This document shows, piece after piece, positions 1 through 64,000 of a DNA stretch of 64,000 bases. The notes below the pieces were generated by a model that saw nothing but the letters and a program-made list of their open reading frames with translations, was not told the DNA's origin and did no database searches. Each line of letters starts with the position of its first letter. Within the stretch, counting starts at the first letter, position 1. The stretch covers positions 248,001 to 312,000 of the forward strand of contig OZ237774.1 in the NCBI GenBank assembly GCA_965178125.1, given 5' to 3'. The position numbers and the translations under genes are program-made. Source of the DNA: Bilabrum cf. latius. Lineage: Eukaryota.

Positions 1-210
1 GTGATGAACGCGCTGCGCACGCTCGTGCCCGACGATCGGTTCCAGGTGCAGGGCACCGCCAACCTGCTCGAGTCCACGGAGCTGGCAGCCGAGGGCATGC
101 TGGTGTTCTTCAACGCGAAGGCCGTGATCTCGATCGCGCTGTGCTTCTTCGCTGCGTGGCTGATTTTCTCTGCGACTATCCGTGAGAACTCGAGGGAGCT
201 GGGGGTGCAA
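1..210 (+). CDS. Partial FtsX/ABC3-type permease-like segment (5' truncated by window; continuation after ~210 not found)
   Basis: GC-rich hydrophobic frame ...VISIALCFFAAWLIFSATIRENSRELGV resembles the FtsX-domain TM helix plus 'RE.GV(LRA.G)' motif. The sequence becomes AT-rich right after it. Confidence 0.45.
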
Positions 211-1245
211 TGTAAATCCCGTCTTTCTCTTGCACAGTGCGCATCCGTCTAGATTTAGAATTCTACTTTGCCTAAGTAGGCCGTAACATCGATGAGATAC
301 GCCATCCCCTAGGGTGCTCGACATGACAACCCCGTGTTTCTAAATTGCATCGAGAGTGTCACATAAACAGAATACAAAATTGTGAGGTTGAGGTAATGAA
401 TACATGAATTGATTCGGCTCTTTCCTTTTATTTATTCCGTTGGTAACACTAGTAACAATCTAAAGATCATGTTGTATTGTCTTCGTAGTTCTTAAACAAG
501 CAGATAAATCAAACAAAATTTCAAATTCCTTTGTTTATCTGCGTTGGTAATTACATAGCAAACGACAAATTATATTATACAGAAAAGGCAGATATTTAGG
601 CGTTTACTTCAAAATGAAAGGAGGAATAGGCGAGACTGTAAGGGGAACAATAGACTTGAGGGTCCAGTTTATTGATGATAATTAATTGAAAGATGTATTC
701 TGACATGGTAGCGAATAGGTAGAGGCTCGCAAATTCAAAGTCAAAGTCGGCCACAACCAATGCAGGCCAACAAATCCAATCTATTTGATGAATTTATCGC
801 TTTGATATATTTTATCGTCATCAAACTTTTACCTTCTGCTAGCCTTCTTGCAATACTAGTTCTCTTTGGCAATAATCGAGCTTCCCATGTCATCCAAGCT
901 GTTACTGTGCACCGCCTTGGTTTGGCTGTGGTACCACTGGGGCTCTTGGAGTCTGCAGCTCGATATTCTCTCGCGCACATTCCTTTGCTCCTACCTAAAG
1001 ATTAATTCCGACCGCTTCATGTTCTATGCCTGTAATGGGCAAATCGGCATTCGCCACCGCCCCTACATCTGCATCCACTGCTTGTTGCCAACATTTTTGA
1101 AGCGAGTTCCCATTTCAGATAGTCAAGTGTGTATTTAGATTTTGTAGATGCTATTCGGTAGTTTTCGGAATGAAAACGATTTGAATCACATTTTGGTCGC
1201 CTTGAACCAGACACAAGCATAATTGATTCAAAACATCTTAAGAAT

Positions 1246-3078
1246 TCAATTTTCACTACCTTCACGTCGTTTTTTGGCCTAACCGCCACCCTAAGGCAAA
1301 TCAGCTTCTTCACGCGATCGTTTCTTGCTTTCTGCAGACTCTGCGCTGTCCTTTAGCTGAGTTTTCACCTCGCCACGTTCTACTGCAGTAACACCATCGA
1401 ACCATTGATGATCAAGACAATCCTGAGCTGATATTCTTTTGGAAGCATCGGGACAAAGAAGTTGCCTAACAAGATCTTTAGCGTCGAGAGACACTGATGA
1501 CCAGTATTTCGAAGGGAAACTCCACTTGACACCCGATCCCAGCTTGTTGAGTGCCTCGTCGCTGAATGGAGGTCTACCTGACAATACAATGTACATGATG
1601 ACTCCAACTGACCACATATCTGCAGACAAGCCATACCTCCCGGCACCAAAGTGAGTGTCTTTACGTTCCAATACTTCTGGAGCAAAATACTGCGAAAAAA
1701 AGAAAAATTTATGAAATTTATTAACAGTTTATATACAAGAGGAAACATGAATTACGTAGAGAGGGCCTTTGTGCTCGCTCACCTGTGGAGATCCAACATA
1801 AGTTTTGAGCCCTTCGAACCCCAAGGTTCTTGCTACACCAAAGTCTGCAAGAACCGGCACCGTATCACAAGCTGGGTCTTCACTAGCAAGCAAAATGTTC
1901 TCAGGTTTCAAGTCCCTATGCATGATCTCCCGGTCGTGAAGATATTTGACAGCATCCAGAATTCCTTTCATGAGAACTTTTGCTCTGCTTTCCGGGTATG
2001 CACCTTTGTCAACAAGCCTATCGAATAGCTCACCACCTCGTATCAATTCCATGAAAATGTAAATTCGACGTGCAGACTACCGACAAGTTTCCAATCGAAC
2101 AATATTTTGATGTGAGATCGAGTGTAACAGCTTGACTTCCCGCATCAGTTGCCCAAGCCTAGCTTCCGGCAGCATTTGGTACTTTCTCTTCTCGATGATT
2201 TTACATGCATACTCGCGTCCCGTCTTTCGATCGATCGCCCGCTTCACACTTGCATAAGATCCAGATCCCAGTACTTCTCGAATGTCGAACTGCCTTGCTA
2301 CGCTTTGATCACTGACTATGCTGTCGAATTCAGAAGAGACACCGGAAATTGACGGCGCATGCTTGAGCGCGCCCCCAGTTGCAGCTTCGCCCGAGTCTCC
2401 CGCCAGGCCATGAGCTAGCACCTGCTAAAACACATAGCCGGCCTGTTTGTAGTGCGGGGCGTTTGGGGCAAGCAAGGCAACCTGCGAACCGAGGTAGAGC
2501 ACAATGCAATCGGGTTCTTAGATAGACAGAAGTCAAAGCTGTTTTGAACCCGGCAGGGGAATGCTCTCACTTCATCCCCAGAATGTACCTGTCGTGGCTC
2601 TCCTTTGATGAGGCGCATTGAGTTGACGTACGTGCCATTCGTGCTCCTGTCCGTGATGTACACCGCCGGTGTGGTGGTCCCTGCAGACTCTGGAGCTTTC
2701 GTGCTCATGATACAGTGTTTGCCACTGATGTGGGGATTCTCAATGACAACATCACACGTTTTAGACCTGCCCAGCAGGAATTGCTGCTTGGGATACGCTA
2801 ACTCGATCGTCTTGGTACCCCCTGCGGCTTCGTTCACAATTCAAAATTATCAGCTAGAGATGGCCTAGTACAACAAAGCAAGGATGGTTGCAATACTTAA
2901 GTTTATAAATCTCACCCTCGGTCGACAACGGAACCAGCTTTCCCCAGATTCTAGGAAGTTTAGGCGGCGGATCAATATCGCCCAAGGCCTGCGACTGCGG
3001 CATGGTTGCCTCGTCATAGTAGGCTTGTGTCGGGCCAACACTATCTTGACTTGGTTGTCCAGCTCCTGCATGCGCCAT
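1246..3078 (-). CDS. CHK2: CHK2/Rad53-like checkpoint kinase (SQ/TQ cluster, FHA, Ser/Thr kinase); spliced; TAG read as Gln
   Basis: N-terminal SQ/TQ sites (PSQD, PTQ, QSQ). FHA motifs GRSKTCD, HISGKHC, DRSTNGTYVN. Kinase motifs GSGSYASV, ACK, HRDLKPEN, DFG, GSPQ|YFAPE across intron 1690-1782, DMWSVG. In-frame TAG at 2425 (YVF*Q), 2077 (inside the kinase domain), 1291 and 1279. First TGA at 1246. Confidence 0.85.
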
Positions 3079-3434
3079 CGTTGCGCAGAACTGAACCGTA
3101 GAATGTCGACAAAAAGAAGCCAAGATCGGTTCGTCTGTTTCAAATAACACTTCTTGCTGTATACGGTCAGCTAGCAACAAAGCTGTGGCTTGTGAGGTAT
3201 ATGCGACTTATCAACTGGCAGAAGCCACGCTTTCTTGGCAAACGTAGACAAACGAACGGTACCTTTAGGGCAAATTAGCAGCTTCTCTTGAGTTGCCGCC
3301 AGTGTGACGAGTCGGAGTTGATCCACCCGTTGGTGGTTCGTTCGTTCGGTGTATCCTCGTGCGCCTCAAAGTTTCCTTCGCGCCTAGCACTATAGCCTGC
3401 CAATGCTATCACTCTAAAATCATACAATTTATTG

Positions 3435-4589
3435 ATGAGCGCCCCAGGCAAGTTGCTATCATGTTCGGAGCAGCAAGTCAGCGACGAATTCCTCCGGACT
3501 TCAACTGCAACTACTGATGATCAGATTCGTTCGAGCAGCGGGGCCCCGGTACTGAGGGAGCTTCTACTAGCAAGAAAGTCAACTGGTGGTTGGAAGGGAT
3601 TCGTTAGCTTCGCCGGCAGAGATGACCGCCTTCGCAAGACGAGACTTCAGCTTGTGCTTTCCGGCGTTAGCCTGGGCGAGAATCGGCTCGCTGACGATCT
3701 CGGGGCATTCTCAGCATCATCATCATCGTTGTCTTCTTCCCTGGAGAGCACTACTTCTGACTCTTCCAGCGGCGAGGACGAAAGCGAGCAGGACGGCTGC
3801 CCCAGGACTTCTTACAGCCGGAGCATGAGCTCTCTTACTCAGGCTGGAACGAGCAAGGAACGAGCAGGGCGGTCACGTGATGTTGTTGATATTGCTGCTG
3901 CCGCTGCTACTTCTGCTGGTGGCGACAATTGTGGTGCTCAGGGAGTTCATGACACACTGACCCAGGCCCAGGCTGCTGCACGCCCTCGCCCAGCACCGAG
4001 TGCCGCCAGTCACAGGCACAGAGAGGCAGGCAGGGGCAGGGGCAGGGGCAGAGAGACTGGCAGGGGCACGAAAATGAGCTAGACAAGGAGCAGACTCGAT
4101 GACCGGCCCGCAAGCTGGCAGACCTCATAGACCCCATAGGCCGCTTCTCGTAGTAGTGGTGGTGGCAGCACGCCCGGGGCTGGGCATCCTCATAGCTCCA
4201 GAAATGGTCGCCGGGGGCCAGTCAGGTCTGTGTCCCGCGGTGTGACGAGTGAATCGGCCCCGGTCATGACCCTCCGCGGCATGTCTTGCGACCCCCGCGC
4301 CCCGGAAGGCACGCACGGCATGGGTCCTTTCTGGAGGCATGGGCCGAGCACTCGTTACACTTCCATCTCGGTCAGGGCACGGTCTGGGCTTGAAGTGAGG
4401 CCGGGCAGTGGCATGAAATCATTTGCATCAGGTGGCAGCAGGAGGACGATGATCAGTGAGAGCCACACGAGGAGGAGGCAGGGCGGTGCCGCCCTTGGGG
4501 TGCGTGGACACACGGGCAGTACTGGTGCTGGTGCTGGTGCTGGCACCTTTGGGCACGCACGATTCAGTGGAACCGGGGGATACACGTGA
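3435..4589 (+). CDS. Hypothetical low-complexity protein (~384 aa with TAG read-through)
   Basis: ORFs 3432-4082 and 4230-4589 share a frame and are separated only by TAG codons. Ends at TGA. No recognisable domain. Confidence 0.5.
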
Positions 4590-4755
4590 GTGCAGTATCT
4601 CTATATGTGCATAATGTGCGTTCAATACTTTGCAATAATAAATCGGCGCAAGTCATAAAATTCTGCTATACAATCTGTGTGCGCGTTGCAGGGCACCCGA
4701 TCGGATCACGTCAAGACCGAGCCGTTGCATCGCAACCGATGCTGCTACTCACTCG

Positions 4756-7700
4756 TCACACCACCCAGTACACACCCCCTTTTGCTCCCGGGAGCTGTAT
4801 GCCCAGTGAGGCCGCAATGCCCCCCTCGACCGCGGCCTCATCATCCCCGTCGCTGCCACCTCCGTCACCCATCCCACCACCACCCCCGAAGTCCACTTCA
4901 TCTTGCCTGCTTGCCCGTGCACTGGTGGAGGCCCTGGAAGCGGCACGGGGAGAGGGCAAGGGGGAGGCACAGGGCGAGAGAAACACATCCTCCTCCTGCT
5001 GTTTCTGATGCTGCTGCTGCTCCTGTTGCGCATCGTCGCATTCCTCCGCTGGTTCCACGGCGCTTTCTCCTGCTACGGCAGATCCCTGCGCAGCACTAAT
5101 TGCGAGATCCTCCGACTTTGACCACCTCCGCGGCTTCGACCTGCCCGCGGATCGCGCCACTCCCACGCCTCTCCTGCCCCCACGCCCCACCCGCCTCCCT
5201 ACCGATGTGCTCCGAAATGCGGCTAGCCCAGCTAACGAGCCACCAGCACCGCTGGATGCTGTTGCCGGTGCTGATGCCTCCTTAAGTGGCATATTCTTTC
5301 CATCCCCTCCACTCATCACACCTCTTCCCGGCTTGATCCCGTCCTCGCCCCCGGCCACAGGTAGAGTCCCGCCGCGGCCACCGCCCCACAGCATCTGCAG
5401 CAGCGATCCACCGGTGGACTGCTCTGCTACTGGTGCCTTCGCCGGATAGTCTGCCGTATCTGTACCATCGCCGTGCACTGCGCCCACAGCCTCGAGATCA
5501 ACGAGCCTCCGCTCGCGAGTCGTTGGTCCACCGGTGGATTGGGGCGGGGACACGAGCACCCGAGGCGCGCTCGCCGAACCGCCTGCGTGGATCGAACGCT
5601 TGCTCGATGCTCGCGGGCTGCACTGCACTGCATCGCAAGCAGAGTTCTCCATGGTATGTCCCTTCTCATTCCGAGTTGATGCTTGCCTTGAGGCCGCATC
5701 TGGTGCATCGGCACCACCGCTGCCGCGCGTGCCCGCAACTGGGTTGACTCGAACAAAGACGTCACCAGGGCCCATGGCACCAATCGGTGCTGCCCTGCCA
5801 CCACCAACGCTGCCACTGCTGAGCTCATCAAGCAGGTGGCTGGTCTTCGAGTGCCTGGCGCGGCGGGGCACGGCTCCGGGTCCGCTCGCCTCTGCTCCAC
5901 CAGCTCCGTCAGATGCACCCGCCTCGGGTTGCCCCGTGACACCGTCCTTGGAGCCGGATTGTTTCGATTCCGAGTGCTCGTATCTCCCCGCGGGTGCTTC
6001 ATCAAGCTCGGGCACGGCCAGCAATCGCCTGCCGCCTGCACCTGCCACTCCACTAGACGGAGAAACGATCACCAGAGCATCGTCTCCTGCTCCAGCCCTG
6101 CCTGGGGATGGAGACGACAGCAGCAGCTAGCCGTGAAAGCCACCACCGCGCGAGGGGGAGGTCAATAGCCCCTTCTGACTGGCAGGCGATGCATCCAGCG
6201 ACCTGCATCCCGCTGTCCGTACTCGCGTGGGGGTGGAAGCTGGGCTCCTGGACGGCCGCCTGTCTCGGAAGACCGCCCCTGTTGCCAGCATGTCCCTACA
6301 GCTGGCCATTTCAAGCGTCTGACGCCTGTGACGTTCCTGAGGCGATCCCGCCGGCTTCAAGGGCGGCTTGCTGCTCCCTCGATCCACCTTGTCCCCAGGC
6401 GCCTGCTTCTCGCTCGCCTCACGCATCCGGGCCACTGCTGCCAGCGTGGAGGCGCGCTTGAGCGGATCTTGCGCGGCGTCGGGTGCAGACCCGCCTTGTG
6501 CTGCACTTGAGCCGTCCAATTTTACAGCATTCTCACAGAGCAGTGGGTTTCCACTCATTGCAAGTTCCCGCCTGCTGGCGGGATCTGCGCCGCGGATGGC
6601 CGTGTGCAGCCGCATACCATTCTATGTACCACCTCCACCTCCCACCACCACGGCCGTGGCTTTCACCGGACTGAGTATGGCTCCCAGGATGGATTTCTTC
6701 CCTGCCTTTCCTTCTCCTGCGCCATCCGTACCGCCTCCATCTTCATCCTGGTTATCGTCCTCCAGATACCTGCACCACATCGCCGCCCCGATGCACATGG
6801 CACACGCAGCCAAGACGCTTCCGCTTATGATCAGACTCAGCGCAAGCACGCTCAGAACTGGACCCCCGTGCCCATCTAACTCATCCCTTCCGTTGACACC
6901 CCCCTCCATAGACATGCCCCCATGGAGGGGACCGCACACCAGCCTGGGGTCAGGCCCGCTGCACCCCGCGTGGGCGATTCGCACGGGCGGCGTCCACATT
7001 ACGTGGCCACTGTCGCTATCGCTAGTGTTCGCTCGTGCCAGGGACAACGGCAGGCGAGTCACCACATACACCTCCTTCAGTCCACCGGTGGAACTCACGA
7101 GGATAGACCGCGACTCCAGCCGACGGAACGTGACCTTGGCCCCTGCCGTGCCGTTCGAGCCTCCACCCGCGGCGCACTCCAGCTGAGCCGTCTCCATCCA
7201 CAGCTCGCTGGTGCTGGTATTCCCTGCTGCATCAGGGCATGGTGTTGGCGCAGCCACTCTTGAAACAAGTACTATGGATGCATTGGCAAGCTGCTCGATC
7301 CCCGCAGTAGAGCGCAGCTGCATGGCGAAAGTGGGGGACAGCTGCCGCTGCATGCTTTGCGCAATGTGCGCCTAGATTCGCACGGGAGCTGTCGTCAAAG
7401 TGATGGAAGCCCCTACTCCCGTGTTGCCTCCCGCATCGACGATTACAACCCGAGTAGAGGAGGGCCACAGACCGCCTTGAATCGATTCACTTGACTGGAC
7501 CAGAGGCACTGTACGCTGATACAGCGCTTTCACAGAGAGACCGGTGAGATCGGCATCGGACAATGGCACAGACACGGACTTTGATGGCAGCACTGCCGTA
7601 TGAGGGGCCGTTTGCAACAGATGCGCAGCAACACTGCTATCCGATGAACCTGCAAACATGCACCCATCATTACTGGAAGCGCACGACCCGTCTCTGCACG

Positions 7701-10700
7701 TGATCTCGCTGTCGAGACACGCGAATTGGGCAGCAGCAGCAGTCGGCAGCGAGATCACAGGCCCCGTGGCGTGCACCGCGACTATACCCGCATCCATGGC
7801 GGAGTTGCCCGACAGGATTGCCTCGTCCCACAGATCCGCTGTTCCCTGGCACGCCGGCGGCATTCGCCCAGTGCCCGGCACCAGTGGCACATGGCTGGAT
7901 GCAGCGCGCAGAGCACCAGATTCATCCCCAGCTGCGACGTATTGGAAAGCGTCCTCGTCAGTCATTGCCTTGTCCCCTCTCCACAGAGTCGCAGGAAGCC
8001 CAAGTGCGAGCAGGTCCTGTTCGTCTTCCCCCAAAGAATCTCTAGGACAGTCCCACGGGAACTCCACGCACCCAGTGCCGGCACCAGGGCAACTGATGGG
8101 GGCCGATGGGTTGCTGCACTCGGGCTGGAGGTAGCCTAGCTCGAGTGACTGGCGAGCTGCAACGCCGCCCGCATGCACCATCCCGGAGCACCCATCGGCG
8201 CGTGGAGCGCATCGCCCAAGGACAGGGCAGAACGAATACCCAGCTGGTGAGCCAGCACAGGACTCGAGCGTGCTTGCACTCCAGAACTCTGCGGGGGGCA
8301 GGGTGCGGGACAGACTAGTCGAGGCGATTGCAGAGCTCCCATGGGCTGTTGCAGCGGCTATGTCCAGTGCCTGCTGTGTGATGTTCGCCTGAAGCTGTCC
8401 GCTATGCTCGAGGATAGCAGGGAGTGCGATTGCTATTGTGCCGCCAGTTGCAGCCGGGTCCACACGCCCATCTCGGCTCGTATCCACAGGAAGATGCAGC
8501 ACGATACTGAGGTAGCGCCAGGAGAGCAGACCCCCAATGAGGGTCCCGCTGACAGTATTGCTCATGGGTCCAGAACCCTACTTTAAGCGCAAGGCCGCAG
8601 CTGAGCATGCCTGCAATACTGAGACGTTTGCGGGCAACGAAGCTGGGGCGAGCAGATCAACCAAACCCATCTAGTGATACGGGACCGCCAGGTCGGGCTG
8701 GAGCAGACGAACGCATCGCGTTGGCATGACAGTTGCTTCCACTGCAACCAGTGCAGCCCCTTCCACTTCCTCCTGGATGTTAGAGTTCCCCAGCTCTACC
8801 TAGAATTCCTCGGCATCCTGGATTGCCGATAGCGCGACCGTGCGAAGCGAGACGAGGCCCAGCTGCGCCACGTGAGCAACACTCTCACTAGAATGCACGC
8901 GTACGGACAGCAACGTGGACGCTCCGTCGCTTTGGATCTTTCTTAAAACCACACTAGCTCTTCCTGGATTCATGGCATGCACACGGACAGCCACGTGGCT
9001 GCAAGTGATCTGCGCCCTCACCTGGGACGCTCCGGGCATACCCTCCACGGGCGATGAGGAATCATGACTGCTCGTGGTATCGGTTTGGATAGAGCAGCCC
9101 TCGAGTTCTAGTTCCGACGCTGTGACAAGTGCGCGGTCTGCTGCATCTGCTTCGATCGATAATGCGAGCCCAGGGCCCCATGCCACGAGGCCAGCGCCTT
9201 TGATATCACCCAGGCTCGCCGTCGTAGGCAACTGCCCAATCCATCGAACAGTCGCATTGTGTGCGCCCAATGCGGCCGCATTTGCGGTTGCGGGCTGGTT
9301 CGAAAGGATCCATGCCGCGGTCTCAACAGCAACGGCCTGTCGAATGAAAGCAGTCTCCCCTGCAAGGAGATCGATGGAGCGGGCTGCACCGTCGCTCTGT
9401 TCGGTCGTTGATACGCCTGCTGTGGCATTCCCACCAGCACTTCTCCCTTGCTCTGACAATTCAGCACGGATGGCATCGACTATCAGGCTGCCCACAGTAG
9501 CCCCACTACTCCCGTCAATGACATTGACCATGGCGCTGCCTGGCAACTGGCACTGCACGCTCACAGCTGGTCCTGCCGGCCAAGTTAGTACCTGAAGGGT
9601 CGCATTGCATGCAGATGCTCCGGGTAAGCTCGTCCCATTGTCAGACGCACGCATCGCTTCCACGCTCAACTGGGATGCATCGGACCAAAGGTTGGCACCA
9701 GCACTGTCAAACAGTCTCAATCCGACCAACGATGCGTGTGCACTTCCGGCCTCTACTGTCAGAATATTGTCCGTCAGAGTCAAGGCAGAGTCAACATTCG
9801 TCCAACGAGCTTTCGCGGGGTCTGCATGACTTCTAGGCAGCTTCAGCAAGCCTAGCTCGTCTGTTCCTGCACCGAATACAACAGCTGCCTGGGAACCGCC
9901 CACCAGCCTGCCTCCGAACCAGATCCTCGTCACATAGTCAGCTCCGCTTTGCAAACACGAAGCATTGATTTGAATGGCAGCAAAGCCAAGCGGGTTGCTC
10001 GCCAGCTCTACCTCCGAGACGTTGTGCTGCAGGCTAGCTGTCACCAACGAGCAGCCCGACTCGTTGGATGCCGCCTCTGCACCAACCAGTCTCACCCACA
10101 CGTCGCTCGCCCTTACGTTGAGACCGTTGACAGGCTCGAACAAGAGCCATACGTCGCCATCCTGCTGCTGCTCGCCCCCCACAATCGTGTCACAGGGAGG
10201 CACATCCGCTGCCATACCTCCGAGCAGGTCGCACAGAGCCCGCACCATAGGCCCCTGCACACTGTCGGGCTCGGTCCCGGGCACGTGCGATACATCCCCC
10301 CACTGTGGTACAAGGTCGCTGCGAAAGATTGGCAGCTGAGTGCTCAGATCAACTCGCACCAAGTCAAGGTCCCGCCCTACGGTGGTGTTCACGTGCACGC
10401 TCTGCGTCTCCATTGGCAGCTCGTGGGGCGCTGATGGGGTCGTCCCGCCGGACTAATGTACGACAATGCGGTACGCAGTTCCATTGAGACACGTTGTAGT
10501 GCCGTGGCTTTGCTGCTGACAAAGGGTCAGTGTCAGCTCCAGCAGGCGGGTATGGCCCGTGCATGGTGCCGCCACATCGAACACATACTTGGCTCCACCA
10601 CCAAACGCCGCGGCTGCTACGGTTGTTGCCGATACGAGAGACCCTATATTCACATCCACAATCTCCCCAGCGTTTCCTCCGCTCAGGAATGGAACGGTCG

Positions 10701-13700
10701 CTACTAGCCCGCTAGTAGATGCAACAGCACCACTAGGCACACCCTAGTCCTCACCTGCTACTGCTGTGCCAATCAACACCTCCGCGGGTGGCGATACACC
10801 ACTGGCAAGCCAGACCGCGCCTACGTTTACTACCTGCATCTCTCTCGGACTCGCAAGCGGCAGAGGGATGCGCCTCCCGGTTACATCTTGCAGCAGGACC
10901 TCCATTGCTGTTCGCCTTCCACAGGTGACTGGCAGCAGCCTGGATTCGTCATCCGCAGGGGATGTGTGCATCATAGCCTCACGATCTCCAGCGGAATATG
11001 CTGAGCTGGATTCTAATTGCAATAGGGTTGTGCTTGGGCTTGCGGTCTGGCTGGACAGCACCTGCACGGGCATGGACTGCACCTTCTTCTGCACCCCACC
11101 CTGCTCCCATGTCAGCCTGTAGGCAATCGTGTCAATCGAAGGCGGGAAACAGCCTCCGATCCGGAAGTGCATTTGGTGCATGCCGCGACTGGTCACACTA
11201 TCCAACGTATCGATCGAGTCGTATGCAACGGCTAGCTCAGTACACCCAAGCAGATTGCCGGACTCCACGACCGCAGCACTGCGAGCCATCGAACCATTGG
11301 GATGCACGGTCATAATTGCCTCTCCATTGTCGGCATCCAATACCTCGAATCTTAGTCCGTATGCACCTAGCAAATCAGCCTCCTCTCCTGTACCACTACT
11401 GCCTGCAGCATCTGCCCCGAGGCCACAGCCACCGGGCAGCTGCAGCCCGTGCTCGGTTCGGAAGCTCACTGCCACTGAATTGAGCCCACGCCGGGATTCT
11501 ACACCCACTTCCAAACCGTTTAAAACGGCGACAGCTCCAGCCCCTTCGAAATGCGTCATGCGAGGATTGCACGGCACGAGTGGAATGACCAAGCCGGCAT
11601 CCGCTCCAGTGCTATCTGCATACAAGGCCACCAGCTCGCACGACTCCAGAGTAATTCCAGCCAGACTGTCATTGGACAGGCTGTTCAGGGCACCGGCATC
11701 CATGGCAGCATGCTCCAGCAGCTCCACCTGCGCATATTGTGGCCTCAACGCTCGTGCCTTCGCCCCGCATCCCGCCCGGCTCGGGATCGCCAGGAATGGC
11801 CGCAAGGTCACCCCGCCCAGTGTGTGGGCGCCTCGGATTCCGATAGTTAGCTCCTGTAAGTCAGAGCTCCCTTGAGCTGACTGGGACTCAATATATACCT
11901 CTAATGGTCCAGCTACGCACTGCCTGTCTCCAGTTCCACCGTTCGAAGCACGCGTGCACATGACTGGCATGACCCCGATGGGCAACCGACCGGCTTCCAG
12001 GCGAGTAAGGTCGTTGCCATGCATGTCTTTCAACTGTACACTGGCAAGTAGCTCTGTTTTGGTGTCGTTCATAAGACTAGTTGCGCGGGTAAGGACGGCA
12101 CTTGGACCTGCAGGGTGCACCTCAAGAGATAGTCCAGAGGCAGATGGCACGTCACCGTGCTCCAGCCCCAAACCACTTGGGACAATGTGTGCAGGCAGGG
12201 ACAGCTACAGGCTGCCATGGCTGGTCACGGGCAATCGCTGCACCGAAACTCCTGGTTCGTCAGCCAAGGGCATGCACAATTGCTGTGTCGGGTCTAGTTG
12301 GCCCCTGTCCAGGTTACACGAGAGCTGTCCGTGTTGTGCCGTGAGCACTGTGCATTTGGCGGGATACCAGCACATGTCACTCGACTGCATGTTATCGAGC
12401 AACTGTCCGTTCAGTTGCAGATCAGCCGTACTGTTCGCATCAATGGCCGCAAAGATGGACCGGTTCACCGATATCTGCCCGCCCGCGCGTCCCAGCGCAG
12501 GCAAGGAGGTCACCAGAGCCCCATCCCTGGACTTGACAGTGATACCCATGAATACAGCAGAGTGCGGCTTTGCATCATAGGTCAAGATCGAGTCGTTGAA
12601 AGCATCTGAATGTCCTAATGCTTGCATTGGGGAGATTCCGACCCCTATCTCCAGCTAGCTGAAGCTATCAATAGGCACCTATAGGGGCTCGAGCACCTCA
12701 AACGACGGTGCTGTCCCTTGGTCTCCATCGAGCGCGCCAGGGATCGGCAGGCCGCCCCAAGTCCACTGGTACTTACCAGGACTTGTAGGACGTACCACCT
12801 AGATTGATACACCTGCAGCATGTATGCCGTCAAGGGGGCTGGCACTGCTGCCCACCCATGCGGCACCCGCGACTTCTACTGGCATCTCGACAGTCTCGTG
12901 GTTACCGCCAGTGCCTGGGACAACCAGCCGAGCGCCCAAGCAGGCACGCGCTAACACCAGGGCTGCCGTCTGGTTCCAATCGTCACCCCGCTGGATTGCT
13001 TGCATCGCCCTGTGAAGATCCCTTGCATTCGTTGCAGAATCATTCAACCCACACGCTTGCAAAATTCCCACTGACGACTAAAACACAGCCGCAGCTACAC
13101 TCAGGGGCATGCCTCCCCCTCGTCCCCGAAGCAACAGACCGATCGTGTCTACGATCCCGCCTTCTACAGCCTCCTCGGGCTTGCCCCATGTCGGATCCAG
13201 CACGATTGAAGACGACATGTCAACTTCGGAAGGAAACGACGCCACATGCGCATCGCTGGATTGAGCTTGGTGAGCCTCATGCCATGCAATCAAGTCACTA
13301 GTATTGACCCCGATTGTGTCATTGCTACCCATGGCTCGAACCATCCTATATTCCACGGAGCAATTCACCGGCAGGTTCCCATCGTGCATGGTCGACCTTG
13401 CTGGAAGGGCGGCCATTGAGAGTGCATACGAAGCAGCTAGAGGCGTACCCATAGAGGGCGCGGGAGTCACGACCGAAGGGCATGCACCTGCAGCCACAAG
13501 CCCGCGCCAGCTTCCCACAGCATCGTCAAGCCACTCAGCAACTTGGAGTTCGGTCGAAACGTCTAGTGCAAGGGATGCAACCCGCTCGAGGGCTGCTGCA
13601 GTGGACTGCACCCCGGCGCATAGCATGAGCGGTGTCTCAACGCCGTCGATTCTGGCTCTGAATCGATACGCTCCAGCCACAGGCAAGTCTGCTTCAATGT

Positions 13701-16700
13701 GCACTAGTCCATTGTGAACACCATCCTGCGGGATCCACCTCAGGGGTGTCTTTGTTCTTACATCTCGCTCTATTTGACGACTTGCACTGGTGGATTCATT
13801 CGCTTCGATCCACCCGCTCGATTTGATGCAATCAAGCTCGTCGATGCCGGAATGGCAGGCTGCATCTGCGTGCGACCAGCTGTCCCCGGTGCCATTGCTC
13901 ATCAATCCCAACCGGCGGATCTGCTGCATAACCCCGTCCTGCCAGCCGACCAGTCGCACACTAGACCCACGCTCAAGGCTGATTGCCTCCACCGACACCC
14001 GCCCAAGGGCGCTAACCATGGCTCCCAAAGCCTGCGGAGACAGCGGGTACCCGCCCGACTCGCGCATGTTGAGGGTCAGTCGAACCGGCCTAACAGCAGC
14101 AGACACAATGGAAGCACCACCTAGAGTCGCGTTGCCATCGCCGACAGATGTTTTCAGCACGCGCTCCTCGAAGCCGAGCGGTGCGTCGTACATGTGCACC
14201 TCCAGCCATGACACGTGGGGATGGGCGGGCCTGTCTGCCTCCATGATGCTGATCTGGAGACTATCCGCGCTAGCGGATTGACTGCTACCGACTACATCGT
14301 GCTGCTAGTCTACTTGTGCCTGCCCCTGCAACCTGTAAGCTGCCCCAGCCACTAAGTTACTGCCGGTGGTGCACACGGGTACTCGCACGTGCGAGTGAGG
14401 TTCCCAGGATGTAGGCGAGTCATCGGCTGCGGCAGGCCAGGCAGTGCTCGTGCCTGTTTCCGGTGCAAGCAGCGAGGCAGCCGCGTGCCCTCTTGCGGCC
14501 ATGATCTTCATGTAAGTCGCGTCACTCTATAGCACCTCTGGAAGGGATGTCCCGAAGGTGGCCCTGGCCCGAGTACTGCCAGCGGCTTCCATTGCTTCGG
14601 CAATGGACGGCAACACGATCGGGTCAGACGATCCCCTCTGGCCACCCCACCCATACGGGGCCCATTCAGCAGCAACTTCGAGAGGAGCTACTGCGAATGA
14701 CTCACGGATCGATAGACCGCCAACGATGGCGTTCCCTTTGCTGTCCCGCAGGGCGAGGGCTGCCTGTGAGCAACGCCCCAAAGGCACACGCAGGGGTGTG
14801 ACGAAGAATGACGATGGGACGTCCGCGTCATGGGCGATAACGTCTATGTCCACGTCAGGAGTCATGGGCACTGAGCTGGACGTCACAGACATGGTGTAGT
14901 GTCCAGCCACGGTGCAAGTGATGGGCATGCGCACCAGCTGCCGCCCCTGCTGAATCTGTGGATTCTGCGCTGAACAGCTGGACGGGTCACCCCGTTGCAT
15001 CACGCGCGTTGTCCCGGTGGCGTCGGTCACTGTCAGAGACCTGAGCGCAAATTGGAACTGCGGGTTTGCTATGAAGACGACATGACTGTACACGTTGTTG
15101 AATGCACTGTCGCGGATGTCCAGGTTCACCATCGTCTGCAAGCCAGCTATCAGCACCGATGATGCCAAGGCAACGCCTGACTTTGCGGTGTTGAACAGAG
15201 GAACCGCTCGAGAGGCGGTCGGGTCCGGTACCCCCACTGCAGAGACAGACATGGACATGCTGCTACTAGATCGTCTCCCCATCGTCACTGCCACCATGCG
15301 CACTGAGTGCTGGTTGTTGCCCATGGCTACCTCTGTGAACTCAAAGATGAATGAAACGTCGAACGATCCATCGCCCCTGTCCACAATCCCAGTGATGTTG
15401 GCTCGGATACCCGCCGTCCTCCAGCTGACACCTGCGCCAGCCGCCGTTGCTCCCGTTTCTGCCGCGCCAGGTTCCACCAGCAGAGACAGAAATAGAGTAG
15501 GATCGGCCAATCCAGGGCTGGTCGTCACTCGAGTCGTCGGTGCCGTTCGCAGGAGAAATCGAAGGGTATATTCCTCTGCGGCAGGAAGCGAAATGTCGCC
15601 CGTGGTGAAATCTGTGTAAGCAGGGTTGAAGGGCAGGGTAGACGGCCAGTAGAGCTGCAGGGTGCGGGGCCCCTCGCGAGCCTGCTCCAGAGCGAAGAAC
15701 TGTGACGAGTACGCGGACTGGCTTCCCGCACTAGTCACGTTCGGGCACGTGTTGGAGTCGAGCGGAGCCCAGGCTGCGTGCATGCGCGCAGCCCCTGCAG
15801 CCACGTCGGGAAAGCCAGTGAACACCGCGGCATACCCGTCGTCTGCCGCAAGCTCAAGGGGAGTCAGCGGGAAGGTTGCTACCCCTGTGCTTGGAAGGCC
15901 TGCGCTCGTCACACCGGCCGGGCGGTCAATGGCGGCGCATATCTTGCGACTGGAGCGCAGTCCTGCGGCCCTGCCCACCCTCGCAACGACTAGCCCAGCG
16001 GAGGGGAGGTTGCGCCTGCTTCGCTGCACCCCGCCCGCAGCGTCTCCCATGATTAGCAGGTTGGAACCATCCAGTCGGCTGCCATTGGAGATAAGGTCCA
16101 TCACTGAGAGCGTGCCCGTGCTGGTCACCTCTGACGCATCGTACCTGAAAGGCAGCTGTGACTCGTTCACGGGCGGGTGCATGCCAAGCGGCCCGCGCAC
16201 GGGGTGCCACACTGCCACCCGGTACATGATCGTATACGGGGGCTGAATCTGCGCGATCTCGATGGTTTCAACGGCGCGCAGATCCGCCGTAATTTCCAGG
16301 TCGAAAATAGACCCATCTTGAGTCGTGTTTGCGGTGATGACATCCAGCGCCACAGTGCGCTGCCGCACCGTCGCTGGGGCTAAGCTGACAATATCATCTG
16401 GCTGAGCAGGATCAAGGAACTGAACCTATGCCCGGATGCCAGGAAGCAACCTGGCCCCCGCATCCCCAGCACGTTGCCCTGACGCATCCAGTGTGACGAT
16501 CCCAGCGATAACCTGGTCCCCATCTGTGGACACCTGAATGCCGCTGGCCTGCCCCGACTCCTGCCCCAGGAAGGCAACTACGTAGGACCGGGCCGTGGTC
16601 GGCCCGCCTGACGATTGCATTCCGGTGTCCTATTCCGATCGCTGGATTGGTAGCGCGTCCGCGACAGGGGCCCAGTCGGCAGCACTTGAGCCTGCATGCC

Positions 16701-19700
16701 CAGGGATATCAGAAGCATCAGCCACCAGTCGCTGTCCAAACACAGCGGACCCTGGCACATCCAAAAGTTGGTCGTGCAACGTCGCATACATGGATACGTA
16801 TCCAGCGGAACCGCTTGCGCCCGCACTACCTTGTAGTGCAGCGTGGCCCAGAGGACCAGCAGGCACCCATGTTTCGAGATCCTTTCCAAGCACTGCCTGT
16901 GATCCATACTTCGTAGTAGTAGTATTCGATGCCAGCATACCTACTGCCATGGCTGCCAGCGTCTCTGATCCAGCGTTGCAGCCTAGCTCAGTCGCATTCC
17001 AAGCGCCTTCTTGCAGCAGATCATGCGCCATGCCATGGAGCACGTCCACGAACGATCTAGTGCTAGTGCCAGTGAGGCTCTGGGGAAAGTCGGCCCATAG
17101 CAGCGCGCTGCGCACTGCCTCCACAAGCAAGATGCATCTATCATCGGCGACACGTGTGTCCAGTGCAGTCACTGCACCCTCCACCGAATCGGACTGCACC
17201 TGCGGGGATCCAAGCAAGGAGCTGACACAGCGGGAATTGAACTGGGGACTGCTAGTCCTAGGGTCCGGTGTCGATGCACCACTGGAGTCAACGTCCTAGG
17301 GCTAAACACAGTCCACCTCCACGAGCGCGCGCGCACCATCCCGGCTCAGGCCCTAGAACGGTGCAACTATGGGCTGCAGCACTGCATCACCGCCTTCTGC
17401 CAGCGTTCCAGACCACAGTACCTGCACGGTGGTATACGAGGAATCGAGGCCGAGAGTCTGCAAACCATAGCGAGCTATCACGTCTCGCGACCGCTTGTAG
17501 TGTGGAGCGGTGGGCTGCAGGGCCGCTTCCCACAGCTCATGCGAAAGACTCCTGCCATGGCTAGATAGCCAATTCACAGGTGGATGCAACTGAGAGTAAT
17601 TCATGCCGCCCGCTGTGGACTCAACCAGAGAGGCAGCATCCAGTCTTGCGCCCAGCCAAGCGCCATCTACTGAATGGTCGCTTGCAGCAGCGAGCCATGT
17701 CCCGATAGCGATCGACCCGTCGGATGCACTCAGCTATCTCGCCACTGCGATAGAAGCACTTGCGTTAGTCCTCCCCGGCAGAATGCCAGCAATGGACGAT
17801 TGGGATGACGTGGTGGTGTTTTCATCACAGTTCGATGCGGCAGTCGCCGTTGCCACAAGTCCCGAAATTGCCCTACCTGCAGCCTGCGCGCTGGAAGCAG
17901 CATGAACGCCGTCTCCACAGTCAGCACTCGAGACACCGTCGGTCTAAGCAAGCCCACAGGTCTCGTTGAAGCTGGAACCACGCGAGCCTTCAACGTCCAT
18001 TTCAAATCGAGGTCGCCACGGCCAGGACAACTGCTCCGATTCGCGGTAGCTTCGGCCAATGGCCAGCCCGAACGGGCCTGTAGTGCCATCCAGTGCATGC
18101 GGGTGAATGGGGCTGCAACCAGCGTCAGCCTGCACTCGTCGTAGTGGGAAATAGCTGCCTGAATCATCGGCCTAGCCTGCAGTGTCCTGCGCCACACGCA
18201 CCCTCGTTCCCGAACCTGCAACGGAGAGCAGCACCGGCCCAGTTCCATTCGTGACTGGATCGAAAATAGACACGTTCAGACCCAGCCCAGGGAGCCCACT
18301 ACTTTGCCTCATTACCACATCAAGCACACCGCTTTGCGATGCACTGACTTCATCGGCAGCTTGTAATGCCGCACTCAAAGTTGGGCCTCCATCCGTACTG
18401 GCGCACGAGACCAGAGGCCGGCGCCGGCCGCCGAGCCACATGGCCCTACGCACCGCATCTTCCAGCAGCTGCCGGCTCCCACCAATGTACGGTAGGGAAC
18501 ACATATCTATGGATTCGGGGCCTAGAAGGGGCCTGGCACGTCGCGCTGCGCCATCTGCGCCCCAGACGAGTGGAAACCCCTCTCCATTCTCTCTCGGCAC
18601 GTACCACGCCCCCATCACGTTGCTCTATGCAGCTGCTTCCCTACTGCTGAGGTTCACTGCGGGTATCTCCGTGCCAGACATAGTGAGCTGGGCGCCGGTG
18701 GCAAGCGCCCCAAATGGTATCTACAGGTTAGCTGACAGGCGAACCGAGCCCTCGCTCTACTGGGCCTAATGGGTACTGATTGCTCCGGAGTCGTTCACAC
18801 TGACCACGCTAGGCAGCACCTGCAATAGACAATCGTCGGTTGCCACAGTCCGGCGCAATCCACCCGCCCACTCTACGGTGGCTTGCACATCACACGCATG
18901 ACCCTCAAGTACATCGGCTTTCCTACTGCCTGTAAGCTCGTCGAGCCAAGCACCGCCAAGGGAGTGCGTATCGCCGTCCAGTCCAACGGTCGCGAGGTTG
19001 AATGCGGCTGTGAGAGGCAAGCCAGACTGCAGGGCATGCTCCCATGGCATGGATGATGACTGATCATCATTCCCAGGGGCATGGACCATCCTCACTGGCA
19101 GCATCACGCCAACGGTGCCCAGGTGTCCCATCGAGCCGCTCGTGGCACTCCCCAAGAGGGCAGATCCAATCATGCACCCGATGTCCAGACTCAGGTATCC
19201 ACCGGCAGACTCACCTGAAATGCAAGGCGAGATGTTGCTTGCGTTCATATCCATGCCTAGACTCGTATGCTGCCAAAAATCCCCGACAAACTCAAGAGCA
19301 CCGGAGCCATTCGCGGCGCTCCCTAGGGCAGCGTCGGCGGCCCGGCCAGTCGAAGCGACCCAGCCAGCCGCCAGTGACAATGCCGCCGGCTCATGCGACA
19401 TAAGCTGCCCAGTCAAACCATCCACAGGCCGTATGCTATCGACCGCATCCACAAGTCCATCTAGCTGCCCAGCGTAAATGGCATGTGTCAGGTTGGCCGA
19501 CTCAGATTGGAATAGGGCCGTGGCCTGTCCGATCGCAGCAGCAACTCGAGAGAGACAGGCCTGCGTGCCTTCATTCCCGCATGAAAGCAGCGTTGACTGG
19601 CTGGAGCTGGCAAATTCAACGAGACCGAGCGCTGTGTTGCCATCGCCAGCCCCGTGCAACCAAGCAGCTAGATCAGCTCGAGCAGCTTCACCAGATGCAG

Positions 19701-22700
19701 GCACGAATGATGCTCCGATTAATACCTCATCGTCCAGGATGCTCCTCACACGAGCCTCACCTGCGTGCATCTATACAAGCACTCCACTACGAGACCCGAC
19801 GAGTGTCAGCGGATCTGCATCGTACTGTGGTACAGTCTCCAGACCGCCTGCCTCACCAGTCCTCGCGAAATGGCCTGGAGCAATGGCGCGGCCTGCTGCC
19901 AACTTCAGCGACTCGTTCATTGACCCATCCATGCCCATGAATGGCACAATGGGGACACGGATGGCCATGGTTGCATTCTAGCCGGTCCACGTCACGCCCT
20001 CAAGCTGCAGTCCAATGGTGCCATCCGACTGCACCTCACATGCTACACCGCCCAGCACTCGCACAGAGGCAGGGACAAGGGCCAGGTCTACTCGACGAGT
20101 CGCGTTCGCAGGCACCACTCCATCGATTGAGAGCGAACCCTACATTGGCTACATCGACGGACGCAGAGTGGATTTCCCCAAAATGGTGCAAGCTGCCTAT
20201 CCCCCGGTGCAGTCGAGAAGATCCATCGAGTCTGCTTTGCCCAAACAGGGCACGTCTTCGTCCTGCAAGAGCAATCTAGCAGCTGGAGCTGCAGACGTGA
20301 AGTCAACGGGGATCGGTCCGGTGCATGCGGATCCTCTGTGCAGGGCAGACATTGATACTCTGGGGGCGAGGCCATGCGACGGCACGATTACCGTGACGTT
20401 CGCAACATCCAGCAGATCGATCAACACGTGCTGCTGCTTCGCGCCGTAAACCAACCCAGCACCCGACTCGTCAATTAAGCGCACCTCAGTAATCGATTGA
20501 ATTGCATACTGCATTCCAGCAGTCAAGTTGCGAGCCGATGCAGGTAATGGTACTGATACATCGACTGGAGTGCCCTCACCGGGCTCACGGTACTCTTCCA
20601 TGCAGGCTCTGTCATACCCTCCACGCCTGCCAACGCTTGTATCCCAACGAACCATCGGGCAAATGCCTAGCTGCATGCGGACGGCTGGGTCTCCTGGCAG
20701 AAGGGACGTGACAATGCCGGCCTACGAAGCCCGATTGCCCAGGCAATCAACCACGCTGGACACGTTTGAGAGGGCCCGCTGCAAGTCCATGTCGGAACCG
20801 CCAAGCCCAAGCAGTGCTCGCCACGATTCAACCAGGCCGGACGCATGCGTGTCTGTGCACTCGTTGCTTGGAACCACAGCGATATTCACTCGCTGCAGTG
20901 CAGTGCTTTGAGCCGTCATGTTGGTGGAGGCACTCACCGATGCTCCTCCCTGCGGCGTCAACCCTGCCGTCACTTCCAGCCCGATGAAGTGGCCTGGCGC
21001 TGTGGCGCTGTCAAACTGTCCAGACCACGCGCACCCGTCACTAGTCACAGCAGAGGCTGACAATCCAAACGTCCCCGTATTATTGCCAGAATGCGAGGCC
21101 GTGGACCGTACTGCCCTCACGTCGATCGCCCCATTGGCTGCAGCAGGCACGACAGGTCCAGAGCCTCCATATCGCACTTCGACACACACTGTCTCCCCTG
21201 CGATGACAGTTACAACTGGTGGTGCACCGACATTTATCCCGGCTTGACTCGCATACAGGGGCAAAGGCGCCTGCAAAATACCCGAATTCACGAGCAAGTC
21301 GAACGAAAGGCCTTGCAGAGCCTGACCCCGACCCACCCCCCCTGGCACCCCTTCATCTGCAACACCTTCCGCCAAGTCTGCAAGACTCCACAGCACCGTG
21401 AATGCATCGCCAGGCACGCTCATGCCAAATCGCAGCTCCGGGTTGCACCTCTCCTGCCCCTCGGCACAGGCGCACTGTCCCCCGGTCGAATCACCGACCC
21501 AATCCGCGGGTTCGGCTGGTGACAGCCAAACTGTCTGCAGCACCGCTCCAGTGGACGCATGTATCTGCCAAGTGCCCCATGGCGCTGCTTGGCGCACGTC
21601 TGCCACGGCTGCCGGTGTCCCGTCCATCGATGCCACCAGTGCGGCCAGCACGCTGGATCCAGCGCTCACGTGAACAGTCCCGTTCGAAGCCAGCAGAGCG
21701 TCTTTCTCGCGGCCGAGATCCAAGGGCCACGGCCGCTGCAATGCAACCAGCCCGGACGACCTCTCTCCGTCTGGTATCTCAACGGACATGTCGATGCCTT
21801 GCAGCATCACAGCACACGGAAACTCATTCGCTGGTGCACCGCTGGATCTGCTGCAAGCGGACTTGAACACGGCAGGCCTGGCGAGGCCACCGGCAGTAGA
21901 TGCCGCGGTGGTGCCAAGCTGAACATTGGTTGCAGCGCTGCAGTTCAATGCGCCAGCCGTGCCTGGTAGCACGGCCAGCTGCGCCATCGACGAGTCTGCC
22001 AAACGGCTTCCCACGTCTTGCTCGTCACTACCCGAAATTGTGCTCATTGGAACCACATCTGCCACCTGTGACCACTGACCTTCGGTACAGCACGCATTGA
22101 ATGACCCGGTCACGGTGAAGTCATCCAGCATCATCGATGCCTCCTCTGCAACTGAAGATGACACCGTCTGCCCCAGGATGTGCAGCGCCTGCGGGAGACA
22201 CGCAGTCACCTTCACTTTGCCTAATCGAATCTCACGGAGCCACGGACAACTATCACGTCGCTCTTGCTGAGCAAAGGCAGCGTGCAGCTCAATGTCAGCC
22301 ACTGGCGCAGGCTGCATCAAAAGACCAGGCACGGCTGCAGGAGGGAGCCATGCGGGAAGAGAGCCTGTAATGCGGTTCCAAATTTCTTCCAGAGGCTAAC
22401 CCTGATCCCCATGCGGCGCATCAACTGTCAGAATGGCCGATGCCAGCGCTGCACTTGCGGCGGCTGCCGGCTGCACGCAGCCCTGGACATTGACTGTGGC
22501 ACGAATGCCAGAGCCAGCAGGTACCGCTGACACACAGGCTGTGCACATCAGACCCGATTCGGCCTCGCTGACGGTTTGGTTCTCAGCACGGCACGCGCAT
22601 GCCTACCGATCCACAGTTCCGCGAGCTGCCTCGAAGAGCGCCTGCTCCACTGTACTATCCACGGCCCACACCTGCATGGCATACCCACTGGCAAACACAG

Positions 22701-25700
22701 CACCCAGCGCCGACCCGTCGCCCGCAGGAGCTACAGGATTGGCACCTGCTAGTCCGTTTGAGGTGTCCTCCTGCAACTCGCCGAGATACTTTTCCGCTGA
22801 ACCACTACTCGCAGCTACGGTCAGACGCACAGCTGGCACGCCACCGTCGACTGGTGGCCCGACTGCCAAGCGACCAAGCTCCTCGGCGGCTGTTCGAGAT
22901 GCCAACACCAGCACTTCCGGCACATTGCCAGCGCAAGCCCACTTGAGCTCCTGGCCAGATCGATCTCCGTCAGATTCAGCTGCACTGCTAATCCCACCCA
23001 TGCTTCCTATAGTTACGATGCCAGCCGCGCCAGAGACAGCCGGGTGATGAAGCCGTGCACCTTCCCATTCCAGCACGCTGGGCAAGCTCTTAATTCCATC
23101 GTGTGCGAGTGAACCACTCGCCTCTCCAGCCCTGACGACCCTAGCCGATGCTGCCAGAGGGCACACGCTGTTGCGAGCGAGGCACCTTGCACGCTCCCAG
23201 GCTGCTACGCTGAACGCACGCGGTGAAGAGGCAGGGGCACTCGTCGCTGTACCCTCACCATCGGTCAGGTTGCACGCCCGGCCCAGCTCGTGCAGGGAGA
23301 CCGCACCGGCGCTAGGTGCGCTGCCTGGTCGTGCTGCAGTGGGCTGCACCCACGCGGTCTGTGAGGTTGTCAGCGCGGCGCCACGGCCGAGGGCTCGCGC
23401 CATGCCACGCGATTCCACTTCCCCTGCTAGAGCGGTCCACCCGGGCGGCAGAACAGCCACACCTGCTCTGTACCAGATATCTTCAATTGAACCTTGATCG
23501 TCACCGCCAAGGACCCACAGGCTATCCCCAAAAGGGGCTCCCATGGAGCTGATGGCCTCCGATTCGTCCTGCAGGGCGGCCACGTCCTGCCATCGGGCAA
23601 CGACCGGAGATGCGCCCGTTTGGCCAGTAGCACTGGCTGCTGCGACCTGAACCGAATGCGCACCGCTCTCTGTGGATGCGTCCTGCGGCTGCTCGGAAGA
23701 ACCCATGCTGTACCCTGTGGCGATGATGACTGGTGGCATGGGACCCGCTGCCGTTGGCAAGCCCCCATCGCTCCCGGTAGCAGTACCAGCTTGCGCATCG
23801 CCTCCTTCCAGGCGACTCCACCTTGACAGCAGCAGCCCGCACGCAGCTCCCATCCTTGCCTGCTCGTCCATGCTCGTCGTATAACCACCCCCTGCCGCAA
23901 CAGGCAGGAGGCTCGACACATTCACCCGAGCGATTACGCTGCTTTCGTCCTTCCCACAGCTTGGGGTGAACCACTCACCTGACCCTGCATTCCCGTCCTC
24001 GTCCTCACCGCACAGGATCGCCTCGAGGTCGCAGGGGTGGCCCCCGTGAGGAACAATGGAGAGAGACAGGTGCCTTGAGGAAACCGCTGTATCGGAAACG
24101 TCATGGATCAGGCGCCGCATCCACTGCTCATCGAGCTCAACGGACATATCAGCGCACATGGGCAGCTCGTGCAGAGACAGCTCGCCTGCAGTTGTAGTAG
24201 TTGGCACAACTGACCCACCGGACAGCGGGGCGCGCTGGTACGCGTCCAGCCAATCGAGAGGACCAGGCGCTGCCAGCTGCTGCTGGGACAGATCCAGGTC
24301 CAGCACTGCAGATGCTGGTGAACTGGATGTGGCTGCAGTGGACTGCACCCAGCGGTCGGAAGGCACCAGGTCCCTCGGTACACTGGCCGCAGGTGACAGG
24401 CCGGCGCTCTGGTGTGTTAGGGCAGGAAGGCACACAGCCACCTGCGCCGTGCCCCTCGCAGCAGCCCGGTTCCTCGCAGCACGTGGATCATGCACCCCCC
24501 GCAGGTCGATTTGGCCAGATCCCGTGACGAGTGCACCGAGATCCAGACCAGCGGAAGCGCCCCGGTGCTCCTGCTCCTGCGTCTCACCGGTGTCTTGCCC
24601 CCACTGGCATGTAGTGGGACTGCTCCCGTTGTTCCCCGGCATGCTGCTGCCCCCCTGAGTACCGAATACCTCATCTGTAGGCCAATGCAGGGGCAGCGCA
24701 ATCGGCAGGTAGGTGGTCAAAGTGGCTGCCGCCGACACGGCTCCCTCGGCCACCGCCAGTCCCATGGCCATGGAAAGAGCCGACCGGCCCGGAGCTCCCC
24801 TGCCCGCTCGCGTCCCAGCGCGCGCCAGCGCCTCGGCAACCGCTCCAGTTGCGCTCGGAACCGCCGACTCTGATGCTCGGGACGAGCCACCGGTTGCAAC
24901 CTCGACTGCATCCTCGGCGGCAGCGGGGCCCAGAGTCAGGCCAAGGGACGCCCACGCTGGCCCGGCGTGTGACGAGTGCTGCTGCTGCTCGAGGGGCGCT
25001 GGTCGTGATCGGACTGTGACGGTGGGGAGGCTCCAGCCCACCCGGGACGCGCCTCTGACGCTGTGTGACGATTGAGACCCGTTGCTGATCAGTGCGGTTC
25101 CGAAGGCGTGCCCCGCTGCAATGGTACTACGCTGGACTATGATGGAATCGGAGCCGAAATCCACGGGGCCCACGGTACGGGGACTCAGCGTGAGCTAGGC
25201 CAGTGCCTGTTCCTCACTCGTCACACCACCCGTGCCCACCTGCCCCACGATAGGCATGCCCGAACGAAGGGCATTGGAATGTTCAGCGCGCACCGCCAGG
25301 CACGCCCACCGCGCCACACTTCCGGCTTGGTCGCGCCCCTCTTCCGTGTAGCCGAGGCAGAGAGTTTCTGGGGCAGAGGAGCCTGCAAGTGCGTGCGCCT
25401 GGATGTCTTCGCCTCGCATGTCGCAGAAGCTGTCAGAGCCCCAGGGTGCAGCCCCCACACAGACAATGAGACTGTTGTTTGTTCCCTGAATACCTGTCAG
25501 CGCGCCTGGACGGGGCTGCATCGCCCGTAGGCACCTGCTCGCGATCGGATCGGCGGCCAATGCCGCTCTGATCCCTGCGGTCGCTCGGCCGAACGCAGCA
25601 TCACCGCTGGAATCCAACCTTGCGTAGAACGGAATCTAACCAACCGGACAGGCTCCAGCCAACGGCGAGCCTGGTGATGGGATTAGCTGAGGGTCGAGTG

Positions 25701-26774
25701 GCTGCAATGCAATCATTGCATCAAAGCCGCTACCACCAGTGGAGCCATTGCCAGGTGCGACTAAACGCAAGTCGTCATGACCGAAATTAAGCAATCCCTC
25801 ATAGATCACTTGCTGTCCTCCTGGTTCTCCTTCATAGATTTCAAATGGTACGATCCAGCTTGAGTTGCTGTTTGACTGCGTACCTTGTGATGGACTAAAC
25901 ACGCCATCAACAAGCCGAGAATCGATTGATGCGTCATTGGCACTACGCGTAAGATCGTCGAAGTCTAGTATGTAGCACCCAAAGCTGTCTGAATACTACA
26001 TTTCTACTTCACCAAACTGTGACGACGAGGCTGCCAACTGCAGCATGTTTCGGGGACACGCGAGCATTCCTAACGGTAAGGAATTCTCCACCGATTGCAG
26101 AAGCTATGTATACACATCAGTGTCCCGACACTACCTCGTTCTAAGTGTGTGGCCCAGAATTTCAACTAGCGTTGGACTGCGAGGTGCAACAGCAGGGTAT
26201 CCGAACATTTTACAAGCTCCCGGCAACACAAGTGCGAAAATCTTAATACGATATGTGTCTTACGACGTTAATGATGAAGAAATCCCGTCCCATGCAACCA
26301 CTGAGTGCACTTCAGGTCGTGCGACGCTCGCTGAAGCAGTTGCCGAACAGGTTTGGTCTCCCAATTGCACAGCAGAAGATGGGCTACGAGACCAGGCCAT
26401 TTTTACCTTGGTGACTTCATCACAAGTTTTTAGCTGGTTTGGCAGCGTGCTGGAACTACTGGTACGATTATTGTAGCTGTTGGAGTCCCGGTTCTGCGTG
26501 GTCATCGTCGAGATTTCGGAAGGCTGGCAAGCTGCAATTTGACCGGAAGTTGGAATGCGCGCCGAGAATTTCCAGAGTAATATCATAATCTCACTATGAC
26601 TACCACTGCACGCGCGGTTGCTGCGTCCGTCGAGGCGTCACCCCCGTCGGTTCTGGTCTGTGACTGGCAGCTGAGCCCGGCAAAGAGCAGTTGCGAATGG
26701 CTTGCACCCGCTGCAAGAGGGGTGAATCCTGCGAAACTGCATGCTATAGCAACAAAGATGAGTTCTGTTAGCAT
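4756..26774 (-). CDS. Giant (~7,270 aa) predicted type-I membrane/cell-surface protein with filamin/Ig-like and Cys-rich modules
   Basis: About 24 consecutive track ORFs from 4756 to 25902 share one frame. From 26176 to 4759 I found ~40 TAG and no TAA or TGA; terminal TGA at 4756. Signal-peptide-like start MLTELIFVAIACSFAGF at 26774. Putative introns 26532-26641 (less sure) and 26177-26263 (87 nt, removes a TAA). TM helix at ~6775-6858. Confidence 0.8.
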
Positions 26775-27029
26775 TTGATTGCGGCGATTTGGACAGTACT
26801 GAATTGTCAAATGCGGCTGATTCGGGCGCAACGGCAGGTGGCGTTTCTGGAACGCAGTCATCGGCGGCGATGCGATCACCCTGCGGCAGTTCCGGTCTAC
26901 TAGTAGCGATTCCTGCGCAGGTGCAGGCATACAACTGCATCATGCTTTCACAAACTTTACGTTTCTTACATAAATCATGAAATATAAAGGCTGTTATATC
27001 CCGGTTCCAGCCGTTGCACCCGGTAGACT

Positions 27030-30000
27030 TCACCCGAAAGCCACCGCTGCCAGAGGAACCGCGGCCCGACTTTCACCATCACCAGCGCCACTGGACGCGC
27101 CTGATCCTGCCTCTCCATCGCCTACCTGCCAGGCCATGCTGAATCCCTCTCGCTATGGCGAGACCCTGGCATCCTGCTCTTCTGTTGCGGGGCCAGCGCC
27201 AGAAGGATCGGCGAGAGTGTCAGCGGAATCACGCCCCGGCTCCCTGCCGGCATGCGAGTTCATCCCCCCCGCGCGTCTCACTGGCCGGATCTAATCCGAC
27301 TTTGCCGCACCTACGCACGTCTTAGAAAATCCTACCGCCCTCCTTTTGCCCCTGTGTCGCCCCCGCCCCGCCTTGGTGGGCGGTGTCGCCCCCGTCTGAC
27401 TGGCAGCTGCGGATGACCCGGCACCAGCAGCCGCTGCTCCTGAAAACTGCTATCCTTCCTCGCCAGTAGTACCGGCGGAGCTAGAGATTGGCGAAACCAC
27501 GCCCTGTCTGGAGACGGTGCTTCCGTGAACGGCACATGAAGTGCCTGCACTTCCCCCAGCCACGTCCCCTCCCGTTGCCTTCCCGCCTTGTGACTCCAGA
27601 GGCAAGTTCAACGGAGTCCACAGCAGGTCCATTGCAGGGCTGTACCTCCTCTTCACACCTATGTAGCGAATGGGCCGATAGACGCTATGAATCGAATCAG
27701 CCCCAGCAGTAGCGTGAGGCCAAACTGCACCGGAGCATGCATCGGTGCTGGGCGATACACCGGAGCTGGATACTGCGGCAGATGTGGCGCGTACCTCAGC
27801 CCCCGACGCACGCACATGTTCCTTGGCGATACTAGGCACGGATACTTTAAGCTTGCTGAGTCCTGACACTGCTTGCGCCGCATTCGAATCCACCATGCGG
27901 GGGCTGCCCCTGCTACCCTCACCAGATCCACCACACAGCCCAGCGAGCGTCCCTCCATTTCCCCCTAGCATACGGGCTACCGCAGCACCAAAGCGGGTGC
28001 GCAGCCCGTCCACAGCCTGCCGTAGCTCCCACGGATCAGATATACGCACCTTGCTAAGCCAAACCTCCGAGCTACCGCTTCCTGATATACCAACCGGCTC
28101 AGTGCCAACGGACGAGACACCACAGCCGGTCTCCCTCGGCTCGATTGGTGGGGCACTATCACCTATCATCAAGTGCAGCAGCCTGACAGCACACGCGTGT
28201 GCCCTCGCGAAGTCCTCCTCGGCCCGATTCACCCACCCCTCCGACCACTCCACCGATCGTTTGGCGATGCTCGAGTGTTCTTTCCACCGCAGCGCATCGA
28301 TGCAGGCAGCGGCGGAGTGCAGGCGCTGCATGGCTGCCTTGGGCAACGGGATCCACTGTGCCGGTCGTTTCTCTAGTTCTTCCTCGTCCACGTCCTCCTC
28401 CTCCTCCTCACCCTCCTCACCCTCCTCACCCTCCTCACCCTCCTCACCCTCCTCACCCTCCTCACCCTCCTCACCCTCCTCACCCTCCTCCTCATCCCCA
28501 GATCCAGTGTCAGATGTGGAGCCAGCCTCAGGCTCAGTATCAGGTTTTGCATTCGAGTCCGCATCGCCAACAGCCACGGCGATCACTTCAGGCTAAGACA
28601 GTGCACCAGCTGCTTTCTCTGGCATTCCAGCAGCCGATTCCTTCCCGCCGATAGAGCTATGTTTCTCTTGCTTATCGTGCATACCAACCGGTGCTCTCCG
28701 CCGATACAGCCTCCGAATCCTGGGCCGCTAAATGGTCCCAGCAGCCGCACTCAGATCGCTTCTCCTTCGGTGGTGGCGGGTGCGGTCGGCTGCCGCCGCA
28801 ACATACCTGTGACGCGATGCGCAGGCACGCTCCTCGTCTTGCAGGTGCCTTAGACTCGCGCGATAGGCCAGTAGGGCCTCTCCTTTCCTCTGCACCCTGC
28901 CCAGCATAGCCTCAATCTGCACCCAAATCTTGGAGGACAGCCAGCCCAGGTCCAGCCACAGCCCGCCGCTTGACTCGCGTGCCCACGCAATCACGCTGCT
29001 CAGCGGGACAAATAGCTCACAGGCATCATGAGAATCTTCTGATGCATCGATGCTGGCAATATCGCCCTTTTTCATACCATCGCTACTGCTAGCCCCGCCA
29101 CCGATCACACCCTGGCCGCAGTTCGACTTGGGCTTCCTAATGCAGCGGCAGCGGATCCCGCAGCTGGCAAGACGAGAGGCGAGCATGGCCCCCGTGCCCC
29201 TCGCTCCCTCCCTCACGCCCTCCAACCGGTCCTGCTTCTCCGAGTCCAAAACTTCTTGCCAGAGGGCTCGCATTACCAGCTCAGCGCACTCGGTATGCTC
29301 GTGCAAAACTGCTGCTGTCAGCGGATCCGCGCGTGCTTCTAGTACTTCCAGCGCTTGGCAGTCTGTGATGTCTTGTGCGGCACCATCGCTGCCGATAGTT
29401 CCTAACGAACTCCTACTGTTCTCCAGCACTGACTGGACGCCAGCCAGATCGACCCTGCGCTTGCTCACTGTGCCTCCAGCAAGCCTACCCAACCTCAGCC
29501 GCTTGGCTAGCTCCATAGGCCTACCTTCGCTGGCTGCCTTGAACACCATGGTAGCGTCTCTTTGCACATCCGAGGCCCTTCGAAACCTAAGCAGAGCATC
29601 TACCCTGGGCCAGGATGTGTATTTCCTGGCATACCTGATGCATTGATCGTCGGGAAACAGCCGCACCAGGTGCCACAGAAAGACCTTCGCACTCTTGCGC
29701 GAGAGAACCTCCGCCGCTGTCACCTCTGGGTGCTTGATTGCTACGATGTACAGGCCGGGAATCTGATCGAAGCGGTCCGTTGTATCGGACTGCTACTTGA
29801 CGAGCAGCATCGCCACCAGCGTGCTCATCGAATGCATTCTCATCGACATGATCTGCTCCTCTGCGTCCGCCCCATGCTTACACAACTCCAGTACCATGGC
29901 CGGGTCTGCTGCCAGTCGTGCATATGTGAGCGGATAGCCGTGCTGCTCAACTTGAAGACGAGAACGAAGCGCGCATGTCGTGCGGCATTGAATGCGACCA

Positions 30001-32820
30001 GCAATTACGAGGCTTAAAATGGCCGGCATCTGGTGCATCTATTTCCATACAAGTAGTCTCACCTGGTTTTGTGCTTCCACGTCAGCCCCGCAGCTCAGCA
30101 GCAGCGAGACAGCTTCCTGCCGCCGCATCGCTGCTGCCATGGTCAGCGCGCAGTCGCCTTGCTGCAAGTAGTGGGAAATATTAAACCTTAAAATCATAAA
30201 CAGTATATGCGACTGGAGTTACGACACGGCCATCGTATGTCACACGCCAGGCTAGGATATGACGGTGGGGCTGGCTGCTGTGCGGGTCGCCAGCAACGCG
30301 ATCGCTGGAACAACTCACCCTGAGCTTCGAGTCTAGGCACGCTCCACAGTCAAGCATGTACCGAAGTATATCTGTCTGCCCACAATAGGCGGCCGAGGAG
30401 TGTCCTGAGAAGTCCTGCGGTGCTTCGTCTTAAATGTGCACACACAGCACAGCTCGGCCGGTGCGGTCTTCCTCAAATCGGCACCGCAACTGGCCCCGTT
30501 CCCCACAACGGGCGATACCGTGTAACGAGGGTCCATCCAAGCAGCGGAGAATAGACGCGATAGAACGAGCGATATACTCACCGTACCTGGCCTCTGTATT
30601 TCGGCACCATGCTTCATCGATGACATGTAGGCCTCATCGAGCTGGCCGTTGGTGGTGATCGCTAGCAGCGTAAGCCCGCCCTGCGAAATAGAGGTCGGAA
30701 TGATACAGATTGCCAGCACCTTAGCTTTCTTGGCATTGCGCTGTACGCAGAGCGACCAAATCGTTGTGGAAGACTGTTGATCTACGTAAATACCTTAATC
30801 TCGCATCAGCCCCATCCCACACTGGCAATGTCTCCCGGGGATCAGGGCAACGGTAGCGTGCACACGTGCAATTCTCACAGTGTCCACCGCGCCTACATCC
30901 GCTCCTTGCTCGAGCATCATTTTAACGCATCCGTGGTGCCCAGAAGACGCAGCAGCAACTTGGAGCGATCGGGTCATCAGCTGCGCACAGAATGCGGGCG
31001 AGAGCGGCATGCACAGCGATGTGATAGTGACTGGATCTGATCGAGACAATTTCACTATGGATACACAGTTTTCAAAAGGGCATTAACGTTTTGTGTGTGT
31101 GCGTGTAATGCTCACAAGGTCAGGCAGACCACACCCGTGCCACTCCAGCAGGAGCTCCAGGACGCGTTGCATGCCCCAAGACGCGGCAACGTACACTGGC
31201 TCGCTTGCTGTCTACTGCGGAGGCGGTGCAAGCTGAGTGTGATATTTGTAGCGCGGACTAGAAGGCATTGGCTGTAAAACCTGCAATCGGTCACCTCTAT
31301 TTGTACGGGGGAGCGAGGGCAAACTTTGCGATCTCCCGAGCCTGTGACTTGCAGTCGAGTCGGTCTGCAGAGGGCTAGCCGCTGCGGCCCAAGCAAGCTA
31401 TTGTTGCCCAGTGGAATGGAGGAAACGATGCAATACACCCATCCTACAATACTCACATCGATGCTGATCTCGTGCTAAACTCTCTCGTCACACACCAGAG
31501 TGCCATGCCGCAGCAGAACCCTGCATGCATCAACGTGACCGTTCGATGCTGCCCAGCGCAATGGGGCCCGCTGCCCCTGTGGTTCGAACATGTATGGTCA
31601 TGACGGCGAAATAGTGCGGCATGATTCACAGCACCCTTGAAGCAGATGTAGAGTCGAGAAGCAGAACCAACCAGAGCAAAGAACAGTATCAACCAGCCCA
31701 TGGATTCACTCACCGCCTCCATTTCTGCCCCGCGCTCTAGCAGCAGCTCGCAAATGTCGGCCCTTCCGTTGCTGGCGGCAACACCGAGAGGAGTGTGTCC
31801 TATCTGCGGTTGGACGGGCGGGGGGTGGGGGGGGCTTTGTAGTTGCGAACAGAAAGGTCGCCTTACTTCAGCATTCGCAGCCTGAGTGCAGGCTTGCTGG
31901 AGCACTGCTGCCCACTTCACCCCTAGGCCATCTGCGGACACACGTCGTGGCACCCTTCAACCCGACGCGCGAAACCAACAAACAGCACAAACCACGAGTC
32001 CACCTCACCTCAACCTGCGAAGATACCTCAGGGTTGGCGCCCATGTCCAGTAGCACTCGGCATGTCTCCAAGTATCCGTCGTCCGGTGGCCCCCGTGCAC
32101 TACCGCTGCTGTGGGGGGGATCATCGACGATCTTAGCATGCTTGCATGCTATGAATAGAGCTGTCAGTCCATTCTGCGAGTTATGATTAGTCTGGGACAC
32201 TATACCAAGATCTTGACAAGCGGCTCGGCTTGGTGGCTGCTGGCTCCAGCCACAGCCACAGGGCAGCTGCTGGAGAGATCCAGGGCAGCACTGCGGGCCA
32301 GTTGCTATACCACTACCGCTATATACACATGCCCGAGGGTTTTATACACTTAAAGTACATGCTAGCAATCGTAAATTGCGAGAGATACACTCAAGATTGG
32401 CCCGCGGGCCAGCAGAACTAGCCGCTGCCTGCTGCAGATTCTTACCCCATCTTTACTGTCCACATCAGCGCCTGCCTAGCCGATGAGTAAGCGGCATACG
32501 TCAGATAACCCAATTGCCGCAGCCGCATGCAGAGGGGTCCAGGCCACCTGCAGTCGGGGGGCTTTTTAGTGTACATTGCTGTGTGCTTGAACAGGTGAGG
32601 CAACAATACACATAAAGAATTGCCGCATGCAGGAGACTCTCACGGCATGAGTACCCGTGCGATTTGCCCACTGCAACCCGCTTGCTTTTGGCAAATCATC
32701 GATATGCTCGGTCTGGTTTCGCAGTGAATCCAAAAGTGCTTCGAGATCATGTGAAACGACAGCGTGATGAATCGAGTTCTCCCCAGAATCTTCTGACCAT
32801 GCCCAACCCAGAGTCGACCT
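27030..32820 (-). CDS. Multi-exon ankyrin-repeat protein with long acidic/disordered C-terminus (5' end uncertain)
   Basis: Ankyrin exons VAWTPLHAAAAIGLSDVCRLLIG*AGADVDSKDG (32446-32547), GLTALFIACK..LLDMGANPE, IGHTPLGVAASNGRADICELLLERGAEMEA (31714-31803) and QGDCALTMAAAMRRQEAVSLLLSCGADVEAQNQ (30063-30161). The last exon joins ORFs 29793-30038, 28728-29723 and 27450-28586 in one frame via TAGs at 29793, 28728, 28593, 27450 and 27291. TGA at 27030. Confidence 0.7.
28402..28490. repeat. 9-bp tandem repeat (CCTCCTCAC)n encoding GEE repeats on the minus strand
   Basis: Directly visible, about 9 copies. Confidence 0.9.
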
Positions 32821-33541
32821 GCATTTCAGACGCTAGCAACTGACTGCATGAGTGCTTACATTTTCTGAAAAGGGCCAAGAAGTGCGTTGCTTGCGGTGGT
32901 GCATCCAGGCTTGCAACTCACATACAAGGAAACGTTAGTGCCGCAGCCACAACTGATATCACGCCAATCAGTTTAATCGCGACCAGCAAAGTTTTGCTTG
33001 TGTAACACTATGTCGATCTAAAAACGAGCCGTTCCTGCAGTCGCCTGATGGACACCAAACCGGAACCATCAACAAGACTGGAGGGCAGGAGGGAGGGGCA
33101 GAGGCGGCCTCTGAGTGGCCCACAAGTCGAACAACCCGCAAGAATCCTCCATCCGGTATGCATTTTAAATATCCATCCGTTGGAACCAGCCTTCTGGCCG
33201 GGCAAATTTGACAATGGTGGGACACCGACACCCCTCCCTGCGTGTTCCCATGCCAATGAAGCGTACGACCCGTGTTGGCCCCGGCGGAGGGTTCCGAATC
33301 GCCCATTCTCTATGAAGACACGTCCAGCTGTAACACGCAGTAGGTCGGACTAAAACAGGCTGCTACTTGTGCCCGCACACTGGAGTACCCCAGGGTGCTC
33401 CATCACACCAGCATGAACAGGGGCCTAGAAATGTACCACGGCGTTGGCAAGCTCCGTATTATTATTTAAAAAACACTTCATAGACAAGAACATTGCTCAC
33501 GAAGCAAATACCCGCAGGGTGGATTGTTATCAAAGCAAAAA

Positions 33542-33612
33542 CGACCCGCCCGGGGATCGAACCCGGGACGTCACGGCGACAACGTGAAGTTTTACCACTA
33601 TACTAGCGGGCC
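33542..33612 (-). tRNA. tRNA-Asp(GTC)
   Basis: Minus strand GGCCCGC TA GTAT AGTGGTA AAAC T TCACG TTGTCGC CGTGA CGTC CCGGG TTCGATC CCCGG GCGGGTC G. It forms a full cloverleaf with GTC anticodon and G discriminator, and a T5 Pol III terminator follows. Confidence 0.93.
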
Positions 33613-33771
33613 AACACTGTGTGACTACGTTCGGAGGCAACGAATTGATGTATATATTTTCATTATGACTATCCAATACAGGTTTCCGATGTAAAAAATA
33701 CAGTTGAAAAACCTTGTAATGGTTTCCGCAGAGAAGGGATACTATGTTGCGCTGCTGGTAATCTGATACCC

Positions 33772-34785
33772 ATGAAGTATGCTAAGGTTGGAATCGTAGT
33801 CATGGGCGGCTTCCGGGGCATTGGAGCAGCTACTGCGAAAAACTTGCTTCTAAAGTATGGCGTGGGCCATGTTGCAATCACGGGAAGAAACGCTGCGGAA
33901 GGTGAAATCGCAGCGCATAATCTAAGGTAGTGCATAGATCGGGCGACAACTACCGGAGCGGCTGAGTAGACTGTTAGCGCGCACGTCTTGGATCTGTCCG
34001 TGTGCAGCAGCCATAAAGGATCGCCAGGGCACTTAGTCGGAGCGTTTCAGAGTAGTTCGTACGCAGAGGATGTTGCAACGAGATCGGATGAGGTTCTCAA
34101 TGAGGTGCAGGAAGCTCTGCGGTAGCACCCGTCCCAGCCACACATGTGCTCGCTTGCTCTAGTGGCTGGAGCGTCGCAAGACGGGCTCCTCGTTAGGTAG
34201 CGGCCCGATGTGTTAGAGCAGCAGATGCGTGTCAACATGTTAGGCCCGATGATCTTTGCCAGGCAGTTTGCGAGGCGAGCATGGCTGCGACCACCGCCTT
34301 CATCGAGACCAGGTGATCCTGCGAGCGAGCAGATGGTACGTAGCGAGCAGCTGCCGCCCCCTCCACAATCCGCTCGCTCCCTTCTCGCGATTGGTTCCGT
34401 GGCAGGTGCGCGCGGTAATCCAGGGCAATGCGGCTACGCAGCAGCAAAGGCGGGATTGGGCGGGTTTGTGCGATCGTTCGCGGCCGAGATGGGCCCCCGG
34501 GGGGTCCGGGCGAACCTGCTGGAGCCAGGTCTTGTGCGCACCAGGATGACGACAGGGGGCCATGATGGGGTGACGAGTGGTGACTCTCCGCTCCTGCGGG
34601 CTGGCGCGGCTGCGTCCCCGCTGGGTCGCGTGGCGGGAGCGGATGAAGTTGGCGGAGTGGCGGCTTTCATGCTTGTTGCCGAGGAGGCTGCATTCGTCAC
34701 AGGGGCCACGTGGACGGCAGATGGGGGTATCGGTCTAGGGCTTGGAGGCGCTGGAAGCGACTCAACGGCAAGCGGCCGCCGGTGA
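33772..34785 (+). CDS. Short-chain dehydrogenase/reductase, FabG/CBR4-like
   Basis: The Rossmann motif VMGGFRGIG at the start is in frame with GSVAG...GNPGQCGYAAAK and the closing ADGG. The frame passes four TAGs (33928, 33967, 34123, 34198) and ends at TGA. Confidence 0.85.
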
Positions 34786-35034
34786 CCGGTGTGTATTGCA
34801 CAGAGATGTCAGCATGATCGTGCGAACTTTTGGTAGAGTTTGGGGAGCATTCGGGATAGTGTAGGGCCAGATAGAATTAGTATATGTTTGATATCTCACT
34901 ACATGAGCTATTGCTGCAGGATAGGCCAAACAATCCTCCGTGTTGGGCAGCTTGGACCCCAAACCCGGAAAAGAAAGGGGAACAGCTGCCCAAAAGCAAC
35001 TGGGGCACTTGCCCCGCTACAAGTCGGTGCAACC

Positions 35035-35709
35035 ATGGATGAAAAGAAACTTTCTTCTTACTATGATCAGATCAAAGCCATGGCCCCACAGTCGCGCCGT
35101 GGTGGTCTCGGTACGGCCGGCGCAATGCGTAAAAGCAAGGGTAAGGGCTCCTCTGCTGCAGATGCAGAGTTTGTCCCGGACTTCCGAGGATAGAAACCGA
35201 AGTCTTACCTATACAACAATTTTGTCCCAGCTGGTTTCAAGAAGGCTGGAACGTTCAAGTTTGATGAGGACGGCGAGGTTGTTGAGGAGGCTGCGAGCTC
35301 TGGGAAGGGAAAGAAGTCAAAAAAGGACAAGAAATCCAAGAAGGACAAGCTGTCCAAAAAGGAGAAGAAAGTCAAGAAGGAAAACCCATCTAGCAAGGCC
35401 GCCAAGCCAGAGAAGAAGTCGAAGGCAGGCAAGAAGCGTGGCAGAGATGAAGCAGAGGAAGAGGCTGCAGCCGGAGCTGCAAGCATCGACCAGGGGAACA
35501 AGAAGAAGCGGCGCAAGGAAGCAAAGACCGTAACCGGTAGTGCTCCCATGACAGACGATTCGGGGCCGAGCAGCCAGCAGGACAAGAAGTTCAAGCGGCA
35601 CAAGGCACTCAAGCAGGAGAAGGGGACCAGCAAGAAGTCTGCCTCCAAGAAGAGCAAGAAGGAGAAGAAGGAGAAAAAAGAAAAGAAGAGCAAGAAGGAA
35701 AGCTCATGA
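35035..35709 (+). CDS. Lysine-rich, probably nucleolar protein
   Basis: MDEKKLSSYYDQIK...DFRG*KPKSYLYNNFVPAG followed by KKE-rich tracts. One TAG at 35191; ends at TGA. The start could lie further upstream. Confidence 0.65.
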
Positions 35710-35895
35710 GTCCCTGCAACCTTCCTCACTGTACCACCCACACCCAGCCAGACCCCGGGCCTGGGGCGGTGCTGCAGCATACCATCCCTGCCGGTGGAAC
35801 CAACTGCCAACTGGCAGGACTTGTGGCAGTGGCAGGCAATCCTCCCGAGTGTCTGCATTGTGCAAGGCGATGCAGTCTGTACAGGTGACGATGAG

Positions 35896-36007
35896 GCTGG
35901 TGCTTGTGCTGGTGCTGGTGCTGGTGCTGGTGCTGGTGCTGGTGCTGGTGCTGGTGCTGGTGCTGGTGCTGGTGCTGGTGCTGGTGCTGGTGCTGGTGCT
36001 GGTGCTG
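35896..36007. repeat. Hexanucleotide microsatellite (GGTGCT)n, ~18 copies
   Basis: Directly visible; intergenic. Confidence 0.95.
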
Positions 36008-36618
36008 ATTGCGCATTCACAGTAGTGCCCTGCGAAAGCACGCACCATGATGATGGCTTCGCGGTTCCAGGTGATGGGCACTTGCTAGCCCGCCGCACCG
36101 TGCGCGGCTCGGCTGCATCCAGGGATAGCAAGTACTAGCAGAGGTGGGGTGGGGTGGGGTGGGGTGAGGGTGACCCCTACAGGAGGGGTGGTATTGGCGG
36201 GCCTCGGCAAACGGCCAGCGTGTGGCTTGAGCAGGCCCCGCGGCCACTGCCAGTGGCACTCCTTGGCAAGCCGCACTGCACCGCGACATGATGGAACCGA
36301 ACCGCAGTCATGCGCTGCATTGTCGTGCCGGAAGCAGAGCACTGCGCTCCGCTCCCAGCCATTGGTAGATGCGGTGTGAGCACTGTGCTTTGATTAGTTT
36401 TGGTGGCACGCGATTCCTGACACCCTCTGGTAGTAACTCCAAGATCTGGCGTATATGATGTGAGTGCCAAACATACGATACATTCCAATGCAAGTATCGT
36501 ACTAGACACATCTATCGCGAGCTGCGCAGGATTTGTGCACTGGCGCCGCGCGTCGATCCAGATAGGTTCCGCTATTGGCGTGCAGCAACTACCGCGTCCA
36601 TCCTTATCCTCAGCTGAA

Positions 36619-39471
36619 ATGCCGACGAAAATCGAAATCCGAAGGAAATTTCGGACGATTTGGATTTCATTGTTGATTGGTACGGTCACTGCGGGGGTTC
36701 TAGTCGCCGTATTTCTGTCCCCTGCACAAACTAATCGTAAGGTTGTTGGATGCTGGACTATTACACCCCGACGGGTGGATTGACCCTAGAGAGCCATGAT
36801 CCGTGTGATTCATGCCACCTTAGGTGTAAATGGAAGTATTGTTAATGTAATCAACCCACTACTTGTGTCATTTTGGCTTCCAATCTGCGCCATGCTGTTG
36901 AGTAACCCGGCCTAGCCGTTGCCTCATTTGGAGCCATGGATTGCACCGTGCCCTAATTTACAGCGGCGCTGAGCCTGATTAATTGAATACATTCTGTTTC
37001 AAGCGCATACTAGGAGCACATGATTTGTAGTGCTGCAATCGTAGCCTGGCAATGCGTATGCATCGTTCGCATTGCCTTGCATCGTGCCTGCGCGTCGCAG
37101 AGAAGGACGCCGTGACGCCTGGCCGATCCCTGCAAGAGGAAGAGGAGTCTGAGGAAGTGTCAACATACCCTGACGAACTGTTCACCGATGATCAGCTCAA
37201 ATCGGGAGCCATCGCACTGCACATCATCGGTTGCATTTACACCTTTCTGGCACTGAGCATCGTCTGCGACACGTTCTTCGTGCCGGCGCTGGAAGTCATG
37301 ATCGAGGTATTTTAGCTGTCAGATGACGTCGCGGGCGCCACCTTGATGGCATCGGGAGGGAGCGCCCCCGAGCTTGCGACCTCTTTCGTTGGCACGCACT
37401 TGGCGAAGAACGGCGTGGGGTTCGGCACCATCGTGGGCAGCGCCATCTTCAACGTGTTGGCTGTGCTATCGGCGTGCGCAGTATTCGCCCCTGGAGGTGA
37501 GTGTTCCCCTACATGTGCAACGGCGGGTCATGATCGATGCACAAGCATGGGAGTTGCCCAGCCCACGCCCATGCCTGCGTCTGTTGCACCACCATGCAGA
37601 GCACACTCACACCCATCGCCATCGTCACACAATAACACTCGTCACACACCCTCGCAGTTCTGCCCCTGACCTGGTGGCCCCTGTTCCGTGACTCGAGCTG
37701 CTACGGGATCGGGCTAGCCGTGCTGTACGCCTTCTTCCTGGATGGTGTGATTTTCTGGTGGGAGGCCATGGTGCTGCTGCTGATGTACTGCCTGTACGTG
37801 CTAGTGATGGCGTACAACGTTGAGCTCTTCAGGTTCGTCAGGAAGAACGTTCTGTGCCAGAACTACAGCTAGGAGGAGAAGAAGGAGGCGGCAGAGGAGG
37901 CAGAGACCATGGGCCTGGTCACCGAGATCGACCAGGCGGCTGACCGGATGCAGATCATCGGGACAGAGATGCCGGACTCGTCGGAGATCGACCCGGAATC
38001 GATAAGCAAGGGAGCTACAGGCGGCGGGGGTGCCGGCTCGAGGGGCGGCGGATAGCAGCAGGGCACCACGGCTGCCCGTTCCAACCAGGTCGCGCCCATC
38101 TCCAGTCGGGGGGCCTCGGCCCCTCCCACCGATCGAGGGAACAAAGCCAAGGCATCTGAACGCCGCGTCAAGCAGAAGCGGGGTTCGCTGGCCCTGGATC
38201 GGTCAGCGGCTGGACTGGGCATGGCCCGAGCGCGGTGCACCTTCCATGGTCACGTGCTGCACTACATGCTGAGCAACATGGATCCCGTGGGCCTGGGTCC
38301 CTTTCAGCAGAAGGACAAACGGCTTCACCGCGCGGCGCAAATCGTGCTGCGTTCAAGCAGGACGCAGGGCGGGATCAAAGACAAGCTCAAGAAGCTGGGT
38401 GGCATCGACAAGAAGAAGAGGCTGGTGACAGAGGCCGACATCGAGGCAGAGGGGGATGGATAGGCCCCCGCCAGCACGAAGGAGAGGGAGAAGAGGAGGA
38501 GCATCGCACTGCAGCGCGCCACGGTGGGCGTATTTGCGGAGAGCGCGATGGGAAGCAAGGTAAGGACCGCGCTCAGCAACAAGAAGGAAGAGGACGGTGA
38601 CGGAGACAGTGACCAGGGCCAGGGCGAGACACCCGGCGGACCCACGGACGCCAAGGCAAAGGCTGGCACCGGCGGAACGGTGTCGCCTGCTGGTGACTCG
38701 CCTCCGGATGCGGTTGGCATCGACTCGGGGGCCGCATCGAGCGAGATGGAGGATAATGAGGGCACAACTAAAGGCACAGGTGGGCCTGATGGCAGCAACG
38801 ACGATGACAAGAAGAAAGAAGATGAGGAAGGTGGGGATGGAGAAGAGAACGAGGAGACGATCGAGGACCTGATGAAGTGGCCCGACACGCTTCCTGCTCA
38901 GATCATGTACGTGATCTCGGCGCCGCTCGTGTGGAGCATGGCTTACACCATCCCGGATGTGAGGCTGTCCGACAGCCACAAGAAGTTGTACTTGCTTGCT
39001 TTTGTGATGAGTATTGTGTGGATCGGAGGCACGTCCTATTGCATGGTGTGGTGGATCGACACGGTGGGCAGAGTGCTCGGGATACCCCCCGTGGTGCAGG
39101 GCCTCGTTGTGCTGGCGCCCGCCACCAGCATACCTGATTTGCTGACGAGCGTGATCGTGGCGCAGCAGGGGTTAGGAGACATGGCGGTGTCGTCGTCCAT
39201 CGGCTCCAACATCTTCGACATCCTGATTGGCCTGCCGTTGCCTTGGATTACCTTCACTGCCTACAACGGCGGTGAGATTGCTGTGGGCAACGACAGCCTC
39301 CGGTTCAGCGTGTTCATGCTGATCCTGATGCTGGGCACGACCATAGGCATCATCGCAGCGTTCCAATGGAAGATGACAAAGTACCAGGGAATCGTGTTCA
39401 TGACCTTCTATGGGATCTTCGTGCTCGTGTCTCTGCTCATCGAGTATGAGCGGATCTCGGCGCCGTTCTGA
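36619..39471 (+). CDS. K+-dependent Na+/Ca2+ exchanger (NCKX/SLC24 family)
   Basis: Alpha-1 repeat [30 protein letters not shown] and alpha-2 repeat [35 protein letters not shown]. Introns 36737-37100 and ~37497-37657. TAGs at 37313, 37870, 38053 and 38461; ends at TGA. Confidence 0.92.
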
Positions 39472-40489
39472 GCTTGTGGGGCCCTTTGCCGCCGGAACAT
39501 GTGCGACATCTAGCCGAATTGACTGCGACAGTTGAGACGGCGGTTGCGTCGGGGCGCAGGTGACCAACAGGCGGACGCGCAGTATCATCAGAGACACCCA
39601 GGCACCCGAGCACTAGCGCAGTATCGTTGCCACCCCTTGGTGCATTGCAATTTGGTGAAGGATGGGTAGCTTGATGAGAGTGGTGGCGTCGACGCGAAGT
39701 TCCACGCCAGGCTTACCTGTGGTCAAATCATGCGAAGCGTCTCGAAGCCCGCAGGCGGGGGTCATGCCAAAGACCTTTTTGCCTAACTGACGCCATGTGT
39801 TGTACGGCACACAACACGGGCACTTTGCCCATTCGGCCAGCCGCTGTGGGCCGACTTGCAGCACCGGAATGCGCAGTTCGAATGCCGGCTTACCAAGCGG
39901 GGCCTTGCTGGCTGCATCATCGCCTTATGGGGGTCAGGTTACAGCGAACTGGACGAATGGAGCCCTCGGTCTGTGCGCTGATGAGGCACAGTGGCAATGC
40001 ATAAAACTGTAGGCGGATTTGTTCCTGAGATGTACGTTAGCTATGGCTGTCTCATATCACGGCTTGGGGATTGCATCTGCTACACCCTGAGCTCCGAAGT
40101 TAGTATCCAGATCGGATCTGAACCGGATCTGGCAACCAGGCGGCCAGGGCTTCACCCCTGCAGCCTAGTCCATTAGGATTCCTGATCTATGGATGGACAT
40201 CAAGAGGTGCGTCCTAAGGTGCATGGCATCCGGTCGGATCCAAGGATAAGGCATCCGGGGTGGGTGTCTAAGTCAAGCCGGCTTATACCCGGTATTCAAC
40301 AAACTGACCAAACATCCTGTATGAGGTTTTGCTTCGCTTTTCAGAATCACGTCAACTCGATCGTCGCTTTGCAAAGTTCAAGGATCCGGATTCGTGATAG
40401 CTTCCGTGGATTTGACGATTTACTGAAGTGAGACATCCTTATTTCACAAACTCTTGTCTTGTGCATAGTATCTGTTTCAAATCGGCTTC

Positions 40490-42344
40490 TCACTGCCTTC
40501 CAACTCCACCGGCACCACCCTTAGGGCCCTGAACCCCAGGCGCCGGGAATCCCGTCTTGGCAGACACAAGACCAAGAGGGTCAGACCAAGCCTGGCCAGA
40601 CGCAGCGCCTTCCCTGTGCAACATGTCCTGCAGCTCGCCAAGCACGCCCTCCCACCCCACGGTATCCATCCACCCCCTGAACGTGCCCTTGTGCGTCCCC
40701 TGCGCACCCTTGGCCAGCAGCCCATGGGACCCGCGTCTCAACCGTTCCAAGGCGTACCAAAGCTCAAGCTGCCCGCTCGGTGGCTTGTCCATCCTCCACT
40801 TCCGCTATTGCCTGGTTTTCAAGGACGGTGTCGTATCAACGCCCGGCTCCAGTGCCATCTCGTCAAACGGGCCACCACCCTCCTCGCCATTGCCCTTTCC
40901 GCTGTCGAACTTGCCTGCCAGTTTTTGGTCAATTCCCACGTCATGGTCGTGCATGATGTCCATGACCGCCTGCTCTTCGGTGGCTTGCCGCTCCAGCTCG
41001 TCGTACAGCTGAGAAGGCCTCACGCCCGCCTCGTGCAACCTGCTAGCCAGCGTAACGAGGTCGTGGCCCCTCGCGCTCTAGTCGTACTCGCTCATGTCAG
41101 GGCCCTGCCCGAAGCCCCTAAAGCTGAACTCGTCGTCGTCCAAGTCCGCATCGCCCGTCCTGCGATCCTACGCGGCGACAGCGTCTGCCTCGGCTTCCTC
41201 CAGCACGTCCATCAGCCCCTTGACGCCCTGCCTGTGCGCGGGGCCGTCCGCCAGACCCTCCACAGTCGAGGTGCGCGCACTGATCACACCGACCACCCGC
41301 TCGATCTCCGCCGATAGCTGGCCAGGCACCATCACGGGTTCGTGAAGGTTCGGCGAGGGCTGCCCGCCCTGCCCGCCCCCGGGCCGATAGGCCGTGGGCA
41401 CAGCAGGTGGCTGCGCAGCCATACCTTGCTCTTGCCCTTGCTCGAGCTTGGTCGCCACTGCACCAGCGGCATCTTCCTGTCCCAAGGACTCCATGGGCTC
41501 CCTCTTCTGGATGGCCCTGATTTCTTCCGGTGACATCCAAGACCTGTACCTGTTGAACCTCTCCGCCGGGTGCGGCCTCTTCCTCGTGTTGCCCGCAAGT
41601 GCGTCCCTGAGTGCCTTGGTCTGGTCCTGCAGGACCCGTTCCATGATCGCGCTGGGGGCATCCTGCACGCTGGGACCCATGCCTCGCTTGATTGGATCCA
41701 GGTGCACGTTTGCCACTCGCGAAGTGGCCAGGAGGTCCCTGCCGTGCTTGATGGCCCAGTGCTGCGCCATGGCGGCAGCCTCGTCAGGCGATGCACCCTC
41801 CTGCATGTGCCGCGCCTGCTGGGCCACAACGGCAGATGCAAGGGCGGGGCGGCCCAGCAGACGAGTGCCGTGCTCGTCTCGTCTCTTGGCGTCTGTCGTT
41901 GTAACCTGGGGATTTCGCTTCTCGAATTCTCGCAAGAGGCGGTCTTCCACGAATACCAAGCGGGGAATCTCCGAGTGCTTTACCCAACCGGGGTTCGGCT
42001 AGTCTGGCGCTCTTCGCATGCCATCATACATGGGAGTCTGCGGACGGGATAGTAAACAGGCGAAGCAGACTGGAGGGCGTGGCGCACACCACCATGAGGA
42101 GTCGTGCTGGCTCCACGAAGATACTTCGGGCGATGGACGGGACTCATTAAATAAATGGTTGATGCAGTATAATAGTTTTCCACAAGGAGCTCGCATCCAG
42201 AGCCTTTGAACTCGCTGCAGAGCAACCGAGAGACCAGGGTAAGAGCGTAGTCCCTTCTTTATGTCTTACCTTGTACCAAATACCACCACGGATCTGCTCA
42301 CGCAGAGTATCCTTAAATGGCAACCTACGAATGTACCGTGGCAT
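40490..42344 (-). CDS. Mitoribosomal mS23/RSM25-like N-terminus with long C-terminal extension
   Basis: Exon 1 MPRYIRR...GGIWYK is spliced to TPMYDGMRRAPD*PNPGW..IPRLVFVEDRLLREFEKRNP, similar from memory to the mS23 'P.L.Y.EDRLR..F...HP' motif. ORFs 41168-41959, 40805-41038 and 40490-40792 share a frame linked by TAGs. TGA at 40490. Confidence 0.55.
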
Positions 42345-42515
42345 GTTACAAAGGCAAGTGTTCGGCTTGTGGTAGGCAGTAGTTGCATTGAAGAAATCGA
42401 TGCGATTAAAGTCAAATTAGAACGCCACAAATAATAGGCGCCGCCAGTCATCAGGTTCCGCACCTTGACAGACCGACGACAGGTTTTGCGTCCCACCTCC
42501 CAGGATTGGTTCAAG

Positions 42516-43457
42516 ATGGCTGCGGTACGGCAAGCTTCTAGGCGCATGTTTTCATCAACAGCAAAGTCTATGGGAAAGATTAAGAGGAAATTGGTCTTTT
42601 TTGGGGCACCAGGTGTCGGCAAGGGCACATTCGCTGGACGAGTGTCTCCGGCGCTCCGAATACCGGCTATTTCGACCGGAGACATAATTAGGGCTGAGAT
42701 CAAGGGTGGTACTGATCTGGGAAAGAAGTGCTAGGTGAGAGATTGGGCTGTTGGTCCCAGATCTCGTAGACACGAGCCGTATCACGCCATCTTGCAGGAC
42801 TCGCTAGAACTGTGGCAGCTTTTCTGAACAGTTCTGTGCCCTGAAACCTCGAGACTCCACGAGTATTGCAATCATTTTAGTGTGCATGTGTTACTCTGTA
42901 AGATTATGTCGAAGTGCCATGATTCCTTGCAGGAATACTCAGACAAGGGTGACCTGATCCCGGACGAGCTTGTAGATGCCATGGTGGAGAAGCGTCTCGG
43001 CGAGCCGGACGCAAAGCGCGGCTTCATCTTGGACGGATATCCGCGCACGGTTGGTCAGGCCGAAGCCCTGTCAAAGTACATGGATGTGGACGCAGTGGTG
43101 AACATCACGCTGCCGCAGCACGTGCTCATGGAGAAGCTGCTCGGCCGCCGGGTGTGCGAGCAGTGCGGCAGGGGCTTCAACGTGGCTGCCATTCACGAGG
43201 GCGACTTGGACATGCCCCCGCTGCTCCCGAAGAAGGGCGACTGTGACGAGTGCGACGGCGAGCCGACCCTACTGACGCGCGCTGACGACACGGAGGAGGT
43301 CGTGAGGAACCGGCTCGAGGTGTACGACAGAGAGACTTCCCCGGTGCTGAAGTACTACCAGGACCAGGGCAAGACCCAGGATTTCGCGGTGAAGAAGGGG
43401 ATCCAGGATGTGCCGAGGCTATTCGAGGACTTGGGAATCACCGTGGTGGAGGCGTGA
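42516..43457 (+). CDS. Adenylate kinase with mitochondrial-type presequence
   Basis: [29 protein letters not shown] region RRVCEQC, RADD. Exon 1 ends in TAG (42732-42734) directly before the GT-AG intron 42735-42932, giving [17 protein letters not shown]. Confidence 0.93.
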
Positions 43458-43720
43458 CGCAGGGAGGATTCGATAGACTGGTGGATGGTGTGGCGAATGG
43501 CTTCAGATTCCTGTGCTGTATGTATGCAGACAACCACGCAGCGATCCATGGATTAGTTTTGTCACGTGTGGATGTGTGTACATGTCCTATCGTCACGATC
43601 TGCAGCGCGCATAATACTGTTGCAACAATGCAAGCGCACCACTTCAATCCAACGGGGCACGACACCTCACCAGCCTGCCGGCCCAGACGCACACCATGAT
43701 CCGATCACAAGATGATCCGA

Positions 43721-46519
43721 TCACGGGCCCGCATCCCCAGCTGCAGCTACATCCTCCTGTTCTTTGCTCTCCCCCGCACCGGCCTCCCCTCCCTCTTCCT
43801 CTTCGCCCGCCTTGCCCTTCTTCTTCTTGTCCTCCTTGGGCTGATCAATCGTGCCGAATTCCTGCCTGGCGCGCCTGGGATCTCCCTCGGGGATCACAAA
43901 ATGACCCTCCCAGTCACCCGCAGTGGCCTCGGTCGTCAGCTGCACCTTGTGCTGCTCCTTGTGCGCAAGGTACTCGGCCCTCTTCGCCTCGCTTACTGTT
44001 GGCCTTGTCTCTCGTGCCGCCGCCTCAATGCAGTCGGGGCCCAGGGCCCAAGCTGAGGTGTCGTCGCCGCGTTTTTCCGCCGCGATTCGCTGCGACACGC
44101 TCATCTTCACTGCGCGCTTGCACAGCCCGGCGATGTCTGCACCGGTGAGGTGCTGCTCTGCAGACCACCGCGCGAGGCTATCCATGTTGACTCGGCTGTC
44201 CAGGCGCGTCTTCCTCAGGCACGCGTTCACGATGTGCCTGCAGCCCTCCTCTCCCTCGGGCAGACCAACGTAGATGAACTGATCCAGACGTCCTGTCCGC
44301 AGCACGGCAGGGTCAAGGTTATCGAGGAAATTGGTCGCACCGATGATGAACACCTGCTTGCGCTTGCCCATGCCGTCCATTTCCGTCAGCAGCTGGTTCA
44401 CCACCCGGTCCGCTGGGTTGGATCCACCGACCCTGCCTCCCCGCTTGGATGCAATCGAATCCATTTCGTCGAAGAAGATCACGCAGGGTGAGCTCTGCCT
44501 TGCCTTGTTGAAGATGTCGCGGACGTTCTCCTCCGATTCGCCGAACCACTTGGAGTGCAGCTGCGGCCCCTTGATGCTGATGAAGTTGCACTCGCACTCG
44601 TTGGCAATCGCCTTGGCCAGCAACGTCTTGCCGCAGCCCGGGGGCCCGTACAGCAGGGCACCCTGCGGTGCGGTGATGCCCATCTTCTCGAACAGGCTGC
44701 CGTGCTTGATGGGCAGCTCGATCATCTCCCTCAACTCCTGCTTGACCGCATCCAGTCCACCAATGTCTGCGAACTTGGTGTTGGGCCGCGTGACCGCCAC
44801 GTCCCTCATCCCCGAAGGGGTGATTCCCTTGGCCGCATTGAGGAAGTCCTGCATGGTCACGTACAGCTGATCGATGAACTCCACGGGCACCTCTTTCTCG
44901 TCCAAGTCGATGAGGGTGGGGGCCCGGTCACGCACCGTGGCCAAAGCGGCCTTGGTGCACAGTGACGTCAGATCCGCGCCCACGTACCCGTGCGTCATGT
45001 CCGCGATCCGATCCAGGTCCACACCGTTCTGATTGTCCGGGTGCCCCGGGTGCTCCTCCTCGAGCTTCTTGTCGAATGGCTTGAGCTTCATGCCCTTGCG
45101 GACGGTCAGAATCTCCAGGATTTCCATGCGCGCTGCCCTGTCCGGCACGGGGATGGCAATCTCCGAGTCGAAGCGGCCTGCGCGGCGGAGCGCTGGATCC
45201 AGAGCATTCGGCCGGTTTGTAGCGGCGAGCACCATGACCTGCTTGGAGCCTTTGAGTCCGTCCATGCAGGTGAGCAGGGTGGCCACAATCCGCCGCATTG
45301 TCTCGTCCTGCACCTTGTCCCTGTTGGGGGCGATCGCGTCGATCTCATCGATGAAGAGGATGGCAGGCGCGTTGTCCTCGCAGTCCTGGAATGCCTTGCG
45401 CAGGTTCGATTCCGACTGCCCTGCCATGGGCGCCACGATGTCGGGGCCGTTGATGGAGAAGAAATACGCACCCACTTCGTTTGCGATTGCTTTCGCAATG
45501 AGCGTCTTACCGCAGCCGGGGGGTCCTGACATGAGCACCCCCTTTGGTGGCTTGACACCGATGGTCCGGAAGAGCTTGGGCAATCTCAGTGGCAGCTCGA
45601 TCATCTCCCTGATCTGGCCTATCTGCTTCTTGAGGCCGCCAATGTCGCTGTATGACACCGCGTTCAGCGACTTGAGGCCCTCCGTCTCGGGCATGCGATC
45701 CGGAGCCAGAATGATGTCGGTCTGCTGGCGGATGGCCTCCCCCTCTGGACCCCTGGTTGGGGGGGTTGTCGTGTCCACGATCCCCCAGTCGGACTCGGCG
45801 CCCTCCTCCACGGCCCCTTTCGCAGCCACCTCAGTGATGATAAAGGTGAGTTTCTTGCCGCTCCACGGGACCTGGAAGACGTCCCCGGCGCACACGGGGC
45901 GCCCGGGGGCGGGGAAGGAGGCAAAGTACGGCTGCACGATGGTGGAATACACGTCGCCCGTCACGCCGTCGGCCTGGGCCGTGTCGATGAGAGCCACGTT
46001 TACGGTCTTCAGCTGCACGTGTGACGAGGGCTTGACCGTGCAAAAATCGCTGGGCCTCAACCTTAGGTTGTGTCGTATGCTCGTTCCAACCCCGATTGAG
46101 CCCGGGTGAATCTCCTCGCTCTCCTGCACGACCGCCGCGGATACTCGCTTCATCCGACCCTTGATTCGAATCACGTCATCTGCAAAGATGTCAAGCGCTT
46201 CCATGTCGTCGGGGTGCATCTGCACAACGCTGTTGAACGTGCCGGCGTCGGTGCCGGAGGCAACCACAGGCTCATCCACCTGAAGCCTGTTCGCCGGGAC
46301 AAACCTACGAGAGAAGTTAGTAAATAATGAAATAAATTAAGCTGAGCCACTGCACTCGCAAGGGGGGGCTATACTGCGCATGAAAAGGCTGCAACCTTGT
46401 CGTTCTCGAGCAAAAAACTAGATTTTCCTGTCAAAAAAGGAATCTACAGCTACATATTGCGGCCCCAATGATCAATTATACGATAAATACGGCTTGATCT
46501 ACGATATATTAAATGCCAT
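43721..46519 (-). CDS. CDC48: CDC48/VCP-family AAA+ ATPase (divergent)
   Basis: N-domain NRLQVDE..NSVVQM and two AAA domains (GPPGCGKT twice, IDEID, FDEMD, DRVVNQLLTEMDG). The short first exon (ATG 46519) is inferred; the intron has a TACTAAC branch point at 46316-46322. TGA at 43721. Confidence 0.85.
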
Positions 46520-46867
46520 CTCAATGGCAAGCCCACAGTGCGGACGGGTGATGGAAGCGTGCAGCTCACTTTGGTTCCAGCTCGTCGTCCTCGGGAGACG
46601 AATGCTCCCGTTCGATTACTGCAGGCTTGGGCCCAGCATCAGAATCACCTGCACCGCTGCTTGGGTCTCCTGAAGCTGCCATATAGAATGATAGATAAGT
46701 CCCAACTGATCGGGCTTGGATCGCTCGAGATCAAATCTGATTTAGATTCTTGCTCCGGATGGAAAGTAGGGTGCCATTTGGAACACGAGGCGAGCGCGAA
46801 CGGATACAAGGGACGCCAGCTCTGACTCGATCAATACCTGAAATCCAAACTGTATCCCAACTGTAAA

Positions 46868-48066
46868 ATGGAGCTTAACCCAAAATCTTTCGCTAAGAAC
46901 ACGGGATATTCGGTGCAGGAAAGGCCGGTTCGGCACGCGGCAACAAGAAGTGCGTTTGACAGAACTCGGAGAAGCTTTGCCGCCGCGGGGACGCACAGAC
47001 TGGCCCCAGAGCAGGTATCAAGCCCTAGTGATTTTTCACAGCATACTGTCACAATAAAGAAAGACCCGAGGAAGGGTGAGTTTGGTGTGCTCGTACGCAG
47101 AGCATGCTCTGCTGCAACTCAGCGCACCGTGGCACCTTCTCGATTACCCACTACACAATCGCAGATTTCCTGAAAGGAAATAGTGGACTCGGAGGCAAGG
47201 GAATACGGACGCTGCCGAAGGGCGCAGAAGCCGCCATTGAGAAAGTGCGGGCCGCCGTCGCGTCCGGGGAGGGCAAGACGAGTTCGGGCGCCATGTCGCC
47301 CGCCGAATTCAAGGCTGCCACTTCCGGTCTGTCCGCGAGAGAAGCAGAGCAAAGAGCCAGGTGCACTCTCGTGCGATCGCTTGCCGGGACCAAGGTGCGC
47401 CATATTGCGCCGCGCAAGCTGAAGTTGGGAGGAGCGAGCAGGGGCGGCCGAGCAGGTGCTCCCGAGGGCCCGACGAGCATGCGGCCGAACCCTCCCAACA
47501 CGATGTTTCGCACGCAGTACGAGAGCGGAAACCTCCCGATTCGGGCCGAGCACACGAGCGGTGGGCTCAAAGTGGGCTATAAAGGCAAGATGGACGACTT
47601 CGACTACCAGTTCTACCTGCCGGTGTTTGTGACCGGCTTGCGGGAGCTGGAGGAGCCTTACCGCTCCCTCGCTGAGGTGGGTACCATTGACCTCATTCAG
47701 CTGGGAGGGGCCAAGGTGCTCCCAGTGATTCCGCAGCTGATTGTTCCCCTGAGAGAGGCGCTCAACACTCGCAACCCGGAAGTAGTGCTCCGGGTCATGA
47801 AGGTGATCCGGGAGCTGCTCGCATGCAACGAGATGGTCGGGCGCGCGCTGGTGCCATACTACAGGCAGCTGCTCCCCGTGCTGAACATATTCGTAACCAA
47901 GACCGTGCACATGGGAGACAAGTTTGACCACCGTTGCGCAAAAGGCAAGGACCTGGCAGCGGAGGCGCAAAAGACGCTGGAAGAGCTTGAGATGCACGGA
48001 GGCGACAGCGCATTCATCAACATTAAATTCATGGTGCCGACATACGAGAGCTGCGTGCTTGGGTGA
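46868..48066 (+). CDS. PACRG: Parkin co-regulated protein (axonemal inner junction)
   Basis: T.FR..YE.G.LPI, DY..YLP.F..GLRE..EPY, LPVIPQLI.PL..ALNT, ALVPYYRQLLP, AFINIKFMVPTYESC. Intron ~47076-47165. Confidence 0.93.
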
Positions 48067-48226
48067 ATGACGAATACACGATTGATGGTACAGAAACACA
48101 CATGACAAAGTTGCTGACCGACCGAGTGCAAGGATGTTCTCTGCGGCCCACATCGCGCTACCCAAGTGCAGTGCGACCAACTTGAAGGACAGAATGAACA
48201 GAAACCCGACCCCATGCTCTCACTCG

Positions 48227-49666
48227 TCACAGGAACACCACGAGACAGGTCACGTTGTCCGATGAGCCCCTCTTGAGCGACTCCCTCACGATCAGGTCAG
48301 CAGCGCCCTTCATGGCCGCGGCCCGTGAGGGTGCCCCCGCCGGCTCCTTGTCTCCTGGCTGCACGTGAAGGCGGACGAGGTCCACGGCTTCCTGGTCCTC
48401 GAGTACGTCCCACACCCCATCGCACGCGATAATCAGGAATTGACTCGACGCGTTCAGCTTGGTCGTGCTGGTGAACGGCTCCGGGGTCACGTATTTCTTC
48501 ATGGAAAAATCCCCAAAGGCCCGAGCCACGGCCAGGCATCCCATGACCCTCCTCTTCACCACGAAGCCCCCCGCGCTCTCGATACGCCTCACCTCCGGCT
48601 CGTCTGTTGCCTTGTGGTCCATAGATAGCCGCACGGCCCGCCCCTCGTGGCATAGCACGGCTCGCGCGTCACCGCAGTTCGCGGTGTAGACGTACCTCTT
48701 GGGCCCCTGCTGCCTTACGATGCACAGGATGGCAGTGGCACCGCTGGCCGCCTCTCCCGTCCTGGAGCACTCGATATCCGTGAGCACAAAGGCGCTCTTG
48801 AGGCATTCTTCCACGCTCCGATCGGATTTGGCCAGGAGCTCACGCTCCACGTTGTCGTGAAGGTGGGTCCGCAGGTACTCGGCGACGAACCTACCCCCGT
48901 GCCCGTCGTACACCGCGAACAGGCCCGTCCCCTCATCGCCCCCAAACTTGTCTATCACCACGAACGCGTCCTCCATCGTGCTCCTGTAGGCAGCATTCAT
49001 GGCTTCCGCGCCGCTTACCATCCGGACGCTGGAGCACGAGGAGGGGAGGGTCTCCACGGTCGACGCGACTGATTTTGAGGTTCCCCCCAGTGGAATGCGG
49101 AGACGAGCAGTTGTCGAGGCACCCTCAACTGCGGCTGCGGCTCCCTCCCCGGCCCGAGCACCTGTCCCTGTCCCGGCGCCGTCCGATGTAGAGTTGCAGC
49201 CCGTTCCAGGCGCCGTTGCTTCCGAGGGTCCGCCGGCTCCCGATGCTGCTGCGCTCAAGCCGGTTCCAGACCGACTGTCTATTGCTTCTGTTGCCTTCGG
49301 TCCTTTTTCCTGTGTGCCTCCTGCAGCTGCATTTGTTGCTGCATCTGCTGATTGGCTGCTTGCCATAGCAGCCCGCGAATCTCCCCGGAATTTGCTCGTT
49401 GACTGATCGCTCGAGGACGATTCGGTTGCTGATGTATGTGAAGAAGAACTTGCAGGTGCAGAGCCCGCTGGCGGTCTTCCAGATGCAGACAGGTTGGGAG
49501 GACCACCCGGGCCAAGCGGCGTTTCCACGTTTCTAGGCTTCAGTCGCGTTTTCTCGCCTCCATCAGCGGTGGCAGACCCTGATCCGCTGGACGTATGCAA
49601 TATGTGGGATAGAGATGTAGCCCGAAGTTCCTTTCTTGATGCTGCATGTGCTGCAGCACTTGCCAT
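48227..49666 (-). CDS. Protein phosphatase 2C (PPM family, Ptc1-like)
   Basis: MEDA, VYDGHGG, ANCGDARAVL, DHKA, LAVARAFGD, IIACDGVWDV, SSDNVT; ends at TGA. Confidence 0.95.
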   Translation of the reverse strand: MASAAAHAASRKELRATSLSHILHTSSGSGSATADGGEKTRLKPRNVETPLGPGGPPNLSASGRPPAGSAPASSSSHTSATESSSSDQSTSKFRGDSRAAMASSQSADAATNAAAGGTQEKGPKATEAIDSRSGTGLSAAASGAGGPSEATAPGTGCNSTSDGAGTGTGARAGEGAAAAVEGASTTARLRIPLGGTSKSVASTVETLPSSCSSVRMVSGAEAMNAAYRSTMEDAFVVIDKFGGDEGTGLFAVYDGHGGRFVAEYLRTHLHDNVERELLAKSDRSVEECLKSAFVLTDIECSRTGEAASGATAILCIVRQQGPKRYVYTANCGDARAVLCHEGRAVRLSMDHKATDEPEVRRIESAGGFVVKRRVMGCLAVARAFGDFSMKKYVTPEPFTSTTKLNASSQFLIIACDGVWDVLEDQEAVDLVRLHVQPGDKEPAGAPSRAAAMKGAADLIVRESLKRGSSDNVTCLVVFL

Positions 49667-49903
49667 GCTCCCGTCCGTTGCGTTTGCAAGCGTGCGCGTG
49701 ATCCCTTGGCAGGGTTAAGTCGACCGAAAATACCTCCGGTATCTAGTCAAACTATGATTAATACTGTATTTTGCTGTTGACGATGCGATTTATAGCTGTA
49801 ATCAACTGTTCTTGGAGTTAATGCAAATTTCATGTTGGCGGTATTCCGGCTCCGCATCCACGATACGGTCCACTTTTTTCGATTCACCGTTACAGGCTCA
49901 GTG

Positions 49904-51166
49904 ATGCAAAAAGTCTCCTCATCAGCGTAGAGATCAGTGGTCCGAGCCAGTTATTCAATCGCGGCCTGCTCTAGGCGAGCGATGTGGTGCTGCTGCGGCA
50001 GTCATGCCGCTGCAAAGGGCCACGTCAGCAAGGGCGCGGGTGCGATCCTGTCTACGACAAAAGCGGTATCAGCCAGCAGGGCTCTTTCTACAACCAGCTC
50101 TAAAGCGCAAGGAATCTCAGGACATAAGAGGAAATTCGTAGTTTCGGGTGCAAGTGGAATGCTCGGCACGGAGCTTGGCACCATTTGCGTACGGGACGGC
50201 ATCGAGGTCGTGAAGCTCGTCCGCAAACCGTCTGGCAAGCCAGACGAAGCATTTTGGGACCCACTCAGCGGCAAAATCGAGAAGGAAAAGCTTGAGGGAG
50301 CTGACGCGTTCATTCACTTGGCAGGCGAGAACATCGGATCAGGGGACGGCCTGCTCGCTTTCACCGGACGCTGGACGGAAGACAAGAAAAAGAGAATCAT
50401 CCGAAGCAGGCAGTTAGGAACGAAGCTTCTTGCGGAAACTGCAGCGGGGCTGAAGCATCCCCCGAAAGCGTTCATCAGCGCAAGCGGCGTAGGTTTCTAC
50501 GGCGACAGCGGAGACACGGTGCTGACGGAGGACAGGCCCAAAGGAGACGGATTCCTGGCAGACGTGGCCTCTGAGTGGGAACTTGCGACCAAACCCGCGA
50601 GTGACGCCGGCATCCGCACGGTAACCGCCCGCATCGGGGTCATTCTCAGCAAGGAGGCGGGTGCCCTGGAGAAGCTGTACCTGCCCTTCTTCCTTGGGCT
50701 TGGGGGCCCCATAGGCACTGGGGAACAGTGGTTCTCGTGGATCTCCCTGAGGGACGCGGCGAGGGCCCTGAGGTTTCTGGCTGTGGGGGAAGGTGCATCG
50801 CATGGTGGTGCAGCCGCTGCAGGTGCTGCAGGAGAGCACGGCGGCAGCGAGAGCGAGGTCGAGGGCAAGGGCAAGGGCGGAGATGATGCATCTGATTAGG
50901 CATGGGAGCAGAAAGCCAGGGGTCCGGTGAACGTGTGCTCTACTCCCTGCAGGCAGAGCGAGTTCGCCACTGCGCTGGGCTCGGCCATGACCCGCCCTGC
51001 CATCATCCCTTTGCCCTCGTTTGCAGTCAAGCTCATGTTTGGCGAGATGGGGGAGGAGACGATCCTCGTGTCGCTGCGCGGGGACAACAGCAAGCTCACA
51101 AAGGAGCTGGGGTTCAAATTGATGGACGAGACACCTCTGGACGGATGCAAGCAGGCGCTGTAGTAA
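49904..51166 (+). CDS. SDR39U1/TIGR01777-type NAD-dependent epimerase family protein
   Basis: SGASGMLG, IHLAGENI, SASGVGFYG, GGPIGTGEQWFSWI. It continues through TAG 50897 into the family C-terminus GPVN..EFATALG..RP...LPSFAVKLMFGEMG and ends TAG-TAA at 51161-51166. Confidence 0.88.
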
Positions 51167-52251
51167 GCAAACCACTATCGGTCTTGAACCTAGCTAGATA
51201 TTGGACATGGACAGTGACAGCACCGTAGGATCGTTATATTTTCTAATCATATAATTGTTCATGAATAGAGTTTTCCGTGCTATTTCGCCGTTCGTCGTCC
51301 GAACTTTCGCCGCAGTGTGGCCCGGTCAAACTCGACATTTCGTTTACTCCAAAACAAGGGAAGGCCGGCAGCCCTATAAACTCAATATAGCTTGAAAATT
51401 GTAAACACCATGATGAGGCTTGCACGCAGTTTGATGACCGCAAGAAGGGCTTCCAGGAGATTTGGATGGCATGCCGTAACGTGGCCAGTCGCGGCCTGTT
51501 GCCTATACTCAGGGTGCAGGGAAACGCCGCTGCAGTGCAAGTCGTACATGTTGCATTCATGGGGTGAGCGGCACTACATAAGGCGGACCGAGGAGGGACC
51601 GGAAGCATGCGTTTCGAAAGGACATCAATGTGGCTAGAGCGGGCCGTCGGGCTCTGCCCAATGCCGGGCGTCCACACTGCCGTTGACACAGATTGTGCAG
51701 CACAGCGATTCGGGTCCGATCGAACGTACGTCACAGACATCTGGTGTACGCATGTGGCCCGGTCCGGGGGATGTGCTGTTGCTTGGACGAGCACGCATGT
51801 GCGAGGGGGAGCAGCAGGAGCAGCAGGACACTGCCAGTGGCAGGGGGGCGGACAGAATACAGAAATTGTTGCATGCCGGGGTTAGTGGGGCGAGACGTGG
51901 ATTCCAGTCGTTTGGTGCATCAGTTGCTAGCGATCTCACTGGGCTCGACACTAGAGCGGGCTGCATCAGGCGGAGGGGTACTGGAGTGCCAGTCGTGTAG
52001 GGGTCTACCATGGCTGGAGCAGACCGGAGCTGATGCAATGACGGATGTTAGCTGTCAAAGCTGTCCATTGATATTGTTTTCGTGCAATTTTGCTCTCAAA
52101 TCGGCTCGCTTGCAGTCACTGTAAATCTGTGCATTTGTGAAGATGAAAATCAAAATAGCTGGAAAGAACAGCACAAGGGCAACAGCACCATTTATTCCAC
52201 GTGCGAGCATTTGTTGGCCGTGTCTGCCGATAGGTTGATTGGACTATTAGT

Positions 52252-53796
<1,545 letters not shown>

Positions 53797-53983
53797 CGAC
53801 AGTGTCAGAGTGATGGTTGCAAACCCGGAAACCTGACCAATGATCCGATCATCGAACATATATCTGCGATCGCCTGGGTGCGACGCGCGGTTTCAGTCAT
53901 CATGCCGAGTGCTTCGCATAGTGTCGCTATCCGATTGATGCCGTCTCGAGCTGCCGCCCACGCACCCACACCTGGTTCAAAAC

Positions 53984-56900
53984 TCACTCCCCGTCCTCGT
54001 CCTCGTCCTGCTCTTCATCTTCCTAAAACGCGTCATCATCATTATCATCATCGCCATCGCCACCGCTGTTGCCCCGGCTCTTGTGGCCTTGTTTCTATCC
54101 AGCGCGCGCATTGGATGCATCTGATGCAGCACCCGCTTTGTCCTGCTCCTCGCCATCGCTGTCATCGTTCATCTCCTACATCTTCTCTCTAGCCTTGGCA
54201 CTGCTCGCGCGCCGGCTCCTCCCACTGGATGCACTCGTCACACCACTGTATGCACTCGTCACACCACGGCTGCCACCGGCGCCCTTGGAGGCCATGGCGG
54301 CCGCGCCTGCGGCGACGGCCGCGGCCGCTTTGGCTGCCGCGTCGATTGCCGTCCCTGCCCCGCCGCTGGATGCGCCACCATGCGCTGCACCCTTCCCAGT
54401 CGGCATCCACCCTTGCAGATCGAGGGTAGGTCTCTTGGCCTTCTTGGTGTCGTTGGTGGGATCGGACCTGTTGTCCTCGTCGACCAGGTTCCGCCACTTG
54501 TCCTTGAGGTTCACTGAGGTTCGCCCGTTCGCCGCGAGCACGCTCTTGAAAGGCTCCGTCTTGAGAATGACGGCCCACTTGCCCAGCCCGAACCTCGACA
54601 CGCCCGCTCGCAGAGCAGAGACCTCACCGGGTGTCCATGCCTTCCTCCGCTTCTGGCGCACCTGCTCGGCAAGCACGCTCGGGAGTAGCATGGAGGCTCC
54701 TTTCGTGGACACGGAGATGACCCCCGCAGGGGGGTATGCGGGGTAGAAGGGGTTGATGGCCTTGGGGTTGAGTGAGGGACGGACCTTTGCTGGCTGCGGC
54801 TGGGCCTGGAACACGGCTTCCTGGGCCAGCTCCATCCTGACTGCGTGAGGGTCCGAGTGGTCCACCGGGCGGTTTGCGATTCCGAGTTGCTCCCGGATGT
54901 CCCGCAGATGACCACCTTCCTTCCTGACGTCACTGATGCCGATGACGTCACGGAGCGTCTTACCCTGACGCTTGCCCTTGCCCTTGCCATTTCCGCTGCT
55001 GTCCTCCCCACTGTCCTCCGAAGAGGACCCAGTCCGGCTTTGGCCACCTTTCCGGCTTTGGCCACCTTTCCTACCCGTCTGCTTGCCATCATCGTCCTCG
55101 GCATCCGTGGGGTCCTGACTGCTGCTCCCATCGCTTGCGCTGCCGTGCGCTGCACCCGCCGCCGTCGCCGCAGCCCCGAGCAGCACTTTGCCATTGGCAG
55201 CACCATCGTGCAGTGCACCTTGATCCTAGATCCAGCACCTTCTCCCCCTTCGCCGGCCACCCCTGCCACCCCCTTCTGCTTTGCTCCTGCCCTTGCCCTT
55301 GCTCTTGATGTTGCTGCCGAGGGCACTGCCGGTCGGCACCACTGGTCGAGGCGTTGGAGTCAGCGTGTCGATCGTGTCGTTCTGGGCCTGTGCAACGCCA
55401 TGCAGTGCACCCGTTGCGGACGGTGCGACACCACTCGTCACGCCTGCAAGCGCAAGGTCGGCGGTATCCGCCGATCCCGTGCTCCGATTGGATGGTGAGG
55501 CATCACCGCCTGCCATGCCCCTGCCCCTGCCCCTGGCCCGCCCCCTGCTCCCGCTCCTGCCCCTGGGCCTGGATCTGGATCTCGACTTGGTGGACCAGAT
55601 CATCACTTCATCGTCGTCGTCGTCATCGCTGTCTTCCTCCTCGTCCTCCCTTGCACGCTGCTAGTTCGCTTGCTGCTTGTGCTCGTCCTTGCCATTGCTG
55701 CTCCCTGCAGGCACCTGGCCAGCGACTCCTCGCTTCCTGCCACTGCCGTGCGCTGCACTTCCTCTGTCCCCGCTGTCCCCGCTAGCACCCCCTTCACTCC
55801 CCCCATCTCCCCTTGGTGGGGACACGTCAGACAGCCCGCGGGGCTCAGTGGCCTGCGACGAACCTTCTGTAGACGTGCGGTCCACCTCTTCCACTGCGGA
55901 ACCGGCGGCGCCGCGTGACGGAGAACCCCTTCCGCTTCTTCTCGTACTCAGCCGCCCGCTGCCCACCACAACGCAGCTCGCATCCCCGGGTGCACCATCG
56001 TGCAATGCACCTGATTTGCGCCGCCTGTGCTGGCTGCGAGGTGCCCCGGCCAATGATCGGGCATTGCTCCCTTCATCTTCGTCCTCGTCCTCGTCCTCGT
56101 CCTCGCTGCTGCTGCTGCCCCCCACTTCGACCACTTCGCCGTCCGAGTCAATCTCCTGGCGCCACGCAGGTTCCATGACCCCGTTCTTGTTCTTGCTCCG
56201 ATCACTGATCCCACCTTGACCACCGGTTGATTTGCCGCTCGAACGCCCAACACGAGTGGCTGCAGATCGAGGCTTGCTTGATCCCAAGTCCTCCTCTTCG
56301 TCCTCATCCTCGTACAGATCTTCGCTGCCGTAGTCCGCCTGGAAACCATCGTCCACTCCATCATCGCTCGGGGCCCCTTCCCCATTGACTCCTCCCTCCT
56401 GGTCTCCTTCCGCCATCGCCCGCTGGCTACCCCTGCCCCGGCCCCGGCCCCGCCCCCGGCCCCGGCTCCTGCCCCTGCCTCTGCCCCTGCCTCTGCCTTT
56501 GCCCCTGCCTGCGACACTTGGTCTGGGTCGCTGGTTTGATCCACTGGTGGGTTTCGAAGTGCGGCGGCGCTTGGCAGGTCGCCCCTCCGGAGAGTGTTGG
56601 TCATCATCACCTCCGGCCCAATCATCTCCTTGACCACTTTCGGCGCTGCTGTCATCGCTGTCATCACTGCCAGGCTCGGCATAGTTCACGCTCCTGCTCC
56701 TGGCCCGGCTTGACCTGCGCGTGTCTCGGCGCCTCTTGCCGCTGGCTGGGGCTGGGACAGTATTAGTCTTGGAGGCACGACCGGGACCATCGGCCTTGCC
56801 CTTGCTTCTACTCTTGCTCATGGTCTTGCTCCTGGTCTTGCTGGCGGACACCTGCTCATTCTCAGCCTGGCCAGCACTCTCATCGTGGTGGAGCTCGTGG

Positions 56901-59900
56901 CTTTGACTGTTCTTGTTCATCGGTGCAGAGCCATCCGCTGAAGCTGACAGGCCACCACCCACCAGGTGCGCGATGGAGGCAGGCAGGGACATGTTCAGGA
57001 TTGGCTCGTCCTCGCTGTCTACAGACCCTGACTCGGACCCTGACTCCGACTCGGAGCCGTTTGTTCCCTGGCGGGTCCTCCGTGCCCTAACCCCGCCCAT
57101 GCCTCTTCCATGGCTGCCCGTGCCCCTGCCCCTGCTCTTGCTCCTGCTCTTGCTCTTGCTCGCCGACCTCCCTCGCGGTGTGGAGATCCACACGATGGCC
57201 AAGTTCCCCCCCTCGTCTTCCTCGCTGCTGCTACTGCCCCTGCTCCTACTCCTGGTCCTGCTTTGATTTATGCCGTTGATGCCGGTATCCACGCCATCGT
57301 GCGATGCACCTGTACCGGCACGTAGCCCCGTGCTTCGCGACCTCGATTTTGACCTTGGCTGCACCCTGCCCCAGTTGGGCCTCTTCCTCTTCCTCCCGCC
57401 GGAGCCACTTTTGTTCCCTGATCCGATCCATGCGCTCCTGACCAGGTCACCCCCGACCCCCTCCCACTCGTCATCCCCGCTGTCTTGCTCGCTGCCCGAG
57501 TCTGTGGTCGTGGACGAATCCATAATCTCTCCCGTGCTGGAGCTGGAACTGCCACTGCCTGCGTCCTTAACCCCTTCGTCCATCTCCAACACGCTGCCGT
57601 CCTGCCGCCTGCCACCCTGCCTACCGATCCGCCGGCGACCGGTGGATCGACGGGTCCCTTGCTTCCCCCGGGGTGATCTGGGATTGGAGTTGGAGTTGGA
57701 GTTCGAGTTCCCACGCTCGGCTCTCCGTCGAGGCCCACTCTTTACCCTACCCCTCCGTTCAACCCTCTTCTTATTTCTCTCCTTCTCCTCTTCTTCACCG
57801 TCCTCTGGCCTGTCGCTGTCCCAATCACTATCGCCACCACTGGAATCGTCCTCGCTGCTGCTGGCCCCCGCCCCTTTGCGAACACCCTGCCGCCCTCGTG
57901 ACCGCCTTTGGCCACCCTTGGCTTTCGCAGCACCCCTGACACCGCCACTCCCCTCCTATGCTCCCTGAGCCTGTCCACCGGTGTACTTTGCACCGCGGGT
58001 CACCTTCTTGCCACCGCCTGCTGCACCCGCACGACCACCGCCACGGGCCGCGACCCGCATCCCTGCGCGTGCCCACCACCCCTCCCCTACCGCTTCCCGG
58101 GGTGCACCACCATGCACTGCACGCAGCGGTGTCGGGCCTCCGCTGCTCCTGTCGCTAGGCCCTTCTACCTCTCCATCCCTCTGGAAATCGACGCTGGAGG
58201 AACAGGGGTCGTGGTGGAGCACCGAGTCGGACAGGGGGGTCTGGCTGCGCCTGCCAGAGGTAGCCCCCTGCGGGGTGGTCAAAGTGGAGCCGGCTCCGAT
58301 GGAAAGACTCGATGAAGATGCGCACACCATCGTGGGCTGCAGATCAGTCCACTCGTCACACCGGGATCCGGATCGCACAGCCAGCACTGCCGCAGCTGCA
58401 GCCATCGATGCCATTTTGGGCCACATGTTGGACGCGGCTCCCGACTCGCTCCACACCGAGTCCTCGCCAATGCGGCGCATGGCTCGGCGGGGCCTCTTGG
58501 CCCCGAGTGCCTCAAAGGCGCCGCGCAGTACGTTCCGCAATCCCTTGCCGCGCATAGCAGACGGAAGCACTTGCGATCTCAGCCGTGGGCCGGCAGCCAC
58601 TTGCCAACCATGGCGCGGGATGGTTCCATGCAGCGCACTGCCGTGCGCTGCACCCTTGTGGGGAACAGGGGGTACCTGCTGCGTGGGAGCAGGCGGCGGC
58701 AGACCGGTACCGCCGTGCGCTGCACCCGCGCCAACCCGCCTGCGGACTGGCATCTGACCCCCCCTGCCGCGCCGACTCGCCTGCCCGGCCAGCATTCCGA
58801 TTCCGAGTTCCCCGATGCGAGGTGAGTAAGTTTCATTCTGGCCACGGGCAGGGGACTTCCCCTTACCGGGAGATTTCCCCTGGGGGGTTCTCCCCGGGGT
58901 GGGGTCATGCAGCAGCAGGGCTGTTTCCCTTGCTTCCTGCCTCCACCGGTGGGGTGAACCTGACATACTCCTGCTCCTGCTCCTGCCTTGTTCCCTTATT
59001 TCGTCGTCGTCATCGTACGGCACGCTAGCACCATCGTGCGATGCATCTGACCGAATGGGTACCTCATCCAGCGCCACGTCTCCCGGCCCCAACCCCCCAT
59101 CATGCACCCCCCCATGCACCCCCCCATGCACCCCCCCATGCACCCCCCCATGCACCCCCCCATGCACCCCCCCATGCACCCCCCCATGCACCCCCCCATG
59201 CACCCCCCCATGCACCCCCCCATGCACTACGCCCGCCCCGCCCCACCCACTCGGCTCCGAGCCCCCGCCGTCATCGAAACCGTGATCTGGAGCACCACCA
59301 TGCGCTGCACCCTCAGCACCGAGCCCCCCCTGAGGCGAGACTGCCTGTGTCTGGGAATCAAACCCGGGAGCCGGCAGCACGTATGCCCCCGAGTCCGATT
59401 CTCCGCCGCTGGGCTGGCTCTGACTCTGGCTGTGGCTCTGGCTCCGACGCTGAACTCGGTCTCGGTCTTGATCTTGGTCAGCTCTAGCAAGCCCGTTAGG
59501 TCTCGTATTGTCTGCACCGCCGGACACGCCCGCACCCCTTGCATCCCCATCGTGCGAGGCGCCCGAGCCAGTCCCGTTCGCACTGCTAGCCGAGTTTCGC
59601 GCCGGATCAACGCACTCCTTGTCTGGGTGTGACGTCTGCACTGTAGATGGCGCCGATTTCTTTGGGGCCTCTCGACGTCCAGGCGCTGCTTTCGGATCTG
59701 CTGCACTGCTGCCAGTGGTCGGGGCGTCCAGCCCGCCTCTTTCCTCGTCGGCGATCTCTGCCTGGGTCTGCTGCCACTGGGCCACCTGGTCCTGAACCCA
59801 CGCTGCTTCCGAGTCTTCAGAAACGTCGCTGTCTTCGTCTTCGTTTCCTGCCTGCTCTTCTCCCTGCGAGTGCTTTACGGCGATCGCAGGTGCCTTGCTC

Positions 59901-60253
59901 GTGTCCGCAGCGGTGGCGCTCGGCTGCCGGTTCGGAGTCGAGATTTCTGGGCTGACTACGCTGGACGGTCCTGTCGCATTACCTTGGCTCCCAATCGACT
60001 CGTGCATGGAAGTCTGCACGGCCTGGTCGGCCGAGTTGGGGCCGTCCGATTCAGGGGCGATTTGAGCTGGTAGCTCTTTCGAAGACTGCAAAAAGTCAGG
60101 CGCCCTACCAATATCTGTCATCTTTTGTGTTTTCGGATCTAGCACAATTCCGAACAGGAGAAGAGATCTTGCTGTCGCGTCTAAGTGAGGTTGGCGCTGC
60201 CGGCTTGAGGCCACACCCGCATTGGCCAACTGCTTCTTCTCCGAAAGCGCCAT
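53984..60253 (-). CDS. ~2,090-aa largely disordered protein with a telobox Myb domain near the C-terminus (TRF-like telomere-repeat-binding candidate)
   Basis: Myb RKAWTPGEVSALRAGVSRFGLGKWAVIL...GRTSVNLKDKWRNL. Four track ORFs share one frame joined by TAGs at 57956, 55661, 55226, 54176, 54095 and 54023. TGA at 53984. Confidence 0.75.
59101..59227. repeat. Perfect 12-bp tandem repeat (CATGCACCCCCC) x10.5 encoding GGVH repeats
   Basis: Directly visible; lies inside the telobox-protein frame. Confidence 0.95.
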
Positions 60254-60474
60254 TATATTTCCCGTGGCGTATTCTTACTGCGCGTAAGTTAAATTTAACA
60301 GATATGCACAAAACTACCAGTGGAAGCGGTAGGAAATGAAATGGTTGGCTCAAATCTATTTGAATCGTTCTTGTTATGTGCATGGTTCCGGTTTCTGGCA
60401 CACTGCCGGCTGCAGCTGCCAATGATCACGCAACAACCACTCGCTTCAAGTAGTGTGGCTCCGCCCTCATCTGC

Positions 60475-61789
60475 TCAGTGCAAGCACGGCAAATCGTCGC
60501 ACAACATCAGCGGGTCTGCCCTGATCGATTCCAGAGCGTCCCTAGCACCCCCCACCGCCACCTCCCAGCAGCCCCTCCCTCCGCCATCCCGCCGCTTCAG
60601 GTACCAGTCCGCATCCCGCACACCATGCGCCAGCGCCAGGACGCACTCCCCGTGACCTCCAGCACACGTCGCTGTCAGAGCGTTCCAGCCGTCTCCGTCC
60701 AAGGCCTCGTGACCGCCCGCCGAACGGCCCAGCCTCAGCCGCTTGGCCAGCTCCATGGGCCTGCCCTCTGCAGCCGCCTTGAACACCATGCCCGCGTCCC
60801 TGTGGGTGTCATGGGCGTGTCTCCAATGCAACATGTGCCTCATCCTGCGCCTGAACGGGTTGTAGTACTGCACGCCCCTGAGTTCTTCTGGGTCTGTATC
60901 CCGGAAAAGCGCCTCGAGTAGTTTGGGCGGGTCGTAATCATGGTCGTTCAGAGCTTTGACGATCACAGGTATCGATGAGAGTGGCCTGAAGTGTTTTGCA
61001 GCCATTACTTTCTGGACGAATCGCAGCTGGCTGGTCAGGAAGGCGACGGCTCCCTCTTCATACTGGCACTCGAGTGGGAGGTTCGCATGAAGCATCGGTG
61101 CCATCCATGTGGTTGTGGCTCTTGGTTCCGTTGTCGTCACAAGTGTTTGTGAACAAGCATAGAATGGGTTGTATATTACTTCGTTATGTCCCCCCAACTG
61201 CACCAGAGATATAACAGTGACATCAAAGTAAGCTGCGAATCATGGACACTTGTACGAGTATTGGCGTTTGTCGAAGCATTATTCTCACTGAGAAATGCAA
61301 GCGATACAAACGTTTATAGAACAGCAGGAGCTCGTAGAATTGCAAGCTACGACCTTTGCGAAATACAAGGCTATCGTAGCCATGCCATTCCGCCTCGCTC
61401 GAGAGGACTCCTCGTCGAACTCGGGCCAGGGCTTGATGGTACTGTTTCTAGCTTTCAACCAAGTTCTACTTGTTCTGTGCCAGCTGACAGAGTACGCCGT
61501 AGTGCGACGTATCAAGCTCGTCGATCAAGGGTTCACATAGTTTCCAAAATTCCTGCGGACGAGTGGAGCTGTGCACAACGTGCAGTAACTCGTTGACCAC
61601 AATTTTCAAAGGTCACGTATCATGGGCAAATACGAAGCTTACCTAGTGTGAAATCATCAAGCGGGATATTGGCTTGGTGCATACCGCGATCCTGACAGCA
61701 GAGTCTTCCAGATCCCTGCCTGTAAAGCTGTGCTCGAGTTCTCTCGAATCATTTATGAGCTCAAGGATAGTATCACCAATGTTCTCCAT
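60475..61789 (-). CDS. Ankyrin-like repeat protein, tandem copy 1 (spliced; 5' end uncertain)
   Basis: Exons MENIGDTIL...ISH*|, EFWKLCEPL...QNK*NLVES*KQYHQ and ...MVFKAAAEGRPMELAKRL..DGDGWNALTATCAGGHGECVLAL. TGA at 60475. Confidence 0.65.
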
Positions 61790-62244
61790 TCGCGAGCCTT
61801 ATCGTGATTCCCTGCTCGAGTAAATGCACAGCGGTCGCGGATCCGATACCGCGTCGCGCCGCCGGGCATGCGACCATGCACTTACTGCACCGGTCGCTGC
61901 GCTACCCTGATACAATATTATGCACCATTCATCAGTGAGTATGCGGACGATGTGTGTGTACCCTGTCCAGACGATCCTTCCCGGATTCTGACGCTGAAGC
62001 GAGCGACATGAAGCTGTTGAGCTTTGCATAAAGCCGCCAGCGGACCATGAGCCAGCGCAAGCGGGGCTGTGCCATGTGGTGAATGAGGCTGCCAGTGTGT
62101 TCGAAGCACCACTCCAAGAAGAAGAAGTACCACCGGCCGACGGTGAGGATGCTGCAATTGGTGGAGAAGCCGGTGGTGTGTCCGTACTTTCTGCACGAGC
62201 AGTACTCACTCCACGGCGCCTCAGCCACCCTCTGCCTCATCTGC

Positions 62245-63567
62245 TCAGTGCAAGCCCGGCAAATCGTCGCACAGCATCAGCGGATCCGCCCTGATCGATT
62301 CCAGAGCGTCCCTGGCACCCCCTACCGCCACCTCCCAGCAGCCCCTCCCACCACCATCCCGCCGCTTCAGGTACCAGTCCGCATCCCGCACGCCGTGCGC
62401 CAGTGCCAGCACGCATCCCCCGTGACCTCCAGCACACGCCGCTGTCAGAGCGTTCCAGCCGTCTCCGTCCAAGGCCTCGTGACCGCCCGCCGAACGGCCC
62501 AGCCTCAGCCGCTTGGACAGCTCCATGGGCCTGCCCTCGCTCGCTGCCTGGAACACCATGCTTGCGTCCCTGTGGGTGTCATGGGCGTGCCTCCAATGCA
62601 GCATGTGTTTCATCCTTCGCCTGAACGGGTTGTAGTACTGCACGCCCCTGAGTTCTTCTGGGTCTGTATCCCGGAAGAGCGCATCGAGCAGTTTGGGCGG
62701 GTCGTAATCATGGTCGTTCAGAGCTTTGACGATCACAGGTATCGATGAGAGTGGCCTCAAGTGTTTTGCAGCCATTACTTTCTGGACGAATCGCAGTCGG
62801 CTGGTCAGGAAGGCGACGGATCCCTCTTCATGCTCGCACTCGAGCGGGAGGTTCGCATGAAGCATCGGTGCCATCCATGTGGTTGTGGCTCTCGGTTCCC
62901 TCTAAGTCACAAGGGTTTGCAAAGAAGCATAGAATGGGTTGTATACTACTCCGTTGTGGCTCTCCAACTGCACCAGAGATATAACAGTGACATCGAAGTA
63001 AGCTGCGAATCATTGACACCATGCCTGATGGAAATTTATACGGGTATTAGCGTTTGTCGAAGCATTATTCTCACTGAGTAGTGCAAACGATACAAACGTT
63101 TATAGAACAGCATGAGCTCGTAGAATTGCAAGCTACGACCTTTGCGAAATACAAGGCTATCGTAGCCATGCCATTTAGCCTCGCTCGAGAGGACTCCTCG
63201 TCGAACTTGGGCCAGGGCTTCATGGTACTGTTTCTAGCTTTCAACCAAGTTCTACTTGTTCTGTGCCAGCTGACAGAGTACGCCGTAGTGCGACGTATCA
63301 AGGGCGTCGACCAAGGGTTCACAGAGTTTCCTAAATTCCTGCGGACGAGTGGAGCTGTGCATAATGCGCGGGCATTCGTTGACCATTTATATCAAATAAT
63401 ATACATACTGTGATTCCTACCTGGTTTGAAATCATCATGCGGGATATTGGCTTGGTGCATACCGCGATCATGACAGCAGGATCTTCCAGATCTCTGCCAG
63501 TAAAGCTGTGCTCGAGTTCTCTCGAATCATTTATGAGCTCAAGGATAGTATCACCAATGTTCTCCAT
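62245..63567 (-). CDS. Ankyrin-like repeat protein, tandem copy 2
   Basis: Exons nearly identical to copy 1, introns diverged. TGA at 62245. Confidence 0.65.
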
Positions 63568-64000
63568 TCGCGAGCCTTTATGTTACTTTCTACTCGAGAA
63601 GATGCAGAGCGGTTGCAGATGGTACGTCCCGCCGCCATGCGACCATAAACCGGTCGCTACACCAAACTGATGCAATACTTCGCACAATTCATCTGTAAAA
63701 ATGCGCACGTTTTGCGTGGCTTTTGCATGCCTGCTATTGTGTAGCATGGCCGCTAACGCCTTGGACGCGGATATGTCTGTGCTGTCCTACAAAGCTAGCA
63801 GTGCCAGCAAAGCTGGTCTCAAAGTCTCAAGGTCGAAGCACGATCACGGACGACCAACCTACCATCCAGAGCATGTGATATGGGAACCGAATGGCGTTTT
63901 CACCATTGATGGGGCAGTTAGATACCGGTTCACTGAATGTACTGTGGATGTGGATGGAGACGGGCGAGTGCAGCTTGTCGGTGAAGGTGTACAGCCCGGC

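Follow-up and report, generated by a model that had tools for sequence, protein, structure and literature searches.

In-frame TAG codons in intact, expressed nuclear genes of a GC-rich eukaryote suggest a code in which TAG is read as glutamine or glutamate

Intact, conserved and expressed genes carry TAG codons in frame in the 64-kb stretch of DNA analyzed here in its entirety (hereafter, the window). Very probably, the nuclear code has lost TAG as a stop codon across a whole lineage and now translates it as glutamine or glutamate, TAA and TGA still serving as terminators. In such a system, TAG would no longer be a stop in the nuclear code of a GC-rich, intron-bearing eukaryote but would be read as a polar amino acid (Gln or Glu), a CUA-anticodon tRNA presumably being the decoder, perhaps alongside a change in the release factor eRF1. 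TAA and TGA would keep terminating, with TGA as the usual stop in the window, and the reassignment would be common to at least one divergent relative and therefore lineage-level. The first-pass annotation of this DNA had proposed TAG as a sense codon of nuclear genes, which the long frames, the intact conserved genes and the RNA-like contigs described below bear out.

The length of the longest frame in the window depends strongly on the code applied, being 871 codons when all three stops are used, 898 when TAA is taken as sense, 1327 when TGA is, and 7167 when TAG is. Three long frames appear only with TAG as sense, and not with TAA or TGA:

4756..26259, minus strand: giant open frame, 7167 codons in 21,504 bases; TAG in frame 40 times, internal TAA and TGA absent; stop TGA
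53987..60274, minus strand: low-complexity protein with a Myb domain, 2096 codons, 6 TAG; stop TGA
27033..30218, minus strand: ankyrin-repeat frame, 1062 codons, 7 TAG (6 of the 7 within the portion treated as exon), opening with an ankyrin repeat

The giant frame had been described as 21.4 kb long with about 40 TAG, and the count is exactly 40; the accompanying statement that frameshifts are absent holds for the long frames. No Pfam domain could be found in the giant protein. The rate of TAA plus TGA when the same genes are read off-frame (0.0239 per codon) puts the chance of 7167 codons free of both at about 1e-75. Over 16 coding segments of the window, TAG makes up 72 of 14,977 codons; in the shorter segments the absence of in-frame TAA and TGA is partly by construction, their frames having been delimited by these codons. 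With a CAA:CAG ratio of 129:422, the three long frames, which have 53 TAG, would be expected to hold about 16 TAA, yet their 10,325 codons include none. TAA is therefore not a sense codon, and the UAR = Gln code (table 6), where TAA is sense as well, does not describe these three frames. The ends of the ten window genes that were followed to completion are consistent with this, with TGA in nine and TAA in one.

Gene identities were taken from Pfam (FHA and protein kinase, adh_short, Na_Ca_ex, ADK, Epimerase and DUF1731, Ank, ParcG, PP2C, KRR1, AAA). In the conserved genes of the window, TAG is the sole in-frame interruption. The genes and TAG sites outside the three long frames are:

1249..2840, minus strand: FHA and protein kinase gene (CHK2/Rad53-like), at least three exons; TAG at 2425-2427, 2077-2079, 1291-1293 and 1279-1281
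32476..32478, minus strand: ankyrin-repeat TAG, lying in the translation between the helix pair and the G-A-D turn; ankyrin repeats in adjoining exons
33649..34782, plus strand: short-chain dehydrogenase (SDR, ketoacyl-reductase-like); TAG at 33928, 33967, 34123 and 34198; stop TGA
36613..39471, plus strand: Na/Ca exchanger gene (NCKX), exons approximately 36613-36736, 37101-37494 and 37656-39471; stop TGA
37313 (first repeat), 37870, 38053 (GGA TAG CAG CAG) and 38461, plus strand: TAGs of the Na/Ca exchanger, all kept in spliced RNA-like contigs
40493..42265, minus strand: gene without assigned family; TAG at 42001, 41170, 41080 and 40807, all within RNA-like contigs; intron 42038-42269
42513..43457, plus strand: adenylate kinase, bacterial-type, with four lid cysteines; TAG at 42732-42734; exon 2 from 42933; stop TGA
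43724..46302, minus strand: exon of a CDC48-like AAA ATPase, no TAG; orthologue on metagenome contig L001
47164-48066 (within 47080..49714), plus strand: PACRG, conserved, no TAG; stop TGA
48230-49714, minus strand: PP2C, conserved, no TAG; stop TGA
49895..51166, plus strand: SDR39U1-like epimerase; TAG at 49928, 50897 and 51161; TAA stop at 51164-51166
52462..53796, plus strand: KRR1 exon, single TAG at 53680 in its basic tail; stop TGA

All the TAG sites cited in the first-pass annotation (kinase, FHA end, four in the SDR, exchanger, adenylate kinase, SDR39U1 and ankyrin) are present and in frame. The TAG at 2077-2079 lies within the kinase domain and that at 2425-2427 immediately before it, while the adenylate kinase TAG is the final codon of exon 1 (TAG|GTGAGA) and is kept after splicing. 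TAG positions are mostly poorly conserved, and TAG is missing from those window genes that are conserved best.

The DNA and its transcripts agree at these sites. A 17-kb contig of run X1, possibly the window's own source, and low-depth contigs of run X6 are identical to the window DNA with zero differing letters, so the TAGs are not assembly errors. Contigs of runs X5 and X7, which come from two studies, skip six GT..AG introns, in line with the earlier description of the organism as intron-bearing, and match the exons with zero differing letters. Because they skip introns we consider them RNA-derived, an origin that follows from splicing, as neither run is recorded as RNA. Within these spliced contigs, TAG is kept at 11 of 11 checked sites in X5 and at 8 of 11 in X7, the 11 sites belonging to genes other than the giant, SDR, kinase and Myb genes. 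Mature mRNA retains the TAGs, which escape both splicing and editing; this evidence consists of assembled contigs and not raw reads, from which rare variants, and hence minor RNA editing, would drop out.

TAG is also used by relatives. The metagenome contig L001 (1518 bases) encodes an orthologue of the window AAA ATPase that is 93% identical: it shares 375 of 405 residues with the window protein but just 188 of the 405 codons. Over 439 codons it contains five in-frame TAG, and neither TAA nor TGA in frame. Its stop is a TAA at approximately the same place as the TGA that ends the window gene. These figures indicate that the L001 gene is under strong purifying selection despite its own TAGs, and since it carries them in frame, the code is common to relatives and a trait of the lineage, not of one strain. 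Fragments of the giant protein from relatives (66-85% identical) break where in-frame stops would fall, the stop codons themselves lying outside what is seen. When 1200 residues of the giant protein were searched against representatives, one fragment was obtained, spanning no TAG site, and a metagenome scan with a relative's fragment gave no match.

Concerning the amino acid, 13 TAG positions could be compared with relatives, where they face Gln (4), Glu (4), Ser (2), His, Ala and Asp (1 each), and none faces Leu, Lys, Tyr or Trp. The eight window TAGs among them face Glu three times, Gln and Ser twice each and His once; the five of L001 face CAG, GAG, GCC and CAG in the window plus an Asp in a gapped tail. 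In the alignments of the eight window TAGs, ordinary residues are kept at 32 of 41 Gln, 32 of 45 Glu and 72 of 93 Ser. Ordinary Gln is kept at 78-86% of sites, against only 4 of 13 TAG positions facing Gln, and Glu likewise faces only 4 of 13. On the aligned residues Gln and Glu are therefore tied, while Ser, Leu, Lys and Tyr are disfavoured. The earlier proposal of glutamine as the most likely meaning is accordingly not established, given this even count and a kinase column that is Glu, and the GGA TAG CAG CAG run invoked for it, although present at 38053, is weak as an argument for Gln.

Glutamine is nonetheless the meaning to which we lean slightly, favoured by sequence context and by precedent, most published TAG reassignments being to Gln in the available portions of PMC11687900 and PMC5304391. 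A reading of TAG as glutamate, TAA and TGA remaining stops, is possible, although we consider it rather unlikely. To its four sites can be added Asp and Ala, which are one base step from GAG. The kinase TAG at 2077-2079, the sole well-conserved TAG column, is Glu in all five alignments shown, which represent two proteins only, CaMKI and CaMK1D. Among distant homologues of the L001 protein, Glu or Asp occupies site 795 in 16 of 18 and site 728 in 41 of 51, the latter with ambiguous gap placement, and at site 787 Glu ranks second in frequency (3 of 23), with no Gln. Moreover, TAG to CAG is a transition, so that a TAG meaning Glu might often face Gln, whereas one meaning Gln should mostly face Gln.

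Against Glu, it would require two Gln-to-Glu differences in the AAA alignment, where two TAGs face Gln and one faces Glu, but no Gln/Glu exchange occurs at its 44 ordinary sites (16 Gln, 28 Glu). TAG sites also do not fall in the acidic stretches in which Glu codons are concentrated. A neighbour-composition test, once calibrated, gives them +1.5, against averages of +6.1 (sd 6.7) for sets of true Gln codons and -13.5 (sd 8.5) for sets of true Glu codons. Without calibration, neighbour composition does not discriminate between residues. Finally, a TAG-to-Glu change with TAA as stop is absent from the codes named in the available portions of the literature, and the sole UAG = Glu ciliate also has UAA = Lys (PMC11687900).

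At the SDR TAG of 34198, 111 of 120 bacterial FabG sequences have Met, an observation that suits neither Gln nor Glu, and the other three SDR columns are mixed or gapped against FabG, the homologue search having returned only distant, mostly bacterial FabG at no more than 48% identity. The ankyrin TAG falls in a column where Glu or Lys is usual, a point against Gln. The exchanger column, cited for Gln in the first-pass annotation, is Asn or Asp in the nearest solved exchangers, and the single coding TAG pair among paralogues within the window faces Thr inside a multi-base change. Against a clean reassignment, we could not find any CUA tRNA in the window with ARAGORN or Rfam; a tRNA-Asp was confirmed, and a tRNA-Gly call was unconfirmed. 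The window also has a repeat at 35906-36007.

That TAG has a dual role, being sense inside genes and a terminator near true ends as in ciliates with context-dependent codes, is improbable. SDR39U1 does end in TAG-TAA, its last TAG adjoining the stop, and the kinase, the Myb protein and KRR1 bear TAGs in their last 40-60 codons. However, no window gene requires a TAG stop, the ten ends and that of the L001 orthologue being TGA or TAA, the basic tails beyond the late TAGs resemble real protein, and as many as 40 TAGs are internal to one gene.

Serine, the meaning of TAG in the green alga Scotinosphaera, whose published code has the identical pattern of TAA and TGA stops (PMC8271138, as far as its available text goes), is very unlikely. 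Ser did face two of the four TAG sites that were compared first, and the neighbour-composition test on the giant protein alone leans to Ser over Gln. Yet only two of all 13 sites face Ser, unlike ordinary serines, which are largely conserved in the same alignments, and none of the five L001 sites or of four sites in closer fragments does. By our calculation, observed exchange frequencies make Ser some 1000-fold less likely than either Gln or Glu at the giant-protein sites.

Last, it is scarcely credible that the TAGs are untranslated (pseudogenes, assembly errors, missed introns or RNA editing), for which we found no support, the contigs being blind to rare edited forms, whereas DNA- and RNA-derived contigs from several studies agree to the letter, the TAGs lie within exons that spliced contigs bridge, the frames are free of frameshifts and other stop codons, and an orthologue in another organism bears TAGs of its own while conserving residues far more than codons.

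As for the organism, its description as GC-rich and flagellated is supported by a GC content of 0.48-0.65 per 4-kb bin and by the cilium/flagellum gene PACRG, respectively. The best scores of PACRG are with mammals (200 bits, versus 177 for Chlamydomonas), those of PP2C with plant clade-A enzymes (130 versus 113 for human), and those of adenylate kinase with bacterial enzymes. As these affinities conflict, the window gives no taxonomic placement; a non-ciliate source is plausible.

Nuclear code changes are rare, and those splitting UAG from UAA rarer; a handful of lineages with such splits, mostly ciliates, are named in the available portions of PMC11687900 and PMC5304391. An organism that is GC-rich, intron-bearing and apparently culturable, and for which long contigs and RNA data exist, would lend itself well to studying how UAG escapes eRF1 while UAA stays, and which tRNA captures UAG. 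Most TAGs of the window occupy positions under no constraint, and opposite them relatives have Gln, Glu and Ser, each of which can be one base step from TAG. This gives TAG the look of a recent or little-used codon, which bears on codon capture versus ambiguous-intermediate models. In practice, gene calling with the standard code shatters proteins (the 7167-codon gene into more than 40 pieces), so annotation and phylogenomics of this assembly need the right table. A further, doubtful possibility is an undescribed non-ciliate lineage of at least two divergent members, one of them known from an environmental contig only, in which UAG alone has become glutamate; if UAG = Glu were true, this would be the first code to have it while keeping both UAA and UGA as stops.

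Several known codes can be compared with that of the window. UAG alone is reassigned, to Leu, in the uncultured rhizarian exLh and one phyllopharyngean lineage, as in the window with respect to the codon, but Leu faces none of the 13 sites here. UAR is read as Gln (table 6) in many ciliates, Dasycladales, Trentepohliales, Cladophorales, diplomonads, oxymonads and Amoeboaphelidium protococcarum. These lineages share with the window a reassigned stop, also outside ciliates, but TAA is sense there and not here. Amoeboaphelidium as source was ruled out by its TAA use and by genomes of about 40% GC (PMC10608142, Table 1, in the part available) against 58% in the window. Precedents for TAG = Glu exist in the oligohymenophorean ciliate PL0344 (UAG = Glu, UAA = Lys) and in peritrichs and Blastocrithidia (UAR = Glu), according to the available portions of PMC10553269 and PMC11687900, but TAA is reassigned in all of them, whereas it terminates in the window. 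Scotinosphaera sp. (Ulvophyceae), with TAG as Ser (PMC8271138), is like the window a non-ciliate eukaryote with a TAG-only stop pattern, and was the sole such GC-rich non-ciliate lineage described in the accessible text of the literature searched; as TAG seldom faces Ser here, the codes very probably differ. The change of UAG alone to Gln ("table 15" pattern) is described, in the available portions of PMC5304391 and PMC11687900, for the fornicate Iotanema spirale, the ciliate Protocruzia tuzeti and two phyllopharyngean ciliate lineages. These are an anaerobic metamonad and ciliates, whereas the window has a GC content of about 0.58, GT..AG introns of 89-364 bases, a 21-kb gene and long contigs, and their amino acid is Gln, whereas Gln and Glu are level in the window. 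They nevertheless resemble it in having TAG as a sense and minor codon, TAA and TGA as stops, and a likely CUA tRNA as decoder.

When TAG is read as a sense codon, very long frames open in the window. Under standard stops the longest frame has 871 codons; as a control, making a single codon sense raises this maximum to 898 codons for TAA, 1327 for TGA and 7167 for TAG, and two further TAG-as-sense frames reach 2096 codons (6 TAG) and 1062 codons (7 TAG). The giant frame, on the minus strand at 4756..26259, holds 40 TAG, which bears out the approximate count in the first-pass annotation. Given the rate of TAA plus TGA in off-frames of the same genes (0.0239 per codon), the chance of 7167 codons free of both is about 1e-75. 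GC content per 4-kb bin is 0.48-0.65; positions 1-4000, which hold the FHA-kinase gene, stand at 0.48, far below the 0.54-0.65 found elsewhere in the window.

An in-frame TAG is present at every site that the first-pass annotation had named, and its gene identities (FHA plus kinase, short-chain dehydrogenase, Na/Ca exchanger, adenylate kinase, SDR39U1-like epimerase and ankyrin) were recovered by Pfam. The features are:

FHA plus kinase gene of CHK2/Rad53-like architecture (Pfam)
33541-33613, minus strand, tRNA-Asp(GTC), just upstream of the short-chain dehydrogenase gene (Rfam-confirmed)
33649..34782, plus strand, short-chain dehydrogenase (SDR; Pfam)
36613..39471, plus strand, Na/Ca exchanger (Pfam)
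42513-43457, plus strand, adenylate kinase (Pfam)
49895..51166, plus strand, SDR39U1-like epimerase (Pfam)
57634-57723, plus strand, candidate tRNA-Gly(TCC) of 90 bases (ARAGORN, without Rfam support), antisense within a Myb-protein frame
Ankyrin repeats (Pfam)
PACRG, PP2C, KRR1 and a CDC48-like AAA ATPase (Pfam)

Starting at the first Met, the giant frame (4759-26259, minus strand) encodes about 7150 residues with an abundance of Ala, Gly and Ser; a hydrophobic stretch lies around residue 6390, and the tail is long and of low complexity. No Pfam domain was found in this frame, and its relatives appear just as short assembly fragments. The adenylate kinase is closest to bacterial enzymes (best match 140 bits) and has four lid cysteines, and its N-terminal extension looks like a putative organelle-targeting sequence. 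Positions 60300-63700 form a tandem segmental duplication with an offset of about 1.77 kb. It contains two ankyrin-like genes on the minus strand, at 60478-61239 and at 62248-63009, which share 91% protein and 96% DNA identity and in their C-terminal part also resemble the gene at 27033-30218. A simple repeat at 35906-36007 would be translated as Ala-Pro dipeptides in one frame of the minus strand.

Public sequencing data allowed the TAGs to be followed into RNA. Of sixteen runs retrieved for a stretch of 9.9 kb, 13 contain at least part of it; four were aligned to 36050-52000. In one run (X1) a single contig spans this region with zero differences, and the window may itself stem from X1. Two other runs, X5 and X7, come from different studies; their contigs leave out six segments (36737-37100, about 37495-37655, 42038-42269, about 42733-42930, about 46303-46567 and about 47075-47163) bounded by GT..AG or, where the gene lies on the minus strand, by CT..AC. 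These contigs must therefore derive from spliced RNA, although none of the runs is recorded as RNA. Their exon pieces match the window letter for letter and contain 11/11 (X5) and 8/11 (X7) of the TAG sites examined in the exchanger, the epimerase and a gene with no assigned family at 40.5-42.3 kb. In the adenylate kinase gene, the TAG at 42732 closes exon 1 as its last codon, with GTGAGA next to it, and the splice to exon 2 is in frame. The TAGs are thus neither spliced out nor edited in the major RNA form, to which this result is limited, as contigs would miss rare variants; whether TAG is retained in mRNA, a question raised by the first-pass annotation, can be answered in the affirmative.

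The same code is seen in a relative. When metagenomes were scanned with the AAA protein, 62 loci came back, among them a close orthologue on a contig of 1518 bases (L001). Over 405 ungapped codons it shares 375 residues with the window but only 188 codons, and so comes from a different organism, in which the gene is subject to strong purifying selection. Its 439 codons include five in-frame TAG and neither TAA nor TGA in frame, and it closes with TAA near the position at which the gene in the window has TGA. Fragments of the giant protein in other assemblies (66-85% identity; 808 of 1057 aligned positions identical) begin and end at positions where in-frame stops would be predicted. TAG usage contrasts sharply between relatives, the window's AAA gene having none and its orthologue five in 439 codons. 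Within the window, none of the 1812 codons in the four best-conserved segments (AAA, PACRG, PP2C and adenylate kinase exon 2; 43724-49714 region) is TAG, against 72 of 13,165 codons outside them.

TAA and TGA retain their role as stops. The three long frames (10,325 codons) contain 53 TAG and no TAA, against about 16 TAA expected from the CAA:CAG ratio (129:422) were it used like TAG; the zero TAA and TGA in shorter segments arises partly by construction, as those frames are delimited by these codons. Ten genes traced to their ends stop at TGA in nine cases and at TAA in one, the epimerase. These absences and gene ends indicate a TAG-only code and rule out the pattern of table 6, in which TAA and TAG are both sense. 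At the epimerase end (51161-51166) a TAG directly precedes the TAA, the sole site in the window where TAG could terminate.

Concerning the amino acid, the giant-protein fragments of relatives carry Glu three times, Gln and Ser twice each and His once opposite eight window TAGs. The five L001 TAGs are matched in the window by CAG (Gln), GAG (Glu), GCC (Ala), CAG (Gln) and, in a gapped tail, Asp. Over all 13 sites Gln and Glu each occur four times, Ser twice, and His, Ala and Asp once each; Leu, Lys, Tyr and Trp do not occur. In the same fragment alignments ordinary residues are kept at 32/41 (Gln), 32/45 (Glu) and 72/93 (Ser). Whether Gln or Glu is assumed, conservation is far lower at TAG sites than at the ordinary codons for that residue. 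CAG (Gln), GAG (Glu) and TCG (Ser) lie one base step from TAG, and these residues make up 10/13 partners. TAG thus occupies mostly tolerant positions, which weakens any tally of about 13 sites.

A likelihood from observed exchange frequencies rates glutamine and glutamate equally on the giant-protein sites, and serine about a thousand-fold lower. On the L001 sites glutamine is favoured roughly 3- to 13-fold, because it needs one Gln/Glu difference versus two for glutamate and none occurs among 44 ordinary Gln/Glu sites. In a neighbour-composition test, TAG sites scored +1.5; for calibration, true sites drawn repeatedly from the same set of proteins averaged +6.1 (sd 6.7) for Gln and -13.5 (sd 8.5) for Glu. 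The test favours glutamine about five-fold, its signal arising in acidic low-complexity tracts, in which codons changed by point mutation may in any case be scarce. Precedent among published reassignments of TAG, as far as covered in PMC11687900 and PMC5304391, also favours glutamine.

Glutamate finds its best case in conserved columns. Opposite the kinase TAG, Glu stands in 5/5 alignments shown, with just two proteins behind them (CaMKI and CaMK1D), and it is common in this column across that kinase group. Distant homologues have Glu/Asp in 16/18 at L001 site 795 and in 41/51 at site 728, where the gap is ambiguous; the window has Gln at both. At L001 site 787 these homologues number 17 with Ala, 3 with Glu and none with Gln. 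The SDR TAG at 34198-34200 faces Met in 111/120 bacterial FabG homologues, and the adenylate kinase and exchanger sites fall in variable columns. The SDR column is Thr in CBR4, the one solved eukaryotic relative shown. We give glutamine a slightly better than even chance, regard glutamate as a possible but doubtful assignment, and consider all other residues, even together, improbable. The first-pass reading of TAG as sense is confirmed and extended to mRNA and one relative; its naming of glutamine as most likely goes too far, given the tie with glutamate among the 13 sites.

As to the organism, the PACRG gene implies cilia or flagella. Long contigs, introns of 89-364 bases and the GC content would make a ciliate unlikely, and comparison of the FHA-kinase, PP2C, PACRG and adenylate kinase with solved structures gave conflicting affinities. 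No described lineage matching this code and genome was found in the literature searched, most subscription journals being outside its coverage. Amoeboaphelidium, cited as UAR=Gln in PMC6299283 and PMC5304391, came into question because this sequence occurs in runs filed under several organism labels; it is ruled out by its genomes of about 40% GC (PMC10608142, Table 1) versus a GC-rich window, and by TAA not being sense here. The green alga Scotinosphaera reads TAG as Ser and keeps TAA and TGA as stops (PMC8271138); its code led the alternatives when two of the first four sites were Ser, and was rejected by later sites. An oligohymenophorean ciliate is described with UAG=Glu together with UAA=Lys (PMC11687900, PMC10553269). 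Reassignment of UAG only is described to Gln in Iotanema spirale and to Leu in an uncultured rhizarian (PMC5304391); in Protocruzia tuzeti and phyllopharyngean ciliates the residues are Gln and Leu (PMC11687900). Unless its lineage has already been described, the present code is another case of this known type of change.

What the first reader, a model, noticed from the sequence alone, without database searches (positions are those of the whole stretch)
51158..51187. TAG and TAA appear decoupled: TAA not used as sense, TGA the dominant stop
Seen: no in-frame TAA in any reconstructed coding exon, including 0 TAA against ~40 TAG in ~7,140 codons of the giant exon. Sixteen genes end in TGA. The SDR39U1-like gene ends CTG TAG TAA at the expected family C-terminus. 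The TAA at 26260 falls within a GT-AG intron. Knowledge: most nuclear reassignments move TAA and TAG together (table 6). TAG-only changes are rare, reported for example in Iotanema spirale, an uncultured rhizarian and some phyllopharyngean ciliates. Inference: a table-15-like code requiring an eRF1 that recognises UAA and UGA but not UAG. Only one TAA terminus supports TAA=stop here, and a TGA follows at 51185.
Basis: partly seen in the sequence, partly recalled or inferred. Interest (0 to 1): 0.85.

Follow-up and report, generated by a model that had tools for sequence, protein, structure and literature searches.

The report
TAG-only stop codon reassignment, eukaryote
This GC-rich eukaryotic genome reads the stop codon TAG as an amino acid but never uses TAA inside genes, a rare uncoupling of two codons that nearly always change meaning together.

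Summary
In 16 gene models (16,014 codons) there are 76 in-frame TAG, 0 TAA and 0 TGA. The other two frames of the same DNA hold 54 and 52 TAA. If TAA were used like other A-ending codons, 12-46 would be expected, so P(0) is 1e-5 or less. Spliced RNA contigs from three runs match the genome exactly and keep the TAGs, so the TAGs are not removed by RNA editing or splicing. TAG is spread evenly along genes with no special context, like an ordinary sense codon. Fifteen of 17 models end in TGA. The SDR39U1-like gene ends TAG-TAA, and gene A's TAA end is unreliable. That TAA is a working stop therefore rests on one gene. The amino acid for TAG is polar. Gln is favoured by two close relatives: one has Q where the window has TAG, the other has a stop where the window has CAG. 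Glu and Ser are not excluded; Leu is. No tRNA(CUA) or eRF1 gene lies in the window, and no whole genome is held. UAG-only codes are already known in a few lineages, but those whose stop usage is reported use mostly UAA. This one uses mostly TGA. Verdict: a real, probably new member of a known rare kind.

The parts
51158..51187 (+). The finding's locus: CTG TAG TAA, then six codons, then TGA, at the 3' end of the SDR39U1-like gene
   Evidence: Read directly; in-frame codon coordinates
49904..51166 (+). SDR39U1/TIGR01777-like gene. It is unspliced, with in-frame TAG at 49928-49930, 50897-50899 and 51161-51163, and ends at TAA 51164-51166
   Evidence: NCBIfam TIGR01777 scores 235.5 bits against a cut-off of 207.35. 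Homologues. RNA contig X6 record 14 covers 49895-51276 with no gaps and no differing letters.
51164..51166 (+). The only well-placed in-frame TAA terminus in the window
   Evidence: Relative P0246 ends one residue earlier in the alignment: its final Q aligns with the window's TAG, and its stop aligns with this TAA. More distant family members end within one residue of this point.
51185..51187 (+). Next in-frame TGA, 7 codons after the TAA. It would be the terminus if TAA were read through.
   Evidence: After true stops, the first in-frame TAA/TGA lies 6-28 codons downstream in 10 models, so the spacing is unremarkable.
4756..26259 (-). Giant ORF: 7,167 codons, 40 TAG, 0 TAA, ending in TGA at 4756-4758. 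No Pfam domain.
   Evidence: Fragments from a relative at 71-88% identity.
53984..60274 (-). Myb-domain gene ORF: 2,096 codons, 6 TAG, 0 TAA, TGA terminus
42732..42734 (+). In-frame TAG as the last codon of adenylate kinase exon 1, inside the conserved core and next to an RNA-supported splice junction
   Evidence: Joint 42732/42931, GT..AG, seen in 3 runs. Intron ends. Frame. The PDB alignment runs up to the residue before it.
37313..37315 (+). In-frame TAG in the alpha-1 repeat of the Na/Ca exchanger gene, exon 2
   Evidence: Exon supported by contigs of X6 and X8. Aligned to N and D of the two repeats of NCX_Mj. Coordinates.
43721..46648 (-). CDC48-like AAA ATPase gene: one intron at 46305-46569, 898 codons, no TAG, TGA terminus
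48227..49666 (-). PP2C phosphatase gene: 479 codons, no TAG, TGA terminus
1246..2840 (-). FHA + protein kinase gene (partial model). TGA terminus at 1246-1248. A 93-nt intron at 1690-1782 contains the TAA at 1729-1731.
   Evidence: Pfam. Splice sites read. TGA-only ORF scan.
33542..33612 (-). tRNA-Asp(GTC), the only confirmed tRNA gene. No tRNA with a CUA or UUA anticodon lies in the window.
   Evidence: ARAGORN; Rfam 51.9 bits

Best explanation
This eukaryotic nucleus uses a genetic code in which UAG alone has become a sense codon. UGA terminates nearly all genes and UAA has kept its stop meaning as a minor terminator. UAG most likely encodes glutamine. The inferred mechanism has two parts. 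A tRNA with anticodon CUA pairs with UAG but not UAA; for glutamine it would be one mutation away from tRNA-Gln(CUG). The release factor eRF1 has lost efficient recognition of UAG while keeping UAA and UGA. Shown here: UAG is read through in expressed, conserved genes; UAA is absent from coding frames; UGA is the usual terminus. Inferred: UAA as a stop (one gene), the amino acid, the tRNA and the eRF1 change.
For: (1) 76 in-frame TAG against 0 TAA and 0 TGA in 16,014 codons of 16 models. TAG is as frequent as other rare sense codons (TAG 80, TAT 72, CTA 87, TTA 32 over all 17 models). (2) From the A-ending/G-ending ratios of six codon pairs (fraction A 0.14-0.38), 12-46 TAA would be expected, so P(0) lies between 1e-5 and 2e-16. 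(3) TAA is not rare in the same DNA out of frame (54 and 52). (4) Spliced RNA contigs of X6, X7 and X8 show 7 GT..AG or CT..AC joints and match the window without a single differing letter. They retain the TAGs of the SDR39U1-like, Na/Ca exchanger and adenylate kinase genes. (5) TAG behaves as an ordinary sense codon: position along the CDS is uniform (KS p=0.70), the +4 base does not differ from all codons (p=0.28), and enrichment in the last 40 codons is not significant (odds ratio 2.1, p=0.13). (6) No coding-like ORF appears when TAA is allowed as sense. (7) The SDR39U1-like gene ends TAG-TAA. Relative P0246 ends with Q and then a stop at the same two alignment positions. (8) For Gln: P0246 has Q at the window's TAG. 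P0001, in the same 90% cluster, has a stop where the window (CAG) and P0246 have Q. A third relative ORF (P0243) ends at a window CAG.
Against: TAA as a functional stop rests on one gene, and a TGA follows 7 codons later, so a short extension cannot be excluded by homology (relative P0002 is 7 residues longer at this end). TAA termini number 1 (or 2) of 17, while TAA makes up 3 of the 10 first in-frame downstream stops, so TAA is if anything under-used as a terminator. The second candidate, gene A (TAA at 364-366), is unreliable: its coding score collapses near position 190, a GTGAGA donor-like site sits at 182, and 4 TAG crowd the last 38 codons. The amino acid is unsettled. At 6 TAG sites of the giant gene a 71-88% identical relative has K, S, H, S, E, E and never Q. 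Three relative ORFs end at window CAT, TCT and TCC. PDB homologues show N/D, T/M and K. Summed BLOSUM62 scores, added by hand from those residue lists, put Q, E and S about level. No tRNA(CUA) or eRF1 was seen. The whole sample is 64 kb.
Confidence: 0.68

Rival explanations
1. Both UAA and UAG are sense codons (a table-6-like UAR = Gln code with UGA as sole stop), and TAA is simply avoided because the genome is GC-rich.
For: All ORFs can be closed by TGA. The single TAA terminus is followed by TGA after 7 codons. TGA closes 15 of 17 models. GC3 is 0.45-0.79.
Against: Other A-ending codons are well used (CAA 141 against CAG 445, GAA 275 against GAG 603, and even TTA 32), which predicts 12-46 TAA; 0 were seen, P<=1e-5. 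The only in-frame TAAs sit within the last 7-12 codons before a TGA, in sequence whose coding score has already collapsed. No coding-like ORF with an internal TAA was found.
Confidence: 0.08
2. UAG is ambiguous: sense inside genes but a terminator near the 3' end, as in Condylostoma or Blastocrithidia. On this view the SDR39U1-like gene really ends at TAG 51161 and the TAA says nothing.
For: TAG directly precedes the TAA at the expected family C-terminus. Several genes have TAG close to their ends: kinase at 14 and 10 codons before the stop, Myb at 12, and gene A with 4 in its last 38 codons.
Against: End-enrichment is not significant (6 of 640 against 70 of 15,374 codons, p=0.13) and the positions are uniform. 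P0246 has an ordinary Gln codon at that position and then stops. Lys-rich or acidic tails typical of the same proteins continue after the late TAGs in KRR1 and Myb. The RNA contig runs at least 110 nt beyond the stop, not the very short 3' UTRs that I recall for context-dependent codes (the recalled part comes from no call).
Confidence: 0.08
3. UAA is effectively unassigned: neither decoded by a tRNA nor used as a regular terminator, so it is purged from frames and UGA is the only real stop.
For: 0 internal TAA, and only 1 solid TAA terminus of 17, fewer than TAA's 3-in-10 share among in-frame downstream stops.
Against: No eukaryotic eRF1 is known (from recall, no call) that reads UGA but not UAA. 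The SDR39U1-like gene and its relative both stop at the same aligned position, which is TAA in the window. One or two of 17 is compatible with a minor stop.
Confidence: 0.1
4. The in-frame TAGs are not translated as such: they come from pseudogenes or assembly errors, are removed by RNA editing or splicing, or are sites of programmed readthrough in a standard-code organism.
For: None specific. Highly conserved genes here (CDC48-like, PP2C, PACRG) have no TAG.
Against: 76 TAG lie in 12 of 16 models, with no TAA or TGA beside them. RNA contigs from 3 runs are identical to the genome and leave the SDR39U1-like gene unspliced. TAGs fall inside conserved cores of adenylate kinase and the Na/Ca exchanger. 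Relatives also carry stops inside the same ORFs, one of them at the same codon.
Confidence: 0.02

Closest known systems
Iotanema spirale (Fornicata) nuclear code: UAG = Gln, UAA and UGA stop (Panek et al. 2017, PMC5304391; passages read)
   Same: UAG alone is sense; no in-frame UAA; UAG is never needed as a terminator; Gln is the favoured meaning here too.
   Different: Iotanema ends 104 of 119 scored genes in UAA and 15 in UGA. Here it is 15 TGA to 1-2 TAA, in a ~59% GC genome. The Gln assignment here is not secure. The lineage is different: this organism carries a flagellar gene (PACRG), and its CDC48-like paralogue is nearest to a clade containing Cafeteria roenbergensis.
Rhizarian exLh: UAG = Leu, UAA (56) and UGA (15) stop (PMC5304391; passages read)
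   Same: UAG and UAA are decoupled.
   Different: Leu is excluded here. At 11 compared TAG sites no homologue shows L, I, V or F (one shows M). UAG density is also much lower here (0.5% of codons; several conserved genes have none).
Scotinosphaera sp. (Ulvophyceae): TAG = Ser, TAA and TGA stop (Li et al. 2021, PMC8271138; passages read)
   Same: TAG-only reassignment. Ser cannot be excluded here: S stands at 2 of 6 TAG sites in the giant gene's relative, and relative ORFs end at window TCT and TCC.
   Different: Close-relative comparisons favour Q. There is no evidence that the window is from a green alga.
Ciliates with UAG-only changes: Hartmannula sinica, Trochilia petrani and Protocruzia tuzeti (Gln), and TARA phyllopharyngean MAGs (Leu) (McGowan et al. 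2024, PMC11687900; abstract and passages read)
   Same: UAG is sense while UAA is kept as a stop. Suppressor tRNA(CUA) genes were reported there, which is the mechanism inferred here.
   Different: Those genomes have 27-54% GC and UAA is the preferred stop in all of them. Here TGA is preferred. Gene structure here (GT..AG introns of 89-364 nt, 59% GC) is not ciliate-like.
UAR = Gln codes (NCBI table 6: many ciliates, Dasycladales/Trentepohliales/Cladophorales, hexamitids, Streblomastix, Amoeboaphelidium; as listed in PMC11687900)
   Same: A stop becomes a polar residue, and UGA is the (main) terminator.
   Different: In-frame TAA, a defining feature, is absent: 0 of 16,014 codons where 12-46 would be expected.

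Membership tests
UAG-only reassignment (UAG sense; UAA and UGA stop) | In-frame UAG inside conserved, expressed coding sequences | tested here: met
   76 TAG in 16 models. TAGs lie inside the adenylate kinase and Na/Ca exchanger cores and between the two conserved halves of the SDR39U1-like gene, and are retained in RNA contigs.
UAG-only reassignment (UAG sense; UAA and UGA stop) | No in-frame UAA in coding sequences | tested here: met
   0 of 16,014 codons; 12-46 expected; no coding-like TAA-containing ORF. The window covers 64 kb only.
UAG-only reassignment (UAG sense; UAA and UGA stop) | UAA marks bona fide C-termini | tested here: inconclusive
   One gene (51164), with TGA 7 codons later. 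Relative P0246 stops at the same aligned position. A second candidate, gene A, is unreliable.
UAG-only reassignment (UAG sense; UAA and UGA stop) | UAG not used as a terminator | tested here: inconclusive
   No model needs TAG as its stop, and TAG positions are uniform. TAG directly precedes the TAA at 51161, however, and termination there cannot be excluded from sequence alone.
UAG-only reassignment (UAG sense; UAA and UGA stop) | Cognate tRNA(CUA) present and no tRNA(UUA) | not testable with these tools
   The window holds only tRNA-Asp. No genome is held.
UAG-only reassignment (UAG sense; UAA and UGA stop) | eRF1 N-domain altered so as to spare UAG (GTS, NIKS or YxCxxxF region) | not testable with these tools
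   No eRF1 gene lies in the window and none can be attributed to this organism.
Table-15-like / Iotanema-type (UAG = Gln) | UAG falls at conserved Gln columns | tested here: inconclusive
   Q in P0246 at the window's TAG 51161. Stops in P0001 and P0243 fall at window CAG. But 0 Q at 6 giant-gene sites, and N/D, T/M and K in PDB homologues.
exLh-type (UAG = Leu) | UAG falls at conserved Leu or hydrophobic columns | tested here: not met
   No L, I, V or F at 11 compared sites. The BLOSUM62 sum for Leu, added by hand from the residue lists, is about 40 below those for Q, E and S.
UAR = Gln (NCBI table 6) | Both UAA and UAG occur in frame | tested here: not met
   TAA 0 against TAG 76.
Context-dependent stop/sense codes (Condylostoma, Blastocrithidia type) | The same codon is sense internally and a stop at the transcript end | tested here: inconclusive
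   No significant 3' enrichment of TAG (p=0.13) or context bias. The RNA contig extends at least 110 nt past the stop. Not decidable without ribosome profiling.

The most novel reading that the evidence does not exclude
A previously unreported nuclear code change in a GC-rich, intron-poor, flagellated protist outside the ciliates, fornicates, rhizarians and green algae, possibly a stramenopile. Its CDC48-like paralogue is sister, with 100/99 support, to a clade holding Cafeteria roenbergensis. UAG would be captured (for Gln) while UGA rather than UAA is the dominant terminator. That is the reverse of the stop usage in the UAG-only lineages whose usage I could read, and it means UAG was lost as a stop in a genome where GC pressure should have favoured it over UAA.
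Probability: 0.35. Interest if true: 0.8.

Novelty: new member of a known kind. Interest (0 to 1): 0.7.

Why it matters
UAA and UAG almost always change meaning together, so the few exceptions show how the code can be split at the third codon position. In the exceptions whose stop usage I read (Iotanema, the exLh rhizarian and the phyllopharyngean ciliates), UAA is the main stop. A GC-rich genome with the opposite stop usage (mostly TGA, hardly any TAA) gives an independent case with a different mutational background. Genomic DNA and spliced RNA data also exist for it, so the predicted tRNA(CUA) and the eRF1 change can be looked up directly. There is a practical side too: standard-code gene callers will shatter this organism's genes. 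The database proteins of its relatives are visibly cut at such codons.

Tried and rejected
- Whole genome: none is held. Genome-wide TAA counts, tRNA(CUA/UUA) and eRF1 could therefore not be examined.
- Earlier findings: three look-ups gave nothing relevant.
- Word-indexed search of the giant protein (region 1-5000, shorter lengths) returned no hit at E<=1e-10. The exhaustive representative search of residues 1801-3000 then found 5 fragments.
- The CDC48-like search was swamped by canonical CDC48 and gave no close named relative (best 54%). The Atlas search of PACRG gave only animal-dominated clusters and no lineage.
- Amino-acid inference from the residues next to TAG was uninformative: log-likelihoods lie within a few units, with only K and E disfavoured.
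- Read laying: no RNA holder is listed on record. Three runs guessed as RNA behaved as RNA because they carry spliced joints.
- Gene A (1-366) was considered as a second TAA terminus and set aside.
- The single TGA between the SDR ORF (33649-34785) and the next ORF in the same frame was considered as possible readthrough. I rejected this because the downstream gene has its own ATG in the same frame (near 35035) and an unrelated Lys-rich product.
- ARAGORN's tRNA-Gly(TCC) at 57634-57723 was not confirmed by Rfam and lies inside the Myb ORF, so I treated it as false.
- The sigma-70 promoter/terminator scan is irrelevant for a eukaryote.
- Literature: searches found no report of a UAG-only code in a stramenopile or in a GC-rich non-ciliate. 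The library lacks most subscription journals and supplements were closed, so this is not proof that none is in print.
Full report
**What is at the coordinates.** On the + strand, 51158-51187 reads CTG TAG TAA GCA AAC CAC TAT CGG TCT TGA. This is in the frame of a gene at 49904-51166. The gene scores 235.5 bits against NCBIfam TIGR01777 (cut-off 207.35) and has 1,411 homologues at E<=1e-5 among the 8,000 candidates scored. In-frame coordinates are TAG 49928-49930, 50897-50899 and 51161-51163; TAA 51164-51166; TGA 51185-51187. The window is about 59% GC overall. It is gene-dense and eukaryotic: seven introns with GTRAG...YAG ends, 89-364 nt long, are supported by spliced contigs.

**TAG is a sense codon.** Under the standard stops the window breaks into many ORFs. 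With TAG read through, one ORF of 7,167 codons appears at 4756..26259(-). It holds 40 TAG, no TAA and a terminal TGA, while its two other frames hold 25+16 TAA and 139+168 TGA. I built 17 gene models from Pfam/NCBIfam matches, long ORFs and RNA joints:
- gene A (partial)
- FHA-kinase
- giant gene
- ankyrin gene
- SDR
- a Lys-rich gene
- Na/Ca exchanger
- an unknown gene at 40.5-42.3 kb
- adenylate kinase
- CDC48-like ATPase
- PACRG
- PP2C
- SDR39U1-like
- KRR1
- Myb
- two tandem paralogues

Leaving out gene A, the 16 remaining models hold 16,014 codons with 76 in-frame TAG, 0 TAA and 0 TGA. Frames 2 and 3 of the same DNA hold 54 and 52 TAA, 137 and 121 TAG, and 313 and 355 TGA.

Contigs of runs X6, X7 and X8 carry the spliced joints, so they derive from RNA. 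They show no differing letter anywhere in 36100-54000. One contig covers the SDR39U1-like gene from 49895 to 51276 without a gap. The TAG at 50897 therefore sits in the mature mRNA between the two conserved halves of the protein. The TAG at 42732-42734 is the last codon of adenylate kinase exon 1, inside the conserved core. The TAG at 37313 lies in the alpha-1 repeat of the exchanger. Editing, splicing and pseudogenes do not explain these.

TAG also behaves like any sense codon. Positions along the CDS are uniform (KS p=0.70). The following base does not differ from that after all codons (p=0.28). The excess in the last 40 codons (6 of 640 against 70 of 15,374) is not significant (p=0.13).

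**TAA is not used as a sense codon.** If TAA shared TAG's meaning, its use should follow the A-ending/G-ending ratios of comparable pairs:

| Pair | Counts |
|---|---|
| CAA/CAG | 141/445 |
| GAA/GAG | 275/603 |
| AAA/AAG | 150/425 |
| TTA/TTG | 32/198 |
| TCA/TCG | 179/293 |
| CTA/CTG | 86/541 |

These ratios predict 12-46 TAA next to 76 TAG. None was seen, and P(0) runs from 1.4e-5 down to 2e-16.

The count is partly circular for short ORFs, because I closed ORFs at TAA. It is not circular for the 7,167- and 2,096-codon ORFs, or for the RNA-supported models that run from ATG to the family's C-terminus. As a direct control I listed all ORFs closed by TGA only and looked for a TAA flanked on both sides by coding-like sequence. 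Two cases turned up. One is the TAA at 1729-1731, which lies in a 93-nt in-frame intron (1690-1782) of the kinase gene; its removal joins the two exon ORFs that carry the two halves of the Pfam kinase-domain match. The other is an ORF antisense to the giant gene.

The SDR39U1-like gene ends in TAA.
- Its end is at the family's usual C-terminus: four more distant homologues end within one residue of it.
- The close relative P0246 (92% identical) ends ...KQALQ, with its Q aligned to the window's TAG and its stop aligned to the window's TAA.
- Because the database proteins were cut at every standard stop, this shows that the end is conserved. It does not show which stop codon the relative uses.
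- A TGA 7 codons further on is not informative. In 10 models with such a codon in the stretch examined, the first in-frame TAA/TGA after the true stop lies 6-28 codons downstream, and it is TAA in 3 of the 10.

Gene A at the window's start reaches TAA at 364-366. However, its coding score collapses near position 190, a GTGAGA donor-like site sits at 182, and four TAG crowd the last 38 codons. I do not count it. On present evidence TAA is either a minor stop (most likely) or an avoided, effectively unassigned codon.

**Which amino acid?** Comparisons gave the following.
- Giant gene: five fragments of a relative (71-88% identical) were found. At six window TAG sites they show K, S, H, S, E, E. 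Their ORFs end at window codons TCC, TCT, CAT, CAG and TAG, the last being a shared stop position. P0241 and P0242 each come from a contig of 2,221 nt; if that is one contig, the P0241 end is a real stop.
- SDR39U1-like gene: P0246 has Q at the window's terminal TAG. P0001 (same 90% cluster) stops where the window has CAG and P0246 has Q. Both have G at the TAG in the lineage-specific insert.
- PDB homologues: N and D at the exchanger site, and T or M and K at two SDR sites. The adenylate kinase site is the residue after Ala49 of E. coli Adk, which I recall to be Lys.

No site shows L, I, V or F, so Leu (the exLh type) is excluded, and Tyr and Trp are very unlikely. Summed BLOSUM62 scores, added by hand from these residue lists, put Q, E and S about level. 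The two close-relative cases, which look like synonymous CAG/TAG exchanges, tip the balance to Gln. My estimate is Gln 0.6, Glu 0.15, Ser 0.15, other 0.1.

**Mechanism (inferred).** A tRNA with anticodon CUA reads UAG but not UAA. This is the argument made for Iotanema and the exLh rhizarian, and suppressor tRNA(CUA) genes were found in phyllopharyngean ciliates (PMC5304391 passages; PMC11687900 passages). eRF1 must have lost UAG recognition. Neither can be checked here. The window has one confirmed tRNA (Asp), no eRF1 gene, and no genome is held.

**Comparison with what is known.** UAG-only nuclear codes are described for:
- Iotanema spirale (Gln) and the exLh rhizarian (Leu) (PMC5304391)
- Scotinosphaera (Ser) (PMC8271138, passages)
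- Hartmannula, Trochilia and Protocruzia (Gln) and three TARA ciliate MAGs (Leu) (PMC11687900, abstract and passages)

[quoted passage not shown] Here the ratio is reversed, in a 59% GC genome.

The lineage is unresolved. The CDC48-like paralogue is sister (100/99 support) to a clade that includes a Cafeteria roenbergensis protein. That tree has 23 rows and only one named member of the subfamily, so it is a weak hint of stramenopile affinity. Five literature searches found no such code reported for a stramenopile. The library is incomplete and supplements were closed.

**Verdict.** The reading is partly supported: UAG/UAA decoupling is supported, while TAA = stop and TAG = Gln are probable but unproven. 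It is most likely a new member of a known rare kind, unusual for its TGA-dominated termination.

Noticed in passing
window 4241, 4750, 24968, 25215, 37636, 43242, 48221, 54232, 54253, 58350: The 11-mer CACTCGTCACA occurs 10 times where 0.04 is expected by chance, with no extended similarity around it. Two copies overlap the TGA stop codons of the giant gene (4756) and the PP2C gene (48227). Others lie inside coding sequence or at an intron's 3' end. Function unknown.
   Followed up: partly
window 59101-59220 (-), and scattered through 53987-60274; also 50790-50830 (+): The Myb ORF has a 12-nt tandem repeat encoding (HGGV)n, about 10-11 copies. It also has many copies of a GA(A/S)HGG-like peptide motif. 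The same motif opens the lineage-specific insert of the SDR39U1-like gene, an insert that the relatives P0001 and P0246 also carry.
   Followed up: no
window 1-400 (+): Partial gene A has four in-frame TAG in its last 38 codons before TAA 364-366, then TAA 394 and TGA 397. Coding potential drops near 190, where a GTGAGA donor-like site sits (182). This is either an unseen intron or a tail translated from former 3' UTR.
   Followed up: partly
window 60475-61239 (-), 62245-63009 (-), and part of 27033-30218 (-): Two tandem paralogues of 254 codons with no Pfam family share a segment (...MVFKAA.EGRPMELAKRLRLGR...) with the ankyrin-repeat gene. One paralogue has TAG where the other has a Thr codon.
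   Followed up: no
window 33649-36291 (+): Three consecutive ORFs lie in the same frame, each separated by a single TGA (33649-34785 SDR, 34786-35709 Lys-rich protein, 35710-36291). The second has its own ATG in the same frame (near 35035), so the first pair are separate genes. The third ORF was not examined.
   Followed up: partly
window 57634-57723 (+): ARAGORN calls a 90-nt tRNA-Gly(TCC) inside the Myb ORF. Rfam does not confirm it, so it is probably a false positive.
   Followed up: yes
window 4756-26259 (-): The 7,150-residue predicted protein has no Pfam domain. It appears to have a hydrophobic, membrane-span-like stretch followed by a long low-complexity tail near its C-terminus, judged by eye from the translation. 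Only fragmentary relatives (71-88% identity) exist among 1.84 billion representative proteins.
   Followed up: partly
window 43721-46648 (-): The CDC48-like ATPase is not canonical CDC48. It belongs to a separate paralogue clade and is sister to sequences that include Cafeteria roenbergensis. This is the only lineage hint obtained.
   Followed up: partly
window 35906-36007: A simple dinucleotide-type repeat, read as (AP)n on the minus strand, lies between the Lys-rich gene and the exchanger gene. It blocked read laying over that stretch.
   Followed up: no
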